In this document: piece by piece, positions 1 through 64,000 of the stretch | Numbering within the stretch: position 1 is the stretch's first letter | How the letters are laid out: every line of letters starts with the position of its first letter | Origin: Staphylococcus phage vB_SauM-UFV_DC4 | Length of the DNA: 64,000 nucleotides | Reading direction: 5' to 3' (one strand) | Sequence record: MZ779063.1 | Made by a program: the position numbers and the translations under genes | Notes under the pieces: model-generated | The model's database searches: none | Seen by the model: the letters and a program-made list of their open reading frames with translations, nothing else | What the model was told of the DNA's origin: nothing

Positions 1-1
1 A

Positions 2-220
2 TTGGAACTTTTATCACAAATTAGAGATCATTTTGATATAGAATTCTTTGTATCAGATTCTTGTTTCTCGCATATACCGGAGAATGATAAAAGAGATAAT
101 GATGATATAGATGATAGATACTATAATTTATTTGACGAATATAAAATATCTGGAGTATTTGAAGAGATTATGGATGAAAAGATTATTAAAAAATATTTAG
201 TGAAAAATAATTTTAAATAG
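2..220 (+). CDS. C-terminal end of a hypothetical protein, truncated by the window edge; member of a tandem paralog family with a conserved C-terminus (FEEIxDEKIIKKYLVKNNFK)
   Basis: The C-terminal 20 aa are nearly identical to those of ORFs 236..1030 and 1044..1880; same strand, tightly spaced. Confidence 0.5.
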   Translation: MELLSQIRDHFDIEFFVSDSCFSHIPENDKRDNDDIDDRYYNLFDEYKISGVFEEIMDEKIIKKYLVKNNFK

Positions 221-235
221 AAGGAGATCAATATA

Positions 236-1030
236 ATGGGTGTAATTAAAAGTGATAAAAAATATTTCTTATGTAAAATAAATGATGAATTATTTGAAGT
301 TGATAAAAATCATAGAGATTCATTTTTATATGACTATTTACCTTTAATAATAGCTGAAAAAATAATTAATTCGACTGAAAAAGATTCATATGAAACTAGA
401 GCAATGGATGTTTATTATAAAAAAGAAGATAATGTAATTGAAGGTAATTTAAAATTTTTAGCAAGATGTTTACTTCCTGTCCTGTATAATTTCAATAATA
501 AAAATTCATTTAAAACCGTTATGACTCTCGCAAATTTTAAATTTAAAAGGGATGCTAATAAATCTACTTTTAGTATAGATAAAAATAGTGTTAATGATAA
601 AATACTATTTCAAATGAGACCTTTAGGAAATGAAATTGATGATATTTTATTTAATAGTATTATAAGTGACCTTTTGAACGAAGATGACGAAATAGAAATG
701 AAACAAATGTTATTAGTTGGTAATTTTGAAAAATTATTAAACGAAATTGATAGTCAAAATATAAAACATCATGATGATTTTAAAATTTTAATCAAAGATA
801 TATTCAATATTTATCTTAATTTATTAAAATCCTTAAGACATCATCTTAATATTGAATTTTTCTTTTCTGAATCTTCTTTTCTAGACACGTTAAATGTTTA
901 TAATTTTGATATTATTAATAAAGATAGTTATAAAATAAATATTTTTGAAGATGATTTAGATGGAATATTTGAAGAAATTACCGATGAAAAATTTGTTAGA
1001 GAATATTTAGTGAAAAATAATTTTAAATAA
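236..1030 (+). CDS. Hypothetical protein, paralog family A
   Basis: ATG preceded by AAGGAG; internal region HLNIEFFFSESSFL and C-terminus EEITDEKFVREYLVKNNFK mirror the neighbouring ORFs. Confidence 0.6.
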   Translation: MGVIKSDKKYFLCKINDELFEVDKNHRDSFLYDYLPLIIAEKIINSTEKDSYETRAMDVYYKKEDNVIEGNLKFLARCLLPVLYNFNNKNSFKTVMTLANFKFKRDANKSTFSIDKNSVNDKILFQMRPLGNEIDDILFNSIISDLLNEDDEIEMKQMLLVGNFEKLLNEIDSQNIKHHDDFKILIKDIFNIYLNLLKSLRHHLNIEFFFSESSFLDTLNVYNFDIINKDSYKINIFEDDLDGIFEEITDEKFVREYLVKNNFK

Positions 1031-1043
1031 AGGAGTTAATATA

Positions 1044-1880
1044 ATGAGTGATGTATATTATGAATATAAATTGAGAAATAAAATATTTAAGTTTAATGAT
1101 GAAATTGAAGATTTAAGCGATACCGGTATTAAGAACTTTATAACATATGAAAATAATATTTTAAGCAATTTATTGACAAATATATTAATTGATCATACTG
1201 TCTATGGTTTTATACCGAATATATCCTATGAAGAAAATAAAAATGATGGTGTTGATAAAGAATATGTAAAAAAGGTAAATTTAAGTATTTTAAAACATTT
1301 ACCCTTAGTATCATACAGTGTAGGTAATTCAAATATATTAAATGATTTTTCTTTAAATGTCAATTCTGTTGTTGATATTTATAAAAAAGGAAATTTCGAA
1401 GATGAAGAAGGCAATAAAATGATTATACCTAAAGAAAATTTTAAATTGGAGACAAATATAAATATTGATAATTTAGGTGGAAAAATCGATCATGAATTAT
1501 TTAATAAAATATGTGGAGATATTTTTGATCAAGACGAGAATTTTTTATTTTATAAAATGTATGATCATATATTAGAGGAAAATTCTATGTCACTATATGA
1601 GAATATAGGAAATATAAATAATAAATTGGTTTATGAAATTATACTCCGTTTAAATAATAATATTTTATCATTATTTGAAAAAATCAGAAGTCATTTAGAC
1701 GTGAGATTTTATTTAAGAGATAAAGACTTTTATCTTTTCAGTAATGGAGAAATAGACAAAGATTCATTAAGTGACGAATATATTGAAATATCTGAATTTT
1801 TAGGAAAATCATCTTTATTTAAAAAGATTACAGATGAGAAGATTATTAAAAATTATGAAATAAAAGAAAACTTCAAATAA
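1044..1880 (+). CDS. Hypothetical protein, paralog family A
   Basis: AAGGAG RBS; SHLDVRFYL... and C-terminal KITDEKIIKNYEIKENFK resemble ORFs 2..220 and 236..1030. Confidence 0.6.
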   Translation: MSDVYYEYKLRNKIFKFNDEIEDLSDTGIKNFITYENNILSNLLTNILIDHTVYGFIPNISYEENKNDGVDKEYVKKVNLSILKHLPLVSYSVGNSNILNDFSLNVNSVVDIYKKGNFEDEEGNKMIIPKENFKLETNINIDNLGGKIDHELFNKICGDIFDQDENFLFYKMYDHILEENSMSLYENIGNINNKLVYEIILRLNNNILSLFEKIRSHLDVRFYLRDKDFYLFSNGEIDKDSLSDEYIEISEFLGKSSLFKKITDEKIIKNYEIKENFK

Positions 1881-1936
1881 AATTAAAAATTTATAGTAAC
1901 GGAAATATATTTATCAATAGGAGTTGAAACTGGATA

Positions 1937-4672
1937 ATGAAGATTAAAAGATTAAAGTTAAAGAATTTTATCGGTATTTATGCTGGTATGGGATTAAAAG
2001 AAGTTGAAATTGATTTTAGTAAAAGTAAAAATAATATGATTATGCTTCTTGGAGATAACGCTTCAGGTAAGACGACAGTTATGTCTAATCTTAATCCATA
2101 TAGAGAAACTAATGATCAACGTAAAACTATAGTATTAGAAGATGAAAAAGGTATAAAAGAGATTGATTATATTAAGGGTAATGATGTTTATGAAATTAAA
2201 CATCATTATGGTAAAAACAGTTCTCAAAATAAATCATTCATTAAGAAAAATGGTGAAGAACTTAATGAAAATGGTGGTATTAAATTATTCAATGAAATAG
2301 TAGATAAAGAATTAGGTGTATCTAAAGAATACTTTACTGTAGGTCGTTTAGGTGATAACGTATCAAACTTCATTGACTATACTACAGGTGATCGTAAATC
2401 ATATATCAATAAATTTGTACCTAATATTGATAGATACTTAGAAGCTTATAAAGTAGCTAATGAGAAATTAAAAATTATTACTAAAGATTTAAAATCACTT
2501 AGATTTGATTTAGACAAATATAAAGAATTTGATGAAATCAAAAAAGAAAAAGAGAATTTAGAAACTTTAATTGATCAATTACAAAATGAACTTGATGAAG
2601 CTAATAAAGATAAAACAACTCATGAAACTAAAATGAATTCTATCATGGAAGATAAGTACAAAGAGATTCATCCAACTGAATATAAAAATCAATTAATTAA
2701 TGAAATTAATGAACTTAATCAAGAATTAGAAAAAGAAAGAAAGTTAAAAGAAGATAATGAGAATTTAAATAAATATACTATTGAATCCGCTAATGAGAAA
2801 AAAGATAAAATAGATACTATATTAAATAATACTAATAATGAGTTGACTTCTGTTGAGAAAGATAAAGAGAATAATCAAGATAAATTAGATGATTTAATCA
2901 GTAGAAAATCTAAAATAGAATCTCGTATGAATGCTATCAAATTTAATGAAGATTATGATGCTTCTGATGAAATTGATTCAATTCTTGAAGGATATAAAGA
3001 AGATTTAGAAGGTATTAAAGATGATGTAGATATTTCTAGAGGGTCTTTTGTAAGTGAATTCGGTTTACAAATTAAAGATAATATTAAAGAGGATTCATTA
3101 AGATTATATGTAAATGATTTAATTTCTAAGGTAGATAATTTTAAAGAATTTATTAATGATAATGAATTTAAATATGGTTCTATTCGTGGAGATTTTGAAA
3201 GTGAAATTAAAGATAATAATGAAAAAATTTCTATGAACCAGAATGAATTTAATGAAATTAATACTAAGCTTAATCAAATTAAAGGTAAATCAGACTTATT
3301 AAAAATATTAGATCAAAAAGATCATGAACACTATAATGAATGTGTATTTGTTCCTTTAGTAGCTGACTTTAAAGATAATGAATTTGATTCAATTTCTGAA
3401 TTAGAAAATAAAGGTAATCAACTTTATAAAGATAATCAAGAATTAGAAAAAGATAATAGATTATTATCTAATCATATTGATTTATTACGTAAATTTAATG
3501 ACATACTTAATAGCAGAAATGGTTTAATTGAATATATTGGTTTTGAAATGATTGATATTGATAGTATTGAAGAAATATTTACTAATGGTAATACATTCTC
3601 TAGTGAACTAAATAGACTTAATTCATTAATTGAAAAGACAAATGAAATTCGTACTAATGAAACTAATAGAGATAAATTGACTATTGAATTAGAGAGAAAA
3701 GAAAATGCTCTTAAAGAAGATTATTCTAATAAGAAAATATTAGATCAATATAAAGAAGATAAAGAAGATTTAGTTAAACAAATTGAAGAAATTAAAAATA
3801 AAAATAATGAAATTTCTGAGAATCTTAATTATCTTAATGGTCGTAAAGAAAAAGCAATTACTAACTTAAATATTATTAATGAATTTATTAATCTAACAGA
3901 GAGATCTGAAGAAATTAAATTAAAAATGAAAGATAAAAATGATATAGTTGATGACATTGATAAGGATCTTTCAAAATTAAGTAATTTATATGAACTTAAT
4001 CAAAAAGCAGACAATAAGATTCAATCTATTAAAGATAATTTAACTATGAAGAAAAATGATTTAGAATCTACTAAAGAAAAATACTTTGCAGTTAATTCTA
4101 TTATTACTAAGATTGATGAAATTGAATCAGTGTTATGGAAATATAATATGGTGGTAGACTCATTAAATCCTAAGAAAGACTCTATACCATTAATATTCAT
4201 TACTAATTATCTTAAAGATATTGCAGTAAGTACTAATGAATTACTTTCAGTTGCTTATAATAATTCATTTAAAATTGACTTTGACTTAACAGATAAAGAT
4301 TTCTTTATTAATGTGTATAAAGGTAATGGAACTGAACTTAAGGATATTAAAGAAGCTTCTCAAGGAGAAACAGCTTTAACTAATATTAGTTTATCATTAT
4401 CATTATTAAACAAAGTATCTCAAGATTATAATATTCTATACTTAGATGAAATGGATTCAACATTAGATTCTAATAATAGAAGAAGATTTGTTGATGTGAT
4501 TGACAGACAAATTGAATTAATGGGTCTAGAGCAAGTATTCTTAATTAGTCATAATGATGAATTTTATAGTGCTAATATTGACTTAATTTTACTTAAAGGA
4601 TATGAAAGTAAAATTGACATTAATAATGAAGAAATGATGCAAGGTAAAAATGTATTATTTAAAGTAAACTAA
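1937..4672 (+). CDS. SbcC/Rad50-like (T4 gp46-like) SMC-family recombination/repair ATPase
   Basis: N-terminal Walker A LLGDNASGKTT right after a KLKNFIGIY start typical of Rad50/SbcC. About 700 aa of coiled-coil-like K/E/N-rich sequence. C-terminal signature SQGETALTNISLSLSL, then Walker B/D-loop ILYLDEMDSTLD and FLISHN. Confidence 0.8.
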   Translation: MKIKRLKLKNFIGIYAGMGLKEVEIDFSKSKNNMIMLLGDNASGKTTVMSNLNPYRETNDQRKTIVLEDEKGIKEIDYIKGNDVYEIKHHYGKNSSQNKSFIKKNGEELNENGGIKLFNEIVDKELGVSKEYFTVGRLGDNVSNFIDYTTGDRKSYINKFVPNIDRYLEAYKVANEKLKIITKDLKSLRFDLDKYKEFDEIKKEKENLETLIDQLQNELDEANKDKTTHETKMNSIMEDKYKEIHPTEYKNQLINEINELNQELEKERKLKEDNENLNKYTIESANEKKDKIDTILNNTNNELTSVEKDKENNQDKLDDLISRKSKIESRMNAIKFNEDYDASDEIDSILEGYKEDLEGIKDDVDISRGSFVSEFGLQIKDNIKEDSLRLYVNDLISKVDNFKEFINDNEFKYGSIRGDFESEIKDNNEKISMNQNEFNEINTKLNQIKGKSDLLKILDQKDHEHYNECVFVPLVADFKDNEFDSISELENKGNQLYKDNQELEKDNRLLSNHIDLLRKFNDILNSRNGLIEYIGFEMIDIDSIEEIFTNGNTFSSELNRLNSLIEKTNEIRTNETNRDKLTIELERKENALKEDYSNKKILDQYKEDKEDLVKQIEEIKNKNNEISENLNYLNGRKEKAITNLNIINEFINLTERSEEIKLKMKDKNDIVDDIDKDLSKLSNLYELNQKADNKIQSIKDNLTMKKNDLESTKEKYFAVNSIITKIDEIESVLWKYNMVVDSLNPKKDSIPLIFITNYLKDIAVSTNELLSVAYNNSFKIDFDLTDKDFFINVYKGNGTELKDIKEASQGETALTNISLSLSLLNKVSQDYNILYLDEMDSTLDSNNRRRFVDVIDRQIELMGLEQVFLISHNDEFYSANIDLILLKGYESKIDINNEEMMQGKNVLFKVN

Positions 4673-4708
4673 AATCTGTTATTAAAAATTTGAGAGGAGT
4701 AACTCTAT

Positions 4709-4996
4709 TTGATTCTTAATGTTAATAAGACTTTAGATGCTAAATTGGAAAAAGAAATGTATGATGATATTAGAACTGCATTCATTGATAGTACGTTAAC
4801 ACCAATCCGTTATAAAAAATTAGAAGATTTATGTGAAATCCATAATAAAGATATAAAACTTTATTATAACCATGATATGATAGAATCTAAAGAATTAAGA
4901 AAAAGTTTGATTAGATTTTATAAAGAAAATAATTTAGATGAAGACGAATTCATTATAAAGATTAAAAAAGAAGTTATTAAAGATACATTTAAATAG
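4709..4996 (+). CDS. Hypothetical small protein (TTG start)
   Basis: ORF with GAGAGGAG RBS 9 nt upstream of TTG. Confidence 0.4.
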   Translation: MILNVNKTLDAKLEKEMYDDIRTAFIDSTLTPIRYKKLEDLCEIHNKDIKLYYNHDMIESKELRKSLIRFYKENNLDEDEFIIKIKKEVIKDTFK

Positions 4997-5012
4997 AAAA
5001 GGACGGTTTTAT

Positions 5013-5165
5013 ATGGATAAAAAGAAATTATGGATATTGACAGGTATAACTTTTTTAACATCTCTCACAGTAAATTTCATTATTTTATATTATAAAGATA
5101 AATATAAAATGGATGATATTGATACAGCAGAAGATCCATTTATGAAAGGTCCATTATTTATATAA
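5013..5165 (+). CDS. Small predicted membrane protein (~50 aa), not in the ORF track
   Basis: AAAAGGACGG RBS, ATG at 5013, hydrophobic segment LWILTGITFLTSLTVNFIILYY, stop at 5163-5165, followed by a terminator hairpin. Confidence 0.35.
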   Translation: MDKKKLWILTGITFLTSLTVNFIILYYKDKYKMDDIDTAEDPFMKGPLFI

Positions 5166-5174
5166 TTTAAATAT

Positions 5175-5215
5175 TGCCAAACATTCTTTAAATAGAGTGT
5201 TTGGCATTTTATATT
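5175..5215 (+). terminator. Rho-independent terminator hairpin (TGCCAAACA...TGTTTGGCA) followed by a T-run
   Basis: Perfect 9-bp inverted repeat with a 14-nt loop, then TTTTATATTTT. Confidence 0.55.
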
Positions 5216-5288
5216 TTAATTTTTTATGAAATCTAAGTAACGATTAAATTATCAAAGTAGCAATTGAATTGAGGAGTGTTCAAAGATA

Positions 5289-7010
5289 ATGGGTAGATTT
5301 ATTAAATCAACATATTTAAATAAAAAAGAGACACATTCAGGAAAAGAAAAAGTAGTAATGGTAGTTAAAGAAGAAGACGGTAATAAAAAACATATGGAAA
5401 TAACTGATCCAATGATGCATTATTATGTAACTAAAGATGAACATTGGTTACCACCTAATAAAATTGTAGGTTCTATTGAAAAAGATAAAGTAAGAACTGT
5501 TACTTGTAAGCATAAAGATATTATCAAATCAGTAGTTAAAGAAGCTGGTAATGCTCAAGATAAAGCAGAATATGATAGAATTATGAAATCAGGTAATTGG
5601 CAAGAATATAGAAAATTAAAAGATTTTCATTTATTAAATAATGCTCATGGATCTGATATTAATATAGAAGATTATAATATTAATGAGTATATTAAAAAGA
5701 ATTTAGATAGTAAAGTCGGTATAGATATATGTCTATTCGATATTGAGGTTGATGGTTCTCAAGTAACAGGCTTCCCAGATCCTGAAAAAGCTGAAGCAGA
5801 GATAAATATTATAACTGTAGTGGATTGGAGTAAGAAAAAAGTATTAACATTCGCTCTTAAATATGACACTGATACTTATAGAGAAACTATGAAAGATCAA
5901 GATAAGTTAATTAAAGACTTAAATGAAATCTATAATAATGAAAATAGTGAAATTGGTAAAGATTTAGGTTTAGAATTTGAAATATATGAATTAGATACAG
6001 AAATGCAAGTAATTAAATCTTTCTTATACTATATTAATGAAATTAGTAAACCTGATATATGTACAGCATGGAATCTAGATTATGACTTCCCTGCAATATT
6101 TGAACGTATTAGAGCTAATGGAGAAGATCCTGCAGATTATTTCTGTTCTAAAGAATTTGAAGATAAAAAAGCATATTATAAATTAGATAAAAATGCTACT
6201 GATATGGCTAATAGATCTTCTACATTTGAGACTAATTCTTATACTAACTGGATTGACCAATTAGCTTTATATGCAAATATTAATAAACCTAATGGTGCTT
6301 TGGAATCAGTTAAGTTAAATGATATTGGAGAAAAAGAAGCGAGAGTTACTAAAGATGTTTATGAAGGTTCTATCTCTGATTTACATTTTAGAGATTATTA
6401 CACATTTATACTTTATAATATTAAAGATACTGTATTAGCTGCATTAATTGAACATAACACTAATATGTTTGATTTATTATTCTCTATTGTAGATATGACT
6501 AGAACAAGACCTAGTAAAGCACTTAAGAAAACTATTTGTTTAAGAAATCGTAGTTCAGTATTCTTTGAAAATCAAGGATATGTATTAAGTAATAACCACT
6601 CAAAATTATTATCAGATCCGAATGCAGATAAAATTCGTGGTGGATTTGTAGCAGATATGATGTTAATTGAACGTAATGGTGATACATTAGTTAAAGGTAG
6701 AGATATTAGATCTAATAGATTATTTAGTAATGTTTGTGACTTTGACTTGAGTGCTCTATACCCATCTATTATTAGAGCATATAATATAACACCTGAAGGA
6801 CATGTGGGTAAAATGAATATTCTTGATAAAGATAGAATAACAGTGCCTAAGTATGAGGAAGATAAAGATAACTATGATTTTAATACTGAATTCGTAAGTA
6901 AGTTTAACAGTCAAGATAGTGTTGCTTTTGCTCAAGAATTTCATGGTTTACCTCCTCTTATTAAAGCATCTGATGACATTATTAAAGAATTAGAGGAGGA
7001 AATTGGTTAA
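5289..7010 (+). CDS. Family B DNA polymerase, N-terminal part (3'-5' exonuclease domain through polymerase motif A); the ORF stops shortly after motif A
   Basis: Exo I LFDIEVDG, Exo II TAWNLDYDFPAIFER, Exo III YNIKDTVLAALIEH, polymerase motif A DFDLSALYPSIIRAYNITPEG; no motif B (KxxxNSxYG) or motif C (YGDTDS) before the stop. Confidence 0.8.
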   Translation: MGRFIKSTYLNKKETHSGKEKVVMVVKEEDGNKKHMEITDPMMHYYVTKDEHWLPPNKIVGSIEKDKVRTVTCKHKDIIKSVVKEAGNAQDKAEYDRIMKSGNWQEYRKLKDFHLLNNAHGSDINIEDYNINEYIKKNLDSKVGIDICLFDIEVDGSQVTGFPDPEKAEAEINIITVVDWSKKKVLTFALKYDTDTYRETMKDQDKLIKDLNEIYNNENSEIGKDLGLEFEIYELDTEMQVIKSFLYYINEISKPDICTAWNLDYDFPAIFERIRANGEDPADYFCSKEFEDKKAYYKLDKNATDMANRSSTFETNSYTNWIDQLALYANINKPNGALESVKLNDIGEKEARVTKDVYEGSISDLHFRDYYTFILYNIKDTVLAALIEHNTNMFDLLFSIVDMTRTRPSKALKKTICLRNRSSVFFENQGYVLSNNHSKLLSDPNADKIRGGFVADMMLIERNGDTLVKGRDIRSNRLFSNVCDFDLSALYPSIIRAYNITPEGHVGKMNILDKDRITVPKYEEDKDNYDFNTEFVSKFNSQDSVAFAQEFHGLPPLIKASDDIIKELEEEIG

Positions 7011-7792
7011 TGTCTATTATTATTGAAGAATCAAAAATAGTAAATAAATTAGTAATGACTTTTGAAGAAATATCTAAGCTATTCAATAATATTGTTGATG
7101 GAAGTAAGTATATTAGTTTAAATAAAAATATTATAACAAATCATTCTAAGTCAGATGATAATCCTAATTCAGTTGAAGTGGAAATTATAGAAGATAATCC
7201 AATTTACGATTATCTTCTACCTATTGAAAATTGTGTTTTTAGTGTAGAAGACTTTATTGAAGTAAGAAAGAATAAGGGAGATAAAATTGTTAAAGTTGAA
7301 TTTTTCAATGAAATCGATAATAGTGGTATTAAAATAACTAGAGAATCTGATTTAGAAACTACTATTAATGGTGATGAGTTTGATGAAGATTTATTAGATG
7401 AAGAATTAAATTATTCATTGGATGCTATTAATTATTTTAGTTCTTTTGAACCAAGTCTAAATTTCAAATTAGATAATGATAGTTTATTGGAAATTAAGGA
7501 AAGAAAACCTTCTGAGTTCTTTAAGTTTATATTTACTGAAGATGATGTTATTGTTAAAGATCCTTATTATATTTATAATGAAGAAGACTACCTTATTGAT
7601 TTTAGAACTTCTAAAAAGTATTTATTAGGATTAAAATATAAAAAGACTAAAGGAGAAACAGTTTGTCCATTAGTTAAAATAGATGTATACGCCCCAGAAA
7701 CAACTGTATATAGTGAATTGATTATGATAAAATTTTCAATTTACCAAGACAAATTTGTTGCAAAATTGAAGAATTTAGTTTATAATATATAA
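7010..7792 (+). CDS. Hypothetical protein, start overlaps the DNA polymerase fragment's stop (TAATG)
   Basis: ATG overlapping the upstream stop; acidic; no recognisable motifs. Confidence 0.5.
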   Translation: MSIIIEESKIVNKLVMTFEEISKLFNNIVDGSKYISLNKNIITNHSKSDDNPNSVEVEIIEDNPIYDYLLPIENCVFSVEDFIEVRKNKGDKIVKVEFFNEIDNSGIKITRESDLETTINGDEFDEDLLDEELNYSLDAINYFSSFEPSLNFKLDNDSLLEIKERKPSEFFKFIFTEDDVIVKDPYYIYNEEDYLIDFRTSKKYLLGLKYKKTKGETVCPLVKIDVYAPETTVYSELIMIKFSIYQDKFVAKLKNLVYNI

Positions 7793-7835
7793 TGTGAAAA
7801 AATACTTATAAATTAAGAGAAAATTCTAAAAAGTA

Positions 7836-10298
7836 TTGAAAAGGAGTGTTTTGAATTTGGCTGATGAGAATAAAACTCAGAGAAGTATAAATAATCTCAA
7901 CAGAGATATGGTCAGAGGATTAGGCGATGAAGAAAATCCTAAGAACTTATCTGACAATATAAATGATTTTGATGATAGACTAAAAAAGATAAGACGTAAA
8001 AGTAATCATGGTAATAGTAATGGTGATATTCTATCTTTAGCATCTAAAGTAAACGGTAAAAGTAGAAATGTTAGAAAATCTAATACCGGTGATGATAAAA
8101 AAGATTTCATTAAAGATTTTATAGAAGAGAATATTGAAAATCAAGATTTTTCATCTGAAATTGCTAGAGTATCTAGATACGATGACTATAGAATTATAGA
8201 TAAATTTATACCTGAAATATCAACAAGTATTGATGTATTCGCTACTTCTATTATTGCACCTGATGATACTTCTAAATTATCATTGATGTATCGTTATGGT
8301 GATACAAATAATAAAGATGAATCAGAAAATAAAGAAGTTTTAAATGAATTAGATAGAATTGTAAAGAAATATAATTTGGACAATTTGACATATACTTCTA
8401 TTCGTGATGGTTTATTATTAGGTGATGTATTCTATATTATTAAAGATACTAAGTCTGATTTTGAAGAAATACTTAATGAAAATGATGACGTATTAGGAAG
8501 AGAAACACGAGATGAACAAAAAGTAATTAATGAATCATTTATTGACCAGAATCTTAAAGAATCTGATTTAGACACTATAATTAATGAATTTAATAATCAA
8601 TTTGAAAAGCCTATTAAAGATGAAGATCAATTAAATGAACAGAGAACTAATTTTAAAAATGAAATATTAAAGAGTATTAATGAGAATGTAGCTTTCTTTG
8701 AAAATTCTTCTGAATTACTCTCTGATATAGGTAAATACAAAGGTTCTAATGACTTACAATCATTTTTAAATAAAGCAGATAACAAAAATAAATCTAGTAA
8801 ATTAAAATCTGGTTCAGTTTATTTTAGATCCGTAGAACCCGAAGACATGATTAAATTAGAAATTGATGGTATGTGTATTGGTTATCTTTATATTGAACCT
8901 GATTCTGGAACTGATTTAAGAGGAGGAGCTAATCCTTTATTATCTGCTATGAATAATTTAATGGGAGATGGATACCAGAAGCAAGGTCAAACAGGATCAC
9001 CTTCAGGTGGTATGGGAATTACTAACTTAGATCCTGTTACTGGTGGCGTTGCAGGAAATAATATGTCTAGTAATTCTAAAAATCCTAATTCAGGAATGAA
9101 TGCTACATCTGGATCATATTATGAAAATGGAAATACTGTTATGGCATATCAAGGTTTAGTTGATGTTATAGTTAAAGGTATATCTCAAAAGATTAATATG
9201 GACTTCATTAATAAAAATGATTCATTTAAAGATATCATATATAGATTAATCCGTAAGAATTATATTATTGAAAATGGTATTAAAATGACTTTCTTAGAAG
9301 CTGATGAAGTGTTTCATCATAAATTAGACAGTCAAAAAACTTATGGAGTTTCTAAACTTAATAAATCATTATTCTTTGCTAAATTATATTTAAGTACTTT
9401 AATAACTACAATGATGGTTAAATTAAATCAATCAAGAGATAGACGTGTATTTAGAGTTAATGCAGGTTTAGATGATGATTATGAAGGAACTGTAGAAGAA
9501 ATAATTCGTAATGTGAGACAAAACGAAATGTCTACAGGATTATTTGGTGACGGAACTTCAGTTCAAACATTATTCAATCAAGTAGGTAACTTAGAAAACA
9601 TGTACATTCCTCAAAATAAAGAAGGTACTTCACCTTTAGAAATAGATACAATCTCTGGTATTCAAGTTGATATTAATGATGAGTTCTTAGAATGGCTTAA
9701 GAAATCAGTTATATCAGGTACAGGAGTTCCTTTAAACTATATTGATGCTGAAACTGAAACTGATTACGCACGTTCATTATCAATGCAGAATAATAACTTT
9801 GTCAGACGTGTAGTTAATTATCAAAAATCTTTCGGTGAATTTTATACTGAAGTATTAAGAAAACTTTATTATTTAGAAAATGTAAGTAAAAATAAAAAAG
9901 AAAATGAAGAATTAAGTAATAGAATACAAGAAATTGAAGCATACTTCCCAGCACCAGTATTCTTAAACTTAGGAAACCTTAATGAAGAAGTTGGAGCCGT
10001 TACGCAAATGATAGACTTCTTAGTTCCTTTATATACTTCAGAAGCTTCTGGTGACGAAGAAGAAGATGATAACGAAAAACTAAAACGTCTATTCCGTAAA
10101 GAATTAGTTCAACAAGAATTCATGTCTAATTTAGATTACGATAGATATGAAGATATTATTAACAATATTAAAGATGAAATAAATAAAGATAAAAGAAAAA
10201 ATGACATGGTAAATAATAATAATACTGATGAAGACGATTTATCTTCTTCAGATGACTCTGAAAATAATTCAAGCGATAATTTTGAGGATGATTTCTAA
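7836..10298 (+). CDS. Large hypothetical protein with a Gly/Ser/Asn-rich internal linker and a strongly acidic C-terminal tail; the true start is probably TTG at 7851 after AAGGAG
   Basis: Long ORF; low-complexity segment GGANPLLSAMNNLMGDGYQKQGQTGSPSGGMGITNLDPVTGGVAGNN; C-terminus DEDDLSSSDDSENNSSDNFEDDF. Confidence 0.5.
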   Translation: MKRSVLNLADENKTQRSINNLNRDMVRGLGDEENPKNLSDNINDFDDRLKKIRRKSNHGNSNGDILSLASKVNGKSRNVRKSNTGDDKKDFIKDFIEENIENQDFSSEIARVSRYDDYRIIDKFIPEISTSIDVFATSIIAPDDTSKLSLMYRYGDTNNKDESENKEVLNELDRIVKKYNLDNLTYTSIRDGLLLGDVFYIIKDTKSDFEEILNENDDVLGRETRDEQKVINESFIDQNLKESDLDTIINEFNNQFEKPIKDEDQLNEQRTNFKNEILKSINENVAFFENSSELLSDIGKYKGSNDLQSFLNKADNKNKSSKLKSGSVYFRSVEPEDMIKLEIDGMCIGYLYIEPDSGTDLRGGANPLLSAMNNLMGDGYQKQGQTGSPSGGMGITNLDPVTGGVAGNNMSSNSKNPNSGMNATSGSYYENGNTVMAYQGLVDVIVKGISQKINMDFINKNDSFKDIIYRLIRKNYIIENGIKMTFLEADEVFHHKLDSQKTYGVSKLNKSLFFAKLYLSTLITTMMVKLNQSRDRRVFRVNAGLDDDYEGTVEEIIRNVRQNEMSTGLFGDGTSVQTLFNQVGNLENMYIPQNKEGTSPLEIDTISGIQVDINDEFLEWLKKSVISGTGVPLNYIDAETETDYARSLSMQNNNFVRRVVNYQKSFGEFYTEVLRKLYYLENVSKNKKENEELSNRIQEIEAYFPAPVFLNLGNLNEEVGAVTQMIDFLVPLYTSEASGDEEEDDNEKLKRLFRKELVQQEFMSNLDYDRYEDIINNIKDEINKDKRKNDMVNNNNTDEDDLSSSDDSENNSSDNFEDDF

Positions 10299-10344
10299 TA
10301 TTGACATTTGAATAACGGATTAAATACAATTCGTTATTCAAATT

Positions 10345-10370
10345 TATATTATATAAGTGTAGTACAGAAT
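10345..10370 (+). promoter_or_regulatory. Promoter-like motif TATATTATATAAGTGTAGTAC upstream of the RNAP beta-prime fragment
   Basis: One of at least 8 copies of TATATTATA(N2-5)TG(A/T)(A/G) found 30-60 nt upstream of plus-strand starts. Confidence 0.45.
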
Positions 10371-10398
10371 ATTTATTTATAAGGAGAATGAATTAGAT

Positions 10399-12312
10399 AT
10401 GACAAATGAAGAAATTGTTTTAGATTTAAAATTAGGTAAGTATAATGATTATTTACACTCAGATAATTATTTTGAAATTTTAGAAGATTTAAAGAAAGAT
10501 ATTATTAGTAATCCTCAAAAAAGAATGGAAGACTATTTTGAAGACAATATATCTAAAAGTAATTATTTCACTTTATTAGTATTAGGTAAACCTTTTAGAG
10601 ATATGAATAAAGAGTTTACGGAAGAATACTTAGTTAATCCAACTGATATTGAAGATTATTATGATTATTTTGACAAAGTTGTTGTTAATTTTATTCATGA
10701 AGGACATGACCCAATAAAAGTTAGTCAATCTATTGCATTTATTATTGATGAATTAACTATATTTTCAAATGAATATATTTTACCTTTAGATGGACCATCT
10801 ATTTCATTATACGATATTATGAGATTGGCTAATGAAGATAAAGAAGTAGAAAAATTAATTAACTTTGATAAAGAAGATATTGACCCTAGCTTAAACTATC
10901 AGCAAATTATCAATGAAGTTCAAAAACCTAATATGCATAAATTAATTGATCGTATTAAATCTGATAAAGAAAATGATTATAAAACTTTCTTACATTCAGG
11001 AACAGGTATTAATAAGATACAATTGAATGAGGTTTTAAGTTTCGTAGGATACAAACCAGATATTCGTGGCGATGTTGTAACTGATATTATTGATACCTCA
11101 TTCATGCGTGGTTTAAAAGATACAACACAATTTGCTATTGATGCAGAATCTTCATTAAACGCATTAATGAACTCTAAGAATAAAGTACGTGAATCAGGAT
11201 ACTTAAACCGTAAAATTACTTTATTAACTTCAGATTTAAAATTATCAGAAAATGAAGATTGTGAAAGTAAACATTTTGTTTACGTTAATATGAATAGTCA
11301 AGATAAATTAGATAGATTTAATGATAGATTCTATTATGATGATACAGATCAAGAATTAAAATTAATTAATTCTAAAGAAGATAGTCATTTAATAGGACAG
11401 ATTGTTCCATTACGTTCTCCTATCACATGTGCTGAATCTAAAGGAAAAATATGCCAAACTTGTTACGGTAAACGTTTATATAACATTAATAGAAACTTAT
11501 CTGTAGGTATATTGGCTACATTAAGATTAACAGAACCTATGACTCAAAAATTATTATCAACAAAACACTTACAAGCAGTACAATTATCTGAATTCTCTTG
11601 GCCAGATATCTTTAAAGAACACTTTGAATTCTCTGGAGATAATATTGTTCCACGTAATGAAAAGACTAAAGTTATTATTGATGAAATGATTATTAATGAA
11701 GATTATGAATATGGAAGATATAAAGCTAACAGTTTTAAATTTAAAGTAGGTACTAAAACTCATACTGTTAAATCACCTGTAACTCTTAAAATACCAGATC
11801 AAAATATTGAGACTATGGATAAGTTTTATGATGAAGAAGAAAATGCATTTATATTCAGTATGAAAGACTTAAAAGAGAATTTCTTATTTAATATTAAAAT
11901 TAAAAATGAAGGTGTTGCTGACCCACTTCTTAAAATACGTTCTATATTAGAAAGTACTAAATACATTAGAAATGATTATGAAGAAAATAACTATCAAGCA
12001 ATGTTTAATGATGTAACAGATTTATTACTTAAATCAGGTACAGACGTTATGAGTGTTCATTTAGAAACTATTATTAGAAACATGGTATTCTTAAATGAAG
12101 ATTATAAAGAAAGAACTAAATATAGAGATCCTGAATTTGAACCTGATATTGAATTGAAAAATGTAGGTAGTGCTATTTTAAGTTCACCTTCGCCAGTACA
12201 ATCATTAATCTTTGAGAAGATTAAAGCACAATTAAGTACTGATGAAACTAATAACTTCTTCAGTAAAGATGGAGACTCAATGTTCGATCCGTTATTTGAT
12301 TTTGATATTTAA
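10399..12312 (+). CDS. Multisubunit RNA polymerase beta-prime subunit, C-terminal module (bridge helix to trigger loop and beyond), fragment 1
   Basis: Bridge-helix-like FMRGLKDTT...SGYLNRKITLLTSDL (compare bacterial [23 protein letters not shown]). Trigger-loop region RSPITCAESKGKICQTCYGKRL...NLSVGILATLRLTEPMTQKLLSTKHLQAV (compare RSPLTCE..GVCAKCYGRDLA.G...[25 protein letters not shown]). Confidence 0.75.
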   Translation: MTNEEIVLDLKLGKYNDYLHSDNYFEILEDLKKDIISNPQKRMEDYFEDNISKSNYFTLLVLGKPFRDMNKEFTEEYLVNPTDIEDYYDYFDKVVVNFIHEGHDPIKVSQSIAFIIDELTIFSNEYILPLDGPSISLYDIMRLANEDKEVEKLINFDKEDIDPSLNYQQIINEVQKPNMHKLIDRIKSDKENDYKTFLHSGTGINKIQLNEVLSFVGYKPDIRGDVVTDIIDTSFMRGLKDTTQFAIDAESSLNALMNSKNKVRESGYLNRKITLLTSDLKLSENEDCESKHFVYVNMNSQDKLDRFNDRFYYDDTDQELKLINSKEDSHLIGQIVPLRSPITCAESKGKICQTCYGKRLYNINRNLSVGILATLRLTEPMTQKLLSTKHLQAVQLSEFSWPDIFKEHFEFSGDNIVPRNEKTKVIIDEMIINEDYEYGRYKANSFKFKVGTKTHTVKSPVTLKIPDQNIETMDKFYDEEENAFIFSMKDLKENFLFNIKIKNEGVADPLLKIRSILESTKYIRNDYEENNYQAMFNDVTDLLLKSGTDVMSVHLETIIRNMVFLNEDYKERTKYRDPEFEPDIELKNVGSAILSSPSPVQSLIFEKIKAQLSTDETNNFFSKDGDSMFDPLFDFDI

Positions 12313-12386
12313 AACAATATAATTCAACCAAACTTCTATTAACTTAGGAGTTTGGTTATATATAATAACTCTAGGAGGAATTTAAT

Positions 12387-12677
12387 ATGGAAAATGTACC
12401 AGAATATAGTTTATTAGGGATATATAATTTTAATTATGATAAAGAGAAATTAATAATGTCTATAATAAAAAATTGTCATATTGTCTTTAACACTATTAAT
12501 GAGGATGGAGAAAGAGATATTTATTTATTATCTGATTTAGAAATTAGTGAGGATGGTATATTTTCTTTTGTATTAACTAAAGATGATTTACCGGTATCAG
12601 TTCATAATTTTTCAATTAAAGAGGTATATGATTTTGATGAACTTAATAAATTGATAATGAAAGAAATTAATTCTTAA
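12387..12677 (+). CDS. Small acidic protein; candidate uracil-DNA glycosylase inhibitor (Ugi)-like DNA mimic (speculative)
   Basis: 96 aa, AGGAGG RBS, acidic; segment ERDIYLLSDLEISEDGIFSFVLTKDD loosely resembles PBS2 Ugi ESDILVHTAYDESTDENVMLLTSD. Confidence 0.5.
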   Translation: MENVPEYSLLGIYNFNYDKEKLIMSIIKNCHIVFNTINEDGERDIYLLSDLEISEDGIFSFVLTKDDLPVSVHNFSIKEVYDFDELNKLIMKEINS

Positions 12678-12744
12678 AAAATTAATTTTTTATAATAACT
12701 GATAGATATAAAATTTTAAAGCAAAAAGGAGAATTTAATTTAAC

Positions 12745-13191
12745 ATGGAAATTTTCAAATTAAAAGAATTAGAAGGTAAACAAGAACAAACAATCGAATT
12801 AACTGGTGATGATAAAAACCTTAAAGAAATTAGAGAAGCATTCTTTAATAGTCAATCAGGTACTTATATGGTAAATAAAACTATCAATGATAATATTGAA
12901 GAATTCTTCAAACATGCTGAAGATGATGTAACTGTAGATGATGTTTATAAACTTAATGTAATTGTTGAAGATGATAAACAAATTACTTTAGTTAAAGCTG
13001 AAAAAGATGATCAATTTAAGAAAGGTTGTTTCTACATGGTATTTGACTTAATGGGTTCTGTACCTGTTTATACTGATTTAGAAAATCCTGAAGCTACATT
13101 TGATTTATCCGGTATGTTTAAAGAAAATGGTTTTGATTTCTTTAAAACTATTGCAGAAGTATTCCCTACTACTATTGAGCTTAAACAATAA
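12745..13191 (+). CDS. Hypothetical acidic protein
   Basis: ORF with AAGGAG RBS. Confidence 0.5.
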   Translation: MEIFKLKELEGKQEQTIELTGDDKNLKEIREAFFNSQSGTYMVNKTINDNIEEFFKHAEDDVTVDDVYKLNVIVEDDKQITLVKAEKDDQFKKGCFYMVFDLMGSVPVYTDLENPEATFDLSGMFKENGFDFFKTIAEVFPTTIELKQ

Positions 13192-13208
13192 AGAAAGAAG
13201 CTGATACT

Positions 13209-14756
13209 ATGGTAGTATTAAATGAAACAAGAAAAATAAAAGTATCTGTATATCCTACTCGTATATTAGTTGAAAATTACGAGTTAGGATTTTGTTCTGC
13301 AATAGAAAGTTATCTATCAGTATGGGATAAAATATATCATAAACATACTTATAAAGCTTTCAAATATGATGAAGAAAATAAAACTATATCTTTTCCAGCA
13401 GGTATTAATACTAAATTATTATTACAGTCATTAAAAAATCATGGAGAAATTGATTATCAAGATTTCAGAGCAGTTGAAAATTTATTCTTTAAACCTAAAC
13501 CAAATTATGATGTTAAAATGAATTTTAAACCTAGAGATCTTCTACAAAGAAAAGCTATAGAATTCTTAAATTCATTTAGTATATATGATCCATCAACACA
13601 AAAATTCCTTTCATTACAAACTGGTGAAGGTAAAACTTTCTGTGCTTTAAAATCAGTCATTGACAGAGAATTAGTACCTATGATTTTTGTTAATAACAAT
13701 AAACTTAAAGAGCAATGGGAAGAAAAAATAAAAGAGTACACTAATGTTGATAATGAAAAAATATATGTGATTCAAGGGAGATCAAGTATTAATAAACTAT
13801 TTAAAATGAAATCTAAAGAAAGAAATAAAATAGATTTCTATATAGTAATGTATAAAACGTTAAATTCTTTTATTCAAGAAGATGAAGAAAGATTACAAGA
13901 ATTACTATTAAAAACTAAAGTAGGTATTAAGATATTTGATGAAGCACATTTAGATTTTCGAAGCTTAACTAATATTGATATACAAACAGATTTACCGTCA
14001 ATATACTTATCAGCTACACCTAGAAGATCTGATAAATCAGAAAATATGGTATTTAGTAATATATTCTTAAAAACACCTATATTTAGTTCTGATAATTACG
14101 ACAGACAGATAGCTAATAATAGAAAAATACCATCTAAATATCATGATGTATTTATTATCAGATGGAATAGTAATCCTAAAGAAGTTGAATTAGCTGATTT
14201 CATGAAAGCTTCTAAACGTAATGGTCTTAATGTAAATCATTATAGTAAATACTTAATTGAAGAAGATAAAAGAAGAAAAGAATACTTTGATATTGTATTT
14301 AATATTATTAATAATGTCATTATGAAAGAAGAAGTTAAAAAGACTGTAGTTATGTTTAAATTAAAGAATATGATAGATGATTTTTATTCATATTTAGAAG
14401 ATAAACTTGGACCTGAAGGATTAGAATTTTTAAATTGTATTAGATACTATGATGGTATTGATAAAGAAGAAAAAGATAAAGTATTAGAATCTAACTTAAT
14501 TATTACAACTGATTTATCTCTAGGTACTGGAATAGATATACCTGATTTAAAAGCTGTAATTAATACAGTTCCTTTATCAAGTGAAAGTAAAGTAACTCAA
14601 ATTATGGGTAGATTAAGATATATTGAAAATGAAAAATTAATGTTCTTTGATCTAATTGATCATGGATTTAAGAAATTAGTTTCTCAAGGAAGTAATAGAT
14701 TAAGAAATGTATATAAGAAGAAAGCTTTAAATATAACTGATTTTAAAATTAAATAA
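13209..14756 (+). CDS. Superfamily 2 (DEAH-box-like) helicase
   Basis: Motif I LQTGEGKT, motif II KIFDEAHLD, motif V/VI-like TTDLSLGTGIDIP and QIMGRLRY. Confidence 0.7.
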   Translation: MVVLNETRKIKVSVYPTRILVENYELGFCSAIESYLSVWDKIYHKHTYKAFKYDEENKTISFPAGINTKLLLQSLKNHGEIDYQDFRAVENLFFKPKPNYDVKMNFKPRDLLQRKAIEFLNSFSIYDPSTQKFLSLQTGEGKTFCALKSVIDRELVPMIFVNNNKLKEQWEEKIKEYTNVDNEKIYVIQGRSSINKLFKMKSKERNKIDFYIVMYKTLNSFIQEDEERLQELLLKTKVGIKIFDEAHLDFRSLTNIDIQTDLPSIYLSATPRRSDKSENMVFSNIFLKTPIFSSDNYDRQIANNRKIPSKYHDVFIIRWNSNPKEVELADFMKASKRNGLNVNHYSKYLIEEDKRRKEYFDIVFNIINNVIMKEEVKKTVVMFKLKNMIDDFYSYLEDKLGPEGLEFLNCIRYYDGIDKEEKDKVLESNLIITTDLSLGTGIDIPDLKAVINTVPLSSESKVTQIMGRLRYIENEKLMFFDLIDHGFKKLVSQGSNRLRNVYKKKALNITDFKIK

Positions 14757-14776
14757 TGAAAGGTTGTTGAGGTATT

Positions 14777-15487
14777 GTGTCCATTATATCTCGTGGAGAG
14801 GCTATTGATAATTATCAATACCTCAATGAATTATTTATAAGTTTTAGAAAAGAAATTAATGAATTTTTATTTAGTGAGATATTTAAAATTAATCATACTG
14901 ATTTTAAAAACTCTATTATAGGTAGTGTTAATTCAGAATTTAAAGTTAAGGAAGAAAAAGATTCAATATGCTTATTATTAGAAGATAAATTTATTGAATT
15001 CGACCTTTATGAAGGATTTATTATCCTTTACAACTTTAAAGAGAATATTAGTTTAATGAAAGAAAAAATTGATATCCAAAAATCTATAATAGAAAATAAA
15101 TTAGATACTAGATATAATTCTAATAATAAACTTAAAAATAAGAATAAAAAGCTTAATAATGAAATAACTGAAAAGAATAATGAACTTAATGAAAGAATTA
15201 AATTAGGTGTTTTAACTAATGCATTACTAAATATGTTAAGAATGCCCAATTCATTTAAATTAAAAGAAGAAATAGATGAACTTAATAAAAGTATTGAGAA
15301 AAATAATCTAATTATAGAGAATAATGATAGTAATATAAAATTATTAGAAGAAGATAAGAAAGATATTAGTAAATATGATTTTAGGTTTGCTAATGATAAA
15401 TATCTATTCAATAAGATTAGTGAGTTTGTACAGTACTTTAAAAATGAATATGGTTTTGAATTTTATATTAAAAATGATACTATATAA
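14777..15487 (+). CDS. Hypothetical protein with a coiled-coil C-terminal half
   Basis: K/N/E-rich heptad-like sequence; GTG or internal start possible. Confidence 0.45.
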   Translation: MSIISRGEAIDNYQYLNELFISFRKEINEFLFSEIFKINHTDFKNSIIGSVNSEFKVKEEKDSICLLLEDKFIEFDLYEGFIILYNFKENISLMKEKIDIQKSIIENKLDTRYNSNNKLKNKNKKLNNEITEKNNELNERIKLGVLTNALLNMLRMPNSFKLKEEIDELNKSIEKNNLIIENNDSNIKLLEEDKKDISKYDFRFANDKYLFNKISEFVQYFKNEYGFEFYIKNDTI

Positions 15488-15498
15488 GGAGTAAATAT

Positions 15499-16131
15499 AT
15501 GAATACAGAACTAAGCAAATTAAGTTTAGAAGAGTTGAGTGATTTAAAAGAAGAAGTCAATAGATTTTTTAATAACGATTTATTTAAATTTCCTAATGCA
15601 GGAATCACATCTAATTTATCTTTACCTGCAAAGTATTATAATCTTTTATTAGTTAATATTATAGAAGACAGTAAACTAAAATTTACTTTATACGGTATCG
15701 ATATGATTATTTTTGATTTAGATACATTAGAAGTATCAATGAGCGATAAATATGAACACAATATGGGTTTAGCTGAAGAAACTCTAATTTCTAATTATGA
15801 AGGATTTACTGAAAAAGACAAATTTTTAGATTCTATAGAAGATGAGAAAAATATACTAAAAGATAAATTTATATTTGAAAATAATATTAGTTCTATTAAT
15901 AAAGAAATAGAAAATATTGAATCATTATTTGGTATCAAGTTTAAATTTATCGAAGATTTTGATGGTTATAAATTAGAAAGAAATCAAGATAATGAAGATA
16001 CAGAAGAAACTGAAAAAGAAAATATAATTGAAGATAATAAAATTGCTAAAGAAAGTAATGAACATGAAATTACACATAGTAAAAAAGATTCTTTAATTAA
16101 AAGAATAATTAAGAGAGTGGTGAAATTTTAA
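15499..16131 (+). CDS. Hypothetical protein
   Basis: ORF with AGGAG RBS. Confidence 0.5.
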   Translation: MNTELSKLSLEELSDLKEEVNRFFNNDLFKFPNAGITSNLSLPAKYYNLLLVNIIEDSKLKFTLYGIDMIIFDLDTLEVSMSDKYEHNMGLAEETLISNYEGFTEKDKFLDSIEDEKNILKDKFIFENNISSINKEIENIESLFGIKFKFIEDFDGYKLERNQDNEDTEETEKENIIEDNKIAKESNEHEITHSKKDSLIKRIIKRVVKF

Positions 16132-16731
16132 ATGACTGAAGAAAAATTACCTGCATTAAATATTATTGCTTCTGCAGTAACTACTACACCTAAGACTAAT
16201 ACAGAATTTATTAATATGACATTTATGGTAGATAACCCTAAATTTAAAGATATGTATTTAGAATTTTCTGATATTGATTTATCAGAAGTATTTAAAAACG
16301 AAATGCTTAAAGAAGCTTATGAAAACGGTCAATTAGCAGAATATACTAAAATTGATCAGACTTTAGATAATTATAATATTAGAATGATTAAAGATGATAC
16401 AGTTATACAAATACAACGTATTAGAGATTACTTTGAAGAATTATCTGAATATGCTGATAAATTAATATTCTGGGTTGATGAGATTACTTTATGGTCTCAG
16501 TTAATAGAATTAGTTTATGGAGGTTCATCAGATAACACATATGAATTACCTTCATATATTGACTTCCAACCTATTGACATAAAATCAGTAGTTAGAATGT
16601 CAGCTATAAGAGATAATGATTATTCATATGCAGAAGAATTAATGGGAACAAGTGAATCACTAACAGATTCATCTTTATCAATTTCATCATTCTTATTAAC
16701 ATTCATTAAAAATGCTGGAATATTAAAATAA
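16132..16731 (+). CDS. Hypothetical protein
   Basis: ORF; start overlaps the upstream stop (TAAATG). Confidence 0.5.
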   Translation: MTEEKLPALNIIASAVTTTPKTNTEFINMTFMVDNPKFKDMYLEFSDIDLSEVFKNEMLKEAYENGQLAEYTKIDQTLDNYNIRMIKDDTVIQIQRIRDYFEELSEYADKLIFWVDEITLWSQLIELVYGGSSDNTYELPSYIDFQPIDIKSVVRMSAIRDNDYSYAEELMGTSESLTDSSLSISSFLLTFIKNAGILK

Positions 16732-16740
16732 ATTTTTAAA

Positions 16741-16765
16741 TATATATTATAAAGATGTATTAGTA
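16741..16765 (+). promoter_or_regulatory. Promoter-like motif TATATATTATAAAGATGTATTAGTA
   Basis: Copy of the TATATTATA family upstream of ORF 16802. Confidence 0.4.
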
Positions 16766-16801
16766 ATGGAATATTATTAATATAAATAATTTAAATGGAG
16801 A

Positions 16802-18052
16802 GTGTCAGATATTATGTTAACAAATTTTAAAGATCATTTACACAGAGGCGGAAACCTTTCAGTTTCAATTTATACTTTATTTACTAGAAAGAATAAAAAT
16901 ACTGGTAATGCTATTAATGGTGAGTATATTAACACGTATCAATCAAGTCAATATAACGGTGTTCCTTTCTTAAGTGAAATTGAAAATAATGGTAATCATT
17001 ATATTTCTTTCTCTTATAACAAATTTCAACAAGGTCAAGCACCTATTCGTGAAGATGTATTAATTAGTTATCCACATTTACAAGAATTTAATAATTTCTT
17101 AAAAGCAACTTATACAAGTATTAGTGAGAATTTTAATAATATTTTCTCTAATAATCAAGTTAATCCAGATTATCAACAACATATTTGGCAATCACCAAAA
17201 TTAGTATCTGGTAAAGAAATTGCTATTGCTCCTGCAGTAATTCAAAATAATAGAACTAATAATTTTGAAATTGGTTTTAATATTATGGTAAATGATACTA
17301 ATAAATATGATTTTGTATCAGCTAATACATTTATCAGTTTAGTTAATTTATTAGTTAGAATTACTAATGATCCATTAACATTCAGAAATCAATGTGTGCA
17401 AGCAGAAATGCAAGCTAAAGAAATTGAAAATAATCAACTATTAAAAGGATTATTAAGAGCTCAAGGTTTACCTACAGACATGAGTAATCATCATATGGAT
17501 GAAAAATCAGCTCAAGGCAATGCTCCACGTAATAATAACTTTAATAACAACAATGGTGGAGGTTTCAATAATAATAATAATCAATTCGGTAATTTCGGTG
17601 GTAATAAAGGAAATTTTAACCAAGCTCCACAACAACAAAATAACTTTAATCAACAGCAACAGAGTCAACCTCAAGGAAATCCTTTTGGAAATTTTAATCA
17701 ACCTCAACCACAACAGAATCAACAACCAGCACAACAAAATGATAACCCTTTTAATGTAAGTCAACAACCAGTACAACAAAGTAGTAGTAATCCATTTGAT
17801 GCTGGTCAAACGGATCAAATTAGTGATGATGATTTACCATTTGAAACTAAAGAAACACCACAACAAGATGATAGACAAATTGATAAATCTAACATGTTTA
17901 AAGATGCTGAAGTTAACAAAGAATCAGGTTCTTTAGAAGACTTATCAAATACAGTAAATAATGAAAGTGAAGGTAAAGCTAGTTCTTTACTAGATGATTT
18001 CATTAAAAAAGGTAAAGAATCAGAACAAGAAGATGATGATTTAGGAATTTAA
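16802..18052 (+). CDS. Protein with a globular N-terminal domain, a long Q/N/G/P-rich low-complexity linker and acidic DDDLPF-containing tail; single-strand DNA-binding-protein-like architecture (speculative)
   Basis: About 110 aa of NNFNNNNGGGFNNNNNQFGNFGGNKGNFNQAPQQQNNFNQQQQSQPQGNPFGNFNQPQPQQNQQP, then DQISDDDLPFE and terminal EQEDDDLGI. Confidence 0.55.
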   Translation: MSDIMLTNFKDHLHRGGNLSVSIYTLFTRKNKNTGNAINGEYINTYQSSQYNGVPFLSEIENNGNHYISFSYNKFQQGQAPIREDVLISYPHLQEFNNFLKATYTSISENFNNIFSNNQVNPDYQQHIWQSPKLVSGKEIAIAPAVIQNNRTNNFEIGFNIMVNDTNKYDFVSANTFISLVNLLVRITNDPLTFRNQCVQAEMQAKEIENNQLLKGLLRAQGLPTDMSNHHMDEKSAQGNAPRNNNFNNNNGGGFNNNNNQFGNFGGNKGNFNQAPQQQNNFNQQQQSQPQGNPFGNFNQPQPQQNQQPAQQNDNPFNVSQQPVQQSSSNPFDAGQTDQISDDDLPFETKETPQQDDRQIDKSNMFKDAEVNKESGSLEDLSNTVNNESEGKASSLLDDFIKKGKESEQEDDDLGI

Positions 18053-18136
18053 GAATTAAATAATATATGGTCTAATATGGATAAATATCTGTATTAGATC
18101 ATATATACCTTTTATTTTTTATAAAAAATAAATAAA

Positions 18137-18988
18137 GTGAGTGAATATTATATGGCAAATAAAAAGGATCTAAGTGAGTTAGAAAGAATTATAAGTAGTA
18201 TGGACACTATTGACGTTAGAGAAGTTTTTAAAGATGTAAGAAGTTCAGATAATGTTAATGAAGAAGATGATCTAAATTCATCTAAATACAAAGGCGATAT
18301 TAAAGGTTTAGTAACTAAAGAAGAGTATGAAAATCTTCCTTATTTAGGTAAACGTGCTATTCAGTTTATGGAAAATATTGCAGCTGATAAAGAAAATTTA
18401 GATTTTGAATCTTATTTTGAAAGATATGCAAAAGCATATGGTAAAGATGAAATTGATTCATTTAAAAACACTATGTATAGACTTAAAAGTAGTAAGGTTT
18501 TTACAATACAATCATTAATGACGATTACCGAAGCTATTGACTATAAAGTTCATATAATAACTGAAGAATTTAAAGGTATGGATGAATTAAGATTATATGA
18601 ACCTAAAAGAAAAGTTAAATCTTCTAGATTTATGGGTAAATTAAATTTTGATTTAATGCCAGATGTTATATATGAAGACTTTATATTGGAGTTTGTAGAG
18701 TTTTTAGAAGAATTAGGAAAAGAAGGATATACATTTGAAATGTTATTTGGAGAACTTGAAAATAATTCTGATGAGAAAAATCCTATAAGCAAAATTAAAT
18801 CATCTATGGATAAAATGATTAAACAAGGTAAACTAACTTGGAAAACTATGGAAACTATAACAGAGTCTCTAGGTATGAGTATCAAAGTTGATTTTATAAA
18901 AGAAGTTATTGACACTGATGAAGTTAATAAAATTGATGCATCTAATCAAATACATCTAGAAGATGATAATATAATTCATAAAAAATAA
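18137..18988 (+). CDS. Hypothetical protein
   Basis: ORF with AGTGAGTGA RBS-like sequence. Confidence 0.5.
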   Translation: MSEYYMANKKDLSELERIISSMDTIDVREVFKDVRSSDNVNEEDDLNSSKYKGDIKGLVTKEEYENLPYLGKRAIQFMENIAADKENLDFESYFERYAKAYGKDEIDSFKNTMYRLKSSKVFTIQSLMTITEAIDYKVHIITEEFKGMDELRLYEPKRKVKSSRFMGKLNFDLMPDVIYEDFILEFVEFLEELGKEGYTFEMLFGELENNSDEKNPISKIKSSMDKMIKQGKLTWKTMETITESLGMSIKVDFIKEVIDTDEVNKIDASNQIHLEDDNIIHKK

Positions 18989-18995
18989 AATATAT

Positions 18996-19035
18996 CCCCT
19001 AACCTTATTAATTTAAGGTTAGGGGAATTTATATC
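18996..19035. terminator. Bidirectional terminator hairpin CCCCTAACCTT-ATTAATTT-AAGGTTAGGGG flanked by A-run and T-run; member of the CCCTAACC hairpin family
   Basis: Perfect 11-bp stem between convergent genes 18137..18988(+) and 19043..20713(-). Confidence 0.65.
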
Positions 19036-19042
19036 ATTTTTT

Positions 19043-20713
19043 TTATTCTGTAGCTTCTTCTTCTGGAGATTCTTCTACTTGTGAAGTAGAAATATTAATA
19101 TTAATATCTTTACTTATACTGTCAGAAATAACATTAACTTTAGCAGTTCCTGCAGCTTTAGCAGTCACGAGTCCATCGTTATTAACTGAAGCAAATTCAG
19201 AACCTTCAGTAATAGAATAACTTACAGGGTTTCCTTTAGGATCTGTAGTTACATTTAATTGTTGAGTTTCATTGTCTTTCATATCAATACTATCAGGAGT
19301 AACTGTTAGACTTTTAGTCTTTACTCTAGTTACATTAACATTAACTGTCTTACTAATAGAATCAGAACTTACTTTAACTTTAGCAGTTCCTACAGTTTTA
19401 GCAGTTACAAGACCACTATCATTAACTGAAGCAAATTCAGATCCTTCAGTAATAGAATAACTTACATTGTTTGTAGATGGTTGAATTTTAACGTCTAACT
19501 GTTGAGTTGATTCTGCATCTATGTTAACTTCTTCTGGAGTAACAGTTAGACTTTTAGTCTTTAAACGACTTACATTAACTTCTACATTTTTAGAAACATT
19601 GTCTGATTTAACTGTCACATTTGCAGTTCCTTCAGAAATACCAGTAATATTTCCTTTATTATCTAATGAAGCAAATTCAGAACCGTCTTTTAATTCAAAG
19701 CTTACTTTTCTTCCTTCAGGTTCAGTAGTAACTTCTAATTTTTGAGTTTCTTCTGCTTCAATATTAACTGTCTCTGGAGTAACAGTTAAGCTTTTAGTTT
19801 GATTGATACTTTCAAATTTTCCGTTTTTAGGATTATAAACGGAATATTCAATTTTTTTATCAATTTCGTTTTGTACTGTTTCTTCACTTAATATGCGAAT
19901 ATTGAAATTAACAATATTATCTTGAATACTTCTCTCATGTACTTTAACTAAGACTTCACCAGTTTTACTAAAGAATAATAAACGATTTTTATCTGATTGG
20001 TATCTAGCATAACTTTCATCACTAATATTTACAGATAATAATTGTAAAAGGTTTTCTTTAGCTACAGGAGTAACTTCTTTAGTATCGAAATCTTTATAAC
20101 CTAAGATTTTATCTAAAGGTAAAACAGATTCTTTAAGAACGTTAATATCTTGTTGTAATTGAACAAGACGTCCTGTAAATTTACCGTATTCTTTAACTTT
20201 AATAAAGATTGAATCTTTAACACGTTCAAAGATATTTTTATGTCCTTCAGAAATAGCAATATCATACTTTTCTGAAGCATCTTTAGGGAAGTATAATTTA
20301 AGTTCATATTCTTCATTAACTTCTAAATCAGAAGTAGGTAAACTTAAAATTTCAGATTTAACATCTTTAGCAGTATAAGTTTTAACTACAGACTTATCTG
20401 AAAGTTTGATTAAGTCAAATTTTAATAATCCCAATACATCACGAGCATCTACAGGATTAATATAGAAAGGTACATTAATAAACTTACCAGTTTCTCCTTC
20501 AGATTTGAAGTAAACTGTTCTTCTATCATATTTAATTTTACCAGTTTCAGGAAGAGGTTGAACATCAGTAACAGTCCAACCAGCTTGTTTTAAGCTAGCT
20601 AGATCATTACTAGAAAGAATAACGTTTTCACGAGGTCCACGTTCACCTAAACCTAAAAATGGAATTAATTTTTCATCTAATAATTTTACTTTAAAGTAGT
20701 TAGTAGTAGCCAT
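19043..20713 (-). CDS. Virion-associated protein with three tandem C-terminal bacterial Ig-like (Big_2-type) domains
   Basis: Three repeats of about 90 aa: KTKSLTVTPExVNIxAExTQQLxV...SYSITEGSEFASVNxxGLVTAKxxGTAKVxVxSDSISKxVNVNV. The N-terminal ~370 aa is unassigned. Confidence 0.6.
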   Translation of the reverse strand: MATTNYFKVKLLDEKLIPFLGLGERGPRENVILSSNDLASLKQAGWTVTDVQPLPETGKIKYDRRTVYFKSEGETGKFINVPFYINPVDARDVLGLLKFDLIKLSDKSVVKTYTAKDVKSEILSLPTSDLEVNEEYELKLYFPKDASEKYDIAISEGHKNIFERVKDSIFIKVKEYGKFTGRLVQLQQDINVLKESVLPLDKILGYKDFDTKEVTPVAKENLLQLLSVNISDESYARYQSDKNRLLFFSKTGEVLVKVHERSIQDNIVNFNIRILSEETVQNEIDKKIEYSVYNPKNGKFESINQTKSLTVTPETVNIEAEETQKLEVTTEPEGRKVSFELKDGSEFASLDNKGNITGISEGTANVTVKSDNVSKNVEVNVSRLKTKSLTVTPEEVNIDAESTQQLDVKIQPSTNNVSYSITEGSEFASVNDSGLVTAKTVGTAKVKVSSDSISKTVNVNVTRVKTKSLTVTPDSIDMKDNETQQLNVTTDPKGNPVSYSITEGSEFASVNNDGLVTAKAAGTAKVNVISDSISKDININISTSQVEESPEEEATE

Positions 20714-20736
20714 TCTTAGAATTCACTTTCCTTTCT

Positions 20737-21288
20737 TTATTTTTCTAATAGTAAATCAATTAAATCTTGTTTACGAGCATTTTTATTATACTCAATTCCT
20801 TTAGAATCTAATTCTTCTTTAAGCTCAGCTACAGTGAATTCATTTAAATCTTCTTCTGTAACCTCAACTTCTTCAGAATCTTTTTCTTCTACTTTCTTAT
20901 CTTCTTTTTCATCGATAGTAGAAGCTTCTTCTTCAGAACTTTGTTCTTCTTTAGTTTCTTCTTTTACTTCGTCTGATACTTCGCTATCTGTTCCTTCATC
21001 CACTTGCTTCTCTTTGCTGCTGCTTTGTTTTTCTTGTGATTGCGTATCATTTGATTCAGAAACTGTTTCATTTTTATCTTCACTTTTATCTTCTTTTTTA
21101 TTTGATTTATCGCTTGGATATACATAGTCTTCATCAACAATTGTTACTTGTAAACCTAAACGTCTAAATAAACGAATTTGTGAACCTGAAGCACGGAAAG
21201 GTTTAACAAAAGGACCTTTACCTTTACCAGGTACAAATGCTTTTTCATTAATAATAATGAAATTATTATCTTCATTGAAATTTAACAT
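20737..21288 (-). CDS. Acidic Lys/Glu-rich protein with an N-terminal PGKGKGP module and a C-terminal SAP/HeH (Rho-N-like) helix-extended-helix motif
   Basis: N-terminus IIINEKAFVPGKGKGPFVKPFR resembles the tail fibre N-terminus; C-terminus FTVAELKEELDSKGIEYNKNARKQDLIDLLLEK. Confidence 0.55.
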   Translation of the reverse strand: MLNFNEDNNFIIINEKAFVPGKGKGPFVKPFRASGSQIRLFRRLGLQVTIVDEDYVYPSDKSNKKEDKSEDKNETVSESNDTQSQEKQSSSKEKQVDEGTDSEVSDEVKEETKEEQSSEEEASTIDEKEDKKVEEKDSEEVEVTEEDLNEFTVAELKEELDSKGIEYNKNARKQDLIDLLLEK

Positions 21289-21360
21289 AAATTAGTAATC
21301 TCCTTTACCATATTTTATTTTATAAATAAAAGTTAAGGAAGGATCTTATAAAAATCCTTC

Positions 21361-22158
21361 TTAACTAAATGTTCCCCATGCGTTACCAATACGTTGTCCT
21401 TTACCATTTGATTTACCAATTGGCACGTATACATATTGTCCCTTAAATTTACCTGAAACCCAGATAAGACCATCAAAGTCTTGGATTTCTTCGTATTTAA
21501 TAGAGTCGCCTTTTTTCATGAATGGACCTGTAGGCCATCCAGTCCATGGACCATTTTTACGAGTAATAATTCCTGAAGCAACATTACATTTGAAAGTAGC
21601 TTTTTCAGTTTTCCATAGAATACCTGCTGAATTACGTTTCCATTTAGCAGATGTAACAGCTTTCTTAGGAGCTGCTTTCTTAACTACTTTTTTCTTAGGA
21701 GCTGCTTTCTTAGTAGTTGCTTTTTTAGTAGCTGTACTACTAAAGGCTGGACGAATTACTCCCCAAAATCCTGTATAATCATGGAATACTTTAGCTGCAG
21801 GTGAACCATTGCTACCTGCGTTAAACCAGTTTTGGTCAACTGAATAGAAATTGTTTAAGTTAGCTGAAGTAATAATACCTGTATGACCATAAACATCATA
21901 TGGAGGATTAGCCCAAATAGCTATATCTCCTGGTTGAGGTAAGAATGATGGAGTATTTTTAATAAGTTTCCATCCTGAAGGCATTGTATTATCTTTAAGA
22001 TCTTTAGCATTACCCCAAGGCCAGAATTTTCCATCAGTTAAATAGTGACAATAACCAATAGTCAAATCCATACATTGAGCACCATAAGCTCCATCCATGT
22101 CAAGTCTACGACCAATACGATTATTAACCCAATTCAAAGCTTGAGTTTTAGTTTTCAT
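21361..22158 (-). CDS. Peptidoglycan hydrolase: CHAP-domain endopeptidase/amidase with a C-terminal SH3b (SH3_5) cell-wall-binding domain
   Basis: CHAP catalytic Cys in YGAQCMDL and His in YGHTGII. Lys/Ala/Thr-rich linker. C-terminal SH3b WKRNSAGILWKTEKATFKC...GKFKGQYVYVPIGKSNGKGQRIGNAWGTFS is nearly identical to the C-terminus of ORF 22324..23274. Confidence 0.8.
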   Translation of the reverse strand: MKTKTQALNWVNNRIGRRLDMDGAYGAQCMDLTIGYCHYLTDGKFWPWGNAKDLKDNTMPSGWKLIKNTPSFLPQPGDIAIWANPPYDVYGHTGIITSANLNNFYSVDQNWFNAGSNGSPAAKVFHDYTGFWGVIRPAFSSTATKKATTKKAAPKKKVVKKAAPKKAVTSAKWKRNSAGILWKTEKATFKCNVASGIITRKNGPWTGWPTGPFMKKGDSIKYEEIQDFDGLIWVSGKFKGQYVYVPIGKSNGKGQRIGNAWGTFS

Positions 22159-22254
22159 ATTTTATTCAAACCCTTTCGATAATTTTTATTTATTTCTTTA
22201 TATTTAGTTGTTCTTTTATAAAAATAATATGTTTCATAATAGTATAAAAATATA

Positions 22255-22290
22255 TACCCTAACGAATCTTTAATATGATCGTTAGGGTAT
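22255..22290 (-). terminator. Terminator hairpin ACCCTAACGA...TCGTTAGGGT downstream of the amidase gene
   Basis: 10-bp inverted repeat in the 165-bp gap between the two lysin genes. Confidence 0.5.
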
Positions 22291-22323
22291 ATAAAATTAT
22301 AATTTAAATTATAGAATCATTTA

Positions 22324-23274
22324 TTAGCTAAATGTTCCCCATGCTGGACCAATACGTTTACCGTTACCATTTGATTTACCCACTGGTACGTATACATATT
22401 GTCCCTTAAATTTACCTGAAACCCAAATATATCCGTTAAAATCTTGGATTTCATCATATTTAATAGTGTCACCTTTAGACATACGAGGACCTTGAGGCCA
22501 TCCAGTCCATGGACCATTTTTACGAGTAATAATTCCTACAGATACACCACATTTGAAAGTAGCTTTTTCAGTTTTCCATAGAATACCTGCTGAATTACGT
22601 TTCCAAGTAGTTGAAGTTTCAGTACTTGTTTTCTTAGGTTTAGCAGGTGCTTTAGTTGTAGTAGTAGATTTAGTCGCTGTTGAAGTTTTAGCTGTAGAAG
22701 TAGCACCATTTTTCATATAAGCTAGAACCTTTTTATCTACATTAGAAACACTACGAGACATACCGCATGCAGCTAATAAGTTACCTGGATCTTGTTTGTC
22801 TGCTTGAATATCTTGATGACCTGGCATATTTGTACTTGCATTAACTTTATATTCTTTACATAAGAAAGCAAGAATACGACAATAGTTATCAAATGATTTT
22901 AATGAACGACTTCTATTAGAGAAGTAACATCCTTCAACACCAATAGCACCGTCATTAGCATCAATACCATACCAAGCATTATCAGTTGGTGTATTATACA
23001 TAACATGCCATGCTTTTTCATCTAAAGGAACACAAATAATACATTCTTTATCATCAACAAAAATATGAGCTGATGCTGTATAGTTCCAATCGATATTATA
23101 TGAATTACGATAGTAATCAACATTATTTTGAGCTGTTGTGTTAGGGTTTCCTGTGTCATGAGCAACAATAAATTTAGGTCCGTTAAGCTTATCTCCAGCT
23201 CTACGAGTACCTATTGGTAAAAAATCAGTATAAACAGGAACACCGTTCCATGTACCGATATGTTTTTTAGCCAT
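22324..23274 (-). CDS. Peptidoglycan hydrolase: N-acetylmuramoyl-L-alanine amidase (amidase_2/PGRP fold) with a C-terminal SH3b domain
   Basis: FIVAHDTGNP...AHIFVDDKECIICVP...W matches the amidase_2 zinc-site layout; C-terminal SH3b shared with the CHAP lysin; AGGAGG RBS. Confidence 0.8.
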   Translation of the reverse strand: MAKKHIGTWNGVPVYTDFLPIGTRRAGDKLNGPKFIVAHDTGNPNTTAQNNVDYYRNSYNIDWNYTASAHIFVDDKECIICVPLDEKAWHVMYNTPTDNAWYGIDANDGAIGVEGCYFSNRSRSLKSFDNYCRILAFLCKEYKVNASTNMPGHQDIQADKQDPGNLLAACGMSRSVSNVDKKVLAYMKNGATSTAKTSTATKSTTTTKAPAKPKKTSTETSTTWKRNSAGILWKTEKATFKCGVSVGIITRKNGPWTGWPQGPRMSKGDTIKYDEIQDFNGYIWVSGKFKGQYVYVPVGKSNGNGKRIGPAWGTFS

Positions 23275-23342
23275 AAAAAATTTCCTCCTTGATATTTATA
23301 TTACTAATTAAAGTAATTTCTATATTTAAGTGTTCTATATTT

Positions 23343-25691
23343 TTAATACTTGATTTCTGTAGATACGATTAATTTATTTTGATATCTTCCACCTCTAGTA
23401 TAAACTTTACTATCAGCGTCACCTACATTAATACTATTTTCAGATCCATAACCTATACATTCATCTAAGAATAAATTACCTCCTGATGAAGCTTGGAAGT
23501 CTTTTCCTTGATAACTTTCAAATGCGATACATCCTAAATTCCACGATTGTGTACCTTCATTTACATCAGCTACATTACCTCCATCATTTCTTCCATATAT
23601 ACCATTTATTCTAATGATTTTTAAACCTTCATGAGTAGTTGATCCGTTATTTGATTTAACGCCATTCAATCCTTTATCAGTTCCATTATCCATTCCTATA
23701 CAATTAATTTCTATTATATTAGGTTTAGAACCATCAGCTCCAATATGGTAATTTAAACCGTCAAAACTATTATAATTACCTTTACAGCTATCAAGAATAA
23801 TATCTTTTCCACCAACAATAGCAAGACCATTGTAATTTGAAGCAGAATGATAAAAATTACATTTCTTAAAGAATGCACTATTATTTGAAGTTAAATTCAA
23901 TTCAACACAGTTTCTTCCACCATATATATTTAAATTTTCAAAATATATATTCGAAGCTAGACTTGTTAACTGTATATTTGAAGAAGATATTAAAGGTATT
24001 ACATTACTATTTGAAGGTTTATTATCATTAATATTTGAATAAACTTTAGTACCATCAGTAAACCATGAATTAGGCGTGCTTTCAACTTCATCAATACTAT
24101 TTACTTTCTTTATATCAATACTATTATCTAGAGTTACAACTTTATCGGTAGAAGATCTACTAAATTCATAAGTTCTATTTTTATCAGAAGTTAGTGTCCA
24201 TGAAGGTTCATCAGCCATAATAATATTCACATTATTACCTGTACCTATTATATTAATACTCTTATTAAATGCTTTTGTAATTAATGTACCGCCTATTCTA
24301 AAATAGTTACCATCAGCAACCATAATTGTATCATTATCATTGACTTTAGGTATTGCTACTTTAAAAGATTTAAATGGTTTTTCATTAGATAAACCGTCAT
24401 TAGAATCATTGCCATTAACAGAATCTAAATAGTAGGTAGTTCCACCTGTAAGTCTATTAACGGTTATATCATATTTTACATCAAAAGTGCCTTTTCCATC
24501 AGTAACAATTCTATTTTTTAATATTTCATTACCATAATTGAAATCATTAGGTTTTCTAACTGTTATTGGAAGTGTAGGTGCATAATTACCATCAAGACCG
24601 GGTAAACCTTGTAGACCTTGACTTCCAATTTGTCCAGTATCCCCTTTTTCACCTTTTAATCCATTTAACTGTTCTTCAGTAAAATCAGAGTACTCGAAAG
24701 GATTTCCTTTTTCACCTTTTAATAGATCTAATTGTTCTTGAGTAAAATCAGAATATTCAAAAGGGTCACCTTTTTCACCTTTTAACTCAGATAACTGTTC
24801 TTGAGTAAAATCAGAGTACTCGAAAGGATCTCCTTTTAATCCATTTAACTGCTCTTCAGTAAAATCAGAGTATTTGAAGGGGTCGCCTTTAGGACCTTGC
24901 ATACCTGGATCACCTTTATACATCTCAGCATTTTCTACCATGTAATTCTTAAGATTTTCTTTATAATCTAATAATTTATTTTCAAAATCTTCTATTTTAC
25001 TGTTAAATGAATCTTGTGCTAATTTTAATTCTTCAGATTTATCTTTTATGAGATTTAATTTTTCTTCAACTTTAACTACATCATTTTCCATATTCTTAAC
25101 ATAGTTTGTAGTCTCACTAAGTTTTTCCATTTCATCATTAAGACTCATTGTATTGTTATAATTACTATTGAATTGTTCTCTTACAGTTTCAAAATCAGAT
25201 AGAGTATTTTTCATATTACTCAATTTGTTATTCATATCTTCTATTGTTGAAATTACTTCTTCTTTTTCAGATTTTAAATCTAATTTTTTATCTTCAATAC
25301 TATATTTAAAACTATCTAGCTCACTCAAATATGAATTAAGATTATCATCATCAATTAAATTTTCTTTGATTAAGTTAAGTTTTTCTCCTGCTTTTTCATT
25401 AATATTATTTATATCAGTAGATATTATTTTTATTTGTTTAAAAGCTTCATTCACTTGAAGATATTTCTGTTTTATAAAATCTTCAATAGAGAAATAATCA
25501 GCTACGTCATATTCTCCATCTGAATTTAAATCAACATATTCATTTTTATTTACCTTTACATATTGAATATTCATTAAATCATAATAATCTAATGTATTTC
25601 TATCAACATAATAAGGTTTATTTATAGGTCCCATACCTTTACCTGGAATATAAGTTTTTTGAGGAACTATAATTAGTATACTATCTTCCAT
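23343..25691 (-). CDS. Tail fibre/receptor-binding protein with an N-terminal PGKGMGP module, a coiled coil, collagen-like G-x-y repeats interrupted by four FEYSDFTxEQL units, and a C-terminal right-handed beta-helix (pectate-lyase-like) domain
   Basis: [12 protein letters not shown]...[15 protein letters not shown] (x4)...[22 protein letters not shown]; the C-terminal region is rich in N/G/S/T short repeats typical of beta-helix fibres. Confidence 0.7.
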
Positions 25692-25726
25692 ACTATATTT
25701 CCACTCCTTTAAATTTGATCTGTAAA

Positions 25727-25809
25727 ATCCCCCTAATATATTTTTAAATCGATGATTATTCTATTCTTATAATTATTGGCTCATCGTTTAAAGTTATATA
25801 TTAGGGGAA
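25727..25809. repeat. Long-range inverted repeat TCCCCCTAATATAT ... ATATATTAGGGGA enclosing about 56 nt, between the 641-aa gene end and the tail fibre gene start
   Basis: 12-13 bp perfect arms read directly. Confidence 0.5.
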
Positions 25810-25870
25810 CTAATTTTAGTCGAAAAAACTAACGAAAATTAATTTTTATTATATAATAATGTTATAAATT

Positions 25871-27796
25871 TTAACCATTAATAATTTTAAAAATATTTTC
25901 GTTTAATAAATCTCTTTCTAATCTACTTTCTTCAGAAAGTTTTTCCATTAATTCTTCTTCTGTATATTTATCAAAAGATACAGAATTATATCCATTAATA
26001 GAAATAGAAGATTCATTAACTTGAATTGATTTATTTACATTTAGATCATTAATGCTTTCTTCTAAGAATTTTTTAAGGCGTGTTTCATCTTTATTAGGTA
26101 CATTTTCATAAGCTTCAAACACTATATCTTCATAGTATTCTTCTAATGATTCTTCAAAACCTTCATAAAGTGAATCATCTTTATTTTTTAATTGGAAATT
26201 AATATTTTCTTCTAGTAATTCTAAATTAACTTCTTCAGATAATCTTTCTTTAACATCTTCGTTAACTTCATCTAAAGGATTAAGATAGTTTTCTAATAAA
26301 CCTGATTCTGATTCATTATTAACACGTTGAATTGTATTCATATTGAATTCTTTTTCTAAGTTTTCTAAAGTTATTTCATTATCTGTATAAAATTCTTTAA
26401 GAACTTTATTTACTTTAGGTTCAACTACAATAACTTTCTTAAATCCTAAACCGAAATCAACTTTATCAACTAATAATGAAGAAGGATTATATACTTTAGG
26501 AACTTCATCCATATAAGATTCTTTACTAATAACGATATCAACACGTTTACCTAAAGATTCAGATAAAGCATTTGTATATCTAATTAAGTCTTTAATTGTG
26601 TAAGTTTCATTAACTTCTTCTTCATTAATAACTTTAGTTTTAAATTCAATATCAGTAGATCCACAATTTTCACATACTAATTCTTCTTCATTAACGTTAG
26701 GATCAACTGTTTCTTGAACTCCACATTCGTTACAAATTACTTCTCCAACTTCTTTAGAAGTTTTTAAAGCTTCTTCAAGTTCTCCATTACAATTTTCACA
26801 TACTAATTCATTTGATTCATTCATTGTTAGATTGCTTCCACAATTTTCACAAACAGCTTTTCCATTTTCAATTTTACCAGTTTCACTTAAAATACGTCTA
26901 ACAGTTTCAATTGATTCATTAGTAACAAAAATTTGTTTTTCATTTTCGTTCTCTAATTTAAATGTATTTAATAGAGTTTCATGAATTTTCTCTGCATGAT
27001 TTTTAAATGATTTAACTACAGCAAAATCAGAATCTTCTCTCATATATACGTATGGGAAAGCTTGATTATTTTTATCATCAACATAATTTTCATTAGCAAT
27101 TATATTTTGTTTTTCAGTATTAACTTCTTTAGATTCTGGAGTACCTATAGCATATCCTACTTCAGCAGGAGTGTCTAATATTCCATTTTTTAAATCTACA
27201 AAAGTAAATTCAGGAACTGGATCTTTATCGTATAAATAAGTTTCAGTAACTGCTCCTCCAACACTTGGAGAACCATTTGCAGCAGACAAACCTCCATCAC
27301 TAACAGAACTTGCATTGGTATTTGCATTAGAAGTACTTACTGAATAAGTCGCATGTGGACCAAAAGTAGTAGGAACCATCATTTGAGAATCTAAGAATTT
27401 AGCTCTTAATTCAGAATATCCTGGTTGTTTCTTATCTTCATCATCGTCTTCTTTTTCATCTTCGAATAAATAATCTTCTTCAACAGAAATTTCAGGATCT
27501 GAATTAGCTACATCAGTAATGATAACTTCATCTTTATCAGCCACGATTGGTTGATCGTAATCAGGATGATCCGAATCAATTACTTGAACATCATCTTCAT
27601 CTTCAGCATCTTCAATTTCATCAAGATCATCAGATTCCTCATCATCAATTTCTTCTTCATCTTCATTAATTATTTCGTTAAACATTTCTTCTAATTCTTC
27701 ATCATCTTCAGGAATGTCACGTTTTAATTCTTCATTTTCATCATCATTTAAATCATCTTCAAATAATAACATATCATTTTTATTTTCTTCAGACAT
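25871..27796 (-). CDS. Highly acidic protein with two C-x2-C-x13-C-x2-C zinc-ribbon motifs
   Basis: The N-terminal 120 aa are about 50% D/E; CENCGSNLTMNESNELVCENC and CNECGVQETVDPNVNEEELVCENCGS. Confidence 0.55.
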   Translation of the reverse strand: MSEENKNDMLLFEDDLNDDENEELKRDIPEDDEELEEMFNEIINEDEEEIDDEESDDLDEIEDAEDEDDVQVIDSDHPDYDQPIVADKDEVIITDVANSDPEISVEEDYLFEDEKEDDDEDKKQPGYSELRAKFLDSQMMVPTTFGPHATYSVSTSNANTNASSVSDGGLSAANGSPSVGGAVTETYLYDKDPVPEFTFVDLKNGILDTPAEVGYAIGTPESKEVNTEKQNIIANENYVDDKNNQAFPYVYMREDSDFAVVKSFKNHAEKIHETLLNTFKLENENEKQIFVTNESIETVRRILSETGKIENGKAVCENCGSNLTMNESNELVCENCNGELEEALKTSKEVGEVICNECGVQETVDPNVNEEELVCENCGSTDIEFKTKVINEEEVNETYTIKDLIRYTNALSESLGKRVDIVISKESYMDEVPKVYNPSSLLVDKVDFGLGFKKVIVVEPKVNKVLKEFYTDNEITLENLEKEFNMNTIQRVNNESESGLLENYLNPLDEVNEDVKERLSEEVNLELLEENINFQLKNKDDSLYEGFEESLEEYYEDIVFEAYENVPNKDETRLKKFLEESINDLNVNKSIQVNESSISINGYNSVSFDKYTEEELMEKLSEESRLERDLLNENIFKIING

Positions 27797-27816
27797 TTTT
27801 AAATATCCTCCTTAAA

Positions 27817-29085
27817 TTATTTTCTAAAAGTTCCTTCAATACTATCTTTAATAATAAATAATATACATGGAAGTAATACATAATCTTCCATATTCATATC
27901 ATATTTATCATCATAGTAATTAAACACTTTACTTAATATTTTTTCTTCTATCTTTTCATCATTCATATACATTGAGACTAATTTATATCTATCATCAAAG
28001 TAAGTTAAACTTTTAGTGCCTTGATAGTCTTCATTAACTTCATTGATCTTAGTTAAATTACTTAACTCTATAAAATCATTTAATCCATCTAATACTTTAG
28101 TATCTTCTATACTTTTATGAACGAAGCTTATTTCTTTATACTTCTCTCTAAACATTTTTAAGAAATTATCCTTAGTGTCGTTAAGAGTAATAACATTAGG
28201 TAAAGTCTTTTTATCCTTTAATTTTTCATATAGAGAGAATTTATAATTCTTTTGATTTATTCTTTCATTCTTAGGATTTTTATCTTTATAAGGTAATATA
28301 TTAGAAAGATAAGTACTAGATTTTACTAATAGATTATTGTCATAAATAAATCTGGATAAATTCAAATCAATATATTTAGTTGATGCGACTGCACTAAATT
28401 CATCTTCATAGTAAATAAAAGTATTTAATGAAGAATTATAGAAATGATCAATAAATATTTGTGAAAATTCATCAGCGTATTTAATGCTATGATTGACTTG
28501 ATAGAAATCTTCTTCTAGTATCAATGATTTATTATCTGTTCCAATATTGGAAAATACTGTTCTATATACGTTTGATACCTGATTTTCAATATCTTCTGTA
28601 TTAACATTAAAATTCTGATATTGTATTTTATAGTAAGCGGAATTCTCTAATGAACTCATTTCTACATTAGTTACACGATATATTCTACTAGTTGCATTTT
28701 CTTTAGACTGATATTGAAATACAATAAAATCATCTGGTAAAGGTTCAATAGTACCTGGCAATATAACTGCTTCAGATTCTAAATCTTTTTCAGTTCCCCA
28801 TTCCTCATCCCATTCAATTGTAGGATTCATTTCAGCTACATTATATAAAGGGAAGTCTTTTAATTTATTATATTTCAAAGGAGAATTATCTCCAATAATT
28901 TCTTCAACATTATCTAGTGAACGATCAGAAGTAGATTTCTCATGATCTTTACTATAGTATGTAACAAAACTAGGAGCTCCTGCTTGAAACTTACTATATT
29001 TTTCTGTACCGGATAAATATGAGGATACGTAACTATTTACAATATCTTTTGGTTGTAATTCATCATTTGATATAAATGTACCCAT
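27817..29085 (-). CDS. Hypothetical protein
   Basis: Long ORF; the upstream gene's stop is 20 nt away. Confidence 0.5.
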   Translation of the reverse strand: MGTFISNDELQPKDIVNSYVSSYLSGTEKYSKFQAGAPSFVTYYSKDHEKSTSDRSLDNVEEIIGDNSPLKYNKLKDFPLYNVAEMNPTIEWDEEWGTEKDLESEAVILPGTIEPLPDDFIVFQYQSKENATSRIYRVTNVEMSSLENSAYYKIQYQNFNVNTEDIENQVSNVYRTVFSNIGTDNKSLILEEDFYQVNHSIKYADEFSQIFIDHFYNSSLNTFIYYEDEFSAVASTKYIDLNLSRFIYDNNLLVKSSTYLSNILPYKDKNPKNERINQKNYKFSLYEKLKDKKTLPNVITLNDTKDNFLKMFREKYKEISFVHKSIEDTKVLDGLNDFIELSNLTKINEVNEDYQGTKSLTYFDDRYKLVSMYMNDEKIEEKILSKVFNYYDDKYDMNMEDYVLLPCILFIIKDSIEGTFRK

Positions 29086-29165
29086 ATATTCTCATTATCC
29101 TCACTTTCTTTATTAAATTTCGTATATGGTATTGTTATCTTTGAATTTTGTTTTAATATAATAAT

Positions 29166-29200
29166 CCCAATACCTTAATATTATATTAATAGGTATTGGG
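29166..29200. terminator. Hairpin CCCAATACCT-(15 nt)-AGGTATTGGG; member of a second conserved hairpin family
   Basis: 10-bp perfect stem; a second copy lies at 60151..60181. Confidence 0.55.
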
Positions 29201-29220
29201 ATAAAATATTTTATAAAAAA

Positions 29221-29730
29221 TTAAAGACCAAATTCTTTATCTAAAGATTCTTCTAAAGAACTAATATCTTCATTAGTTTGTTCTTCTTCTTTAACAGCTT
29301 CAAATAAGCTAAATAAAGCTTCTTCAACAGGACTTACAACTGAATCAATTTTATTTTCCATAGCTTCATTTAATTTAGTAGGTAATTTTTTGAATAGAGC
29401 GATGTATTTCTTTTCATTATTTCTAGCCCAGGCTTCTGCTTTTTTAGGACTTTGGAAAGCACATACTCGAATAAAACGATTTAAAATAGATGTTTTACCT
29501 TTAGCATCAATTACTCTGTAAGTAAATATAACTGTTCCATCTTCATGAGCATCTAAAGCAAATTCATTTTCATCAAATTTTTTACCTTTAGCGATAACTT
29601 TAGCTTTCTTTTTAGTAGCACGTGCTATGAATTTTTCCTCTGTATCTTTATCAGAAGGGTTTACCATTTTTCTTAATGTATCCTTCACATTAGCTTCATT
29701 TAATAATGTTTCTTGTAAAAAATCTTCCAT
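29221..29730 (-). CDS. Hypothetical protein, paralog of ORF 29772..30332 (C-terminus ends in SLEESLDKEFGL)
   Basis: Shared blocks AEAWARNNEKKYIALFKKLPTK and KEAQKWVQSNGNKFVSIFKKAPDK. Confidence 0.55.
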   Translation of the reverse strand: MEDFLQETLLNEANVKDTLRKMVNPSDKDTEEKFIARATKKKAKVIAKGKKFDENEFALDAHEDGTVIFTYRVIDAKGKTSILNRFIRVCAFQSPKKAEAWARNNEKKYIALFKKLPTKLNEAMENKIDSVVSPVEEALFSLFEAVKEEEQTNEDISSLEESLDKEFGL

Positions 29731-29771
29731 AATTATAATTCCTACTTTCGTAATTTATTTTTCTATATAAT

Positions 29772-30332
29772 TTAGTTTAATTTAAATTCCTCATCTAATA
29801 TTTTTTCTAAATTTTCAATAACTTTATCATCTTCATCAATTTCAGGTTTCTTATCAGGAGCTTTCTTGAAGATAGATACAAATTTATTTCCATTACTTTG
29901 AACCCATTTTTGTGCTTCTTTGAAACGATCTGCAACTATTCCAATAGGTATTCTTCGAATTTTATCTTTACCTTTATATTTAACAGGTACTTCTAAAGCA
30001 GCGTTTTTACCACCAGTACGTTTGGCCACTACTACAATATTGCTTGAATCAATTCTAATACCATTACTTTTAGCTTTTATTTTAAAATTCATACAAGCTT
30101 TAGCAAAATCCGCTTCAAGCGTATCAGGTTCAACAATTCCTTCTTGAACTGCAATATCCGAAGTATTACCGCAATCTTCACATACTAATTGACCTGATTC
30201 ATTTGGAGACATTTTAGAACCACATTCTTCACAAATAGGCTCTTCTTTATCAGTATCAATATCACGATTTAATTCTTCATTAACTAAACCAAATTCTTTA
30301 TCTAAAGATTCTTCTAAAGATTTAAAATCCAT
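29772..30332 (-). CDS. Zinc-ribbon protein, paralog of ORF 29221..29730 (N-terminus begins MDFKSLEESLDKEFGL)
   Basis: CEECGSKMSPNESGQLVCEDCGN has the same C-x2-C-x13-C-x2-C pattern as the 641-aa acidic protein. Confidence 0.55.
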   Translation of the reverse strand: MDFKSLEESLDKEFGLVNEELNRDIDTDKEEPICEECGSKMSPNESGQLVCEDCGNTSDIAVQEGIVEPDTLEADFAKACMNFKIKAKSNGIRIDSSNIVVVAKRTGGKNAALEVPVKYKGKDKIRRIPIGIVADRFKEAQKWVQSNGNKFVSIFKKAPDKKPEIDEDDKVIENLEKILDEEFKLN

Positions 30333-30390
30333 TATATTTTCCTCATTTCTATTTATATTTATTAATATTAATGTGTTATCTTAAATAAAT

Positions 30391-30422
30391 TGCCCTAATG
30401 ACAATTTTTATCATTAGGACAA
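30391..30422 (-). terminator. Hairpin CCTAATGA...TCATTAGG downstream of the RNAP beta gene
   Basis: 8-bp stem in an AT-rich gap. Confidence 0.4.
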
Positions 30423-30428
30423 TTAAAA

Positions 30429-33400
30429 TTATAGCATATCTTTTACTTTACGTTTTAATTCTATTAAAGCTTTATTAGTTGCCAACATTAAATAAATATC
30501 AGTAGTCATACGAGATACGATACTTAATGGAGAGAATATAGCTTCGATTTCTTCGTCAGGTCTATATTCTGCATAAGGAGATTCATTAGGAGGAGTAACA
30601 TCAGCAATAACTGTTTTACATGCTCCATAGAAACTAATCTTATCACCGATACTCATATCATCTTCATATTCTGTGAAAATTTCAATAAGTACTCCATCCA
30701 CTTTTTCACCTTTAATTTTCTCACTATTAATTTTCTCTACAGCTGGAATATCTACATCTAAACCAGGTAATGTAGATTTATTATCTTTAACTGCATTTTT
30801 GTATTCTCTATATTTACTCTTAGATTTATTAATATAACCATTAACTAATTTAGCTAATGTAGGAGACATATTTTCAATATCATCATTATAATAGATATTT
30901 ACTTTTTTAATTTCTCCAGTATATTTAGATCTAACAGCTCTATTAGAAATATCTTGTATTTCTTGTTCAAATTCAGAACCGATTTTATCTAATAAAGAAC
31001 CAATACCTTCATCATCAAATGAATTCTCAAATATCATTAATGGATCTCCTGTACGTACATTTTGACCTTCCTTAACAATATATTGAATATTTGTATTAGA
31101 AGCTAAATTAACTGTTTTCTTCATAGTAACTTTAGTTGACATTGCTTCAGACATACTGTTAGAAATAATAGAACTATCTTCGTACGTGCCATAGCTTGAA
31201 GCAACTGCAACTTTAGATAATTTACCAGCAGCAAATTGAATATCATTATTACTGCCAGATCCTGCAAAGTAACTATCATTTTTAGCCAATACTTGTCCTT
31301 TATTAAATTTCTTACCTACTTCAAATTGTGGGGTAAGTTTATTATTTTGATAGAAACCGCCATTAGAGTTTTTAGCAAGTTTTTCAGATATATCAATTAC
31401 ATCTTTATCCCCATTAATGTATTCAACAAGCATTAATCCTGTTTTCTCATTGATAGAAGTTACTTTCCCATCTTCTTTAGCTTTAAATGCAAAAGTATCT
31501 GAAATTTGATACGCTAAAGATTTATCTACACCAGATCCAACTAATGGACGATCATTTGTTTTAGTAGCGATTAAATGCTTAGCCTGAGTTCCTGTCATTC
31601 CTATACGAGGTGAATCTGCATGTCTACTAGTATATGGGTTTAATAATTCTAATGGAGTGTATAAAGCTGTATCACTTACATCTTTCTTACTACCATCAGT
31701 ATATCCACGAGTAGATTTAATCTGTGTATCATATGAAAGTTGTCTAACTATACCTACCTTATTACTGTCAGGTGTGCTTATTCCTAATATACCTTGCATA
31801 CTTTCGTCATAAGAACGAATATCAGGTTCATATGATTGTTCAGAGTTACGTCCAGCAGGACCTTTAAACGTAACAGAAGTCATCTTATCTATTTCTAAGT
31901 TAGGGTTTAAATCAGATACTTCATCTACTGTAGGTTGTTCCATAATAGTTTTAATTAATTGATCTTGTTTAACTGAAATATTCTTAGGATTTTTATTATT
32001 ATAAGAATCTGAATACTCTTTATAAGCATTTGCCATCATTTTATACAATAATGCGTTAATTTGCTCTGGTCCACGTACACGATAAATTCCCATATCATTA
32101 TGATCTCTAGCTGAAACGTCTTCTAACATTGTATTAGCTAATAGTAATAATTCAACCATATTATCAGGAAGTTTTAAATCTCTTAATACTTCTTTAGTAA
32201 TAGGATCCATTGCTAAATCCATAGTATTTTTAATACCTTTACCAACATTACGACTGTAGAATTTATCATTGAAATATTCTAAGTAAGGTGTTTCAGTTTC
32301 AAAATCACTGAAATTGTATTGTGAAGTAGGTAATACAGTTAATCCAGACATTAATAAATCAAATCTTAATTTATCAGTAGAGTATATTAAATAACCGTCT
32401 TGGAATTTAATCTTATTCTTTTTATCATGAATGCTAATTCTTTCATTCTCAGTAGTAAATTTATAATCAACTTCATAAAGATCAAGAATATTAGTTAAAC
32501 CTTTATAGAAACCTAATAATAGAATTGTAGGTACTAATTTATTAGTAATTTTAACACGTGAAAATGCCATCGTCTTATTAGATTGAATATTCTTACTGAA
32601 TTTCTTATCAACGACTCCAAAGTCAACTTCATTGTCTAGTTTATCAATAATGTAATCAAATATATTTACTTCCATAGATTTAATATTAGATTTACTACAT
32701 TCATACATAACAGATTCTGTTTTGTCTGCTAATATTAATTTAGATTTATTAATATTATAACCAATAGGGAAATATTTATCTTGATCATAATCAATCTTAG
32801 ATAAACTAGCGCTATCGGAAATCATTCCTAATAAACTTCTTTGGTTGAATTCAAGTACATTAGTACCATCTTGGAAATTTAATATATTTCTAGATAAACT
32901 ATTATAAATAACTGAAGTTACGTATTTATTATTAATTAAAGAAGCATTACCTTTTTTAACAGATAGGTTAGATTTATTTTCAATATAATCTATAACTTGG
33001 TCATCTTCAATAACTTTCTTAATCCATTCAGTTTCAGCATTTTCTTTATAACCGAATTTTTCTATAATGAATTTATTATAGTTAGTTGTAATCCAAACAG
33101 TATCAGGTTTATATTTAACGATTGGCCACATCATTAACTGTTTAGTTAATACTTTTTTACCGCCATTAAGTTTCATATATTTACCGTCAATAACTTTAGG
33201 AACATCAAATTTAACATTATGAGTTAAACCATCTGGACTTCTAAATTGGACTTTAACTGTATTTTTTAATGACTGACTATCTGAATTATCTTCAATATTC
33301 ATTTTATTAATAAATACTGGAATATCTTCATTGTCATTAAAGCTTTTCATTATATCAATAAAGTCTTTATTAAATGTTTTTTGCATATAAGAAATATCAA

Positions 33401-34682
33401 AATCATTAGAAGCAATATTGTTAATAGTCTCTTCATTGATATTATTAATATTTTCATTAATTTCTCTATCGATTAATTTATCTTCAGAAAAACTAAAATC
33501 TTCTAAATCATTAAGGTATTCATCTTGTTTCTTAGATAAAGCTAATATCTTTTTAGTATTTTTAAGAGCTTCATCACCAATGCTAGATTTATTTTTAATA
33601 TTTCTTTTAATTGATTTAAATGAATCATTCTTGTCTAATACATCTGAATATAAAGTTTCTGTATCAATGTCAATTAAATCTTTATTATCATTTAATTCTT
33701 TTTCAATTATCATAGCTATATTATATTCATCATCAACATCCATTTCAGTATTGTCTAATGATCTAATATAACTTATTGTAGAATCTATTTTATTAGATAT
33801 TTTTTCTAACTGTTCATCATTTTCATATTCAACTTCATCATTCTGAGCTTCGATAGGATCAATTGTTCCTACATTATCAAATGCTTTCTTTTTAATTACT
33901 CCATCTACAGCTTCAGTATTATCATCATCTTCAACTTTACTAATTTCATCAGTATCCAATGCTTGTGTATTAGTGTCAATGATTCTTCTTAATCTTTGTC
34001 TAAGTCTCATATTAAGTTTATTATAATCTTTGTAATCAAATTTAAACATTATTCCATTATCTAGAGAGACAAATAATAAATTAACATTTTGATTTTCACC
34101 ATGAGGTAATTCCTCTTGATTCTTAATCATCATGAATAAGCTTGACATGAAATCTTTTGTATTAGGTCTAATAGCTTGTTGAGAAGGTTTATTATACCCA
34201 TCAACATTAATCACATAAAGTAAATTATTGTAATCTTCTGTATTATTTAAAGAGTTAAAAGTTGATTTAATTGAATTTAATACTGTATTAAAGTTTTTAG
34301 TCATTAATGATTTATCTTCTAAATCAATAAATTTAGTTGAATCAACAATATAGTTTCTACCTTTAAATAATTTCTCATTTCTTTCAACTCTATACTGTTT
34401 ATAAGATTTAGATTTAATTTCTTTTTGATAATCTGTTATATTCGTTAATAATCTAGTTCTTCTATTTTGAGTTCTATACAATCTTGGTGTATAGATATTC
34501 TTGAAATTCTGATGATATAATAATCCACTATTTAAGAAATCAGTAAATGAATTTTCTTTAAAACCTTTATAAATAACTAACTGGTCTTTTTTCTTATCTT
34601 TGATTTCTTCATCAATAGCTTTAATTTTATATCCAGATATTGAATAGAATTTAAGATTTTTTAATCTATTAAGATATTTCAA
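30429..34682 (-). CDS. Multisubunit RNA polymerase beta subunit, large N-terminal/central fragment. It ends about 20 aa after the PSRM-region equivalent and lacks the C-terminal GGQRFGEME block
   Basis: Alignable blocks: [55 protein letters not shown] vs bacterial [90 protein letters not shown] vs [50 protein letters not shown] vs [71 protein letters not shown] vs [45 protein letters not shown]. Confidence 0.75.
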   Translation of the reverse strand: [1417 protein letters not shown]

Positions 34683-34909
34683 TTATGCCATTCCTTTCCG
34701 TATTTAATTTTATTGATTAATATATTTATATTACTTTTATTTTATAATATTATTCAATAAATTTCCTATATACAATAGTTTTGATTACTATCATTATGTA
34801 TTTTAATTGGATTTATAAAAATAAAATAACGAACTATGTGAGTTATTTTTAAATACATTTTTATGAAATAAAAATGTGTACTATCCCCTCATAATATTTT
34901 AATTTATAT

Positions 34910-34935
34910 AAATATACTATAAGAATAGTATATTT
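34910..34935. promoter_or_regulatory. Perfect palindrome AAATATACTAT-aaga-ATAGTATATTT in the divergent intergenic region between the RNAP beta (minus) and beta-prime fragment 2 (plus) genes
   Basis: 11-bp inverted repeat arms with a 4-nt spacer, read directly. Confidence 0.5.
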
Positions 34936-35142
34936 ATTATTATAATATTTTATTATAATATAATTATAATATTCCGGACACTTTCAAATTTTTTATCACA
35001 TAATGGTACAAATTTATAATTTTTTAAATAATTAATATAAAAATATTTATTAACTTCATGCATATTGTTTAATTATATAAAAATTATAAAATACTCAGTA
35101 ACATCTAAATATCAATAAAATAATGAAAGAAGTGAAAATAAA

Positions 35143-36369
35143 TTGGCTAATATGAATTATGAAAATAAAACACTTAATGAAAAAGAAGTATCGACATTAT
35201 TAAGTGTTGGTAAAGATGACATTACATTAGACAAGTTAAAAGAATTATTTGCTTTTAGACAAAATACAGAACCAATGTATAATCCAACGGATAAATTTAC
35301 ATTAAAGAAAGATTTAGTCTATAATAAAAAAGATGAAAAAACTACTGTAGGTAGATATATATTTAATAAATTTATTTTAGATAATAAAATTGGACCGATT
35401 ATAGGCTATATGAATCGTGATATGGGCGGTTCTGGAGTAGGTAAACTTCAATCTGATTTATCAAATTTATTACTTAATGATATTATTACTACACAAGAAA
35501 TGTCAAATTATATCGATAAATTACAATGGTTAGGTTTCTCTATAGCCAGTTTTATTAATTCTAGTCTAACTACTACAATGATGACTGCTACTGAAAAAGT
35601 TAAACAGAAAAAAGAAGAGTTATTAGTTAAATATGAAAAAGCATTGAATACTCCTGGAGAGGAATTAAATGCAATATCAGTTATTGAAAAAGAATTAATT
35701 AATTTAAGTAAAGAAGAATTAAAAGGATTGGCTGATTTAGATATTTATGATAGTGGCTCACGTGGTTCATTCGGTAATAACTATAAATTAACTGCATTAA
35801 TTCGTGGAGCAAATAAAAACTTTGCTGATCCAAGTAAAATTAGAATTGCTAAAAGCTCACTAGCTGAAGGAATTGATCCTAATGAACTTTATATGTTTGG
35901 AGATATTATGACTGCAGGTTCAGCTGGACGTGCACTAGGTACTCAAGAAGGAGGGTATCAGGCTAAGCAGCTGATGTCGGCTTTCCAAACGACTGTTTTA
36001 GATAAAAAAGGTTCTGACTGTAGAACAAATCATTTCCTTAAATTAATATTAGATAAATCAAACGCATCATTAATGATGTATAGATATTTTAAAGATAATA
36101 ACGCAAGATCAGGTCAATTAGTTTTATTAACTCCTGAAAATGTAGATGATTACATGGGTAGAGTTTTAGAATTTAGAAGTCCTATGTATTGTGCAAGTGA
36201 AGATATTTGTAGTAAATGTGCAGGAGAATTACCATATAAATTAGGAATTGAAAATATTGGTCTATTAGTTAACCAAGTTGCTCAAGCAATCGTAACAAGT
36301 TCAATGAAATCTTTCCATGATATGACGATTAAACAAAATGAAATAGATATAGAAAGTTATATAGAATAA
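35143..36369 (+). CDS. Multisubunit RNA polymerase beta-prime C-terminal module, fragment 2 (paralog of 10399..12312); the ORF ends about 18 aa after the trigger-loop first helix
   Basis: Bridge-helix-like GDIMTAGSAGRALGTQEGGYQAKQLMSAFQ; trigger-loop region FRSPMYCASEDICSKCAGELPYKLGIENIGLLVNQVAQAIVTSSMKSFHD. Confidence 0.7.
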   Translation: MANMNYENKTLNEKEVSTLLSVGKDDITLDKLKELFAFRQNTEPMYNPTDKFTLKKDLVYNKKDEKTTVGRYIFNKFILDNKIGPIIGYMNRDMGGSGVGKLQSDLSNLLLNDIITTQEMSNYIDKLQWLGFSIASFINSSLTTTMMTATEKVKQKKEELLVKYEKALNTPGEELNAISVIEKELINLSKEELKGLADLDIYDSGSRGSFGNNYKLTALIRGANKNFADPSKIRIAKSSLAEGIDPNELYMFGDIMTAGSAGRALGTQEGGYQAKQLMSAFQTTVLDKKGSDCRTNHFLKLILDKSNASLMMYRYFKDNNARSGQLVLLTPENVDDYMGRVLEFRSPMYCASEDICSKCAGELPYKLGIENIGLLVNQVAQAIVTSSMKSFHDMTIKQNEIDIESYIE

Positions 36370-36437
36370 CATAGATAGGATAACAATCATTAAATTGATT
36401 GTTATCCTTATTTTATTGGATTAAATCATTCTTTAAA

Positions 36438-36470
36438 TTTATATTATAATTATGAGGTGAATGATGTGTA
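36438..36470 (+). promoter_or_regulatory. Promoter-like motif TTTATATTATAATTATGAGGTGAATG
   Basis: TATATTATA family copy upstream of the endonuclease gene 36508. Confidence 0.4.
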
Positions 36471-36507
36471 TTAATGTGATATACTTATAATTATAAAAAT
36501 AAATTTA

Positions 36508-38601
36508 ATGGAGATGAAATGGATAATGTTAGGTAAAGAAATAATGAGAAGATCTGAAATAATTTACGATGATACAGATATAAAAACTGTTTTAAATTTA
36601 GATCCGGATAAAGATTACATAAATGAAGAAGAGGATATCGAATATATCTGTCCTAAACATGGTAAACAAAAAAGAAAAATAAAACAACATTTAGAAAAGA
36701 AAGGTTGTTTCGAGTGTCAATACGATAATAAGTCTAAAAAGACTAAAGGTAAAGATTTATTAGAAGAGTTTTACAAAAGATTTGGAGAAGATGTTTTTGA
36801 TTATCCAGATATAGAAGAAGATCGTGTATATTCATCTAGAGAAGAAATAAAGATAGTTTGTTTTAAACATGGAGAATTCACTAGACAAATTAGAGAACAT
36901 AATACAAAAGCTAAAATATGTGATAAATGTAAATTAGAGGATGGAGGAAAAGATTTTAAAAAGAAACAATTTGAAGAAAGATTGAGAAATGAAAATTATG
37001 AAATGTATAAGATTACCGATTTTTCTGAGACTGTATTTGAAGGGTTAACTAATTTTATGTATGTTAGATGTAAAAAACATGATACGATTAACAAAATACA
37101 ACCTAGATCATTACTAAGTAAGAATAGTAATGGGTGTTCAAAATGTAGAAGTGAAAAACTATTAAAAAGTAGAAGATCTAATAACAAGGTATATAACGTG
37201 GAAGATATTTTTAACATATATAAACAAAAAGGAAATCTTTTAAATACTGCGACTAAATATCTTGAAAATTTAAATCTCGAACAAAGAAAAGAGTTATTCT
37301 TAATGATATCCAAACATAATTTTGGAAATAAGTATGACTATTCTTTAATAGAAAAAGAAAAAAATAATTTTAAATCTAGAGATAAAGTAACACTAATATG
37401 TAAAGAACATAATGTCGAATTTAAACAAAATATATCACACCACTATAAAGGTAGGTTAGGTTGTGATAAATGTAAAAAGGATAATGTGTCTAAAAGTATA
37501 TCTGACTCATACAGATTTTCTAAAAGAACAGATATAAAACCTGAAGAATTAATAAAAGAAGTAGATAATGAAAATTTCAAAGATAATGAGATAAGAAAAA
37601 TAGTGAGATTAATGAATTTTGAAGATAAAGGAAAATATTACAGATTATTAGGGAAAAAGATTAAGGGAGATAAATATAACTATGATAAATTAGTGTATAA
37701 CGGTGATAGTGTTCAGGTAACTATAACATGTAAAAAACATGGAGATTTTAAACAGGTAATATACGATCACTTTTTCCAAGATCATAATTGTAATAAATGT
37801 TCAAAGATCGTATCCAAACAAGAACTTAAATTAAGTAATGATTTGGAAAAATATTTTACAGTTAAAAATTCTTTAAGAAGAATATTTGAGGATAAAAGAA
37901 AAGAAATTGATATATTTATCAAAGATATTAATTTAGGTATAGAGATAAATGGTCTAAGATGGCATTCAAATGATATAAAAAAGGAGGATGAAAATAATTT
38001 TGCAAGATACCATCAATTTAGTAAAATGAATGAATCTGAATGTTTAGGTATAAAATTATTAAACTTCTATGACGATGAAATAAATATAAAGAAAAATGAA
38101 ATTTCTTATTCTAAAATAATGAAAGAAATTTTATTATTTAATAATTCCTTTAATATTAAAAATATAGATTTAAAAGATTTAGAGATGAAAAAGATATCTT
38201 ATAATTTCATAAAGAAATTTTATAAGAAACATTCACTAGAATTCTTTAATGAAGAAGATAAAAATTATAGAGGAATATTCTATAAAGGTTATATAGTTTC
38301 CGTATTCTCATTTAATAATAAGAACGAATGTCATAACTATAGCACGAATTACAATTTAAATGAAGATATTGATTTAATATTAGATGCTTACCCTAATACC
38401 ATTTTTAATCTTAGATCAGATTCTTATAATAGATATAAATTTCAAGATTATGGGTTCATTACAATAAATAAAACTCTACCGCAATATAGAAATTTCAATA
38501 AAAAAGGTTTAACTAAAAATAGATATAAAAGATTAGAAAAGAGAGATAATAATAATCCTAATAGAATTTATGATTGTGGTAGAACTATCATGATTTACTA
38601 A
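36508..38601 (+). CDS. Putative homing-type endonuclease: five tandem KHG zinc-ribbon repeats, a Vsr/DUF559-like PD-(D/E)xK nuclease core and a conserved C-terminal domain (paralog 1 of 3)
   Basis: Repeats CxKHGxFxxxIxxHxxxxxxCxxC x5; nuclease core IEINGLRWHSNDIKKEDENNFARYHQFSKMNESECLGIKLLNFYDDEI; C-terminus ...NRIYDCGRTIMIY shared with ORFs 38912 and 40962. Confidence 0.6.
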   Translation: MEMKWIMLGKEIMRRSEIIYDDTDIKTVLNLDPDKDYINEEEDIEYICPKHGKQKRKIKQHLEKKGCFECQYDNKSKKTKGKDLLEEFYKRFGEDVFDYPDIEEDRVYSSREEIKIVCFKHGEFTRQIREHNTKAKICDKCKLEDGGKDFKKKQFEERLRNENYEMYKITDFSETVFEGLTNFMYVRCKKHDTINKIQPRSLLSKNSNGCSKCRSEKLLKSRRSNNKVYNVEDIFNIYKQKGNLLNTATKYLENLNLEQRKELFLMISKHNFGNKYDYSLIEKEKNNFKSRDKVTLICKEHNVEFKQNISHHYKGRLGCDKCKKDNVSKSISDSYRFSKRTDIKPEELIKEVDNENFKDNEIRKIVRLMNFEDKGKYYRLLGKKIKGDKYNYDKLVYNGDSVQVTITCKKHGDFKQVIYDHFFQDHNCNKCSKIVSKQELKLSNDLEKYFTVKNSLRRIFEDKRKEIDIFIKDINLGIEINGLRWHSNDIKKEDENNFARYHQFSKMNESECLGIKLLNFYDDEINIKKNEISYSKIMKEILLFNNSFNIKNIDLKDLEMKKISYNFIKKFYKKHSLEFFNEEDKNYRGIFYKGYIVSVFSFNNKNECHNYSTNYNLNEDIDLILDAYPNTIFNLRSDSYNRYKFQDYGFITINKTLPQYRNFNKKGLTKNRYKRLEKRDNNNPNRIYDCGRTIMIY

Positions 38602-38608
38602 TATAATA

Positions 38609-38650
38609 CAGTGACATTAATTTGTCACTGTATTATAATTATTTTTTTTT
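38609..38650 (+). terminator. Hairpin ACAGTGACA-TTAATT-TGTCACTGT followed by a T10 run
   Basis: Immediately after the 36508..38601 stop. Confidence 0.6.
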
Positions 38651-38858
38651 ATTTAGGATTTATAAATAACTATTTTAATATAGTAATAGATATATTTCTA
38701 TTTACTATATTCGTAAATTCTTTTTCTTACTCAATCTCGTAATTTGTTTTGCGTCAAGCAGGTTACATGGGCCTCCTACCCGTATAATATTGTACTACAC
38801 CTAAGTGGATCATAGAAAATGGTCCACTTTATTTATCGTTTTCAATTAATTTTTAAAA

Positions 38859-38885
38859 TTATATTATAAATATGAATATTTAAGT
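38859..38885 (+). promoter_or_regulatory. Promoter-like motif TTATATTATAAATATGAATATT
   Basis: TATATTATA family copy upstream of ORF 38912. Confidence 0.4.
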
Positions 38886-38911
38886 TATTATAAATTAATT
38901 GAGGTGATAAA

Positions 38912-40363
38912 ATGTTGGGTAAAAAATTATTAACTGTTTTTGGAGAGATCTATGATGAAGGATTATTCACATATCCTAACTTAGATTTAAATAAAAATTA
39001 TACAACTAAAGAATATATAGATATAAAATGTTATAAACATGGAATTTTCTCTAGAACTATAAATTCTCATAAAAAGAAAAGAAAATGCAGAAAATGTTCT
39101 AATGAAGAAAATAAATGGGATAACAATAAATATCTATCTGAATTATTTAAGAAAAATAAAGAATTTAAAGATTTATATAAATATGATAAGTTAAATTATC
39201 AAGGCTATCATAAAAAAATAAAAATATATTGCAATAAGCATGGATATTTTGAACAGATAGCAAATAACCATTTAAATGGAATGGGATGTAATGAATGCAG
39301 TATAGATAAACATAGAAATAAAAAATCAAATAAGAAAAAATATACTGTAGATGAATTATTAAATGATGAGAACTTGAATACTCAACAAAAATCAAATATT
39401 GTTAGATGTCATTTTAATAATAAAGATAAAAATGAGTACTATATAAAAAAATCTAAGATGGTTCATGGTAATAAATATATTTACGATAAGTTCAATTACA
39501 TTAATAAAAAGAATAAAGTAAAAATATATTGCCATAAGCATGGATATTTTGAACAAAGAATAGAAGAACATATTAATAAGAAAATGGGTTGTCCTTCTTG
39601 TGGAATGATTGTTTCTAAAAATGAAGAAATGTTAAATAATGATTTAAAGCATTTTAATTTCAATATTATTAGAAATGATAGAAAGATTTTAGATAAAAAA
39701 GAAATCGATATACTTATTCCAGAAGAGAAAATTGCAATAGAAATTAATGGTAATTATTGGCATTCAAATTTGGTTATGGATGAATTAAAAGCTAAAAGAC
39801 ATTTATATAAAAAATTTAAAATGTCTAAGGTTAAAGATTATCATTTAATAAATTTTTATGAAGATGACTTCATTTATAAATATAATTTAATTTTAAAAGA
39901 AATATTTTTACTAACAGATAAACTAAAATTATATAATTTTAAAAAAGATTATTTAAAGATTGAATCTTTAGATAATCAAAAATTTATAGATTTTTATAAT
40001 AATAATTCTTTATATAATATTAATAATAATTATAGATCAGCTTATGCTATAAAATATAAAGAATTTATAATAGGTGCATTTTCTTTAAATGAAGATAATG
40101 TATGTTATAATTATTGTATTAATTATAATAATAATGAAGATTTAAGTTTAATTAAAGAATTATTTCCTAATATAGTATTTAAAGTAAAGATTGACTCTTT
40201 TAATAGTTATAAATTTTTAAATAATGAATTACTAATTATAAATTATGAAAGTCCTAAATTTTATAATTTTCAATTAACTGGAAAAGACAGATTAAAAAGA
40301 AAAATTATAAATAATAGTGATAACAGAATATATGATTGTGGAAGTTATAGTTTTATATTTTAA
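38912..40363 (+). CDS. Putative homing-type endonuclease, paralog 2 of 3 (three KHG zinc-ribbon repeats plus a Vsr/DUF559-like core)
   Basis: CYKHGIFSRTINSHKKKRKCRKCS, CNKHGYFEQIANNHLNGMGCNECS, CHKHGYFEQRIEEHINKKMGCPSCG; nuclease core IAIEINGNYWHSNLVMDELKAKRHLYKK; C-terminus NRIYDCGSYSFIF. Confidence 0.6.
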   Translation: MLGKKLLTVFGEIYDEGLFTYPNLDLNKNYTTKEYIDIKCYKHGIFSRTINSHKKKRKCRKCSNEENKWDNNKYLSELFKKNKEFKDLYKYDKLNYQGYHKKIKIYCNKHGYFEQIANNHLNGMGCNECSIDKHRNKKSNKKKYTVDELLNDENLNTQQKSNIVRCHFNNKDKNEYYIKKSKMVHGNKYIYDKFNYINKKNKVKIYCHKHGYFEQRIEEHINKKMGCPSCGMIVSKNEEMLNNDLKHFNFNIIRNDRKILDKKEIDILIPEEKIAIEINGNYWHSNLVMDELKAKRHLYKKFKMSKVKDYHLINFYEDDFIYKYNLILKEIFLLTDKLKLYNFKKDYLKIESLDNQKFIDFYNNNSLYNINNNYRSAYAIKYKEFIIGAFSLNEDNVCYNYCINYNNNEDLSLIKELFPNIVFKVKIDSFNSYKFLNNELLIINYESPKFYNFQLTGKDRLKRKIINNSDNRIYDCGSYSFIF

Positions 40364-40364
40364 A

Positions 40365-40395
40365 TAGAAGGATAGTATCCTTCTATTTTTTTTTT
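40365..40395 (+). terminator. Hairpin AGAAGGATA-gt-ATCCTTCT followed by a T10 run
   Basis: Directly after the 38912..40363 stop. Confidence 0.6.
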
Positions 40396-40403
40396 ATTTA
40401 TTA

Positions 40404-40474
40404 TGTTCTTGTTGCTACTGGTTAAAGCATATCGAGTAAATCGGTATTTTGTGAGTTCGACTCTCACCAAGAAC
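40404..40474 (+). tRNA. tRNA-like element (71 nt cloverleaf, anticodon region ambiguous, possibly TAA)
   Basis: 7-bp acceptor stem GTTCTTG/CAAGAAC, D arm GCT-ACTGGTTAA-AGC, anticodon arm TATCG-AGTAAAT-CGGTA, 4-nt variable loop, canonical T arm GTGAG-TTCGACT-CTCAC, discriminator A; no encoded CCA. Confidence 0.45.
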
Positions 40475-40846
40475 ACGCCAATAGGATTAATCATCCTTAC
40501 ACTAAGGCTGCAGACTTAGTGTGAATAAAATACAGTATGAGCTATATGCCACTCTTATACTGTTAGATTCAACTAATGCTAAGGCATATCATTAGTTGTA
40601 AAAATTTAAAACTTATATCTAATTTACGTTTAGTTATTAGATTGTATTTTTGTTAAAGAGGACTTATTTTACTTAATTGTAATAAGTATCTGACTTTAAC
40701 TTAATTGGTTTTCTAGTTTTGACCCTAACAATAAAAAACTAGACTATTAAATATTTTATTTCTTTTTAGCTCACAACTTAAAAGAAAAAACTAGGTGGAT
40801 CATTTTATGCTTTTTTGATCGGCTAAAAACTAATAAAGCACCCTTA

Positions 40847-40880
40847 CCCTAACCTCATTAATTTGAAGGTTAGGGTTATT
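40847..40880 (+). terminator. Hairpin CCCTAACCTC-ATTAATTTG-AAGGTTAGGG followed by a T-rich run; member of the CCCTAACC family
   Basis: Ends the structured noncoding region 40380..40880, just before the promoter motif at 40897. Confidence 0.5.
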
Positions 40881-40896
40881 TTATACATAGTTTTAA

Positions 40897-40925
40897 ATAT
40901 ATATTATAAAAATGAGATATAATTG
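40897..40925 (+). promoter_or_regulatory. Promoter-like motif ATATATATTATAAAAATGAGATAT
   Basis: TATATTATA family copy upstream of ORF 40962. Confidence 0.4.
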
Positions 40926-40961
40926 TCTCAAATACTTTTATAATATGGAGATGAAAAAGAT

Positions 40962-42914
40962 ATGATAGGTTCAAAGATTAGAAAATCATTAAATGAAAAA
41001 TTTGGTTATCATTATAAGTTTTTATTAGAAGATTTTAAGAAAGATTATGATTTAAATAATGATACAATTATGGTAACTAAAGAAGCTAGTGACATCACAA
41101 AAGAATATAAAATAAAATCATTAAAGTATACTAAAGACATTGAAAAATTAGACAAAGACTTTAAGAAAGAGGAAGAAGAATTAAATATTAGAAAATCTAG
41201 AATTTTTAATTTAGATGAATTAGGTTTAGATGAAGACCTTAGAAACATCTGTAAGTATATAGACAGCACTACTAAATTAAAAGTAAAAGTTAGAGAGTAT
41301 AAAAAAGAAAGTAAAGAAAATATTGAATTCTTTTACAAAAATTTTGCTAATTTTACTTATAATAGTGTAATATATGATATGAGTCATTTTAAACCATCAA
41401 CAATTAGATCTAATCAGAAAGTTATATGTAGAAAACATGGACCTTTCTTTACTACTCCAGTAGATTTCTTTATAAAGAAAAAAGGTTGTCCAGTTTGTGA
41501 AAAAGAAACAGATGAAGAAAAGAAAGACACTAGTTGGAAGGATGAATTCATAGAAAATAATAATAAAAAAATATATCAAGAAGTAAAAGAAGAGAAAGAA
41601 AAAGAAAATAAAAAAGCTAAAAAAGAAAAGGTAGATATAAATAAGGAAAATAAAAAACTTTTAGATGAAGTCTTAAATCCACCTGAATTAGGATATTATA
41701 GAGAACCAGATAAAATACCTAATTCCAAAAAAGAAAATGAGAGATTCTTAAAGAATATTAAAGAAATAGATAATAATAAAGTTGAAGAATCTAAAGAAGT
41801 TGAAAAACCAAAGGAAATTGTTAAACCTAAATTAAATAAAAAGACAGTTGATCAAATAATAGCAGATAATAATACTAATCTGAGTAGAAAGATTAAATAT
41901 ATAAATAAAAATATTTATACAGAAAATGAAAGACAAGATTTCTATAAAAAATTAACTGACCGCAAACATGGTAAAAATAAATATAAAATTGATGAATTTA
42001 GACCTAAGACAATTAAAGAAAAACAAGAAGTAATTTGTCTTAAGCATGGACCTTTTAAAATAACAGCTGAAGAATTATTAATTAAAGGTAACCAGTGTCC
42101 TAAATGTTCTTCTAATAGAACTTCCATAACAGAAACTTTTGTAAGAGAATATATTCAGAGTTTAGATTTTGAAGTTAATAATTACGAGATAGAAGATTTA
42201 ATCAAACCTTATGGTGTTGATATAATTATCGAAAATTTAAAATTAGCTATTGAAGTTCAAGGTATCAAATATCATTCATCTGAAACAAGATCAGAAGCTT
42301 CAAATAAATACCATCAATTAAGAAAATTAAAAATGCTAGAAAATAAAGGTTATCATTTATTGAATATATATGATGATGAAATTCCTAATAAAAATAAAGG
42401 AATTGGTTGGGATAAATTTGGTAGATTTTTATCTGAATTAATGATGTTTGATAAAAGATTTGATATTGAAGAAATGGATACGAATTCAATAAAAATAGAT
42501 ACAATTAGTTATTACAAATTCAGAGAATTCTTTGAAAATTCTAGACAAGAATTTGTTACTGGAGATACAGAATATAAAGGAGTGGTTTATAAGAATAAAT
42601 TAATTTCAGTATTTTCTTATAATAAAGAAACAAGAGAATGTCATAACTACCATACTATGACAAATAATAAATTTGATTTAGAATTAATTTACAGAAAATA
42701 CAAAGATTTAAAATTTATAGTTAAAAGAGATTCTTATGTAGCGTATAAAATGAAAGGGCATGATATGTTACCGATAGCAGAAACAGAACCTGGTTTCTGT
42801 AACTTTTCAAAGATTGATGGAGATAGAAAAAATAACTATATAAGACAAAAAAGAAAGAATGAAAATGATAAAAACAAAGTTTATGACTGCGGAAATATAA
42901 TTTTTGTATTTTAA
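40962..42914 (+). CDS. Putative homing-type endonuclease, paralog 3 of 3 (two KHG zinc-ribbon repeats separated by a Lys/Glu-rich spacer, Vsr/DUF559-like core, conserved C-terminus)
   Basis: CRKHGPFFTTPVDFFIKKKGCPVCE, CLKHGPFKITAEELLIKGNQCPKCS; nuclease core LAIEVQGIKYHSSETRSEASNKYHQLRKLKMLENKGYHLLNIYDDEI; C-terminus NKVYDCGNIIFVF. Confidence 0.6.
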   Translation: MIGSKIRKSLNEKFGYHYKFLLEDFKKDYDLNNDTIMVTKEASDITKEYKIKSLKYTKDIEKLDKDFKKEEEELNIRKSRIFNLDELGLDEDLRNICKYIDSTTKLKVKVREYKKESKENIEFFYKNFANFTYNSVIYDMSHFKPSTIRSNQKVICRKHGPFFTTPVDFFIKKKGCPVCEKETDEEKKDTSWKDEFIENNNKKIYQEVKEEKEKENKKAKKEKVDINKENKKLLDEVLNPPELGYYREPDKIPNSKKENERFLKNIKEIDNNKVEESKEVEKPKEIVKPKLNKKTVDQIIADNNTNLSRKIKYINKNIYTENERQDFYKKLTDRKHGKNKYKIDEFRPKTIKEKQEVICLKHGPFKITAEELLIKGNQCPKCSSNRTSITETFVREYIQSLDFEVNNYEIEDLIKPYGVDIIIENLKLAIEVQGIKYHSSETRSEASNKYHQLRKLKMLENKGYHLLNIYDDEIPNKNKGIGWDKFGRFLSELMMFDKRFDIEEMDTNSIKIDTISYYKFREFFENSRQEFVTGDTEYKGVVYKNKLISVFSYNKETRECHNYHTMTNNKFDLELIYRKYKDLKFIVKRDSYVAYKMKGHDMLPIAETEPGFCNFSKIDGDRKNNYIRQKRKNENDKNKVYDCGNIIFVF

Positions 42915-42920
42915 ATAATA

Positions 42921-42960
42921 ACCCTAACCTTAAATTAATAAGGTTAGGGTATTTTATATT
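42921..42960. terminator. Bidirectional hairpin ACCCTAACCTT-AAATTAATA-AGGTTAGGGT with flanking T-run; CCCTAACC family
   Basis: Between convergent genes 40962..42914(+) and 42968..43651(-). Confidence 0.6.
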
Positions 42961-42967
42961 ATTTTTT

Positions 42968-43651
42968 TTATTGAATTATCTTATTTGGTTTAACTTCACT
43001 TTTCATTTTGATTTCAGTTTTAACTTTGTCAAGAACTTCTGATTCATATAAAGAAGGATCTTCCTCATATTTTTTAGTCATCTTCTTAACAGCTGCTAAT
43101 TTATTTTCCAATGGTGCTTCTAATTCTACTTGATTAAATAATCCTTCAAAATTACCGAAAACAAATTCTTCATTTAATGGAATAAACAGATCTCCATTGT
43201 GTGCTAATTCATGAGCAGTATAAGATAGAGGTACAATTCCTATATTACCTTCAAAATGCATTTTAATAACATCTTCTGCTACAGTAAAACTCTCATGAGA
43301 CTTTTTATACTCATAATTAGTTTTAAGTTTTTCTCTATAGCTAGATACTATATCATATAGAGACAATGGGTAGTGGTGCATTTCTATAGTTAATCGCTTA
43401 TCATCATTTATATCAACTTCTGGTATAAACTTACATTTAGTAAGATCCATTTCAGTTTTCAAAGCTTTAATAAATGATTTGTATTCATATGAGCTTCTAA
43501 CTATTTTTTCAATATATTTATTAAATGTCTCTTCAGACTTTATATCATCTTCATTATTATACATTTCAAATTTCTTTGTTTCATCTACATTTAATTCTAT
43601 TGTTTCGATTAATTTTGGAAGGTCTTTTTTATCTACTTTTGGCATTTGCAT
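42968..43651 (-). CDS. Hypothetical protein
   Basis: ORF; contains HHYPLS...HELAHNGD, a possible metal-binding motif (weak). Confidence 0.45.
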   Translation of the reverse strand: MQMPKVDKKDLPKLIETIELNVDETKKFEMYNNEDDIKSEETFNKYIEKIVRSSYEYKSFIKALKTEMDLTKCKFIPEVDINDDKRLTIEMHHYPLSLYDIVSSYREKLKTNYEYKKSHESFTVAEDVIKMHFEGNIGIVPLSYTAHELAHNGDLFIPLNEEFVFGNFEGLFNQVELEAPLENKLAAVKKMTKKYEEDPSLYESEVLDKVKTEIKMKSEVKPNKIIQ

Positions 43652-43750
43652 AGATTTAATACCTTCTTTCTAATTTTCTTTTATCTATATTAGTATAATT
43701 AAATGTTATGAATATTTTTTAGTCTTTATGCGTTTCATGTAAATTTTTAA

Positions 43751-43775
43751 ATATATATTATAAAAGTGAAGTACT
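43751..43775 (+). promoter_or_regulatory. Promoter-like motif ATATATATTATAAAAGTGAAGTAC
   Basis: TATATTATA family copy upstream of ORF 43826. Confidence 0.4.
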
Positions 43776-43825
43776 AATTAGCTAATAGTATTTCATAAAA
43801 ATTACACTAGGAGAGTGAATCGGAT

Positions 43826-45910
43826 ATGAGTAGAATAATACTAAAGAAAAACAACTTGTCAGAAGAAAATATCAGTTTAAAGGAGGTTAAACGTTGGTTT
43901 AAGAAAGAAATAGATTTTAATCAACCATCTAAAATGATAAATGATAAAAATTATGTAAATAATGTAAATAATCTTTTTGATGGTGTTATTAATATTATGA
44001 AAGAAAATAAAATAACAGATACAATGTTTAGATTTATTTCCAATGATAATAATGAAGATATTAGAAATATTTTTATTATTTATTCAATTGATAGTATTCC
44101 TTTTGTTACTAGAGTATATGGACCAAAAATGAATCTTAAAGATAAAAATAGTGATGTAAATGTAGATGCATTACTAAAATTTATTAAATCAAGTATCATT
44201 GACAATTTAATGATTTACAAATTTTATAAAACTACAGATTTTAGTTTCCATAAAAAACTAAGCAGTTTCGGTAATTATGAAAGAAATACATTATACGATT
44301 TAATTGCTGAAATTAATAAAGATGCTATTATTGCAGCATATAAAGAATTAAGTGTGGATAACTTAGGTAGTTACTTAATTTCATTAGACAATGAGGAGCT
44401 ACTAAATAAATCTTATGACGCAATTAATTATTTTGATTTACTAATGGATGCTAATATAAATGTTAGAAGTAAAGAAGGTAAATTGATTCAAAAGATTGAC
44501 AGAAATGATATATTTTCAAATAGAACATATTCTGAAGTGTTCACATTTAGTCAACGTTCAGATTATTATTTCGCTAGTAATCCATTATTCAATATTCCAA
44601 AAGTAAGTGATGTAAGGGATGATACTAGAGTAGATTTATTTATATGTACAAATGGAAAAGAACAAAAAATAAGAGATACAAGTGTCTTAACTAGAGAAAA
44701 TTTATATTTCAATCCATTTAGACAACGATTCTTGTCAGTTAGCTATGAACATCCTATTAGAGAGACATTGATATATGATTTATTCTTAAGTTTCTTTGGT
44801 ATAGAAAATATTGAAAATACTTTAAAGAGATTTACATTTGAACTTCTTCAAGGTGTTTATTCAGGAATATATTCTAAAGGGAATGTTAATGAAGTTACTT
44901 CAAAATCATATTTATTAAATTCAGAAAATAAACGTGGATATACTAAGAAGAAGAAAAATGAGTATCCATTAAAAATGAACATATCAGAAACGTTAAGCAC
45001 TAGTACTCATATAGTAGGATATACTTTATTCAATAACTTCTTATTTGAATATATACAGTCAAGTAATAAAACTATAAAACTTGATGATTTTAATGTTATA
45101 AAATTAATGAAATTCATTACTTTTGAAAATAATAACACTGATTTTAATGAAGATATTAAAAATGTCTTTACGTCAAGAAAAGATATATTTAATGGTAATA
45201 AACGTATTAATACATCTTCGCATAGATATACAAATCTAAAACTAGGTTTAGAATCTTCATTAAATACAATATTTAATGAGGATAAAAATTATATTGATGC
45301 ATTTACTAATCAATATCAAAATATAATTGAAGGAAAATATGCATTTTCTAAACCTGAAAAAGAAAGTATTATTGAAATCAATAATGAAGATGAATTAAAA
45401 GAAATGCAGGAAGAAATTAAATCAAAAGATTCTAATATAGAATATGTAGAAGAAACTAAAGAAGAAACTAAAAATGATAAAAAAGAGGAGAAATTAAATA
45501 TGTCATATCAAATTATTAAAGAAAATAAATTTACTAAAGATGTATCATTTAAATATGCAGGTTCTACACATAGAATTGATAAAATTCGCAAAGGTGATAT
45601 TGAATTAGAAATTGCTAAACGTAAATTATTCATTAATAAATTAATTAATGATAATACTAAATTTGCTTTCGTAGATAGCGTAGAGTTCTCGGATAGTCAT
45701 ACTATTAAAGTTACTAATATTGATGGTGAAGTTCAATTTGTTAGTGATTATGTTGATGTTCTTGAAGGAACAGATACTTTAGAAGACATTAGAATTAAAG
45801 TTACTAATAAAGATTTAGATAGTGATGAAAATTTAGTTAAATTAATTACTGGTGAAGAAACTGATATTAATTCTTTAGATGAAGAAATCTTAGATTCATT
45901 TATGGTTTAA
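43826..45910 (+). CDS. Large hypothetical protein
   Basis: 694-aa ORF, GGAGAG RBS; no recognisable motifs. Confidence 0.5.
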   Translation: MSRIILKKNNLSEENISLKEVKRWFKKEIDFNQPSKMINDKNYVNNVNNLFDGVINIMKENKITDTMFRFISNDNNEDIRNIFIIYSIDSIPFVTRVYGPKMNLKDKNSDVNVDALLKFIKSSIIDNLMIYKFYKTTDFSFHKKLSSFGNYERNTLYDLIAEINKDAIIAAYKELSVDNLGSYLISLDNEELLNKSYDAINYFDLLMDANINVRSKEGKLIQKIDRNDIFSNRTYSEVFTFSQRSDYYFASNPLFNIPKVSDVRDDTRVDLFICTNGKEQKIRDTSVLTRENLYFNPFRQRFLSVSYEHPIRETLIYDLFLSFFGIENIENTLKRFTFELLQGVYSGIYSKGNVNEVTSKSYLLNSENKRGYTKKKKNEYPLKMNISETLSTSTHIVGYTLFNNFLFEYIQSSNKTIKLDDFNVIKLMKFITFENNNTDFNEDIKNVFTSRKDIFNGNKRINTSSHRYTNLKLGLESSLNTIFNEDKNYIDAFTNQYQNIIEGKYAFSKPEKESIIEINNEDELKEMQEEIKSKDSNIEYVEETKEETKNDKKEEKLNMSYQIIKENKFTKDVSFKYAGSTHRIDKIRKGDIELEIAKRKLFINKLINDNTKFAFVDSVEFSDSHTIKVTNIDGEVQFVSDYVDVLEGTDTLEDIRIKVTNKDLDSDENLVKLITGEETDINSLDEEILDSFMV

Positions 45911-45954
45911 TAAAATTAACAAATGCTAAAAACTTTTTAATTATCTATTAAAAT

Positions 45955-45990
45955 GAAGAGAGTTTAAATACTCTCTTCTTTATTTTTTTT
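45955..45990 (+). terminator. Hairpin GAAGAGAGT-ttaaat-ACTCTCTTC followed by a T-run
   Basis: After the 43826..45910 stop. Confidence 0.6.
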
Positions 45991-46004
45991 TATAAATTTT
46001 AGGG

Positions 46005-46631
46005 ATGTGTATGAGATTGATAGACTTTAAAAAAATGCTTAAAGAGAATACTAGGAACATAGAAATTTATTGCGATGGAGCAATTAAAGGTGTTAGATCA
46101 AAAGGAACTAAATATGGAGGTATTGGTATTATTCCCGTACAAGAAGATCTATTTGATTATATATCTATACCTTACATAGGAAAAGATCTAACCAATAATA
46201 AATTAGAGATGTTGGCTGTACTATTTACTATATTATTCTCATTAGAGGTCTCTCAAGAGTATAAAGGTAAAACAAATATTAATATAAAGTCCGATAGTGA
46301 ATATACGGTTAATGGTTATAATAAAAATTTAGATAAATGGATAAATCAAGGTTGGAAAAACTATTCAGGTGCTGACGTTAAGAATAAAGAATTATGGCAG
46401 TTAATTGAAAGAGTTAAATATTATTTAAATAGAAACAGAAATAAGTATTATGTAAATTTACAATGGACTAAAGGACATGATAATGAAAAATATAACGAAT
46501 TAGCAGACGAATATGCTGTTAAAGCTAAAATGGAAGCATATGAAGACAATGACAGTGCTTTTTCTATAGAATATGCTATTGATAAAGCTAATAAATTTAT
46601 AACTAAATTAGAAAAGAAAGAGGTATTGTAA
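46005..46631 (+). CDS. rnh: Ribonuclease H (RNase HI family)
   Basis: Catalytic-motif layout IYCDGA (Asp), NNKLEMLAV (Glu), IKSDSEYTV (Asp), WTKGHDNEKYNELADEYA (His/Asp). Confidence 0.7.
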   Translation: MCMRLIDFKKMLKENTRNIEIYCDGAIKGVRSKGTKYGGIGIIPVQEDLFDYISIPYIGKDLTNNKLEMLAVLFTILFSLEVSQEYKGKTNINIKSDSEYTVNGYNKNLDKWINQGWKNYSGADVKNKELWQLIERVKYYLNRNRNKYYVNLQWTKGHDNEKYNELADEYAVKAKMEAYEDNDSAFSIEYAIDKANKFITKLEKKEVL

Positions 46632-47186
46632 ATGGCAACTAAAATAGATTTTAATAATGAAGACGATTATAATGATGTATTAAATATAAACGATTGGAAT
46701 AGACTATGTATGGACTTCTGTATTAGATCTGCTAGTATTAGTAAATGTGCTGCTAAACAAGTCAGCTCAATTGTAGCTGATAAAGATTCTATATTTTCTC
46801 TTGGAGTAAATGGTTCTTTTCCGGGTAAACTAAATTGTAATGAAATATTTAAAAAAGAAGATGGAATTTGGTATGTAAAAGATCTTAATGAAGAAACTAA
46901 TTTAATTGAATGGGTTAAATGCGAAGATCAAGAACAGCATCATAAATGGTCTTTATTAAATGAAGTTCATGCTGAAATAAATGCTTTATCTAAAATGAAT
47001 AAAAAAGGTATTTCTACTGAAGGACTAGACTTATATTGTACTCACTCACCATGTTATAATTGTGCTAAAAGTATAATTGCTGCTGGAATTAAAAATGTCT
47101 ATTTTAATGAATTATATGATGGTTATGAAGATGTTATGGAATTATTAGTTTCAAATAATGTTAACTTCATTAAAGTGGAGGTCTAG
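46632..47186 (+). CDS. dCMP (deoxycytidylate) deaminase / cytidine-deaminase-fold zinc enzyme
   Basis: Zinc-binding signature HAEINAL...(28 aa)...SPCYNCAKSIIAAGIKNVYF (H-A-E ... P-C-x-x-C). Confidence 0.7.
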   Translation: MATKIDFNNEDDYNDVLNINDWNRLCMDFCIRSASISKCAAKQVSSIVADKDSIFSLGVNGSFPGKLNCNEIFKKEDGIWYVKDLNEETNLIEWVKCEDQEQHHKWSLLNEVHAEINALSKMNKKGISTEGLDLYCTHSPCYNCAKSIIAAGIKNVYFNELYDGYEDVMELLVSNNVNFIKVEV

Positions 47187-47190
47187 AATT

Positions 47191-47373
47191 ATGTCTTGGT
47201 TACCTTTATCAATATTTATATTTATAGGAATATTACTTATTTTATCAACAAATGAAACAAAAAGAATGGTAAGAACTGAAAAATTGAAAGAAGAAAAAGA
47301 TTATTTAAAAAGACAAAGATTTAATAATTTAAGGACTAGTCAAAGAAAGCGAGGAAAAGTAGATGTTAGATAA
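47191..47373 (+). CDS. Small single-pass membrane protein (track ORF 47158..47373; likely true start ATG 47191 after GGAGG)
   Basis: MSWLPLSIFIFIGILLILST hydrophobic helix, then a basic tail. Confidence 0.4.
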   Translation: MSWLPLSIFIFIGILLILSTNETKRMVRTEKLKEEKDYLKRQRFNNLRTSQRKRGKVDVR

Positions 47374-47854
47374 TGTAATTATACTTAGTGCTTTATCTAT
47401 AGCATTCTTTTTAACTACTTTAACATTTATATTTCTAACAATTCATTTTAGAAAAGAATTAGTTAAAAATGTTAAAATGAATAAAAATTATAGAGATAAA
47501 ATAGCTATTTTAGAAAAGCAAACAACTGGAAAAGATGTATTAGATTCATTAAATTCTATGATCGATGAGTTTTTAAAACCTACTTATGATTTAACTATAG
47601 AAGAAACATACATGGATTTAAAATTAGACAATCCTCTAGTTTCAAATAGAAATATAACTATATCTGAACAAAGAAAAAATGTTATACTTGAAGATGTATT
47701 TGAGAAATTCATGAATTATTTATCTGATGATTTCAAAAATAAATTATCTTTAATATATAAAGAAGATGAAATAGAAAATATGGTACTAGATATAATGTAC
47801 TATAAATTAACTGTATATATAAAAGAACGTAACGAGTTACAAAAAAATTCTTAA
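47363..47854 (+). CDS. Membrane-anchored hypothetical protein
   Basis: N-terminal transmembrane helix IILSALSIAFFLTTLTFIFLTI. Confidence 0.45.
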   Translation: MLDNVIILSALSIAFFLTTLTFIFLTIHFRKELVKNVKMNKNYRDKIAILEKQTTGKDVLDSLNSMIDEFLKPTYDLTIEETYMDLKLDNPLVSNRNITISEQRKNVILEDVFEKFMNYLSDDFKNKLSLIYKEDEIENMVLDIMYYKLTVYIKERNELQKNS

Positions 47855-47860
47855 AAATAT

Positions 47861-47900
47861 CCCCTAACCTTATTAATTTAAGGTTAGGGGGTTTATATTA
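47861..47900. terminator. Bidirectional hairpin CCCCTAACCTT-ATTAATTT-AAGGTTAGGGG (identical to the copy at 18996) followed by a T-run
   Basis: Between convergent genes 47363..47854(+) and 47907..48674(-). Confidence 0.65.
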
Positions 47901-47906
47901 TTTTTT

Positions 47907-48674
47907 TTATAATAGAACATTTATTAAATCTGTTAAAAATCTCAATTGATTTTTATAAGATAAATCTTCAATTCTTACTTCTTCATCAATATCATCTTCA
48001 ATATACATTTCCAATGTATCCATTTCAATGATATATTTATTTTCAATTATATCTTTATAATAACCAGAAGTTAAATTATAATTAATCATATTATCTTTAA
48101 ATAATAAAAGTTTCTTATACAAATCCATTTTATCTTTCTTTTTATCTTCCCAAAGACACTCTATTAAAAATTTAAACATGTAATCCATATGATGTTCCTT
48201 AACACCATTTTGATAACCTTTTACATCTATTTTATTTTGATATAAGTTTATATAGTGTTCTTTACCTAATACATTTATATAATTATCATACTCTTCACTT
48301 TCAGCAAATCTAACATGTTTTGATATCTTTAAATTATTACATTTCTTACCAATAACAAATATAGCATCTTTTTTAATACTTAAAATATCACTATCTTTAA
48401 GATTATTATTCTCTATAAAGATTTTTCTAGCTATCTTAAAACCATTCATTAAAACTTCATTCATTTTTTTATTACTTCTCAACATTTTACCAATAATAAC
48501 ATTTCTTTCATATTTCTGAGTATTTCTTAATTTATTATATTGTTCTTCATTAAGATAACCTGAATCATATAATATATTCATACCAGCTGATTTAATATCA
48601 TATTCAGTAATTACAGTATCTTTAATATATCTTACGTCTGATGTGTAATTAGTTTTCATGTATAAATTAGACAC
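47907..48674 (-). CDS. Hypothetical protein
   Basis: ORF, GGAGG RBS. Confidence 0.5.
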   Translation of the reverse strand: MSNLYMKTNYTSDVRYIKDTVITEYDIKSAGMNILYDSGYLNEEQYNKLRNTQKYERNVIIGKMLRSNKKMNEVLMNGFKIARKIFIENNNLKDSDILSIKKDAIFVIGKKCNNLKISKHVRFAESEEYDNYINVLGKEHYINLYQNKIDVKGYQNGVKEHHMDYMFKFLIECLWEDKKKDKMDLYKKLLLFKDNMINYNLTSGYYKDIIENKYIIEMDTLEMYIEDDIDEEVRIEDLSYKNQLRFLTDLINVLL

Positions 48675-48924
48675 TGCAATTACCTCCTCTATAATATTTT
48701 AATAAAACAATTACTATTTAAAAATACATTAGCTAAGCAATTCATTTATAATCCTCCTATATAATCATCGCCAGCCTCTTTACTAATTTCATATTCTCTC
48801 TCAATATCTTCTTCTGATTTACCTTGTAATCCTTCTGCAACTTCACCATATTCATCAAGTAAAAAATCTAAAAATCCCATTATAAAACCTCCTCAAAATT
48901 GTAATCTAATTATCTTCGTAAATT

Positions 48925-49485
48925 TTAATTCTTAACAAAGTTATGTTTCATTAATGTCTTAATAAATTCTTTATTAGTTAACCAATCTCCAGTATTATTA
49001 ACTACTTCAAGATCAGTTACTTCATCTAAATCTTTCTTTTCTTTCTCTAAATCTTCTTTATTTCTTCCTTCACGTTTAACTTGATTCTTTTCATTAACTA
49101 CTTGAATAGTAATAATGTCAGAATCTTCACCATATTTCTCTTTAATATCTCTTACAGAAGCATCTCTACCTTCTCTATTTACAATAATAATATTTACATT
49201 ATAAATACCATTTTGCGGATATTCTAAACTTTGATCAATTGTACCGTAATAATTTTCATAGAAATTAGTCTTAGCTATTAAATTACCTTTCATACCATCA
49301 TATTCTTCTTTATTTAAGAATACATAATCTACGCCATTTTTCTCATCTTCTCTTTGCTTTCTAGTAGTTACTTGATCTAATTTTTTAAAGAATAAATGCG
49401 GATATTCCTTTTGATCTGATAAATTATTTGCCAATACAGTTTTTCCTGAACCTGATACACCACATAATAAGATAAATTTTTTCAT
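48925..49485 (-). CDS. Guanylate-kinase-family nucleotide (d)NMP kinase
   Basis: P-loop LCGVSGSGKTVL, then VTTRKQREDEKNGVDYVFLNKEEY, matching the guanylate-kinase S/TTR...G.DY.F...EF signature. Confidence 0.65.
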   Translation of the reverse strand: MKKFILLCGVSGSGKTVLANNLSDQKEYPHLFFKKLDQVTTRKQREDEKNGVDYVFLNKEEYDGMKGNLIAKTNFYENYYGTIDQSLEYPQNGIYNVNIIIVNREGRDASVRDIKEKYGEDSDIITIQVVNEKNQVKREGRNKEDLEKEKKDLDEVTDLEVVNNTGDWLTNKEFIKTLMKHNFVKN

Positions 49486-49561
49486 AACTAGAAACGACCT
49501 CCAAATTTTATTATCTAATATTATTTGGTTTTCTATATTTTTTAGAAAAATTCGTTATAAA

Positions 49562-50293
49562 TTATGATTTAATTCCATCAGATTCTCTTAATTTATCAAT
49601 TAATTCTATAAATTCATTGTATTTCTTATCTACAATTTTAAGATAATTATATTGAGAATTAGAAGCAACTTCATCTTTTTTCTTTTCTTTTAATTCATCA
49701 CGTTTTTGGTAGTGATTATTTTTACCTTTAATTTCTATTAATAAATTAAAATCAGGAAGATAAAAATCAGGCATGTAGAAATGTTTCTTATTAGCAAACG
49801 TATAAGGAATAGCTATATTAGAAGGAGATAATACATTATTAGATTTAAAATCCATTTGTTTATCTAAGAATTCTAAGAAATCTTTTTCATAAGATCCGAC
49901 ATATTGAGTAGGTAAACCTTTGCCAGAACTCCAATGATATTTGCCTGAAATTCTTCTATTTTCTAACATTTTATTTTGCATTTCAGGGTCATTTAATAAA
50001 GTAGTCTTACCGTATTTTTTATTCATTCTATCTTTAAATTGTTGTCTATATTTATCTTTACATACTTTATCATGTACACGTTCATACTTTTCAGTTTGTT
50101 CATTAAATTTAGTAGGTTTACCACATATAATGCACGTACCATGAGTTTTCTTATTTCTGAAATTAAAATATATATTAGCTGCAGATAATTCACCTAATTC
50201 TTTTTCATGAAATTTCTCCATATGATTATAAAGACCTTTTTTATCTACATATTTCTTTGTACAGAATGGACATTTATGATATTTTGTAGCCAT
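49562..50293 (-). CDS. Zinc-finger protein with a C-terminal endonuclease-like segment (speculative)
   Basis: C2H2-like CPFCTKKYVDKKGLYNHMEKFH and CIICGKPTKF...H...C; C-terminal LLIEIKGKNNHYQKRDELKEKKKDE resembles the IEINGxxWHS cores above. Confidence 0.45.
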   Translation of the reverse strand: MATKYHKCPFCTKKYVDKKGLYNHMEKFHEKELGELSAANIYFNFRNKKTHGTCIICGKPTKFNEQTEKYERVHDKVCKDKYRQQFKDRMNKKYGKTTLLNDPEMQNKMLENRRISGKYHWSSGKGLPTQYVGSYEKDFLEFLDKQMDFKSNNVLSPSNIAIPYTFANKKHFYMPDFYLPDFNLLIEIKGKNNHYQKRDELKEKKKDEVASNSQYNYLKIVDKKYNEFIELIDKLRESDGIKS

Positions 50294-50387
50294 TATTAAT
50301 TTTCACCGTTCTTTCATTATCATTATTTAAGTATAAATGCTTGTTTCTATTGTTTTGTTATAAAAAATTAAGAACGCATTTATTTAT

Positions 50388-50412
50388 AAATATAATATTA
50401 TATAGTACATTA
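50388..50412 (+). promoter_or_regulatory. Promoter-like motif TAATATTATATAGTACATTAATTG
   Basis: Variant of the TATATTATA family, close to the 10345 copy (TATATTATATAAGTGTAGTAC). Confidence 0.35.
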
Positions 50413-50472
50413 ATTGAAAGTTGGTGATAGCTAATCGCTAATAAAAAGAAACATTTTAGAAATGAAATATTC

Positions 50473-50874
50473 ATGGCTCAAAATATCTATAATCGTCAAC
50501 ATATGTTAGAAGATATGGAAGCTATGGGTCAAACAATCCAGAATTTAATTATAATGAAAAAAGGAACTTATCCTAACACTCCAAATTTAGGAGTAGGAAT
50601 AGAAGATTATTTATTTGAAATACTAGATAACGAAACTATATCTGATATTACTAGTAATATTAATAATCAGATAAGTCAATATATAGTATCTTCTTCTGTT
50701 AATATAGATGTTAAAGTAATACAATTAAAAAATAGTAATGCAAATTTAAATAGTTTAAAAATTGACGTTACATTATCAGATACAATTGATATTTCTAACG
50801 TACAAAGTTTTTCTTATGTGTTTGCGGCTAATATGTTAACTAGGAAAATGGTAACTAAACTTGTCTTAAGCTAA
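50473..50874 (+). CDS. Hypothetical protein
   Basis: ORF. Confidence 0.45.
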   Translation: MAQNIYNRQHMLEDMEAMGQTIQNLIIMKKGTYPNTPNLGVGIEDYLFEILDNETISDITSNINNQISQYIVSSSVNIDVKVIQLKNSNANLNSLKIDVTLSDTIDISNVQSFSYVFAANMLTRKMVTKLVLS

Positions 50875-50916
50875 GACTTTAAAAATAATAAAAGAAAAGA
50901 ATGGAGAAATAGATAA

Positions 50917-52431
50917 ATGGTAAAAAAAGCAGATAACAATGAACTTAATGATTTTATGTCTGAAGAAGAATTAAATGAAGTTAGTCAAGGTTCTTCTAAT
51001 AATGATGAGAAACAAGAACAAAAACAAAGTAATCAAAAACAACAACATAATAAAAATAATCAAGGTAATAAAAAGAAAAATAACAATCGCAGAAGAAATA
51101 ACAATAATAAACATAATCAACAAGATAAGAAACAAAATCAAAATAGCAAATCAGCAATTCCAACTCAAAGAAATAAAGACAATCAAACTATGATGAGTGC
51201 TAGTGTTGATAGTGATAATCAACAAGAACAAGCTAAAACAGATCATATTAATTTAGATGGTCCTCAACCAGGCGAAGGTTTTGTTGACTATGAAAACTTA
51301 ACTTCATATGGATTTAGTGAAGGAAAATCAAATGAAGATAATTCTAGCATGACATTATCTGATTTTGAAGAACAACAAGAACAAAAAGCTAAAAAAGATT
51401 ATGAAAATCAAAAAGCTATTAGTGAAATTGAAAGTATTAGCAGTGATGAAAGAGCTAATCTATTAAATAATATTAATGTAGATTTAGATAATATTGAAAT
51501 TATTTCTGACATTGATTATGATATTGATAAAGAAAACACTAATTTCGTATTAAATAGTAAAGCAACTCATCAAGTTGTATTACCACAATCAGCATACATT
51601 GCTCATATGGAAAGTTTACGTAACCAAGAGATTTTATCTATTGCTGAATCTATTGATGATGATTACAATGCAATGTTAAAACGTTACCAATTATACTTCC
51701 ATAAAATGAATACAAATTCATTAGGAATTAATAACTTCCAAGATTTCGCTAGATTAACTTCTGTATATGATGTTAGTACTATTGAATACGGATTATACAA
51801 TATTTCATTCCCTGGTGAAACTAAATTTGATATTAGATGTGGTAGCTGTAGAGCTGAATTAAAAGACGTTAAAGTTTCTAATGATCAATTAATGTCATTT
51901 AAAGATGAAGATGCTTTCGATCATGTTACTAAAAATGTTAAGAATATCACTAGTGTTGATGAAAATAAAGAACACTCATTAATTTATACTGAACAACGTA
52001 TTGCTTTAAGAGATTCTAAAATTATCTTTGAAATTGTAACACCTACTGTTGAAAAACACTTAAGAGTTTTAGGTAGTATCCATATGGACGGTTTAACTGA
52101 AGATGAATCAGAAAGATTTAAACAAAATGCCACAGCTTTAATGCATGTTAAAAATGTTTATATCCCTGACTTAAAAACACTTAAAGAAGGACAAAAACCT
52201 AAGTTCCGTAAATTAAGTGAAGATAACATGAAAGATAAAATGAAAATTATTGAAAATCTTTCTATTCGTGATGGACATCAATTAACTGATGCTATTTATG
52301 ATCGTGTTAATAAACATGCTATTGAATATGCTATTAAAGGTGCAAACTGTCCTAATTGTGGAGAAGATTTAGGTAAGATTGATATTGACATGAGTGAAAT
52401 GCTTTTTCGGGAAGCGCTGCATTTGGTTTAG
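50917..52431 (+). CDS. Hypothetical protein with a Q/N/K-rich low-complexity N-terminal region and a C-terminal CxxC pair
   Basis: KQEQKQSNQKQQHNKNNQGNKKKNNNRRRNNNNKHNQQDKKQNQNSK; NCPNCGEDLGKIDI. Confidence 0.5.
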   Translation: MVKKADNNELNDFMSEEELNEVSQGSSNNDEKQEQKQSNQKQQHNKNNQGNKKKNNNRRRNNNNKHNQQDKKQNQNSKSAIPTQRNKDNQTMMSASVDSDNQQEQAKTDHINLDGPQPGEGFVDYENLTSYGFSEGKSNEDNSSMTLSDFEEQQEQKAKKDYENQKAISEIESISSDERANLLNNINVDLDNIEIISDIDYDIDKENTNFVLNSKATHQVVLPQSAYIAHMESLRNQEILSIAESIDDDYNAMLKRYQLYFHKMNTNSLGINNFQDFARLTSVYDVSTIEYGLYNISFPGETKFDIRCGSCRAELKDVKVSNDQLMSFKDEDAFDHVTKNVKNITSVDENKEHSLIYTEQRIALRDSKIIFEIVTPTVEKHLRVLGSIHMDGLTEDESERFKQNATALMHVKNVYIPDLKTLKEGQKPKFRKLSEDNMKDKMKIIENLSIRDGHQLTDAIYDRVNKHAIEYAIKGANCPNCGEDLGKIDIDMSEMLFREALHLV

Positions 52432-52496
52432 TAACAACGACCAACTCCAAGCAGTATAGAAAAAAGGTCTTTGATGATGCAGCGTATATAGCATAT

Positions 52497-52697
52497 TTGC
52501 TTGATTTATTTGAAGGACGTTTATCTTTTAATGAAATTCTTAATATGGAATTAAATATATTAAATTCTATGGTTAAAGCCAAAGAAAAAGAAATGAAAAA
52601 TAAACGTATGCAACAACAAAAATTAGAATCTGCTCAAAGAAGAGATTTTAATAATGGAATGCCTAAAGTAGAACTACCAAGACATTTAAATAATTAA
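52497..52697 (+). CDS. Small hypothetical protein
   Basis: ORF only. Confidence 0.3.
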   Translation: MLDLFEGRLSFNEILNMELNILNSMVKAKEKEMKNKRMQQQKLESAQRRDFNNGMPKVELPRHLNN

Positions 52698-52725
52698 AAA
52701 AGAAATGAAAGGAGCTGACTATTGA

Positions 52726-53019
52726 TTGGTTACTAATACTAAAGATAGTCAGAAAATCCTTCATATTTATGATTCTCTTGTTGAAGATGATGATAATATT
52801 TTATCATCTCTATGTCATTCTAATAAAGGTTTAGTATTTGTAAATCTTTTATATGACCTAGATTATAAAATTAAAGAAGGATTTTCTAAGAACTATAATG
52901 AATTTGATTACATTATTTTGGAAACAGAAGATAAAGAAAAATTAAAAGAAAAAGTTTCATATATAAAAAATTTAAAATTTGAAGACAACAAGAATAGTAT
53001 AAGAATTTCAATTGTATAA
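52726..53019 (+). CDS. Small hypothetical protein (TTG start)
   Basis: ORF with GAAAGGAG RBS. Confidence 0.4.
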   Translation: MVTNTKDSQKILHIYDSLVEDDDNILSSLCHSNKGLVFVNLLYDLDYKIKEGFSKNYNEFDYIILETEDKEKLKEKVSYIKNLKFEDNKNSIRISIV

Positions 53020-53036
53020 AGTGAGGTCTAAAAAGA

Positions 53037-54779
53037 ATGTTAGATAAGAATAAAGAAAAGAAGAAATTAGTTTCAAATATTGTAGATGAAGATTCATATA
53101 AAGATATAGCTGAATTAACTATTGATACTATTTCAAATACGTTAATGAAATCATTAGGTTATTTCGGATCTACAACTATTTTTGATGATGGTATTAGTAG
53201 ATATGTAACTAAAGACGGTTATAATATCCTAAAAAATATTAGATTTCAAGATACAATCGCTACAGCTATTTTGAATTTTATTAAAGAAGTATCGTTATCA
53301 CTAGTTAAATCAGTGGGAGATGGATCAACTTCATCAGTAATTAACTCACAAGCTATGTTTAAAGAAATTAATAAAAGACTAAAAGAAAAAGATGATTTAG
53401 GTGGATATTCTCGTAAAGAAATTTCTGATTCATTAAATAATATGAAAGAATTAATTTCTAAAGAATTAACTTCAAAATCTACTAAAATTGATCAAGATAA
53501 TTTCCATAAATTAAAAAATATCGCTACAGTATCTAATAACAATGATGAAAAATTAGGAGAAATGGTTTATGAAATTTTCTCTAAAATTGGTAATAAAGGT
53601 TTTATATTCCCTGAAGTTTCTGATAATGAAGAAGACCATTATTCATTAACTAGAGGTATTGAAACACCACATGCATTATTAGATAATAAATTAATTAATA
53701 ATAAAGATGACCATTCAGTTGATTTTAGTAAACCTTATGTAGTTGTTGTTAATGATAAACTAACTGAAGAAGATATTGTATGGACATCAAATATTATTTC
53801 TAAAGTTAAACCGTTCTCAGGACAAGGATTAATATTCTTTGCTCCAGCTTTTTCTAAAGAGTTTAAAGATTATATTAAAAATAATTTACATGCTAATAGA
53901 AATAATGGTTCATTACAAGCAGTTGAAACTGACTTTGAATTATCTATTGGTTCTCATTATCATGATCCAGAAAAATTAGAAGATTTAGCTATATATACAG
54001 GTGGATCTATTATTGATAAAACTATGGAAAAAGAAGATTTCTATAAACAAGTTGAGTCTATTGTAGAACTTCCTGAAAATGACCCAGAATGGTTATTATT
54101 TAAAGAAACTGTAATTGGTAGAGCTGAAAGAATTACTATTGATAATTTTAAAACACAAATTATTAATGGTTATGGTAATGGTACTCAAAAACTTAAAGAT
54201 AGAATTTCAGAAATTAATAATGAGATAACTTATTATACTGATATGAATTCAGATCAAGCTATTACAGCTATTACTGATTTACAAAAACGAGCAAATTCTT
54301 TAAATAATGCTATTGCTAAATTATACGTTGGTGGTTCTTCTCAAGCAGAAAAAACTTCTAGACTATACTTAGTAGAGGATTCAGTGCATGCTTCTAAATC
54401 TGCTTTAGAATACGGTTATGTATCTGGAGGTAACTTATCAGTAAATAAAGTTATTAAAAATATCAATAGAGACGTTTTAAGTGATTTAGATAATCTAACA
54501 TTAGATTTAATTGATATATCTTCAAGAGAAGTTTATCATAAAGTATTAGAAAACTTTAATAGATTTAGTTCGGGAGAAATTGAATCTATCACTCAAACTT
54601 GTATAGATAAAGATGCTATATTGAATATTAAAAATAATGAATATGAAGATGATGTTAATACAGATATTATCAACTCAGTAGAGACAGATATTAAAATATT
54701 AGAAACAACTATTAGTATTATAGGATTGATTTCACTAAGTAACCAATTCTTAACTAATTCAGTCATTATTCCACAATAA
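53037..54779 (+). CDS. Hypothetical protein
   Basis: 580-aa ORF. Confidence 0.5.
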   Translation: MLDKNKEKKKLVSNIVDEDSYKDIAELTIDTISNTLMKSLGYFGSTTIFDDGISRYVTKDGYNILKNIRFQDTIATAILNFIKEVSLSLVKSVGDGSTSSVINSQAMFKEINKRLKEKDDLGGYSRKEISDSLNNMKELISKELTSKSTKIDQDNFHKLKNIATVSNNNDEKLGEMVYEIFSKIGNKGFIFPEVSDNEEDHYSLTRGIETPHALLDNKLINNKDDHSVDFSKPYVVVVNDKLTEEDIVWTSNIISKVKPFSGQGLIFFAPAFSKEFKDYIKNNLHANRNNGSLQAVETDFELSIGSHYHDPEKLEDLAIYTGGSIIDKTMEKEDFYKQVESIVELPENDPEWLLFKETVIGRAERITIDNFKTQIINGYGNGTQKLKDRISEINNEITYYTDMNSDQAITAITDLQKRANSLNNAIAKLYVGGSSQAEKTSRLYLVEDSVHASKSALEYGYVSGGNLSVNKVIKNINRDVLSDLDNLTLDLIDISSREVYHKVLENFNRFSSGEIESITQTCIDKDAILNIKNNEYEDDVNTDIINSVETDIKILETTISIIGLISLSNQFLTNSVIIPQ

Positions 54780-54787
54780 AACTTATT

Positions 54788-54830
54788 GCCGAAACCATTT
54801 GAACATTAATGGTTTCGGCTTATTTTTGTG
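54788..54830 (+). terminator. Hairpin GCCGAAACCATT-tgaacatt-AATGGTTTCGGC followed by a T-run
   Basis: 12-bp perfect stem after the 53037..54779 stop. Confidence 0.65.
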
Positions 54831-54948
54831 AATATAATTATCTTAATAATCTTTTTTACAAAATTAGATTTTTATGATTTTTTATTTGCTTTTTTGCTAA
54901 TTTTTTGTTATAATTAAAAATATATTAAGTAGGAGGAATTATATAAAA

Positions 54949-55722
54949 TTGACTAATTTTACAGCTTCTCAATTTCTCAAAAACCCTACAGGAAAAGGTT
55001 CAGCTACAGTAGCTAGACGTGATAGAATCATATTAGATATGAGAACTAGATTCTCTTATCTTTATAAAAAGAATAGAAAGAGCTTTAAATTAAAGATATT
55101 CTTATATCAAGATAAGTACTATTTCTATTTCCAAATACCTTCAGAAGACTATTTTAAAGAGAATTTATCTTATGATGTTATTATTGAATTTAGACCACCT
55201 AATGAAAGAGCAGCTAAAGCAAAAGATCTTAATAATTACTTAATAAGATTTATTAGTAATTCACCTAACTTTATGTTTACATATGGTTATCTATATAATA
55301 AAGATGATTTACTAATAAGTTGGTTAAGTTATAAATTAGGACCTAAAGCTTTAAATCAACCTCCAGAAGTTAGAAACCCTAGACTTGAATACGGTTTTGA
55401 GAAATCAGTTTATTTTGCACTTTTGTATTTAGAGACTAACCCTAAAGCATTAAAAAATCCGCTTCATTTGACATTACCTAACAGACAAAGAATTAAAAGT
55501 TCTTTCAAATCTTCAGAATTAAAATTACGTGAATACAATAAGATTAAAAAACAGAAAAATGCTTCTAAGAAAAACTCATCAGGTATTAAAAGACAAATAA
55601 GTAATCGTGTCGATAAAAGAAATGAAGAAAAGAAAAGAGTAACTAAACCTATTAATAGAAAAGTTAAATCTATAGGTAAAGTTAAAAAAGTTAAGAAGAC
55701 TAACTCTACAAAACGAAAATGA
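54949..55722 (+). CDS. Hypothetical protein with a very basic Lys/Arg-rich C-terminal tail (nucleic-acid-binding-like)
   Basis: C-terminal 70 aa KKQKNASKKNSSGIKRQISNRVDKRNEEKKRVTKPINRKVKSIGKVKKVKKTNSTKRK. Confidence 0.5.
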   Translation: MTNFTASQFLKNPTGKGSATVARRDRIILDMRTRFSYLYKKNRKSFKLKIFLYQDKYYFYFQIPSEDYFKENLSYDVIIEFRPPNERAAKAKDLNNYLIRFISNSPNFMFTYGYLYNKDDLLISWLSYKLGPKALNQPPEVRNPRLEYGFEKSVYFALLYLETNPKALKNPLHLTLPNRQRIKSSFKSSELKLREYNKIKKQKNASKKNSSGIKRQISNRVDKRNEEKKRVTKPINRKVKSIGKVKKVKKTNSTKRK

Positions 55723-55730
55723 TTTATTAA

Positions 55731-55762
55731 ATATATATTATATAAATGATAAATAATACTTA
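55731..55762 (+). promoter_or_regulatory. Promoter-like motif AAATATATATTATATAAATGATAAATAATAC
   Basis: TATATTATA family copy upstream of ORF 55799. Confidence 0.4.
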
Positions 55763-55798
55763 TTTATCATAATTATTATTTAAGGAGAGTGCCTGATA

Positions 55799-57532
55799 TT
55801 GGATAAAGTTAAAGAATTAGAGTACAAAGAGGATTTAGATTTAAAAAAGATTGATGAATTAGTTAATAATGACGTGGAAGTACCCCTATTATCTAGTAAT
55901 GTCAATAAGCTTAAAAGAGTCTCTGGTAATTTTGAATTAACTAATGAATACATTAATTCTAAAGACTTAGATACACTTGAAAGAAAAAATAAAAATGGTA
56001 AAATTGAATTGGAGTACATACAGAGAACAGATATTCTACCATTAGTTAAATTTATTGAAAGTGAAAAGAATGATACTATATTTATAGATTTCAATAAAAT
56101 ATTAGAAACTGATAATCGTAAAGTACCTAAGGATGAAGAGTTTGATAATATATTTACTATTCAAATTAAACAAAGATCTTACAAGAGTATTTTAGATTAT
56201 ATTGTAAATGATATGAATTTTATAGTTAATGAGATTCCTCACATAATGATTAAAGGTGCTACTATATTAAGTAAGATAGCTAAATTAAGAGAGAATTATA
56301 AAGAAGAAGATTTCTTCAGAGATATTCAGAATATTATTGAAGATGAAGATTTAAGAAATGTTATTAGAAATATTGTTGATAATAACTATACAATTAATTT
56401 AGATCAAACTAATGCTGAAGCTATGTTACAAAGTAAGAAAGTTATTAAGAGAGATTTACAAGTAACTGACCAAGTAAATAAATCATTCTTATCTACAGCT
56501 GTAATGCAAAGATTTATTATTCCGTTTATTAGTCAATATTATGTAACTACTAATAAGTATCATTGTGAAAATTCTGATGCAGATAAAGAAAGAACTAAAA
56601 ATGGTTACTTTAAAGCATTTAATTATTGTATGTGTATTTCTTCATTCGATTATAATGTAAGTAATAATAATAAACTTTATAAAATTGTAGAACCTAAAGT
56701 AATCAAAACAAAATACAATGATAGAGTTATTTGGAGATTCTTAGATTTACGTTCAATTGACCCTGACACTGTTATTAATAAAATAATGGATAAAATCATT
56801 AGACAAATTGTATGTAAATTATTAGTAGATACTTCTGCAGTATCTTACTTTACGTCTGTTATTAAATTCTCAATCGATTATGAATTCCAGTACAAATATC
56901 CAATTAAGTTTAGATCAATACGTCTATCTACAGATGATGACGATGATGAAGATAGCTTCGATAAATTCCAAATGAATAACTTCCATAAAGTTAATGAACG
57001 TTTAGATTTAGCTAATAAAATCACTATTGATAGATTTATTAATGAACGTTTAGAAGAATTAAATATTAGTGATGATTACATTAATCGTTTATATGATAAA
57101 TTTGATTATATTAATGACTTACAATCTCATTTAATTAAAGTTTATTTTGCTGAATACTTTAACGTTAATACAAATGATAGAAAGAGCATTGTTTCATTAC
57201 TAGCTATTATGTCTAAAGAACTTATTGACAATAATATGGAAACTTTAGGAAAAATAGTGGCAAGTAAAGTTGTTTCAGGTACAAAAGCTAAAAATGTAGG
57301 TAAATTATCATTAGACGTAATTGCAGATAAATATTATATTGCTGCTTGGGATAAATATAGATTTATCAATGATATTACTGAAAAAGATAACTTTATCTTA
57401 CGTATAGCATTAGTAAATGGATATTCATTTAACTTCACTCCTGAAGATAAAGAAGAAGATGAAGAAGTTATTGCTGATATTGATAAGAAATACTTTATCT
57501 CTGAAGTATCACAATTTATTTCTCAATACTAA
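55799..57532 (+). CDS. Hypothetical protein (TTG start)
   Basis: 577-aa ORF, AAGGAGAG RBS. Confidence 0.5.
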   Translation: MDKVKELEYKEDLDLKKIDELVNNDVEVPLLSSNVNKLKRVSGNFELTNEYINSKDLDTLERKNKNGKIELEYIQRTDILPLVKFIESEKNDTIFIDFNKILETDNRKVPKDEEFDNIFTIQIKQRSYKSILDYIVNDMNFIVNEIPHIMIKGATILSKIAKLRENYKEEDFFRDIQNIIEDEDLRNVIRNIVDNNYTINLDQTNAEAMLQSKKVIKRDLQVTDQVNKSFLSTAVMQRFIIPFISQYYVTTNKYHCENSDADKERTKNGYFKAFNYCMCISSFDYNVSNNNKLYKIVEPKVIKTKYNDRVIWRFLDLRSIDPDTVINKIMDKIIRQIVCKLLVDTSAVSYFTSVIKFSIDYEFQYKYPIKFRSIRLSTDDDDDEDSFDKFQMNNFHKVNERLDLANKITIDRFINERLEELNISDDYINRLYDKFDYINDLQSHLIKVYFAEYFNVNTNDRKSIVSLLAIMSKELIDNNMETLGKIVASKVVSGTKAKNVGKLSLDVIADKYYIAAWDKYRFINDITEKDNFILRIALVNGYSFNFTPEDKEEDEEVIADIDKKYFISEVSQFISQY

Positions 57533-57551
57533 AAAAAAAATATTAAAAATT

Positions 57552-57600
57552 ACCCATACACTCTATATTAATGAGTGTATGGGTATATTATTTCTTTTTT
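57552..57600. terminator. Hairpin ACCCATACACTC-tatattaat-GAGTGTATGGGT followed by a T-run
   Basis: Between convergent genes 55799..57532(+) and 57621..58781(-). Confidence 0.65.
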
Positions 57601-57620
57601 TTTTCGGATCATAGAAAATT

Positions 57621-58781
57621 TTACCGATTTAATTCTCCTTCAAATAAATAATCTATATTAATGTAAGTTCTTTCAAATATTTCTTCATTAAGTCTTTTAA
57701 TCTCATTAGGATCATTAAAATCTATTATTTGAGAAGATAATATATTTTGAATTTTACTTCCATCAATTTCATCAACTATATGAGGATGATTGAATAGTTT
57801 AAACCTCTTAATTAGTTCTTCTAATTTTTCTTCTTTTATTTCATTTTCGAATAACTTTCTTAAAGATGATTCATTATTATATTCTTTTAAAGGAGATAAT
57901 TTTAAATCAGATATCATTTTATCCAATAATTTTACAGTTGATACTGGACCATAGCTTGGAATTGATTTGTATTCTTGATCTTTATGTTCCATAAATAAGT
58001 TATATAAGTCTAATATATTATAATCTATATTAACAAAATCGTTAATATCTTTTTTAGTACTAGAACTAAATAACTCATCTTTAATATTCTCTTTAGTTAT
58101 TACTTTACTCTTTTCTGATCCACGTAGTTCTAATAGTAATAATCGATCTTTATATTTTAATAATTGTCTATATATTTTATCATTACTAACTATTAATGAA
58201 TAATCATCATCATTTTCAATATTAGTTTTAGATAATATATAATAAGGTAATATAGTTGGTTCTATTTTATAAGTATCTATAAAATATGCGTTAGGTATAT
58301 ATTTAACTATAGTTTTAACTAATTCTAAAGTCGATTTAATAGTTTTATTAGTGTCTCTATAAGTTATATTGTCCTTATTCATCTTTTTATAATATTCTTT
58401 CTTATACTCTTCATCAATATTAGTATGATATATTGATTCTTTATCTGAATAAAATAAGAAAAATCTACTATGCATATTTAACCTACTAGCAAAGAAATGA
58501 CGATAATGACCTATTATATTAACTAATTCAACAACTAAATTTAATCTATCTTTAGTTTTTACATGTGTAAAATTTTCAGCTATTTGAGGTGAATATAATT
58601 GTTTAATGACTGAATTTAAATCTACATATATAGTTACATTATCATTTTTAGTATTACTACCAAACCTACCTCCTTCTACATAAGGTCTAACTAACTCAGT
58701 CATTTTGTTATAATTTAATTTTTTAGAGTTTATTATACGTTCTATTATACTAATATCCATATGTATTCCACATCCTTTCAT
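57621..58781 (-). CDS. Hypothetical protein
   Basis: 386-aa ORF. Confidence 0.5.
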   Translation of the reverse strand: MKGCGIHMDISIIERIINSKKLNYNKMTELVRPYVEGGRFGSNTKNDNVTIYVDLNSVIKQLYSPQIAENFTHVKTKDRLNLVVELVNIIGHYRHFFASRLNMHSRFFLFYSDKESIYHTNIDEEYKKEYYKKMNKDNITYRDTNKTIKSTLELVKTIVKYIPNAYFIDTYKIEPTILPYYILSKTNIENDDDYSLIVSNDKIYRQLLKYKDRLLLLELRGSEKSKVITKENIKDELFSSSTKKDINDFVNIDYNILDLYNLFMEHKDQEYKSIPSYGPVSTVKLLDKMISDLKLSPLKEYNNESSLRKLFENEIKEEKLEELIKRFKLFNHPHIVDEIDGSKIQNILSSQIIDFNDPNEIKRLNEEIFERTYINIDYLFEGELNR

Positions 58782-58887
58782 TGTTATAATATATAATTAT
58801 ATATTAATTCGTAATTTTATAAAAATTGATATTACCTAGTAACATTCACTTATAATAATAAGTATCGGGAAGTCGGTGAATTAAAAA

Positions 58888-60162
58888 TTGATAGAAAGCT
58901 TGATTACTAAAAAAATATTTAATATAAAATTAATAGCATTGTATTCAGATGGAACTACTGATGATTTATCTCAATTCATTAAAAGATCTAGGATAGAAAT
59001 GAACTTCCAAGAATATATTATGCCATACTATAGATTTATATTAAGATTACCTAAAGAAACTATAATTAAGATTAATAAAGATAGAGACAAAGTAGTATTT
59101 TCTTTTGCTTCAGATATGATTACTACTGATGCTGAAAGTGAAAGTTTATCTGTCCCCTTTTATGAAGAAATAATATTAAAACCGTTAATGGATTTAAGCA
59201 ATCCAGTTAATTATGATGATAGAGTGACTAGAACTGATGAAGATCAAAAACATTTATTTGATAGATATGAATTAGTTGCTATATCTGAAGAAACGTTAAA
59301 AACTAATAAACCTATAGTTTCAGGTATCTATAATAACTGTACTGTCAGTGAAGTAGTCACTGATTTATTAAGTAATTTAAAAAATAGAGAAATATATTTA
59401 CACGAGATAGATAATAACAAGATATATGAACAGATTATCTTACTTCCTGCAAACGTATATGACAATATAAAATTTATTGATGACGTATACGGTATATATA
59501 ATAGGGAAATTAAGATGTTTAACCATGAAACAGGATTAAATATTTTACCAATGTCTGGATTTGATCCTAATGAGATAGGTAAAGTTAAAGTAGAAATAAG
59601 ATTTCCATCAAATCAAACTGATGAAGAAATCATAGAAGGATCTTATGAACAAATATCTGAGGAAGATGACTTAGTTAGAAATAAAAATATAGTAACGAGA
59701 ATTAATAATGTATCTCTAGTAGATAATACAAGATTATTTAATGAATTAATCGGTTCAGAAATTAATTTATTTGGAATGGATAATGAAAGCGAATATACTA
59801 AATTAAACACATATCGTAGAGATATGGAAGATAGAAATGGACCTATTAATAAAGTAAAAGTATATGATGATATTTATGATAACCCTTATAGTCTAGAAAA
59901 AGAGTTTAACAATAGTAAAGATATAATATTAAAGATACAATTAAATGATATTGATTTAACTATGGAAGATACTTTTAAGCAATTTGATATAGAGTTCTTT
60001 AATGAATATTATAAACACTATAACGGTTTTTATGAATTATTATCTATTAATCAAGAATATAAAACAGCTAGTAAAGCTTTAGTCTTATCAAACTATGTTA
60101 CATTAAGAAAGATAACTGATCATACATTTATTAAGAATGATAAAAATAATCCCAATACCTAA
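58888..60162 (+). CDS. Hypothetical protein
   Basis: 424-aa ORF; the stop codon is embedded in the CCCAATACCT hairpin. Confidence 0.5.
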   Translation: MIESLITKKIFNIKLIALYSDGTTDDLSQFIKRSRIEMNFQEYIMPYYRFILRLPKETIIKINKDRDKVVFSFASDMITTDAESESLSVPFYEEIILKPLMDLSNPVNYDDRVTRTDEDQKHLFDRYELVAISEETLKTNKPIVSGIYNNCTVSEVVTDLLSNLKNREIYLHEIDNNKIYEQIILLPANVYDNIKFIDDVYGIYNREIKMFNHETGLNILPMSGFDPNEIGKVKVEIRFPSNQTDEEIIEGSYEQISEEDDLVRNKNIVTRINNVSLVDNTRLFNELIGSEINLFGMDNESEYTKLNTYRRDMEDRNGPINKVKVYDDIYDNPYSLEKEFNNSKDIILKIQLNDIDLTMEDTFKQFDIEFFNEYYKHYNGFYELLSINQEYKTASKALVLSNYVTLRKITDHTFIKNDKNNPNT

Positions 60163-60181
60163 GTAAATTATAGGTATTGGG
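60151..60181. terminator. Hairpin CCCAATACCT-aagtaaattat-AGGTATTGGG (second copy of the family at 29166)
   Basis: Between convergent genes 58888..60162(+) and 60190..60924(-). Confidence 0.55.
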
Positions 60182-60189
60182 ATAAATTA

Positions 60190-60924
60190 TTAACCAATGT
60201 ATTTTTGAACATCGTTTAATACATCTACATGACTCTTCATAGCATTATTAATTACTTTTCTATAAAGTACATTAAGTTTATTAAGATCATTAACCATTCG
60301 TTGATTTTCTCTTATTTTTTCTTCTTCAATTTCTTTATTAGCAAATTTAATTGAAGTCTCTGAAGCGGATTTCATTGTATCTGCTGAAATCTTAAATGAT
60401 TTAGCAAATGATTTAGCTTCATTAAACTGTTCGAATGATTTATTAACAATATATTCTAAATCAATAGACATTGTTAATGGTATTTCTAAGTAATGATCAC
60501 TTTCTTCTAATTCTTTTTCGAAGTCATAATATTTCATTGAGAAGCTATCATGACCTGCATAATTTAAAGTATTTTCATACTTTCTTAAATCAGCAGCTTT
60601 CCATATATTAAATACTGAAGCTGGACCTGAAAGTTTGCTCATTACGTTATTTATTTGCTCTTTATTCTTTTTAATTTTCTTAAGTGTAGATTTAGTTTTA
60701 ATTGTAACTCTGTTAAAATTGTTATTAAAGAATTTCATAAATTTAACTAATCCATTCTTAATTAATGATAGTATATTTAGGAAAAATTCTTTAACAGTTT
60801 GAAAGAAATCTTTAACAGGAGATTCATTTAGATTATTTAATTCATTATTAAACTTTAATGATTCATTTACAATTTCAATTTCTTCCTTTAAGAATTCATT
60901 ATTATAATCTTTATTTTCTAACAA
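60190..60924 (-). CDS. Hypothetical protein, paralog of ORF 61012..61806
   Basis: Shared pattern KEFFLNILSLIKNGLVKFMKFFNNNFNR vs KEFFIKIAKAIAEAFKKFTAFFVEAFNK. Confidence 0.5.
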   Translation of the reverse strand: MLENKDYNNEFLKEEIEIVNESLKFNNELNNLNESPVKDFFQTVKEFFLNILSLIKNGLVKFMKFFNNNFNRVTIKTKSTLKKIKKNKEQINNVMSKLSGPASVFNIWKAADLRKYENTLNYAGHDSFSMKYYDFEKELEESDHYLEIPLTMSIDLEYIVNKSFEQFNEAKSFAKSFKISADTMKSASETSIKFANKEIEEEKIRENQRMVNDLNKLNVLYRKVINNAMKSHVDVLNDVQKYIG

Positions 60925-60958
60925 GAAGAATCTTTCTCCTTTCTTTATTAAATAAAAA

Positions 60959-60991
60959 GACCTAATACCCTATTATTAAGAGTATTAGGTC
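60959..60991 (-). terminator. Hairpin GACCTAATAC-cctattattaag-AGTATTAGGTC
   Basis: Downstream of the 61012..61806 stop on the minus strand. Confidence 0.5.
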
Positions 60992-61011
60992 CTATATATT
61001 ATAGAAATTTA

Positions 61012-61806
61012 TTATTTTTCAGCAGCAGCTTTTTCTTCTTTTTTACCTGCACTATTAATAGCTTTAGCAGCAGTAAATGCTGTAGCTAATGTTTGGTTAG
61101 ATAATTTAACAGCTTTAGATACAGCTGTACGAGCTAATGAATGTGCTTTAGAAGCATTTCCAGCAACACGTTTTTTCTCAGTGATAGCTTCTTTATCACC
61201 TTTAGCAGCAGCTTCTACGCCTTGTTTTGCAATAAGTTGAGCTTTTTTATTAGTTTGATCTACTACTTTAGCAGCAGCTTTAACTTCACGTACTGAACCT
61301 TCAGCAGCTTGAGCAGCTTTGGAAGCATCGCTAATAGTAGAAATAGTTTCAGTAATTAAATTCTTTTCATCAGCAACACCTGATTTAGCTCTTTCAAAAC
61401 CACGATCGAAGTTATTACCATCTGGTTTAGCTAATTCTTGTAAGTTTTTCAAAGCAGAAGGTGCTAATAAAGAATAACTTTTAGCTTCTTCAAGTTTAGC
61501 AGAAGATTTAACTCCAGCGATATATTTTTTAACATTTAAAGTACGAGCTTGTAATTTGTTGAATGCTTCAACGAAGAAAGCAGTGAATTTTTTGAATGCT
61601 TCAGCAATAGCTTTAGCAATTTTAATGAAGAATTCTTTAGCTTTTTGAGCGTATTCTTTTAATTTGCTAGAACCTTGTTCTTCACCTGCAACAGCGTCTT
61701 CAGCTTCAGTAAGTACATTAACACTTTCTAGAACGAAAAGTTCTGTTTGAGTTGCTTCTAATTCCTCTTGTAGAGAAACAGTTTCGAATGATTGATTTTG
61801 TAACAT
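61012..61806 (-). CDS. Ala/Lys/Glu-rich predicted alpha-helical protein (scaffold- or coat-accessory-like), paralog of 60190..60924
   Basis: The C-terminal 150 aa are dominated by A/K/E/S/T (AAKAINSAGKKEEKAAAEK). Confidence 0.5.
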   Translation of the reverse strand: MLQNQSFETVSLQEELEATQTELFVLESVNVLTEAEDAVAGEEQGSSKLKEYAQKAKEFFIKIAKAIAEAFKKFTAFFVEAFNKLQARTLNVKKYIAGVKSSAKLEEAKSYSLLAPSALKNLQELAKPDGNNFDRGFERAKSGVADEKNLITETISTISDASKAAQAAEGSVREVKAAAKVVDQTNKKAQLIAKQGVEAAAKGDKEAITEKKRVAGNASKAHSLARTAVSKAVKLSNQTLATAFTAAKAINSAGKKEEKAAAEK

Positions 61807-61850
61807 TATATAATTTCCTCCATTTATTTTATAATTTAAATTTTTTAATA

Positions 61851-62882
61851 TCAGAAACTAATATTAAAATCAGTTTCTAATTCTTTTCCTATTTCTGCAT
61901 CTATTTGTTCTGATTCTGATTTACCTTGAACTTCAGCTACCCCAGAATCAATATCAATTTTATCAGCTAATTTATTTAAACGTTCAGTAGCTTTATTTTG
62001 TTTCTCACGTGATCTATCTGATAAATCATTATTTTGTTCACCTTCAATGATTTTAACAGCTTCACGTAAATATTCAGCTATATCTGAACGAGTTTTAATT
62101 ACTTTAATATAAGCTTGTTTTGTTAAATATAAAGCTAGCATAGAACCTGCAATAGCCATTATAGAAATGCTGCCGTATTTAATAGTTTTTTCTGACATTT
62201 TTAAGTATTTATTATCTTTAGCTTTTTTAGCTAAATCTACTATATCATCAAAACTAAATTCTTCATTAGCACTTACAAAAGAGCCATCAAATTTAAAAAT
62301 TTCTTTAAGCTTTCCTGCTTTATACATTTTTAAAACATTTTCCAAAGTATTTACTTCTAAAGAATTTTTATTTTTAAGTTTTTTACCATCAAATTGTAAT
62401 TTACCATCTTCATTACTAAATCCTAAGAAGAATAATTGTGAAGTTAATAACATAACTGTTGATGCTAAAGTAGTATAAACGATTTGACCAACTTCATTAC
62501 CATTATTAAAACATTTTTTAAAGTTATTTTTTTCTTTTTCAAGTAAGTTTACAGAATTCTCAATAGTATCAAAAACGGAAATAAGTTTAGGGTCAAAGCT
62601 ATTAGATTTTTGACTTTTTATGTATTTAAAAGTCTTTTCAAAATCTTTATAAGCTTTAACCTTTTTAAAATCGCCTTTACTAGAAAGGATCGATTTTAAA
62701 TTTTTATTTCCAGATTTTTTCAACATTTTTTCAGATGTTTTAGAGATTGCAACCGAAAGAGCTTCCATTTTTTCTTCTGGTTCTAATCTTTTAAAAGGTC
62801 TGAATGGTAAAGAGAATTCCTGTAAAACTCTTTGTGTAATTGCATCTTCAGTTAGAAGATGTTTTCTTTCAAGAAGTTCCAC
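61851..62882 (-). CDS. Hypothetical protein with a transmembrane segment
   Basis: Hydrophobic helices IVYTTLASTVMLLTSQLFFLGF and YGSISIMAIAGSMLALYL. Confidence 0.5.
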   Translation of the reverse strand: MELLERKHLLTEDAITQRVLQEFSLPFRPFKRLEPEEKMEALSVAISKTSEKMLKKSGNKNLKSILSSKGDFKKVKAYKDFEKTFKYIKSQKSNSFDPKLISVFDTIENSVNLLEKEKNNFKKCFNNGNEVGQIVYTTLASTVMLLTSQLFFLGFSNEDGKLQFDGKKLKNKNSLEVNTLENVLKMYKAGKLKEIFKFDGSFVSANEEFSFDDIVDLAKKAKDNKYLKMSEKTIKYGSISIMAIAGSMLALYLTKQAYIKVIKTRSDIAEYLREAVKIIEGEQNNDLSDRSREKQNKATERLNKLADKIDIDSGVAEVQGKSESEQIDAEIGKELETDFNISF

Positions 62883-63059
62883 AGGGAATCTCCACTTCCT
62901 TTCTAGGAGTTAATCCAAATATAATAAAATAATAAATGAAACCTACACGCTAATATAAATTTTCATTTTATATTTTATAAATTTTTGTTCTAAATATAAT
63001 TTCATTAATTTATTCAAATTAAGAAATATATCTTATTATATAATAACTGTTTCTATTAA

Positions 63060-63923
63060 TTAACGTTTTAATAATTTTTCAAGCATTTCTGAAGTTAAAT
63101 CTTTTTGATTATTCTTAACTTTGTAAGCACCAAGTTTACTTTCTTTAATAACTTCAAATTTGTTATGATCTGGTAAATATTTATAAACTAATTCTCTAGT
63201 TTGATCTAAGATAATAAAGTCTAATAAGAAGAATTCATTGTAAATTTTCTTAGCAGCTCTACGGTCAGATAGTAAATCAACACCAGTTTTACGTTTAACT
63301 TCATTAGCTTCATCGATAGTAATCATTAAAGCTGTTGTTGGAATATAGTTGGCTTTAGCTGACTTAGCAATTCCTGAAGCTTTATTAACTGAATAAAGAG
63401 AATTTAATTTATTCCAGATAGTTCCAGAACGTCCTTTTTTAGAGTCTTGAGCTATTTTCTTAACTTTCTCAGAATCTAATAATAAATCTCTTACTAAACG
63501 TAATTCACCTGTAGTAAATTTAACTAGTTTAGTTACTAAGTTTGAACCACGAGATTTATCAGAAAGATAGAAAATGATGTCTTCCGTTTTAACAACATGA
63601 ACAACTGTCTTAACACCGAATTTAGTATCCTTCTGAATATAATTTGAAGCTGGAAGAGGATTACCGTTTTTATCTGCAGGTACATAGTTAATTGTAGTTG
63701 TTATCGTAGTAGGTAAAGAAGCATTTATTTTTTCTTTATCTATAGTAACTTTTGCTCCAAAATTATCTCTTTCTGTATCTTTAATAGTAGTAGTAACTTG
63801 ACCTTTATAGTTTTCACTGAATTTTCTTTTTAATTCAGAATTTTTTTCTATAGTGTCACCATTAATTGATTTTAATCTACCGTCAAATACTGAATTTATA
63901 TTTCTATTAGAACTTTCTGACAT
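63060..63923 (-). CDS. Hypothetical protein
   Basis: 287-aa ORF. Confidence 0.5.
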   Translation of the reverse strand: MSESSNRNINSVFDGRLKSINGDTIEKNSELKRKFSENYKGQVTTTIKDTERDNFGAKVTIDKEKINASLPTTITTTINYVPADKNGNPLPASNYIQKDTKFGVKTVVHVVKTEDIIFYLSDKSRGSNLVTKLVKFTTGELRLVRDLLLDSEKVKKIAQDSKKGRSGTIWNKLNSLYSVNKASGIAKSAKANYIPTTALMITIDEANEVKRKTGVDLLSDRRAAKKIYNEFFLLDFIILDQTRELVYKYLPDHNKFEVIKESKLGAYKVKNNQKDLTSEMLEKLLKR

Positions 63924-64000
63924 ATTATTAAATTTAAATTCTTTCCCTTTACCATCTTTAACTTCAAGTATTTCTAAATTATAAGTTTTATTTGTATTCT

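Follow-up and report, generated by a model that had tools for sequence, protein, structure and literature searches.

Evidence that a 64-kb stretch of Staphylococcus phage vB_SauM-UFV_DC4 belongs to the staphylococcal branch of the AR9/PBS1 group of jumbo phages

We wanted to know what kind of phage carries RNA polymerase (RNAP) and nucleotide-metabolism genes of the AR9/PBS1 type next to lysins of a staphylococcal type. For this, we analysed a stretch of 64,000 nucleotides of phage vB_SauM-UFV_DC4 (MZ779063.1), called the window hereafter. A sequence-only reading had proposed an AR9/PBS1-type jumbo phage, adapted to staphylococci and equipped with its own multisubunit RNAPs. All the ORFs that it listed are present where it had placed them, and the extreme AT richness that it pointed out is borne out by a GC content per 4 kb of 21.7–30.7% across the window. 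In a DNA-level comparison, the nearest relatives were nine Staphylococcus jumbo phages (80–98% nt identity), all nine isolated on staphylococci. Among them, S6 (LC680885), PALS_2, MarsHill, Madawaska and LY01 are close but non-identical to the window (95–98% nt), and share with it the RNAP pieces, deaminase, kinase, GroEL, two lysins and a small acidic ORF; the window is identical to no deposited genome. Beyond the staphylococcal phages, the next relatives were Listeria LPJP1, Bacillus AR9/PBS1 and Yersinia phiR1-37, and tblastn against AR9 found homologs for 27 of the 50 window ORFs. Together with the lysins, these relationships support the proposal, and we estimate at roughly 93% the probability that the window covers about one quarter of a genome, that of a lytic jumbo myovirus of Staphylococcus from the S6/PALS_2/MarsHill lineage, which represents the AR9/PBS1 group in staphylococci. 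The diagnosis was right but is not new, because the window is 95–98% identical to published phages reported as uracil-DNA relatives of AR9/PBS1; the biology of the clade has been published for S6 (2014), for MarsHill and relatives (2021) and for the SA1 lysins (2022). The window resembles AR9, PBS1 and PBS2 (Takahashivirus) in having two multisubunit RNAPs whose subunits are split, a specificity subunit of the gp226 type in which the U-selective valine is kept, early promoters of the same consensus and the same late motif. Both sides also encode a Dcd-type deaminase, GroEL, SbcC, a guanylate-kinase-like protein, a helicase and homing endonucleases, although protein identity is only 25–53%.

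The lysins are encoded by adjacent genes, one combining CHAP and SH3_5 (21361..22158, − strand) and the other Amidase_2 and SH3_5 (22324..23274, −), as identified by Pfam. The CHAP lysin matches endolysin structures 8h1i/8xyf over its full length, the SH3b parts of both proteins match lysostaphin/ALE-1, and their SH3_5 modules are 85% identical at the amino acid level. No AR9 homolog of either was found by tblastn, the AR9 endolysins being of Bacillus type and unrelated. The staphylococcal character ascribed to this pair was confirmed. The classic LysK/phi11-type staphylococcal endolysin is a single protein with three domains (CHAP, Amidase_2 and SH3b). The window has the CHAP, Amidase_2 and SH3_5 modules in common with that type, but spreads them over two genes, each with a near-identical SH3_5. 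This two-gene arrangement has already been described for lys210/lys211 of SA1, and the SA1 orthologs have been expressed and studied (PMC9096886). The amidase lysin gene also shows 72–75% nt similarity to endolysins of S. haemolyticus siphophages. Such DNA similarity, like the missing AR9 homologs, could be expected if the window came from an AR9-like phage of Bacillus or other Firmicutes that had acquired staphylococcal lysin genes, or from a chimeric assembly. However, the whole 64 kb, lysin region and rest alike, is collinear with S6 in gene order at 95–98% nt, and the lysin orthologs of S6, Madawaska and SA1 are found at the corresponding position (PMC9096886), which leaves such an origin scarcely credible.

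We then consider the virion RNAP of this staphylococcal phage. Its beta module is encoded by an uninterrupted gene (30429..34682, −; 1417 aa), residues 3–1413 of which were aligned by tblastn to the AR9 virion-RNAP beta gene; the latter has six exons whereas the window gene is intronless. The product is 99.6% identical to S6_1000 and contains the beta motifs RHADSPRIGMTGTQAKH, GDK and SPLSIVSRMT. A Pfam search gave no match and those to PDB or cellular beta were weak and marginal; therefore, the beta assignment rests on AR9 homology and motifs. It had been described as a split beta: beta stands, and "split" applies only in that this is one module of a separately encoded beta. The beta-N partner of the module lies outside the window. 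The virion beta-prime piece (35143..36369, +) is 46% identical to an AR9 virion-RNAP beta-prime piece (AR9 220773–221978), was aligned to about residues 660–900 of bacterial beta-prime, and has a Madawaska ortholog annotated "mid-domain".

The non-virion RNAP is represented by the C-terminal half of its beta-prime subunit (10399..12312, +), which contains Pfam RNA_pol_Rpb1_5 and matches chain 7s00_D of the AR9 nvRNAP in the PDB (E=4.6e-82). Two beta-prime C-terminal paralogs had been claimed. This holds for 10399..12312, whereas 35143..36369 is the middle segment of a three-part virion beta-prime, and the paralogous overlap between them is weak (E=3e-6). We also identified a gene that the sequence-only reading had missed, encoding a sigma-like promoter-specificity subunit of the non-virion RNAP homologous to AR9 gp226 (55799..57532, +; PDB 7s01_A, E=3.2e-40). 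Its residues V310-I311-W312 are aligned with V206-I207-W208 of AR9, and in gp226 it is V206 that keeps thymine out at position -10 (PMC9209446). No other feature of the window marks U-DNA as strongly as this subunit.

To describe the promoters, we searched the window with an AR9 early-promoter PWM and obtained nine matches, compared with 0.33 in controls. Eight of the nine lie directly upstream of ORFs, including both non-virion RNAP genes (at 10334–10358 for the beta-prime gene and at 55723 for the specificity subunit). The late motif AACA-N6-TA gave 11 occurrences upstream of ORFs, where shuffled sequences gave 2.9±1.7 and the antisense strand 2. It has six specified bases only, and individual sites are therefore uncertain. 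The ORFs that it precedes include the CHAP lysin (42 nt upstream), the Amidase_2 lysin (48 nt) and the virion beta-prime gene (31 nt). The enrichment and placement of these motifs are demonstrated here, as are the homologies and the conserved motifs; the timing of expression and the enzyme specificities are what we infer.

With regard to nucleotide metabolism, the window encodes a two-zinc deoxycytidine-nucleotide deaminase (46632..47186, +; Pfam dCMP_cyt_deam_1, E=1.2e-16), orthologous to PBS1/AR9 Dcd, with 44% identity to the deaminase gene of AR9. Residues equivalent to C19, C49, H94, E102, H104, C132 and C135 of T4 Cd are kept, and so are those equivalent to V24, N40, A105, E106 and P131, so that the Zn1 and Zn2 ligands and the dC contacts are all conserved. 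It had been called a dCMP deaminase; the deaminase part is upheld by Pfam and the zinc ligands, but not the dCMP specificity, since PBS1 Dcd, its closest characterised relative, proved to act as a dCTP deaminase and not as a dCMP deaminase (PMC12697855). Judged by its sequence, the product most likely deaminates dCTP. The guanylate-kinase-like kinase that had been recognised (48925..49485, −) was confirmed by Pfam Guanylate_kin (E=2.5e-11) and by 31% identity to the AR9 "guanylate kinase"; this nucleotide kinase retains the P-loop and a TTRxxR motif, and its guanine-binding Glu is aligned to Ala.

In S6, thymine is reportedly fully replaced by uracil, and experiments led to the inference that MarsHill-type DNA behaves as U-DNA (10.1101/2020.12.14.422802; PMC8150378). 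A sequence file cannot distinguish U from T, and uracil in the DNA of UFV_DC4 is what we infer from these relatives and from the conserved residues. An AR9 relative with ordinary thymine DNA, its lineage having lost the trait, would fit this blindness of sequence data, and would also fit a window with no recognisable Ung inhibitor, in which tblastn against AR9, over this quarter of the genome, gave no counterpart of the dTMP phosphatase of PBS1/AR9. Against such a loss, the specificity subunit keeps its thymine-excluding valine (PMC9209446), the Dcd ortholog has an intact active site, and S6, at 96–98% nt, is reported with uracil for thymine (10.1101/2020.12.14.422802; PMC8150378). Moreover, the window contains three families restricted to U-DNA phages, whose Madawaska orthologs QQO92814, QQO92829 and QQO92832 appear in Table 3 of PMC10303552: 42968..43651 (−; phiR1-37 g278/g282, phrog_12252, 38% identical to AR9 207204–207908), 54949..55722 (+; phiR1-37 g244/AR9 YP_009283131, 42% identical to AR9) and 58888..60162 (+; phiR1-37 g196, AR9 homolog at 186533–187723). 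Thymine DNA is thus highly improbable, and uracil-DNA is the reading that we retain.

The small acidic ORF 12387..12677 (+) had been put forward as a Ugi-like candidate. Its product is indeed small and acidic (96 aa, pI 4.3, 19 D+E and 8 K+R), falling into the size and charge class of Ugi (84 aa, pI 4.1), and, like Ugi of PBS1/PBS2/AR9, SAUGI and p56, it is probably expressed early: the block that contains it follows an early promoter and is free of terminators, and Ugi has been described as the product of an early gene (PMC8150378). In the phage collection, homologs were found only in the nine staphylococcal jumbo phages, in all nine of them, and the wider protein databases held a few unnamed metagenome sequences; no Ung inhibitor is known for this whole clade (PMC10303552). 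These points would suit a Ugi-type uracil-DNA glycosylase inhibitor. In contrast, tblastn gave no AR9/Ugi match, neither phmmer nor a profile matched any PDB chain sequence, where Ugi, SAUGI and p56 are deposited, hhalign against Ugi returned a probability of 0.2%, the ESI motif is absent, and a remote homolog is basic instead of acidic. The AF2 model (pLDDT 88) has an alpha-beta4-alpha topology. With no sequence, profile or predicted-fold similarity to Ugi, SAUGI or p56, the Ugi-like identity was rejected, and we regard an inhibitor of this type as very unlikely. The same AR9 tblastn and PDB searches revealed no homolog of these three inhibitors in the window, unlike AR9/PBS1/PBS2, which have Ugi. 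This clade-restricted protein is also hypervariable: it is 93–94% identical (aa) to that of S6, 46–58% outside the S6 allele group, with a different allele in PALS_2, MarsHill and LY01 (51–57%), while its neighbours are 81–100% identical and the edges of the divergent cassette are sharply bounded at the ORF ends.

Other genes have AR9 homologs as well: an SbcC/Rad50-like ATPase (1937..4672, +; 35% identity to AR9 SbcC along its entire length), an SF2 helicase (13209..14756, +; Pfam ResIII/DEAD/Helicase_C), a GroEL-like chaperonin (53037..54779, +; Pfam Cpn60_TCP1, 35% identical to AR9 GroEL) and a homolog of an AR9 virion protein annotated as portal vertex protein in Madawaska and MarsHill (7836..10298, +). 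An uninterrupted DNA polymerase B piece with the exonuclease and part of the catalytic domain (5289..7010, +) is 38% identical to the AR9 piece at 108407–110071, and has about 150 nt extra in Madawaska. Three tandem free-standing homing-endonuclease-like genes (36508..42914, +; PHROGs HNH/homing endonuclease families), at 36508..38601, 38912..40363 and 40962..42914, are homologs of three AR9 homing endonucleases, each with an AR9-type early promoter (at 36429, 38849 and 40889). Compared with S6, the window has a 1.56-kb homing-endonuclease cassette (38844–40400) in place of tRNA-Asn, an extra tandem paralog (1044..1880), one additional Big_2 repeat in 19043..20713 and an in-frame deletion of 468 nt in 29772..30332.

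Through homology to AR9/PBS1, we propose that the virion-packaged RNAP, with its beta and beta-prime middle pieces, would transcribe early genes from AAATATATATTATA-type promoters, among them the genes for the beta-prime C-terminal half and the sigma-like subunit of the second, non-virion RNAP. The latter would then read the template strand of late promoters (AACA-N6-TA on the non-template strand), its promoter pocket accepting uracil but not thymine, and the late genes would comprise both lysins and the virion-RNAP pieces. The dUTP for the genome would come from the PBS1-Dcd-type deaminase, and the guanylate-kinase-fold kinase may help in its supply. Finally, two staphylococcus-adapted lysins, each with a pentaglycine-type SH3b, would divide between them the classic CHAP/Amidase_2/SH3b endolysin, and were probably acquired from the gene pool of staphylococcal phages and hosts and not from the AR9-like ancestor.

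The window was searched in three thirds by megablast against about 50,700 phage records. Long collinear matches were obtained with staphylococcal jumbo phages only, S6, PALS_2, MarsHill, Madawaska and LY01 being 90–98% identical at the nucleotide level and SA1, Machias, PB50 and AH12 about 80–85% identical, and no record among those searched was identical to the window. By direct blastn, all 64 kb were found to be collinear with the 75–140 kb region of S6 (LC680885) at 95–98% identity, with few indels. The GC content is 22–31%. The genomes of the close relatives measure 259–274 kb compared with a class criterion of >200 kb, the window alone being 64 kb. Taken together, the collinearity with S6, the GC content and the megablast matches show that the window covers roughly one quarter of a phage genome, that of a new isolate from a lineage already described. 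Collinearity with lytic jumbo phages extends along its whole length, and a prophage or host origin was dismissed on this ground. We then searched 50 ORFs of the window by tblastn against the genome of AR9, a Bacillus jumbo phage with uracil-DNA (U-DNA) and two multisubunit RNA polymerases, virion (vRNAP) and non-virion (nvRNAP). Homologs were detected for 27 of them, at 25–53% identity. These include an SbcC-like ATPase (1937..4672), a DNA polymerase B piece (5289..7010), the portal (7836..10298), nvRNAP beta-prime-C (10399..12312), an SF2 helicase (13209..14756), vRNAP beta (30429..34682, minus strand), a vRNAP beta-prime piece (35143..36369, 46% identity) and the nvRNAP specificity subunit (55799..57532), as well as RNase H, a deaminase, a guanylate-kinase-like protein, an endonuclease, a baseplate protein and GroEL. 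With this share of AR9 homologs and the collinearity with S6, the sequence-only reading of an AR9/PBS1-type jumbo phage infecting staphylococci is borne out.

The 1417-aa beta subunit encoded at 30429..34682 gave no Pfam match, and its matches in the PDB, to plastid RpoB, were only marginal. Its residues 3–1413 align by tblastn with the six-exon AR9 virion-RNAP beta gene and it carries the beta signatures RHADSPRIGMTGTQAKH, GDK and SPLSIVSRMT; Pfam being negative, the assignment is based on this homology and these motifs. Beyond the staphylococcal clade, its next tblastn relatives were Listeria phage LPJP1 (41%), the Bacillus phages AR9, PBS1 and BpSp (45% over the C-terminal 70%) and Yersinia phage phiR1-37 (35%). 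The product of 10399..12312 matches the solved AR9 nvRNAP beta-prime-C chain (7s00_D, E=4.6e-82). It overlaps with that of 35143..36369 as a weak paralog, but the latter corresponds in alignment to about residues 660–900 of beta-prime from bacteria, so that "middle piece" is more accurate for it than "C-terminal". Therefore, of the two C-terminal beta-prime paralogs initially proposed, the paralogy stands and only 10399..12312 is C-terminal. The ORF at 55799..57532, absent from the first list of features, has its match in gp226, the sigma-like subunit of AR9 (7s01_A, E=3.2e-40). The presence of vRNAP beta, vRNAP beta-prime and an nvRNAP core with a gp226-like subunit is in accordance with the proposal that the phage has its own multisubunit RNAPs of the AR9 kind.

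The gp226-like protein also bears on the nature of the phage DNA. In the alignment with 7s01_A, its V310-I311-W312 correspond to AR9 V206-I207-W208. AR9 V206 sterically shuts out the thymine methyl group at promoter position -10, and this residue was reported to be invariant across U-DNA jumbo phages (PMC9209446). The conserved valine is the most direct indicator of U-DNA at the sequence level in the window. Moreover, three protein families seen only in U-DNA phages (Table 3 of PMC10303552) were identified by orthology via Madawaska, at 42968..43651, 54949..55722 and 58888..60162. Replacement of dT by dU has been reported in S6, here cited second-hand, and was inferred in phages of the MarsHill type (10.1101/2020.12.14.422802; PMC8150378). 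The staphylococcal jumbo-phage clade is thought to carry U-DNA.

Next, promoters were examined. A weight matrix was built from the 34 annotated AR9 early promoters (consensus AAATATATATTATA). It detected 9 sites in the window compared with 0.33 in Markov controls, 8 of the 9 being placed right before an ORF and in its orientation. Near-perfect copies of AAATATATATTATA were found directly upstream of ORFs at 10334, 16732, 36429, 38849, 40889, 43743 and 55723 on the plus strand and at 58780 on the minus strand; the two nvRNAP genes and each of the three homing-endonuclease genes are among those preceded by early promoters. Late promoters of AR9 have AACA-N6-TA as their non-template-strand motif (PMC9209446). 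A search of the 100 nt before each of the 50 ORFs gave 11 occurrences, located 31–73 nt from the start codons; shuffled sequences gave 2.9±1.7 and the antisense strand 2. The genes preceded by these sites are probably late ones, and they include the two lysin genes and those of the head-tail joining protein and vRNAP beta-prime. Since this motif is short, the support that it gives is only statistical. Judging from the placement of the early and late motifs, the AR9 transcription scheme appears conserved. Once injected, the virion RNAP would transcribe the early genes, those of the second RNAP among them, and the second RNAP would then transcribe the late genes, this timing of expression being inferred.

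The enzymes of nucleotide metabolism were then compared with characterized proteins. Both the P-loop and the TTRxxR motif are retained in the guanylate-kinase-like protein (48925..49485, minus strand). In its alignment with PDB sequences, an Ala was found at the position of the Glu that contacts guanine in guanylate kinases. This would be compatible with an altered nucleotide specificity, for example for dUMP. The deaminase (46632..47186) is 44% identical to its AR9 ortholog by tblastn. Its alignment to T4 Cd, using the residue list of PMC12697855, revealed that the ligands of Zn1 (H113, C141 and C144) and of Zn2 (C39, C69, H103 and E111) are all kept and that the dC contacts defined on T4 Cd are conserved. 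In 2025, the PBS1 deaminase Dcd was shown to be a dCTP deaminase, and staphylococcal jumbo-phage proteins were named among its closest homologs (PMC12697855). Thus, the ORF first called a dCMP deaminase does encode a deaminase with an intact two-zinc site, but as an ortholog of PBS1 Dcd its likelier activity is that of a dCTP deaminase, "dCMP deaminase" being the name of the fold. No homolog of the PBS1/AR9 dTMP phosphatase (PBS1 Dtm type; AR9 5'(3')-deoxyribonucleotidase gene at 124342–125067) was found by tblastn in the 64-kb window, about 200 kb of the genome lying beyond it.

The lysins were predicted from the start to be of the staphylococcal type, and Pfam agrees. One combines CHAP and SH3_5 domains (21361..22158, minus strand) and the other Amidase_2 and SH3_5 domains (22324..23274, minus strand), and tblastn detected no AR9 homolog of either. 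Both SH3_5 modules match the domains by which lysostaphin and ALE-1 target the wall, and the amidase lysin gene is 72–75% similar in nucleotides to endolysin genes from siphophages of S. haemolyticus. The two modules (21361-21642 and 22324-22605) are about 87% identical to each other in nucleotides and 85% in amino acids, which implies that the wall-binding module recently underwent duplication or gene conversion. Whereas LysK and phi11 have a single CHAP-Amidase_2-SH3_5 polypeptide, the window has two genes with an SH3_5 domain in each. SA1 has an orthologous pair, lys210 and lys211, and both were expressed and studied (PMC9096886). The phage group is already in the literature, with S6 (2014), PALS_2, MarsHill/Madawaska/Machias (2021), SA1 (2022) and DC4 (2023). 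As stated, the finding is a rediscovery of this published group and brings no new biology; it is useful as a positive control because lifestyle and host were both inferred correctly from the raw sequence alone.

To describe how the window departs from its nearest genome, it was aligned with S6. The 73-nt tRNA-Asn gene of S6, also found in PALS_2 and Madawaska, is precisely replaced in the window by a 1.56-kb cassette (38844–40400), for which no close DNA match was found in the phage collection. The cassette contains a homing-endonuclease-like ORF (38912..40363) with its own AR9-type early promoter at 38849 and a terminator. Three such genes, paralogous and free-standing, lie in tandem at 36508-42914, just 3' of the vRNAP beta-prime gene; S6 has two and Madawaska one, and in AR9 a homing endonuclease likewise follows the orthologous vRNAP beta-prime gene. 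A tandem paralog (1044..1880) of the preceding gene (236..1030) is present in the window and absent from S6; over its final 65 nt it matches the end of S6_0750. The Big_2-repeat protein (19043..20713, minus strand) is one repeat longer than in S6. The ORF at 29772..30332 (minus strand) encodes 186 aa compared with 343 aa in S6 and Madawaska, owing to a 468-nt in-frame deletion relative to S6 (blastn); the segment that it lacks is either one that can be dispensed with or one that was inserted in the other phages. The genes of vRNAP beta (30429-34682) and of the DNA polymerase exonuclease piece (5289-7010) are both uninterrupted in the window. In contrast, Madawaska has about 165 nt and about 150 nt extra in them, respectively, annotated as exon junctions, and the AR9 vRNAP beta gene consists of six exons with several introns. 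Rfam gave no family at gathering score over the whole window, hence no group I intron and no tRNA. The sole call of ARAGORN, a 94-nt tRNA-Phe(aaa) at 20143–20236 on the minus strand, is probably false, as it falls inside the Big_2 ORF and has no Rfam support.

Finally, we looked at the small acidic ORF (12387..12677, plus strand), which had been put forward as Ugi-like. It is indeed small and acidic (96 aa, pI 4.3, compared with 84 aa and pI 4.1 for Ugi), but the likeness stops there and the proposal is unsupported. No match was found in the AR9 genome by tblastn and nothing relevant in the PDB by sequence or profile search, hhalign against Ugi gave a probability of 0.2%, and the ESI motif of the Ung-binding first beta-strand of the Ugi/SAUGI fold was not found. 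The AF2 model, a confident one (pLDDT 88.4, pTM 0.79), predicts a helix, four strands and a helix, and its sole match in BFVD was its own ortholog. Neither the ORF nor its 148-aa neighbour belongs to a PHROGs family. A profile search of 1.84 billion representatives returned mostly repetitive matches, likely of low complexity, together with one plausible remote homolog, and gave no functional lead. The family comprises nine staphylococcal jumbo phages, a few metagenome sequences and this remote homolog, P0015, which is basic. The evidence in the window argues against the ORF being Ugi-like, and no homolog of the Ung inhibitors Ugi, SAUGI and p56 was found in the window. An Ung inhibitor was likewise not found in S6, MarsHill, Madawaska, Machias, PALS_2, SA1, LPJP1 or phiR1-37, which was called a paradox (PMC10303552); the same paper has a relaxed-filter "heuristic match" in S6, and the inhibitor of S6 is entered as "?" in PMC8150378. 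The missing inhibitor is a known gap of the clade and not a reason to exclude it from the U-DNA phages.

The same ORF is highly variable. Its amino acid identity to the PALS_2, MarsHill, Madawaska and LY01 orthologs is only 51–57%, compared with 93–100% for the flanking genes, and nucleotide identity falls from 96–98% to 60–80% at the ORF boundaries (divergent segment 12394-12693). At least five allele groups exist in the clade. It belongs to a block, 3' of the early promoter at 10334, in which no terminators are predicted. The divergence marks out a gene-sized hypervariable cassette and suggests allelic exchange or diversifying selection on an early protein, and the variability and early context would suit an arms race between the protein and a factor of the host. 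That this factor is Ung, the ORF encoding an inhibitor whose fold is new and has no relation to Ugi, SAUGI or p56, is a long shot; more modestly, the protein may be another fast-evolving inhibitor of a host defence or a host enzyme. Clade-restricted, acidic, hypervariable and probably early, in a clade thought to carry U-DNA and with no known Ung inhibitor, the small ORF is for these reasons worth keeping as a reasonable and cheap candidate.

Follow-up and report, generated by a model that had tools for sequence, protein, structure and literature searches.

The window considered here is a stretch of 64,000 nucleotides from Staphylococcus phage vB_SauM-UFV_DC4 (MZ779063.1), about 98% identical to phages S6 and PALS_2, and holds genes for subunits of two RNA polymerases (RNAPs), three endonuclease-like genes and a number of other genes and signals (Table 1). 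Eight of its genes are preceded by a motif with the consensus TTTAAAT(A/T)TATATTAT-N6-G, in which the T of TATATTAT lies at 10345, 16743, 36440, 38860, 40900, 43754 and 55734 on the plus strand and at 58793 on the minus strand. Only 8.3% of the window is intergenic, and this fraction holds all eight sites, each of them facing the next gene on the same strand, while their flanks are mutually unrelated.

Table 1. Predicted promoters, genes and RNA structures of the window (bits: score against the AR9-derived matrix)
Feature	Position	Strand	Remarks
Predicted early promoter (-20 to +1)	10339..10359	+	predicted start G 10359; 5' UTR 40 nt to start codon 10399; core AAATTTATATTAT-N6-G; 22.0 bits
Non-virion RNAP beta' C-terminal subunit gene	10399-12312	+	predicted promoter 10339..10359
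Predicted early promoter	16737..16757	+	start G 16757; 23.3 bits; conserved in S6
5' stem-loop (+1 to +27)	16757..16783	+	-6.6 kcal/mol, z = -3.8 against shuffles
Gene, function unknown	16802/16814-18052	+	predicted promoter 16737..16757
Virion RNAP beta subunit gene	30429..34682	-	subunit of the presumed motif-reading enzyme
Virion RNAP beta' (middle) subunit gene	35143..36369	+	MarsHill/Machias annotation; PHROG 2962, 1.5e-75
Predicted early promoter	36434..36454	+	start G 36454; 21.4 bits
HNH/homing-endonuclease-like gene	36508-38601	+	PHROG 559/3339 endonuclease matches; predicted promoter 36434..36454
Predicted early promoter	38854..38874	+	start G 38874; 18.0 bits
Second endonuclease-like gene	38912-40363	+	predicted promoter 38854..38874
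Terminator hairpin	40848-40874		just upstream of promoter 40894..40914
Predicted early promoter	40894..40914	+	start G 40914; 24.2 bits
5' stem-loop (+1 to +16)	40914..40929	+	-6.6 kcal/mol
Third endonuclease-like gene	40962-42914	+	predicted promoter 40894..40914
Predicted early promoter	43748..43768	+	start G 43768; 24.7 bits
5' stem-loop (+1 to +27)	43768..43794	+	-7.8 kcal/mol, z = -4.0
Fast-evolving gene, function unknown	43826-45910	+	predicted promoter 43748..43768
dCMP deaminase orthologue	46632-47186
Rejected site	50386..50405	+	7.9 bits, within noise
gp25-like baseplate wedge protein gene	downstream of 50386..50405		expected late
Predicted early promoter	55728..55748	+	start G 55748; 24.1 bits
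5' stem-loop (+1 to +21)	55748..55768	+	GATAAATAA-TAC-TTATTTATC
Non-virion RNAP specificity-subunit gene	55799-57532	+	predicted promoter 55728..55748
Gene homologous to AR9 g220	57621-58760	-	predicted promoter 58779..58799
Predicted early promoter	58779..58799	-	start G 58779; 17.9 bits; variant AATTATATATTAT

An earlier note on this DNA had described a promoter-like motif with a variable spacer of two to five nucleotides, lying 30-60 nt upstream of eight plus-strand genes. The spacing is in fact fixed (TATATTATA-N4-TG, equivalent to TATATTAT-N6-G), and the distance from motif start to start codon was measured at 52-72 nt for the eight sites, with predicted 5' UTRs of 19-58 nt. Seven of the sites then proposed are real; the remaining one, ATAAATATAATATTATATAG upstream of 50473, scores no better than noise, and the true minus-strand site at 58779-58799 had been missed. 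The note had put the conserved stretch at about 12 nt past the core; downstream, conservation reaches roughly +4 with T(-1) G(+1) A R R, and it also extends upstream, as TTTAAAT at -22 to -15.

Whether the motif is enriched depends on how much of it is counted. The exact 9-mer core TATATTATA alone occurs 16 times in the window against 11.9 expected and is not enriched. The extended pattern TATATTAT-N5-TG is: it has eight matches where 1.48 would be expected, a number that was not reached in any of 100 shuffles. A scoring matrix built only from the 38 mapped AR9 early promoters (Table S2, PMC5312081) ranks exactly these eight sites at the top of the window, at 17.9-24.7 bits, where a second-order Markov model gives 0.07 chance hits per window; the AR9 promoters themselves score a median of 20.9 bits against their own matrix. 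Scanned with the same matrix, the whole S6 genome yields 36 sites of at least 17.9 bits, separated by a gap from the next score of 15.7. Of these, 35 lie outside open reading frames of at least 120 amino acids and the 36th overlaps only a mechanical upstream ATG of its own gene.

Conservation among relatives follows the motif rather than its surroundings. In MarsHill, LY01, Machias and SA1 the orthologous sites show no change, while the flanks have diverged; the block at 40894..40914, with its diverged flanks, is invariant in S6 as well, and the promoter at 58779..58799 is conserved in five relatives (S6 is annotated with a start codon at the equivalent of 58760). In SA1 and LY01, the promoter at 43748..43768 is conserved together with its 5' UTR and ribosome-binding site, while the encoded protein is only 27-29% identical. 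In Machias the specificity-subunit gene is inverted and the motif has moved along with it. More widely, the motif is common to phages of other genera whose proteins are about 30% identical. That it is functionless and merely reflects AT-richness or the duplication of intergenic DNA therefore has almost no chance of being correct: the unenriched 9-mer would suit such an origin, as would three S6 promoters (231518, 232552 and 233252) that lie in clearly paralogous intergenic repeats, but the extended motif is found eight times against 0.07-1.5 expected, always intergenic and co-oriented as in AR9-type promoters, between unrelated flanks, and it has been kept amid surroundings of 65-83% identity and across genera.

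The motif matches a promoter class that has been mapped experimentally. Early promoters of AR9/PBS1 have the form AAATATATATTAT-(6N)-G+1 (Lavysh et al., mBio 2017, PMC5312081), and all eight sites fit this consensus of AAATATATATTAT, then six nucleotides, then G. AR9 and the phage studied here share the core, its spacing and the start at G, as well as the tolerated variants AAATTTATATTAT and AATTATATATTAT, an A-rich position near -30 and the late element AACA-N6-TA. An optional upstream CG differs slightly in place, lying at -38/-37 within CCGTATTAAAA in AR9 and at -37/-36 here. The genes behind the motif also correspond. Specifically, the gene at 10399-12312 is the orthologue of AR9 g154, for which an early start site was mapped at 127757 (PMC5312081), and its orthologues in BpSp and LPJP1 carry the same motif in the same place. 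AR9 g226, for which two early start sites were mapped (PMC5312081), is the orthologue of the gene at 55799-57532, whose annotation in Madawaska, Machias and PB50 is non-viral RNAP specificity subunit. Both AR9 genes encode non-virion RNAP subunits and have the motif upstream.

Could these be ordinary host sigma-A promoters, transcribed by the host RNAP? The sequence TATTAT at -12 to -7 would then be the -10 box, with a weak C at -32 and an A at -30 as the remnant of a -35 element across an 18-bp spacer. TATTAT in this position is indeed a reasonable sigma-A -10 hexamer, its distance from the G start fits sigma-70-type promoters, C(-32) and A(-30) are found in 16 and 31 of the 36 S6 promoters, and a sigma-70 scan gave weak 9-of-12 matches at two of the eight sites (38839-38867 and 40880-40907). 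However, the region shows no enrichment of sigma-70-like matches, with 101 found where 119 were expected, neither a TTGACA consensus nor a proper -35/-10 pair is present, and a -10 hexamer leaves unexplained the invariant block of about 25 bp, the invariant G(+1) and the TAAAT at -20 to -16. The upstream element of AR9, TATTAAAA, is not -35-like either. Further evidence against host transcription is that the motif is identical to AR9 promoters that are active without protein synthesis and have been attributed to the virion RNAP brought in by the phage (PMC5312081), and that uracil replaces thymine in the DNA of S6, as reported, and of MarsHill-like phages, as inferred. We consider transcription of these sites from sigma-A promoters very unlikely.

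Mobile DNA offers another explanation, in which the motif would be the end or target sequence of homing-endonuclease cassettes and not a general promoter. Behind three of the eight sites lie HNH/homing-endonuclease-like genes that are paralogues of one another, and two promoter-gene-terminator blocks are present or absent between genomes that are 96-98% identical: the block 36370-38604 is entirely missing from MarsHill, and the insertion at about 38844-40400, which contains the promoter at 38854..38874, is missing from S6, where a tRNA-Asn gene stands in its place (the closest relative of its protein, 38912-40363, in the phage collection is 32-36% identical). Nevertheless, the other five sites precede non-mobile genes, including those of RNAP subunits, the motif recurs at 36 intergenic sites throughout the S6 genome, and it is internal to the cassettes and not at their ends. 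In AR9, moreover, the intron-borne endonuclease gene g190 has its own mapped early promoter (PMC5312081), so that cassettes carry the promoter rather than define it. We would give hardly any credence to the motif being a cassette end.

The eight sites are, then, very probably early promoters of a uracil-DNA jumbo phage of an AR9/PBS1-like lineage, in agreement with the earlier note, which had pointed to a phage RNAP and to the TATATTAT early promoters of the AR9 group; the match in consensus, the RNAP genes, the orthologues of g154 and g226 and the sister phage MarsHill all support this. Judging from sequence comparison, the motif is most likely read by the RNAP carried in the phage particle, and we infer which polymerase this is, where exactly transcripts start and that they are made early. 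As in AR9-type phages, there is a split virion RNAP together with a second, non-virion RNAP whose genes are predicted to be early. For the gene at 30429..34682, the orthologues in MarsHill and Machias carry the annotation viral RNA polymerase beta subunit and the one in SA1 is called RNAP beta, and a virion RNAP has been detected in virions of Staphylococcus jumbo phage DC4. The early motif is absent from the virion RNAP genes in the window; a late-type element, AACATCTAAATA, lies 43 nt upstream of the start codon of 35143..36369. The late pattern AACA-N6-T[AG] is found upstream of eight other window genes, at -43 to -66, and in none of the upstream regions of the eight genes with the early motif, for which an AR9-type late promoter was rejected. 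In the window, terminator-like hairpins (12 against 0.9 expected) bracket the transcription units.

By analogy with AR9 and phiKZ, a multisubunit virion RNAP would be carried inside the capsid, enter the cell along with the DNA, bind the element of about 25 bp, TTTAAAT(A/T)TATATTAT-A-N4-T, and initiate at the G that lies six bases beyond TATATTAT. Each unit would be short, running from terminator hairpin through promoter, 5' UTR of 19-58 nt, Shine-Dalgarno sequence and gene to the next terminator, and these units would include two subunits of the non-virion RNAP, which would then read the late AACA-N6-TA promoters. According to a 2020 review, purification of a virion RNAP from a jumbo phage had yet to be achieved, and the literature searched held neither a later report of one nor transcript 5' ends, timing or rifampicin/chloramphenicol data for any Staphylococcus jumbo phage. 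The two lowest-scoring sites, 38860 and 58793, could be weak or inactive, since a single-base deviation can inactivate a predicted site, as with AR9 g057 (PMC5312081). As a counterpoint for 58793, the mapped and active AR9 g001 promoter carries the very same variant, AATTATATATTAT.

Other injected polymerases provide partial parallels. Early promoters of the phiKZ group likewise have a highly conserved AT-rich element of about 10 nt centred near -10, with the start about 6 nt downstream, and are read by an injected multisubunit virion RNAP, but their consensus varies from phage to phage, and phiKZ phages have thymine DNA and form a nucleus-like compartment. Coliphage N4 also injects a virion RNAP and has early promoters associated with an inverted repeat; that enzyme is a single-subunit polymerase and recognises the hairpin itself, which is located upstream of the start. 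Here, in contrast, the inverted repeat is transcribed (+1 to about +29) and has a sense-strand G.U bias. An N4-type hairpin promoter was rejected, as no upstream fold rises above background (about -1 kcal/mol).

The motif itself is already known, having been mapped in AR9 and predicted in MarsHill, a member of the same clade with 96% nucleotide identity. There, MEME found it upstream of 29 genes, and Korn et al. (bioRxiv 10.1101/2020.12.14.422802) assigned it to the virion RNAP. The observation is correct, then, but not new. MarsHill has identical orthologues of the sites 40900, 43754, 55734 and 58793 and is without the endonuclease cassettes holding 36440 and 38860. Korn et al. (10.1101/2020.12.14.422802) mention neither a hairpin at +1 nor a late motif, and they report that MEME did not recover the late signal.

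The hairpin is a feature of the Staphylococcus clade, where most predicted early transcripts have a stem-loop at or adjoining +1, whereas those of AR9 are without it. In S6, 31 of the 36 predicted early transcripts start with a stable fold (minimum free energy below -3 kcal/mol), whose first base coincides with +1 in 21 cases and with +3 in another six. Folding energy has a sharp minimum at offset 0 relative to the predicted +1; this lends independent, though indirect, support to the start-site assignment. The window has such a stem-loop at four of its eight sites and none at its late-type sites. Mean folding z is -4.7 in S6 against 0.04 in AR9, and no stem-loop was found at the early sites sampled from AR9 (25), BpSp (6) and LPJP1 (4). 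The sense strand folds better than the antisense strand at 32 of the 36 S6 sites, and the G.U bias suggests that the inverted repeat acts in RNA.

Stem sequences vary between promoters and between orthologues, with compensatory changes. More specifically, RNAalifold predicts nine pairs for the stem-loop at 43768..43794, two of them with compensatory changes in SA1, and orthologues of the one at 40914..40929 in Machias, SA1 and LY01 form a hairpin at or adjoining +1 from different stem sequences. The counterparts of 55748..55768 read GATAAATG...CATTTATC in SA1 and GTATTTAA...TTAAATAC in Machias; these stems differ yet still pair, so this hairpin has been kept with changed stems.

It is about as likely as not that the Staphylococcus jumbo-phage early promoter is composite, with an AR9-type core joined to an inverted repeat that is itself transcribed; early mRNAs would then carry a 5' stem-loop from the outset. 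No description of such an early-transcript stem-loop was found in the literature searched, and it appears to be an undescribed addition. A 5'-terminal hairpin leaves no single-stranded 5' nucleotides, whereas RppH needs at least two that are unpaired, and RNases of the 5' end-dependent kind also depend on a 5' terminus that is single-stranded (PMC3997798). Compared with the mRNA-stabilising 5' stem-loops of bacteria, the hairpin here marks a whole class, the predicted early transcripts of a single phage, and goes with one promoter type, and any stabilising effect is putative. If the composite arrangement is true, the stem-loop may act as a tag common to the whole class, protecting early transcripts against 5' end-dependent decay (RppH, RNase J), or, alternatively, may let the phage regulate its early mRNAs as a group.

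The nine-nucleotide core TATATTATA is by itself not enriched in the window (16 matches against 11.9 expected), but inspecting the contexts of these matches revealed a longer motif of fixed spacing. This extended pattern, TATATTAT-N5-TG, occurs eight times where 1.48 occurrences are expected, and none of 100 shuffles reaches eight; enrichment over composition is thus a property of the extended pattern only. Intergenic DNA makes up 8.3% of the window and holds all eight sites, each facing the next gene. An earlier note on this sequence had placed a promoter-like motif upstream of eight plus-strand genes, seven of which genuinely carry it, whereas the site claimed upstream of 50473 has none and a minus-strand site was overlooked. 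The 50473 candidate (ATAAATATAATATTATATAG) was rejected as noise, at 7.9 bits with the matrix derived from the Bacillus jumbo phage AR9, and the gene downstream of it encodes a gp25-like baseplate wedge protein. The spacer, given in that note as two to five nucleotides, is in fact four throughout, so that the motif reads TATATTAT-N6-G.

On sequence evidence, the eight sites are predicted to be early promoters of the AR9 type. The weight matrix rests solely on those 38 AR9 early promoters that are full-length and have been mapped experimentally (Table S2 in Lavysh et al., mBio 2017, PMC5312081), and it puts the same eight sites on top, at 17.9-24.7 bits, the median self-score of the AR9 promoters being 20.9. 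The next hit, an intragenic near-match, reaches 15.7 bits, and everything after it is noise of no more than 10.9 bits. From a second-order Markov model fitted to the window, 0.07 hits of at least 17.5 bits are expected. The near-match, TCTATTAT, i.e. AAATATCTATTAT-N6-G, is located at 30881-30900 on the minus strand and is kept in the related Staphylococcus jumbo phages S6, SA1 and LY01. It was left uncounted because it lies inside the coding sequence of the virion RNA polymerase (RNAP) beta subunit and because a single mismatch can abolish the activity of a predicted early site in AR9 (Lavysh et al., PMC5312081).

Applied to the complete S6 genome, the same matrix returns 36 sites of at least 17.9 bits, followed by a gap down to 15.7 bits; 35 of them fall outside open reading frames of 120 or more amino acids, and the last overlaps its own gene only through an upstream ATG that was assigned mechanically. 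This number lies between the 29 sites of phage MarsHill (Korn et al., bioRxiv 10.1101/2020.12.14.422802) and the 41 of AR9 (Lavysh et al.). The S6 logo reads T(-22)TTAAAT(A/T)TATATTAT-A-A-N-A-A-T-G(+1)-A-R-R. A weaker element is found further upstream in S6 (-37 to -29), with C(-32) in 16 of 36 promoters (p ~2e-6), A(-30) in 31 and CG(-37/-36) in seven, three of these seven being paralogous repeats. Its AR9 counterpart, CCGTATTAAAA, has CG(-38/-37) in 8 of the 38 mapped promoters, A(-31) in 30 and A(-30) in 32, and is not mentioned in the main text of the AR9 paper. Upstream of 43826, CGTTT(C/T)AT is kept in six of six phages despite an adjacent indel.

The Staphylococcus jumbo phages are relatives of AR9 that encode two multisubunit RNAPs (Korn et al.); replacement of thymine by uracil in the DNA has been reported for S6 and is presumed for the MarsHill group. 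The G+C content of the window is ~25%. Identity of a 10-kb piece of it reaches 98.2% with S6 and 98.1% with PALS_2, ~96% with MarsHill and Madawaska, and 84-91% with LY01, AH12, Machias, PB50 and SA1. At orthologous sites in S6, MarsHill, LY01, Machias and SA1 the early motif is unchanged, while the surrounding intergenic DNA falls to 65-83% identity. For the gene at 43826, promoter, 5' UTR and ribosome-binding site are all kept in SA1 and LY01, where protein identity is just 27-29%. The gene for the RNAP specificity subunit is inverted in Machias, and the motif has been relocated along with it.

In AR9 the early promoters are active without new protein synthesis and have been ascribed to the virion RNAP that is injected; this enzyme gives rise to the non-virion RNAP, the reader of late promoters. 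By extension from AR9, the injected virion RNAP would fire the eight promoters of the window. The main rival explanation is a host sigma-A promoter, for which TATTAT at -12 to -7 could serve as the -10 box; however, the invariant block is too long for such a promoter, G(+1) is invariant, there is no -35 consensus, and a sigma-70 scan found no enrichment of sigma-70-like matches. How the identical promoters behave in AR9 also speaks against sigma-A. Recognition of an AR9-type early promoter by a phage RNAP, as the earlier note had proposed, is the right reading, since Korn et al. had already described the motif for MarsHill and ascribed its recognition to the virion RNAP. The finding is therefore known, from mapping in AR9 and from prediction in MarsHill, and adds no new principle. 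As of 2020 no jumbo-phage virion RNAP had been purified; a literature search for such an enzyme, or for its structure, returned no later report, only work on N4 and poxviruses.

Among the genes under the early promoters are two encoding subunits of the non-virion RNAP (see table); orthologues of the one at 10399 in Bacillus phage BpSp and Listeria phage LPJP1 have the same motif at the same position. Three others are endonuclease-like paralogues, and the remaining early-motif genes are of unknown function; these, for example 43826-45910 and 16802-18052, can now be labelled probable early genes. The virion RNAP beta (30429-34682, minus strand) and beta' (35143-36369, plus strand) genes are without the early motif.

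Coordinates of promoter elements, associated genes and RNA structures in the window
Feature	Position (strand)	Remark
T of TATATTAT, early motif	10345, 16743, 36440, 38860, 40900, 43754, 55734 (+); 58793 (-)	
Upstream element, examples	43731-43739, 38837-38845	
Non-virion RNAP beta' C-terminal subunit gene	10399-12312	Orthologue of AR9 g154, early start mapped at 127757
Non-virion RNAP specificity subunit gene	55799-57532	Orthologue of AR9 g226, two mapped early start sites
HNH/homing-endonuclease-like paralogues	downstream of sites 36440, 38860, 40900	
Start codons of genes with late element	22158 (-), 23274 (-), 29085 (-), 30332 (-), 35143 (+), 43651 (-), 50293 (-), 58888 (+)	
Hairpins from +1	16757-16783, 40914-40929, 43768-43794, 55748-55768	4 of the 8 early sites
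Recurrent terminator stem	18998-19023, 40848-40874, 42923-42948, 47863-47888	

An AR9-type late element, AACA-N6-TA, is seen 43-66 nt 5' of eight genes that are without the early motif. Nine such hits were counted against ~1.8 expected (p ~1e-4); comparison with Machias, SA1 and LY01 shows constant AACA and TA parts and a variable N6. In MarsHill a late signal was not found by MEME (Korn et al.). Taken together, the sites provide a transcription map of the window, with eight early units alongside at least eight of late type.

Terminator-like hairpins flank the units and are more frequent than expected (12 against 0.9). One stem, CCTAACCT-loop-AGGTTAGG, is found four times against an expectation of zero, three copies lying at convergent gene junctions and one just 5' of the early promoter at 40894; the three junction copies appear to work bidirectionally. 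The Machias version of the terminator at 40848 has a different stem with the pairing preserved.

Two cassettes consisting of promoter, endonuclease gene and terminator are present or absent between near-identical genomes. The first is a 1.56-kb block (~38844-40400) that stands in place of the S6 tRNA-Asn gene (22847-22915 of S6 sequence piece L001) and comprises an early promoter, a gene for a 483-aa HNH/homing-endonuclease-like protein and a terminator; the closest relatives of this protein in the phage collection are paralogues, 32-36% identical. The second (36370-38604), which combines a terminator and an early promoter with an endonuclease-like gene of 697 aa, occurs in the window, S6 and LY01 and is missing from MarsHill, where the virion RNAP beta' gene directly adjoins the equivalent of window position 38605. 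ARAGORN found no tRNA-Asn in the window, and Rfam gave no family matches there. The only ARAGORN call, a tRNA-Phe(aaa) at 20143-20236 on the minus strand, inside the open reading frame 19043-20713, has no Rfam support at the gathering threshold and probably represents a false positive. In Machias, a promoter of early type (22.8 bits; L003, 20397-20411, plus strand) lies directly 5' of a tRNA-like sequence at the annotated tRNA-Asn pseudogene locus, an arrangement suggesting that some tRNAs may be transcribed early.

Part of the conservation that the earlier note described beyond the core is due to the 5' arm of an inverted repeat. Of the 36 early transcripts predicted in S6, 31 form a stem-loop with their first 32 nt; folding energy averages -8.8 kcal/mol and z (folding energy relative to shuffles) -4.7. 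When a 32-nt window is moved along the S6 sequence, mean energy stays at ~-1 kcal/mol at all offsets but one, dropping sharply at offset 0. Pairing begins at +1 in 21 of the 31 promoters whose fold is stable (below -3 kcal/mol) and at +3 in six. In 32 of the 36 the more favourable fold is that of the sense strand rather than the antisense strand, and there are 27 G.U pairs, which together point to a structure acting at the RNA level. Stem sequences vary from promoter to promoter; orthologues retain the hairpin with different stems, and that at 43768 shows compensatory changes in two pairs. No hairpin was found at the late-type sites of the window. The early start sites examined in AR9 (25 mapped ones, mean z 0.04) and the sampled early sites of BpSp and LPJP1 (z near 0) also lack one, which rules it out as a trait of the whole AR9-like group. 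Neither the AR9 paper (Lavysh et al.) nor Korn et al. mention it.

Since RppH and 5' end-dependent RNases act poorly on a 5' end paired from its first nucleotide (reviewed in PMC3997798), the most likely role of the hairpin would be to shield early mRNAs. Intrinsic terminators or attenuators were rejected, as no U-tract follows the stems when the sequences are read by eye, and a shared operator was dismissed for the unlikeness of the stems among promoters. This Staphylococcus-clade-specific stem-loop gives independent support to the predicted start sites and is a lead worth pursuing, as a testable case of a phage equipping a whole temporal class of mRNAs with a structured 5' end.

Follow-up and report, generated by a model that had tools for sequence, protein, structure and literature searches.

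Two diverged RNA polymerase beta' fragments encoded by Staphylococcus phage vB_SauM-UFV_DC4 point to one non-virion and one virion enzyme

Why would the genome of Staphylococcus phage vB_SauM-UFV_DC4 (DC4) carry two separate genes for the catalytic-site region of the RNA polymerase (RNAP) beta' subunit? Both genes, hereafter ORF1 and ORF2, lie in the stretch of 64,000 nucleotides of record MZ779063.1 that was analyzed in this work (the window), and they were found at exactly the coordinates given in the original prediction that drew attention to them (Table 1). The published DC4 genome coordinate equals the window coordinate plus 32000, as established by comparing at least 10 genes, and the ORF2 protein is 100% identical to its DC4 entry. 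Cellular RpoC is a single polypeptide with an N-terminal catalytic NADFDGD/DPBB half, whereas ORF1 and ORF2 are stand-alone genes devoid of such a half, aligning only to beta' positions from ~570 onward. The use of two polymerases is a textbook strategy of AR9- and phiKZ-like jumbo phages. Our analysis comprised homology, orthology, gene intactness, fold, fragment boundary and promoter-like motifs, and we consider it very probable that DC4, like AR9, encodes two split multisubunit RNAPs, with ORF1 contributing to the non-virion enzyme and ORF2 to the virion enzyme.

Table 1. RNAP genes, protein motifs and promoter-like elements in the DC4 window
Feature	Nucleotide position	Strand	Residues	Description
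ORF1 (UFVDC4_00049)	10399..12312	+	637 aa	ATG start; predicted non-virion RNAP beta' C-terminal subunit
ORF1 bridge helix GYL	11197-11205	+	267-269	ESGYLNRKI
ORF1 Zn-Cys motif	11257-11262 and 11413-11469	+	C288/C344/C352/C355	
ORF1 RSPITC			339-344	
ORF1 CQTCYG			352-357	
ORF1 TKH	11560-11568	+	388-390	Trigger-loop His
ORF2 (UFVDC4_00068)	35143..36369	+	408 aa	TTG start; predicted virion RNAP middle beta' fragment
ORF2 bridge helix GYQ	35953-35961	+	270-277	GGYQAKQL
ORF2 Zn-Cys motif	36016-36021 and 36175-36225	+		
ORF2 RSPMYC			345-350	
ORF2 CSKCAG			356-361	
ORF2 SFH	36310-36318	+	390-392	His of first trigger-loop helix
UFVDC4_00067	30429..34682	-	1417 aa	Predicted virion RNAP beta-like large fragment; putative AR9 gp189 ortholog
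UFVDC4_00088	55799..57532	+		Predicted non-virion RNAP fifth subunit, promoter-specificity factor; AR9 gp226 homolog
Inverted repeat, 11 bp	10307-10317 / 10332-10342			After portal gene, directly before ORF1 early motif
Early-promoter-like motif AAATTTATATTAT-N6-G	10340..10359	+		AR9-type (virion RNAP); 40 nt before ORF1 ATG
Late-promoter-like motif AACATCTAAATA (AACA-N6-TA)	35100..35111	+		AR9-type (non-virion RNAP); 43 nt before ORF2 start
Exact early-promoter motif (zero mismatches)	55729-55748			Before the gp226-like gene

A PDB search with the ORF1 protein retrieved AR9 gp154 (7s00_D) across aa 45-632 (E=4.6e-82), and phiKZ gp74 (7ogp_D) with E=1.8e-16. The Pfam domain RNA_pol_Rpb1_5 was recognized at aa 245-564 with 38.9 bits, above its curated cut-off of 28.5, and phrog_3015 was the reciprocal best PHROG match (E=1e-67). 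In reciprocal tblastn searches ORF1 paired only with AR9 gp154, displaying no cross-match to gp264, and gp154 used as query matched only ORF1 within the window. The dN/dS value relative to phage SA1 was 0.099. ORF1 is an intact RNAP beta' homolog under purifying selection, and by sequence it is assigned as the ortholog of AR9 gp154 and phiKZ gp74, the non-virion RNAP beta' C-terminal subunits. The bridge helix, the Zn-Cys4 site, the trigger loop with its His and the beta' C-terminal region are held together in this one polypeptide, the remainder of the beta' C-terminus following the trigger-loop His in the same protein. Its four zinc-site cysteines carry nearly the same numbering as those of phiKZ gp74 (C288, C341, C350 and C353; PMC8287921).

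AR9 gp154, represented by chain D of PDB entries 7S00, 7S01, 7UM0 and 7UM1, likewise displays a bridge helix, a Zn-Cys4 motif and a trigger loop, and in both phages a helicase gene is found shortly downstream. Nevertheless, the two proteins are only 33% identical, their phages infect distinct hosts (Staphylococcus for DC4, Bacillus for AR9), and the upstream neighbors differ, being the portal gene for ORF1, and a small virion protein gene, with DNA polymerase on the opposite strand, for AR9 g154. ORF1 had been described as part of a replication block, which agrees with the helicase downstream but not with the portal gene immediately upstream. As a side observation, the ORF1 product is missing from a short list of DC4 virion proteins identified by LC-MS, which is too shallow to be informative on this point (PMC10638138).

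ORF2 is 46% identical over its whole length to AR9 g264 (tblastn, E=2e-107), which is annotated as 'virion RNAP subunit'; reciprocally, AR9 gp264 matched only ORF2 in the window, with no cross-match to ORF1, and phrog_2962 was the reciprocal best PHROG match (E=1.5e-75). Pfam gave no RNAP match for ORF2, only a sub-threshold hit to Baculo_p48, and single-sequence phmmer against the PDB was weak, with a best E value of 1.7e-4. A family profile built from 35 homolog sequences aligned to bacterial beta' at positions ~572-941 (E=5e-17), ending at MRTFH, which contains the trigger-loop His. Further, an AF2 model of ORF2 (pLDDT 83.5) was compared by Foldseek, and the top match was 7s00_D (E=8e-13, probability 1.00), along with many bacterial beta' chains (TMq 0.59-0.66); according to this model, ORF2 folds as a beta' module comprising the funnel, the bridge helix and the trigger helix, as the original prediction had supposed. 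The assignment of ORF2 is made on the profile, the fold and orthology, the single-sequence searches being weak.

The ORF2 protein falls 229 aa short of ORF1 in length, its C-terminus lying 16 residues past the trigger-loop His; together with the missing Pfam RNAP domain, this could be read as the signature of a decaying duplicate, i.e., a beta' C-terminal module truncated after the first trigger-loop helix. However, AR9 gp264 has an equal length, stops at the same point and shares the C-terminal sequence FHDMTxK..DI..YIE; more than 100 homologs of ORF2 were identified, all of ~400 aa; its dN/dS was 0.066; residues C293, C350, C356 and C359, as well as those of the catalytic site, are invariant in the 35 homologs; and virion RNAPs are known to have a separate C-terminal beta' subunit (PMC7598289; PMC5694885). 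With length conserved and selection purifying, decay of either copy is effectively refuted and retains practically no probability, and neither ORF is a pseudogene (rounded dN/dS of 0.10 for ORF1 and 0.07 for ORF2). ORF2 is, rather, the middle fragment of a three-piece virion beta', ending within the trigger loop, and by sequence comparison the ortholog of AR9 gp264. The virion beta' has been described as split into three pieces (PMC7598289), and, in relation to RpoC, ORF2 lacks everything beyond the first trigger-loop helix. By published subunit schemes and size, SPN3US gp42 (beta'M) and phiKZ gp80 are likely its counterparts. No homolog of AR9 gp125, the virion C-beta', was detected within the window. 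Consequently, the description of the two proteins as beta' C-terminal modules is accurate for ORF1 and has to be amended for ORF2.

Direct comparison of ORF1 and ORF2 revealed only 24% identity over 126 aa (E=3e-6), and the statement that their divergence is too great for a recent duplication therefore stands. Both proteins align to bacterial and cyanobacterial RpoC, to RpoC2 and to plastid beta'' over the segment that comprises the funnel, the bridge helix and the trigger loop, and both begin near the split point between cyanobacterial RpoC1 and RpoC2; aa 183-398 of ORF1 align to residues 117-348 of 8gzg_Z, and positions 197-389 of the ORF2-family profile align to residues 130-344 of the same chain. 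The cysteine and trigger-loop motifs attributed to both proteins are present in both, and each has an additional upstream DC, which results in a four-Cys zinc motif; with the database matches, the resemblance of both ORFs to beta' far exceeds what chance would give. The bridge-helix GYL segment was confirmed in ORF1, whereas ORF2 reads GYQ at this place, and the spacing of the cysteine motif, given as RSP-x-C, is actually RSP-x-x-C in both proteins. The sole GY[LM] sequence of ORF2 is a GYM at aa 88-90, away from the bridge helix.

Two further RNAP genes were identified in the window. The large beta-like fragment matched phrog_14872 (E=1e-196) and displayed 44.6% identity by tblastn to AR9 149167-154537, the intron-containing g189; its C-terminal 70 aa align weakly to plastid and bacterial RNAP beta. 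This gene is uninterrupted in DC4, in contrast to MarsHill and PALS_2, where it harbors an intron. It is transcribed divergently from ORF2 across a 460-bp spacer, whereas AR9 gp189 is not located next to gp264. A Hef-like homing endonuclease gene is found immediately downstream of both ORF2 and AR9 g264, with three such genes in tandem in DC4 and one in AR9. The remaining gene encodes a homolog of AR9 gp226 (PDB 7s01_A, E=3.2e-40, aa 115-554; phrog_25005, E=1.5e-53). PHROG scans of 36 ORFs recovered only these four RNAP subunits; the scanned set did not include some 13 others that are 100 aa or longer and lie mostly past position 46000. The small genes 29772..30332 and 29221..29730, downstream of the beta gene, were considered as RNAP parts or as a sigma factor and rejected, given that they had no significant Pfam or PHROG match; their homologs are found in Staphylococcus jumbo phages only, and the 'Sigma70 factor' reported for UFVDC4_00065 was not reproduced.

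The original prediction read the two beta' genes as evidence of one virion and one non-virion RNAP set, and comparison with AR9 and phiKZ bore this out, ORF1 leading to AR9 gp154 and phiKZ gp74, and ORF2 to AR9 gp264, in one-to-one orthology with the AR9 subunits. AR9 gp154 co-purifies with gp226 in a five-subunit non-virion RNAP (PMC5449584), while gp078, gp125, gp145, gp189 and gp264 are listed as virion RNAP subunits and late genes (PMC5312081). The DC4 paralogs have also been discussed in terms of a single RNAP core, with the two beta' modules acting as alternative subunits exchanged at different stages (PMC10638138). We regard this as very unlikely: the AR9 non-virion enzyme purifies as five defined subunits, among them gp154 but not gp264 (PMC5449584), SPN3US takes its five virion subunits into the head only when the set is complete (PMC5694885), the fragment boundaries of ORF1 and ORF2 differ, and each is matched by cognate beta fragments of its own, with nine RNAP genes listed for DC4 (PMC10638138).

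AR9-type promoter-like motifs were sought upstream of the genes. The element preceding ORF1 differs from the AR9 early consensus, AAATATATATTAT-N6-G (PMC5312081), by a single mismatch, and in AR9 an early promoter is annotated at the corresponding place before g154; the AR9 non-virion RNAP genes carry early promoters (PMC5312081). In the window TATATTAT-N6-G occurs eight times, seven of them preceding a gene start on the same strand by 52-72 nt, a placement matched by none of 2000 shuffles. Plain TATATTAT counts were uninformative (30 against 34.5 expected in the window, at 25% GC), the promoter signal coming only from the extended motif and its position relative to gene starts. No early motif with one mismatch or fewer was found upstream of ORF2, which is preceded by a late-type element. 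Within the 100 nt preceding genes, AACA-N6-TA occurred 11 times in the sense orientation (4.8 expected, a count reached in 16 of 2000 shuffles) and three times in antisense; window-wide, the low-information motif AACA-N6-TR displayed no enrichment (89 against 122 expected). The single site before ORF2 is a weak late-promoter candidate. ORF2 had been placed at a divergent promoter opposite the beta gene; on the ORF2 side the spacer has this late-type motif, whereas for the beta gene it contains no exact AR9-type early or late motif, only one-mismatch variants.

The location of ORF1 directly after the portal gene, which encodes a virion component, and the fact that neither beta' piece appears in the DC4 virion LC-MS list (PMC10638138) could suggest the reversed assignment, with ORF1 packaged and ORF2 not. 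Against it stand the one-to-one orthology with the AR9 subunits, the early-promoter motif shared by ORF1, AR9 g154 and the gp226-like gene, and the detection in DC4 virions, by one peptide, of the beta fragment UFVDC4_00067, the neighbor of ORF2 (PMC10638138). With these, we consider the reversal extremely unlikely. In SPN3US, the beta'M subunit was found in virions (PMC5694885).

With ORF1 assigned to the non-virion enzyme and ORF2 to the virion enzyme, we infer the composition of the complexes, their packaging and their timing from AR9, phiKZ and SPN3US. The ORF1 product would combine with N-beta', N-beta and C-beta, whose genes are not in the window, and with the gp226-like subunit to give the non-virion RNAP, which would carry out late-gene transcription. 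Because of the early-promoter motif upstream, ORF1 itself is probably a target of the virion enzyme that is injected. The virion RNAP would be formed by the ORF2 product, the adjacent beta fragment and three more subunits whose genes lie elsewhere; ORF2 would supply the bridge helix, with the funnel region and the zinc site, but of the trigger loop only the first helix. This enzyme would be synthesized late, taken up into the head and delivered by injection, after which it would transcribe the early genes. Alpha and omega subunits have not been reported for such phages (PMC7598289).

The existence of two RNAPs in this group is already known, since the DC4 genome has been published (PMC10638138) and records of sister phages carry the virion and non-virion labels. 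Orthologs of both ORFs with 98-99.8% protein identity are present in the Staphylococcus jumbo phages S6, PALS_2, MarsHill and Madawaska (GenBank records; Korn et al., bioRxiv 10.1101/2020.12.14.422802), and the aligning parts of window positions 9000-33000 are ~96% identical at the nucleotide level to PALS_2 and S6. In the GenBank records of MarsHill and Madawaska, the ORF1 ortholog is named 'non-viral' and the ORF2 ortholog 'viral' RNA polymerase beta-prime subunit. The PALS_2 and DC4 annotations label ORF1 as 'delta subunit', with 'beta subunit' also among their labels (PMC10638138); the delta designation is unsupported, every match of ORF1 being to beta-prime. The practical value of our results is therefore one of annotation hygiene, with little significance as a discovery: the ORF1 label should become non-virion beta' C-terminal subunit, and that of ORF2 virion beta' middle fragment.

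The conserved position at which the virion beta' is interrupted, inside the trigger loop, may bear on the mechanism of the enzyme. When AR9 gp125 was examined for a second trigger-loop arm, no significant similarity to the C-terminal half of ORF1 or to any PDB chain was detected; virion RNAP chains were absent from the PDB matches of ORF2, of its family profile and of its model, and our literature search found no solved virion RNAP structure. Because no second arm was detected and no such structure was found, the injected virion RNAP might work with half a trigger loop, or assemble the trigger loop in trans, although we hold this to be improbable; perhaps a split trigger loop would let the enzyme come apart so that it can pass through the tail. 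If true, a trigger loop that is halved or completed in trans would constitute a mechanistic novelty for multisubunit RNAPs, and it would apply to the phage group as a whole rather than to this window.

Both ORFs under study, the beta' homologs assigned to the non-virion RNA polymerase (nvRNAP; ORF1) and to the virion RNA polymerase (vRNAP; ORF2), lie in a strongly AT-rich window (GC content 20-31%) exactly where the original prediction had placed them. The GYL bridge-helix segment it described is present in ORF1, but the bridge helix of ORF2 has GYQ; the RSP, cysteine and trigger-loop motifs occur in both, with the spacing RSP-x-x-C and not RSP-x-C. The two proteins share only 24% identity across 126 aa (E=3e-6), and are therefore old paralogs with no recent duplication, as had been proposed. 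Neither ORF is decayed, and the possibility of a pseudogene is excluded by the dN/dS values against the phage SA1 orthologs (0.099 for ORF1 and 0.066 for ORF2).

Features in the window, with DC4 gene-table entries (PMC10638138) where matched
Feature	Position	Strand	DC4 entry	Details
ORF1	10399..12312	+	UFVDC4_00049, 42399..44312	637 aa, ATG start; ESGYLNRKI (GYL aa 267-269), DC 287-288, RSPITC 339-344, CQTCYG 352-357, TKH 388-390
ORF2	35143..36369	+	UFVDC4_00068, 67143..68369	408 aa, TTG start, ribosome-binding site GAAAGAAGTG upstream; GGYQAKQL aa 270-277, DC 292-293, RSPMYC 345-350, CSKCAG 356-361, SFH 390-392
Virion beta fragment gene	30429..34682	-	UFVDC4_00067, 62429..66682	1417 aa, divergent from ORF2; ortholog of AR9 g189
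gp226 homolog, nvRNAP promoter-specificity subunit	55799..57532	+	UFVDC4_00088, 87799..89532	7s01_A, E=3.2e-40
Early motif AAATTTATATTAT-ATAAGT-G	10340-10359	+		40 nt before ORF1 ATG
Late-type motif AACATCTAAATA	35100-35111	+		43 nt upstream of ORF2 start
Hef-like genes	36508..38601, 38912..40363, 40962..42914	+		phrog_559/681/3339; weak DUF559, treble-clef matches
Early-promoter motifs, one per Hef-like gene	36435-36454, 38855-38874, 40895-40914	+		
Gene near ORF1, SbcC-like ATPase	1937..4672	+		
ORF1 neighbour, split family-B DNA polymerase piece	5289..7010	+		
ORF1 neighbour directly upstream, portal protein	7836..10298	+		
ORF1 neighbour, SF2 helicase	13209..14756	+		
Cell-wall hydrolase genes (CHAP-type endolysin, amidase)	21361..22158, 22324..23274	-		
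'Sigma70 factor' gene	29221..29730	-	UFVDC4_00065	
186-aa ORF	29772..30332	-		beside UFVDC4_00065
GroEL-like chaperonin	53037..54779	+		phrog_5725, E=5e-95

In local tblastn searches of the window with proteins of the Bacillus jumbo phage AR9, gp154 matched ORF1 alone (E=1.7e-85) and gp264 matched ORF2 alone (E=1.3e-120), with no cross-matches at E<=1e-3; judged by sequence similarity, orthology is one-to-one. The proposed alignment to AR9 and phiKZ beta' proteins pairs ORF1 with gp154 and gp74, and ORF2 with gp264. The central claim of two RNAP sets is borne out by these intact, diverged paralogs, each the ortholog of a component of a different AR9 polymerase.

ORF1 is the non-virion RNAP beta' C-terminal subunit. 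It exceeds the Pfam RNA_pol_Rpb1_5 cut-off and matches phrog_3015 (E=1e-67). Its residues 45-632 align with the D chain in the crystal structure of AR9 nvRNAP (7s00_D, E=4.6e-82), and it aligns with phiKZ gp74 as well (7ogp_D, E=1.8e-16). Its tblastn target, AR9 g154, carries the annotation 'non-virion RNAP subunit, beta' C-terminus', and gp154 was purified from infected cells together with gp089, gp105, gp270 and gp226 as a five-subunit nvRNAP (PMC5449584). Cysteines 288, 344, 352 and 355 of ORF1 have almost the same residue numbers as the Zn site of phiKZ gp74 (C288, C341, C350, C353), whose bridge helix (L242-Y279) spans the GYL position of ORF1 (PMC8287921). Bridge helix, Zn site, C-terminus and an entire trigger-loop region are all present on ORF1. 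Its supposed location in a replication block was not sustained, as the surrounding genes are of mixed types, including a portal protein; in AR9, these genes are arranged differently and on the opposite strand.

As a single sequence, ORF2 had no RNAP match in Pfam and a weak best PDB match (E=1.7e-4); it matched phrog_2962 (E=1.5e-75), and from end to end it shares 46% identity with AR9 g264, whose annotation reads 'virion RNAP subunit'. A profile of its 35-member family aligned with bacterial beta' (E=5e-17; positions 59-387 to 8i23_D residues 572-941), ending at the MRTFH motif in the first trigger-loop helix. In the AlphaFold2 model (mean pLDDT 83.5), the bridge helix is 36 residues long (aa 246-281), and the last helix (aa 372-392) gives way to a disordered tail. 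The beta' fold expected of ORF2 was recovered by Foldseek, which matched the model to AR9 gp154 (7s00_D, E=8e-13) and to bacterial beta' chains (query-normalised TM-score 0.59-0.66). Neither outcome that the original prediction named as refuting it, a pseudogene or a failure to fold as beta', was thus observed. ORF2 and AR9 gp264 have the C-terminal sequence FHDMT(I/L)K..DI..YIE in common, and more than 100 ORF2 homologs are ~400 aa long; therefore, its short length is native. It comprises the funnel, bridge helix, Zn site and first trigger-loop helix only. Virion beta' is built from three polypeptides, N, M and C, the last being a small SPN3US gp244-type protein (PMC7598289; PMC5694885), and ORF2 fits this scheme as the M piece. 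The description of both ORFs as beta' C-terminal modules consequently holds for ORF1 but not for ORF2, which ends after the first trigger-loop helix. No homolog of AR9 gp125, the C piece, was found within the window.

The divergent beta gene is the ortholog of AR9 g189, a late gene for the virion beta fragment (PMC5312081) that contains an intron; its product was the only RNAP subunit detected in DC4 virions by LC-MS, with one peptide (PMC10638138). PHROG scans covered 36 window ORFs, with ~13 more of >=100 aa lying outside this set, chiefly past position 46000, and revealed no RNAP pieces beyond ORF1, ORF2, the beta gene and the gp226-like gene, and the DC4 gene table places the remaining subunits outside the window (PMC10638138). 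ORF2 and the beta gene are both uninterrupted here, whereas insertions or introns break up the orthologs in sister phages: tblastn recovers the beta gene in 2-5 pieces from PALS_2, MarsHill, LY01, Machias, AH12 and PB50, and the beta'M gene in 2 pieces from LY01, Machias and AH12; PB50 has two annotated CDS for beta'M. A study centred on gp178, a phiKZ vRNAP subunit (PMC8287921), describes a PhiPA3 intron-encoded endonuclease that mediates competition between co-infecting phages (PMC11620839). Directly 3' of ORF2 is a tandem array of three paralogous homing-endonuclease genes, Hef-like and rich in Zn fingers, whereas AR9 has one after g264 and MarsHill one at the locus. UFVDC4_00065, named 'Sigma70 factor' (PMC10638138), had no Pfam or PHROG match, with homologs found only in Staphylococcus jumbo phages; the sole match of the adjacent 186-aa ORF was a sub-threshold TFIIB-type Zn-ribbon. 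The GroEL-like chaperonin was detected in DC4 virions with 5 LC-MS peptides, its packaging requiring confirmation according to the authors (PMC10638138).

In AR9, AAATATATATTAT-N6-G is the consensus of the early promoters, which the virion RNAP recognizes and which are found on nvRNAP genes; vRNAP genes are late, and late promoters, used by the non-virion RNAP, have AACA-N6-T(A/G) (PMC5312081). By analogy, motif matches in the window are regarded as putative promoters. The early motif of ORF1 is directly preceded by an 11-bp inverted repeat 3' of the portal gene, and further early-motif matches (0, 1 or 2 mismatches) are located upstream of the gp226-like gene, the three homing-endonuclease genes and two more genes. 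TATATTAT-N6-G occurs 8 times in the window; 7 of these sites lie 52-72 nt before a start codon on their own strand, a number reached by none of 2000 shuffles. All good early motifs end in RTG. A one-mismatch motif, AATTATATATTATAACAATG at 58779..58798 (-), has its predicted +1 G at the G of the ATG of ORF 57621..58781 (-); the match is fortuitous, or else transcription from it could not be used for this ORF. No early motif with <=1 mismatch precedes ORF2; its single late-type motif weakly suggests, by likeness to AR9, a late promoter, the class being moderately over-represented before genes (11 sites vs an expected 4.8, a count reached in 16 of 2000 shuffles). In the 460-bp spacer between the diverging ORF2 and beta genes, for which a divergent promoter had been proposed, ORF2 has its late-type motif, but no exact early or late motif is present for the beta gene. 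A late-type motif, AACA-N6-TA, also lies 54-60 nt before each of the two neighbouring cell-wall hydrolase genes.

For at least 10 genes, positions in the DC4 gene table equal those in the window plus 32000 (PMC10638138), and a database entry named for vB_SauM-UFV_DC4 matches the ORF2 protein with 100% identity. The closest phage-collection records, PALS_2 and S6, share ~96% nucleotide identity over the aligning parts of window 9000-33000, and, like DC4, are AR9/PBS1-like jumbo phages. Since these genes were published as RNAP beta/beta' subunits (PMC10638138), the orthologs of ORF1 and ORF2 in the MarsHill and Madawaska GenBank records are already labelled 'non-viral' and 'viral' RNA polymerase beta-prime subunit, and Korn et al. 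(bioRxiv 10.1101/2020.12.14.422802) described five subunits each for the virion and the non-virion enzyme, beta'-mid among them, the two-RNAP finding correctly re-identifies a feature that was already known. What is added is limited to the explicit assignment of the DC4 genes, the correction of the 'delta' and 'beta' labels, and the conserved trigger-loop break.

By analogy with AR9, phiKZ and SPN3US, the virion RNAP would be made late, by assembly of the ORF2 product with the 1417-aa beta fragment and three more subunits, then packaged and injected. It would transcribe the early-motif genes, ORF1 and the gp226-like gene among them; in turn, the ORF1 product and four partners would form the non-virion enzyme transcribing late genes, including ORF2. 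The break in the virion beta' falls within the trigger loop, and its position is conserved between AR9 and DC4. Our literature search yielded no solved virion RNAP structure, the PDB matches of ORF2, its family profile and its model included no virion chain, and a second trigger-loop arm was not located by sequence in AR9 gp125; the way in which the injected enzyme completes its trigger loop is a matter for the whole phage group rather than this window specifically.

Follow-up and report, generated by a model that had tools for sequence, protein, structure and literature searches.

Why does a phage gene resembling that for the bacterial RNA polymerase (RNAP) β subunit stop short of the subunit's C-terminus, and to which polymerase does its product belong? 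The gene lies on the minus strand at 30429-34682 of the window, the whole 64-kb stretch of Staphylococcus phage vB_SauM-UFV_DC4 DNA analysed here. Our data suggest that it very probably encodes the N-terminal β fragment (N-β) of a virion-packaged multisubunit RNAP (vRNAP), in a Staphylococcus jumbo phage of the AR9/phiKZ type.

The gene and its likeness to RpoB

By ORF list and translation the N-β gene is complete, open without a break from 34682 to 30429: 1417 codons from a TTG start, followed by a TAA stop (30429-30431). A Shine-Dalgarno-like AAAGGA, read from the sequence (34692-34697, minus strand), lies 9 nt 5' of the start, and the MarsHill annotation places a ribosome-binding site and start at the equivalent position. 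The TTG start is correct, since the N-terminus is conserved from residue 1 onward in relatives and in AR9 g189. Although the preliminary description treated the finding as new, this is a known, previously described gene of a well-known kind: the protein is 100% identical to P0001/UFVDC4_00067 of the same phage, located at 62429-66682(-) in the published genome (window coordinates + 32000) and already published as an RNAP β subunit (PMC10638138). It also matches PHROG 14872 and 3148, 'RNA polymerase beta subunit' (E=1e-196 and 1e-189).

No Pfam model matched N-β above threshold, the best being RNA_pol_Rpb2_3 (E=0.28, 11.8 bits against a cutoff of 21); none of the curated NCBIfam models reached threshold, and phmmer against the PDB with the single N-β sequence was marginal (E about 1e-3). 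Because Pfam alone gives just E=0.28, the outcome that the preliminary description had named as speaking against it, profile searches with no RpoB hit, was nearly what we obtained. The search it had proposed with RNA_pol_Rpb2 models thus failed with Pfam but succeeded with family profiles: a 12-sequence profile matched bacterial RpoB in the PDB with three collinear blocks (E=1.3e-20), and hhalign of the N-β family against bacterial RpoB gave a probability of 99.8% (E=4.8e-29). Furthermore, among 5.8 billion proteins the N-β profile picked up cellular RpoB (E down to 1.7e-19). Structure prediction, also proposed there, pointed the same way: the AlphaFold model of aa 427-1417 (991 aa, mean pLDDT 80.5) matched RpoB chains by Foldseek (E=2e-29), with alignments 1100-1270 columns long. 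The homology to RpoB first noticed by eye goes, in sequence and in predicted structure alike, far beyond chance.

The part that can be aligned to RpoB by profile, aa 863-1394 (30501-32096; like all parts of N-β, on the minus strand), begins at the fork region, takes in the β double-psi β-barrel and ends at PSRM; it corresponds to positions 331-941 of the 1182 in bacterial RpoB. The preceding aa 427-862 (32097-33404) are equivalent to the lobe and protrusion domains of β by fold, without a profile alignment to cellular RpoB; most of their 10-residue blocks have pLDDT 80-94, and conservation within the phage family begins at aa ~427. By profile and model, residues ~427-1394 share the fold of bacterial β. 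The roughly 900 N-terminal residues had been described as lacking recognisable similarity, which is true only of aa 1-426, whereas a confident model gives aa 427-938 the fold of the β lobe and protrusion domains, and they lie within the Foldseek alignment to RpoB.

The N-terminal extension, aa 1-426 (33405-34682), is absent from cellular β. In its low-confidence AlphaFold model (pLDDT 54, pTM 0.39), aa ~30-240 form an α/β region and aa 288-393 are helical; between them, aa 241-287 are a disordered acidic linker, and Asp and Glu make up 27% of aa 241-430. A fold search with this model gave no significant match (best E=0.018). Of 149 family representatives, 146 have an extension (median 432 aa), but its sequence is recognisable in just 8 of 168. 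It is a vRNAP-specific extension, conserved in position and fast-evolving, and may plausibly act in capsid targeting, ejection or assembly.

The four RpoB-like blocks picked out in the preliminary description are all present where it had placed them, each with residues invariant in an alignment of 18 diverse family members. FKGPAGRN (aa 939-946; 31845-31868), the counterpart of the GPGG fork motif, aligns to GPGGL and has invariant G941 and G944. The equivalent of the HDD...NMQRQAVP block (aa 1021-1038; 31569-31622), aligned by phmmer and hhalign, has invariant D1023 and R1026, and GTYEDSSII (aa 1165-1173; 31164-31190), the counterpart of GYNFEDS in the profile and hhalign alignments, has invariant E1168 and D1169. 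The last β-barrel motifs, equivalent to GDKxxxRHGNKG...PSRM (aa 1344-1392; 30507-30653), include a GDK-type block (aa 1344-1357; 30612-30653) and SPLSIVSRM (aa 1384-1392; 30507-30533), with G1346, K1348, K1356 and R1391 invariant. Judged from its sequence, N-β keeps the residues lining the β side of the active centre, namely the GPxG fork, D1023/R1026, E1168-D1169, K1348, K1356 and R1391. As a separate observation, the HDD-equivalent block is a hotspot of homing-endonuclease or intron insertion in relatives and in PhiPA3.

N-β could alternatively be an RpoB-derived structural or ejection protein of the virion that has lost polymerase function. Its strong divergence, below Pfam thresholds, and its large non-polymerase extension would suit such a protein, as would its substitutions: around the catalytic lysines several residues, including the RHGN positions, are not those of cellular β, and the first Asp of the HDD block is Ala in the DC4 clade (HAD vs HDD). 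However, the residues that contact NTP and RNA in cellular β (D1023, R1026, E1168, D1169, K1348, K1356, R1391) are among those invariant in the 18 members, and SPN3US vRNAP β mutants are non-viable. Furthermore, an injected polymerase is required because early transcription in AR9 and phiKZ needs neither new protein synthesis nor host RNAP (PMC5312081; 2020 review). We consider loss of function very unlikely and retain the reading of N-β as a polymerase subunit.

The split after PSRM and the separate C-terminus

Beyond SRM, N-β has 25 aa forming a C-terminal helix (30432-30506; residues 970-990 of the 991-aa model) and then stops; the preliminary description was right that the stop follows PSRM, though it put the distance at about 20 aa. 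Bacterial RpoB runs about 240 residues further, GGQRFGEME included. Such an end might mean that the gene is an rpoB-like pseudogene, truncated or frameshifted, or that it is an artefact of assembly, with the catalytic C-terminus recoverable nearby in another frame or past an intron; in relatives the N-β gene has one to four intervening sequences, and an exon boundary could mimic a stop. However, tblastn of all frames of the 64-kb window with the C-terminal β fragments (C-β) of AR9 and of Staphylococcus phage SA1 found no C-β, so the split is not a frameshift, a counter-explanation that the preliminary description had itself raised. The following ORF lies just 96 bp from the N-β stop; it and the one after it are small, unrelated paralogs. 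The same 1417-aa ORF is also uninterrupted in S6, Madawaska and SA1 (DC4 is closely related to S6, whose N-β is 99.6% identical), and across a family of >1100 members the end point is conserved, 128 of 140 cluster representatives stopping within 17 aa of the DC4 end. A pseudogene or artefact is extremely improbable: the split after PSRM is real and common to the family.

The part of the DC4 genome expected to hold the C-β gene lies outside the window, and we found this gene in near-identical relatives instead. In S6 it is a separate gene that follows gyrA at a distance of about 80 kb from N-β, and a homing-endonuclease insertion breaks it up. The intact SA1 C-β has 679 aa, of which the last ~250 are the RNAP part, and its counterpart of GGQRFGEME is GSDKVASVSNMEASALKAIGA. 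Every Staphylococcus jumbo phage, S6 and SA1 included, has a separate C-β gene. The expectation that the C-terminal β piece is a separate polypeptide encoded elsewhere, and could be found by searching for its gene, is borne out in these relatives. By sequence comparison, the remaining ~250 residues of β, comprising the GGQRFGEME equivalent and the clamp/β'-binding region, are encoded by a distant separate gene.

Virion or non-virion polymerase

Published virion proteomics of DC4, the kind of data the preliminary description had called for, contain one N-β peptide (1.9% coverage; PMC10638138), which together with the virion orthologs AR9 gp189 and SPN3US gp241 supports its suggestion of a virion-packaged RNAP. 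Alternatively, N-β could be the β fragment of the non-virion enzyme (nvRNAP), parts of which are encoded in the same genome and window: the second, non-virion set there includes a homolog of AR9 gp226 at 55799-57532 (E=3e-40) and a C fragment of β' that matches Rpb1_5 (E=9e-10). The two sets are paralogous, the family profile matching the AR9 nvRNAP C-β chain 7s00_C (E=1.9e-13). However, nvRNAP β is split elsewhere, AR9 gp089 aligning from profile position ~1033, just ahead of the HDD block, and a 2020 review gives different split sites for vRNAP and nvRNAP β. AR9 g189, whose annotation is that of a virion subunit, is the best reciprocal relative of N-β, and the ~430-aa extension and size of about 160 kDa fit SPN3US gp241. 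With the virion peptide, these points make an nvRNAP assignment extremely unlikely.

Divergently transcribed from N-β, the vRNAP Mid-β' gene (UFVDC4_00068; 35143-36369, plus strand; 408 aa; PHROG 2962, E=1.5e-75) spans, by the motifs read in its sequence, the part of β' that starts at the bridge helix and ends halfway through the trigger loop. It matches NCBIfam rpoC (E=2e-10, positions 545-868 of 1147) and, by phmmer, β' in the PDB (E=1.7e-4), and its MarsHill counterpart is annotated 'viral RNA polymerase beta-prime subunit'. In AR9 the vRNAP consists of gp189/gp078 and gp145/gp264/gp125, all products of late genes (PMC5312081). The 2020 review describes a vRNAP core of five polypeptides in phages that encode no α or ω partners, and no vRNAP of the phiKZ/AR9 class had been purified by then; our literature and structure searches found no vRNAP structure. 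We infer the subunit composition and activity of the DC4 enzyme from its orthologs. As in AR9, phiKZ and SPN3US, N-β would join C-β and three β' fragments late in infection, one of them, Mid-β', being encoded beside it. This polymerase, without α or ω subunits, would be ejected with the DNA and then transcribe early genes from AT-rich promoters.

AACATCTAAATA (35100-35111, plus strand) fits the AACA-N6-TA consensus of AR9 late (nvRNAP) promoters (PMC5312081); it begins 43 nt ahead of the Mid-β' start codon and ends 31 nt ahead of it. This consensus is absent from the minus strand of the 460-bp region upstream of N-β. By analogy with AR9, N-β may nonetheless be expressed late in DC4. The early-promoter motif AAATWTATATTAT-N5-TG, the same consensus as that of AR9 early promoters (AAATATATATTAT; PMC5312081), occurs at six sites in the window (0.00 expected), two of which precede genes for non-virion RNAP subunits.

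Relation to known polymerases

Bacterial RpoB shares its fold with N-β aa 427-1394 (Foldseek E=2e-29) and the motif order fork, HDD, ED and GDK...PSRM, at just 12-14% identity in structure-based alignments; in comparison, N-β lacks the last ~240 residues (GGQRFGEME, Rpb2_7) and gains ~426 aa at the N-terminus. The nvRNAP β fragments of AR9 (gp105/gp089; PDB 7S00/7S01) and phiKZ are paralogous split phage β subunits, but they lack a long N-terminal extension and are not virion-packaged. In AR9 they are split before the HDD block, whereas DC4 N-β is split after PSRM, and their enzyme includes a fifth subunit of gp226 type, a homolog of which the DC4 window encodes.

The architecture and split of N-β recur in the vRNAP βN proteins of Chimalliviridae (the orthologs phiKZ gp178 and SPN3US gp241, PhiPA3 gp211/209 and that of 201phi2-1), which have about 1400-1450 aa and are essential, virion-packaged members of a five-polypeptide vRNAP. 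In SPN3US, gp241 (159 kDa) and the βC protein gp218 (25 kDa) enter the virion as a complex, and both are essential; the prohead protease removes the first 275 residues of 201phi2-1 βN, whereas gp241 is unprocessed. These proteins are more distant from DC4 N-β (about 25% identity over aa 432-1413), their extensions cannot be aligned with that of DC4 by sequence, and their phages infect Gram-negative hosts and form a nucleus-like compartment.

AR9 gp189 (g189), with homologs in PBS1 and vB_BpuM-BpSp, is a full-length ortholog, extension included: tblastn covers aa 1-1413 at 32-54% identity (32% over aa 1-946, 48-54% in the catalytic part). The annotation of the AR9 gene joins six pieces around five intervening sequences, one with an HNH endonuclease gene, whereas the DC4 gene is uninterrupted. 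The C-β partner, gp078 in AR9, is encoded elsewhere in both groups, but AR9 C-β begins with an HD phosphohydrolase domain and Staphylococcus-phage C-β with a ~430-aa region that has a CxxC...CxxC motif and no HD match. Annotated 'virion RNAP subunit, beta N-terminus', AR9 g189 has its end after PSRM at the same point as DC4 N-β.

RNA polymerase β homology of the UFVDC4_00067 product

UFVDC4_00067 is a single, uninterrupted ORF of 1417 codons (30429-34682(-)) in a window of ~25% G+C, and its TTG start codon is preceded by AAAGGA 9 nt upstream on the same strand. This start is credible because the first residues of the product (N-β) are conserved in relatives and align with the start of AR9 g189. 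The published DC4 gene list places the gene at 62429-66682(-), which equals the window coordinates plus 32000, an offset shared by the other listed genes. In the DC4 paper (PMC10638138, 2023) it figures as a DNA-directed RNA polymerase β subunit, detected in virions by LC-MS (one peptide, 1.91% coverage). N-β is 99.6% identical to its counterpart in phage S6 and 75-99% identical to those of eight other Staphylococcus jumbo phages; the GenBank records of S6, PALS_2, and LY01 still call it a "hypothetical protein," and those of MarsHill and Madawaska already annotate it as a member of the virion RNA polymerase N-β family.

A Pfam scan of N-β returned a sole match to RNA_pol_Rpb2_3 (E=0.28; 11.8 bits versus a cutoff of 21) and none to Rpb2_6, the NCBIfam scan returned nothing relevant, and a single-sequence phmmer search of PDB sequences was marginal (E ~1e-3). 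The sub-threshold Pfam and NCBIfam results reflect divergence of N-β, not missing homology. N-β matched PHROG 14872 and 3148 ("RNA polymerase beta subunit") at E=1e-196 and 1e-189, and a 12-sequence profile of its family reached Thermus and other bacterial β chains in the PDB (E=1.3e-20), with three collinear blocks corresponding to the fork, HDD-to-ED, and GDK-PSRM regions. The same profile matched 7s00_C, the C-β chain of the AR9 non-virion RNA polymerase (nvRNAP; E=1.9e-13), and recovered, from 5.8 billion proteins, cellular RpoB sequences that have complete sets of Pfam domains (best E=1.7e-19). Comparison of an 18-sequence phage alignment with six bacterial RpoB by hhalign (probability 99.8%, E=4.8e-29) paired N-β aa 863-1394 with RpoB residues 331-941 of 1182. 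Furthermore, aa 427-1417 were modeled confidently by AlphaFold2 (pLDDT 80.5, pTM 0.69), and when the model was compared with the PDB by Foldseek, the best 50 matches were all bacterial β chains (E 2e-29 to 1e-25, probability 1.00, TM (query) 0.45-0.56, 1100-1270 alignment columns).

All four motif blocks picked out by eye in the preliminary description are present in N-β, where the residues read as FKGPAGRN (aa 939-946), the HAD block equivalent to HDD (aa 1021-1038), GTYEDSSII (aa 1165-1173), and the GDK equivalent (aa 1344-1357) with SPLSIVSRM (aa 1384-1392), all encoded on the minus strand. Across 18 diverse members of the family, seven residues never vary (D1023, R1026, E1168, D1169, K1348, K1356, and R1391), and they align with their bacterial β counterparts, which include the D of HDD, the ED of GYNFEDS, the Lys pair of GDK...NKG, and the R of PSRM. 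At aa 1021-1023 (31614-31622(-)), the clade of Staphylococcus jumbo phages has HAD where HDD is near-universal in β, with Ala in place of the first Asp; the second, D1023, is invariant. These results show that N-β has the fold of β and its conserved active-center residues. The RpoB homology proposed from the raw sequence was thus borne out by the family profile, hhalign, and AlphaFold2/Foldseek, with Pfam alone staying below threshold. That proposal was to fall if profile searches yielded no RpoB domain; Pfam by itself came close to this outcome, which the family profile and hhalign overturned.

The split after PSRM and the separate C-terminal gene

N-β ends 25 aa beyond SRM, and the GGQRFGEME/Rpb2_7 region is not part of the same polypeptide; bacterial RpoB continues for ~240 residues past PSRM, GGQRFGEME included. 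Because the chain stops at this point and lacks that region, N-β is a fragment of β and not a complete subunit. A stop about 20 aa past PSRM had been noted from the sequence; the stop itself is confirmed, at the slightly longer distance of 25 residues after SRM. HMMER, run exhaustively over 1.84 billion cluster representatives, found 1176 relatives of N-β at E<=1e-30, and among the listed proteins whose alignment reaches the query C-terminus, 128 of 140 end no more than 17 residues from the query end. The truncation after the β-barrel is conserved and is no accident. A 2020 review states that the nvRNAP β is divided elsewhere; its split lies before the HDD block, and 7s00_C begins near profile position 1033, unlike the vRNAP-type (virion RNA polymerase) split after PSRM.

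A six-frame regular-expression search of the window for GGQRFGEME-like or NADFDGD-like motifs gave nothing relevant, a null result explained by the degenerate form of the C-β motif in the Staphylococcus-phage clade (GSDKVASVSNMEAS). Alternatively, the missing C-terminus might have been recoverable through a frameshift or a nearby exon. We rejected this explanation since tblastn of C-β from AR9 (gp078 exons) and SA1 against all frames of the 64-kb window found no match. The split after PSRM recognized in the preliminary description is a family-wide end point (128/140 listed proteins), with no C-β in any frame of the window. The adjacent, divergent ORF at 35143-36369(+) does not supply the missing β piece; it encodes the middle β' fragment of the vRNAP (Mid-β'), which spans the bridge helix (...GGYQAKQLMSAFQ...) through the first helix of the trigger loop (...MKSFHD).

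The C-β gene was located in the genomes of relatives, the corresponding DC4 region falling outside the window, and each of the nine Staphylococcus jumbo phages of our collection has it. In SA1 (229-2268 of locus L004) it is an intact 679-aa ORF directly downstream of gyrA, and the last ~250 residues of its product contain ...TGQLTGSDKVASVSNMEASALKAIGAQDILRELMGPRSD..., a degenerate counterpart of GGQRFGEMEVWALEAYGA...KSDD. The S6 gene (1684-5644 of locus L005) lies at ~189.9-193.9 kb, ~80 kb away from N-β; an insertion carrying a 449-aa multi-zinc-ribbon, endonuclease-like ORF breaks it after ...VGYLHVKRL. The SA1 C-β has a weak Pfam match to Rpb2_7. Staphylococcus-phage C-β has a ~430-aa N-terminal region that opens with a CxxC...CxxC motif and has no match to an HD phosphohydrolase domain. 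The separate C-terminal β gene anticipated from the DC4 sequence thus exists in S6, SA1, and the other Staphylococcus jumbo phages of our collection, and in DC4 itself we expect C-β to end with ...GQLT(G/S)SDKVASVSNMEASALKAIGAQD....

The N-terminal part of N-β

Residues 427-938 are conserved family-wide, are confidently modeled, and lie inside the structural alignment to β, which identifies them as the lobe/protrusion domains; they are too diverged for the sequence profile, whose alignment begins at aa ~856-863. The first ~900 residues had been described as having no recognizable motifs, which holds for aa 1-426 but not for aa 427-938, assigned to β by fold.

Residues 1-426 form an extension that is absent before the β-homologous part of cellular proteins. 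An extension is found in 146 of 149 family representatives (median 432 aa), in a constant position across the family, and its sequence diverges too fast to be aligned beyond close relatives. The DC4 extension aligns with AR9 g189; it was recognized by phmmer in just 8 of 168 family proteins, and a word-indexed homolog search with the 426 aa alone returned only a self-fragment. AlphaFold2 modeled aa 1-440 poorly (10-sequence alignment, pLDDT 54), and in the model an acidic, disordered linker (aa 241-287) seems to separate an α/β region from a helical one; D and E make up 27% of aa 241-430. Foldseek found no significant fold relative of this model (best E=0.018, TM <0.2), and a small-GTPase-like (generic α/β) identity was rejected as meaningless at these values.

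Capsid targeting, ejection, or assembly is a plausible role for aa 1-426. In the 201phi2-1 ortholog, the prohead protease removes the first 275 residues (TFE-275); the SPN3US ortholog gp241 is not processed by this protease. We consider it possible, though rather doubtful, that the ~426-aa extension serves virion RNAPs as a dedicated functional module. By analogy with 201phi2-1, such a module could be a capsid-targeting/ejection domain that is partly removable; alternatively, it could take over the assembly-platform role of the missing α or the promoter recognition of a σ-like factor. Our searches found no structure of any vRNAP of this class, and according to the 2020 review none had been purified. 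The role of the extension and σ-less promoter recognition are no more testable at the DC4 locus than in model phages.

Genomic setting and relationship to AR9-type polymerases

Downstream of N-β on the minus strand are two small paralogous ORFs and genes for a head-tail joining-like virion protein, a tail fibre/hydrolase, an amidase, and an endolysin, in keeping with the structural and lysis genes previously noted beside N-β. The small ORFs encode 169 aa (29221-29730(-)) and 186 aa (29772-30332(-)), the latter a protein with a CxxC...CxxC zinc ribbon that ends NLEKILDEEFKLN. The two are related at BLASTP E=1e-6 and have the terminal peptide SLEESLDKEFGL in common, C-terminal in the 169-aa protein and N-terminal in the other. 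By counting locus tags, we equated the 169-aa ORF with UFVDC4_00065, called "Sigma70 factor" in the DC4 paper (PMC10638138), a label we reject since no σ similarity was found in Pfam, NCBIfam, or PDB sequences. Near Mid-β', three consecutive plus-strand ORFs (36508-38601, 38912-40363, and 40962-42914; 697, 483, and 650 aa) match HNH/Hef-like homing-endonuclease PHROGs, and two of the three lie behind early-promoter motifs. The apparent count in the DC4 paper of the first of these, ORF 69, as an RNAP β subunit is not supported by its PHROG matches.

Two genes of the second polymerase, the nvRNAP, are also in the window: a β' C fragment (10399-12312(+); Pfam Rpb1_5, E=9e-10; PHROG 3015) and a homolog of AR9 gp226, the promoter-specificity subunit (55799-57532(+); PDB 7s01_A, E=3e-40). 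The latter has 577 aa in DC4 versus 464 aa in AR9, with ~110 extra residues at the N-terminus. Upstream of both lies the early (vRNAP) promoter consensus of AR9 in a longer form, AAATWTATATTAT-N5-TG, which occurs six times in the window against 0.00 expected from shuffles (10340-10359, 16738-16757, 36435-36454, 40895-40914, 43749-43768, and 55729-55748, all +). Each site begins 59-77 nt upstream of a plus-strand ORF, on the coding strand. As candidate early promoters defined by motif, those before the nvRNAP genes fit a putative vRNAP-to-nvRNAP cascade. One-mismatch copies that keep the N5-TG spacing occur at 58786-58798(-) and, within the N-β ORF, at 30888-30900(-).

The AR9 late motif AACA-N6-T(A/G) is enriched in the window, with 14 copies in the 120 nt before ORFs versus 3.9 expected. 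It precedes Mid-β' (35100-35111(+)) and the late structural/lysis cluster, lying within ~45-60 nt of the ORFs that start at 30332(-), 29085(-), 23274(-), and 22158(-). None was found in the 460 bp upstream of N-β, where the nearest sequence is a one-mismatch AACT-N6-TA (~34769-34780). A repeat search of this 460-bp divergent region between N-β and Mid-β' returned AT-rich low-complexity matches and a single hairpin, a perfect 13-nt inverted repeat near its middle (ATAAATATACTAT aaga ATAGTATATTTAT; 34908-34937). A σ70-type promoter scan of the window was uninformative (56 sites versus 63.6 expected).

The N-β alleles of DC4, S6, Madawaska, and SA1 are free of intervening sequences. Those of PALS_2 (L006; 99.3% identical) and MarsHill (L001) have a ~1.3-kb insertion after aa ~1029 with a 310-aa ORF inside, LY01 (L007) is interrupted at four places (after aa ~528, 976, 1023, and 1165), and AR9 g189 (L002) has five annotated intervening sequences, four of them mapped after aa ~946, 982, 1036, and 1110. 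The insertions in relatives cluster at catalytic motifs, and the one that follows HAD/HDD occupies a site whose homolog in PhiPA3 is the gp210 intron site, used in phage-phage competition.

If DC4 behaves as its orthologs suggest, the fragments would assemble late in infection, with neither α nor ω, and the complex would enter the prohead and later be ejected along with the DNA. The vRNAP would then transcribe early genes, including those of the nvRNAP, which in turn would transcribe late genes such as N-β. Split, α-less virion RNAPs are the basis of the independence of phiKZ/AR9-type jumbo phages from host transcription, and recognizing their fragments correctly is important for annotation; curated Pfam and NCBIfam models miss N-β.

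N-β is a straightforward member of the already known AR9/phiKZ-type vRNAP N-β family: it aligns over aa 1-1413 by tblastn with AR9 g189, annotated as "virion RNAP subunit, beta N-terminus." Published work on DC4 (2023), AR9 (2016-2017), phiKZ, and SPN3US has already covered the gene, the split, the partner genes, and the location in virions, and the inference made from the raw DC4 sequence was accurate. Evidence for the presence of N-β orthologs in virions is robust for AR9 and SPN3US. The vRNAP core comprises at least five polypeptides (2020 review): in AR9 virions, β consists of gp189 and gp078, and β' of gp145, gp264, and gp125 (2017 mBio paper), and the SPN3US β is made up of βN gp241 (159 kDa) and βC gp218 (25 kDa). 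Compared with AR9, as annotated in GenBank and described in the 2017 mBio paper, the DC4 N-β gene has no intervening sequences and encodes HAD in place of HDD, and Staphylococcus-phage C-β lacks the HD domain found in the C-β of Bacillus phages (AR9 gp078); these differences are minor.
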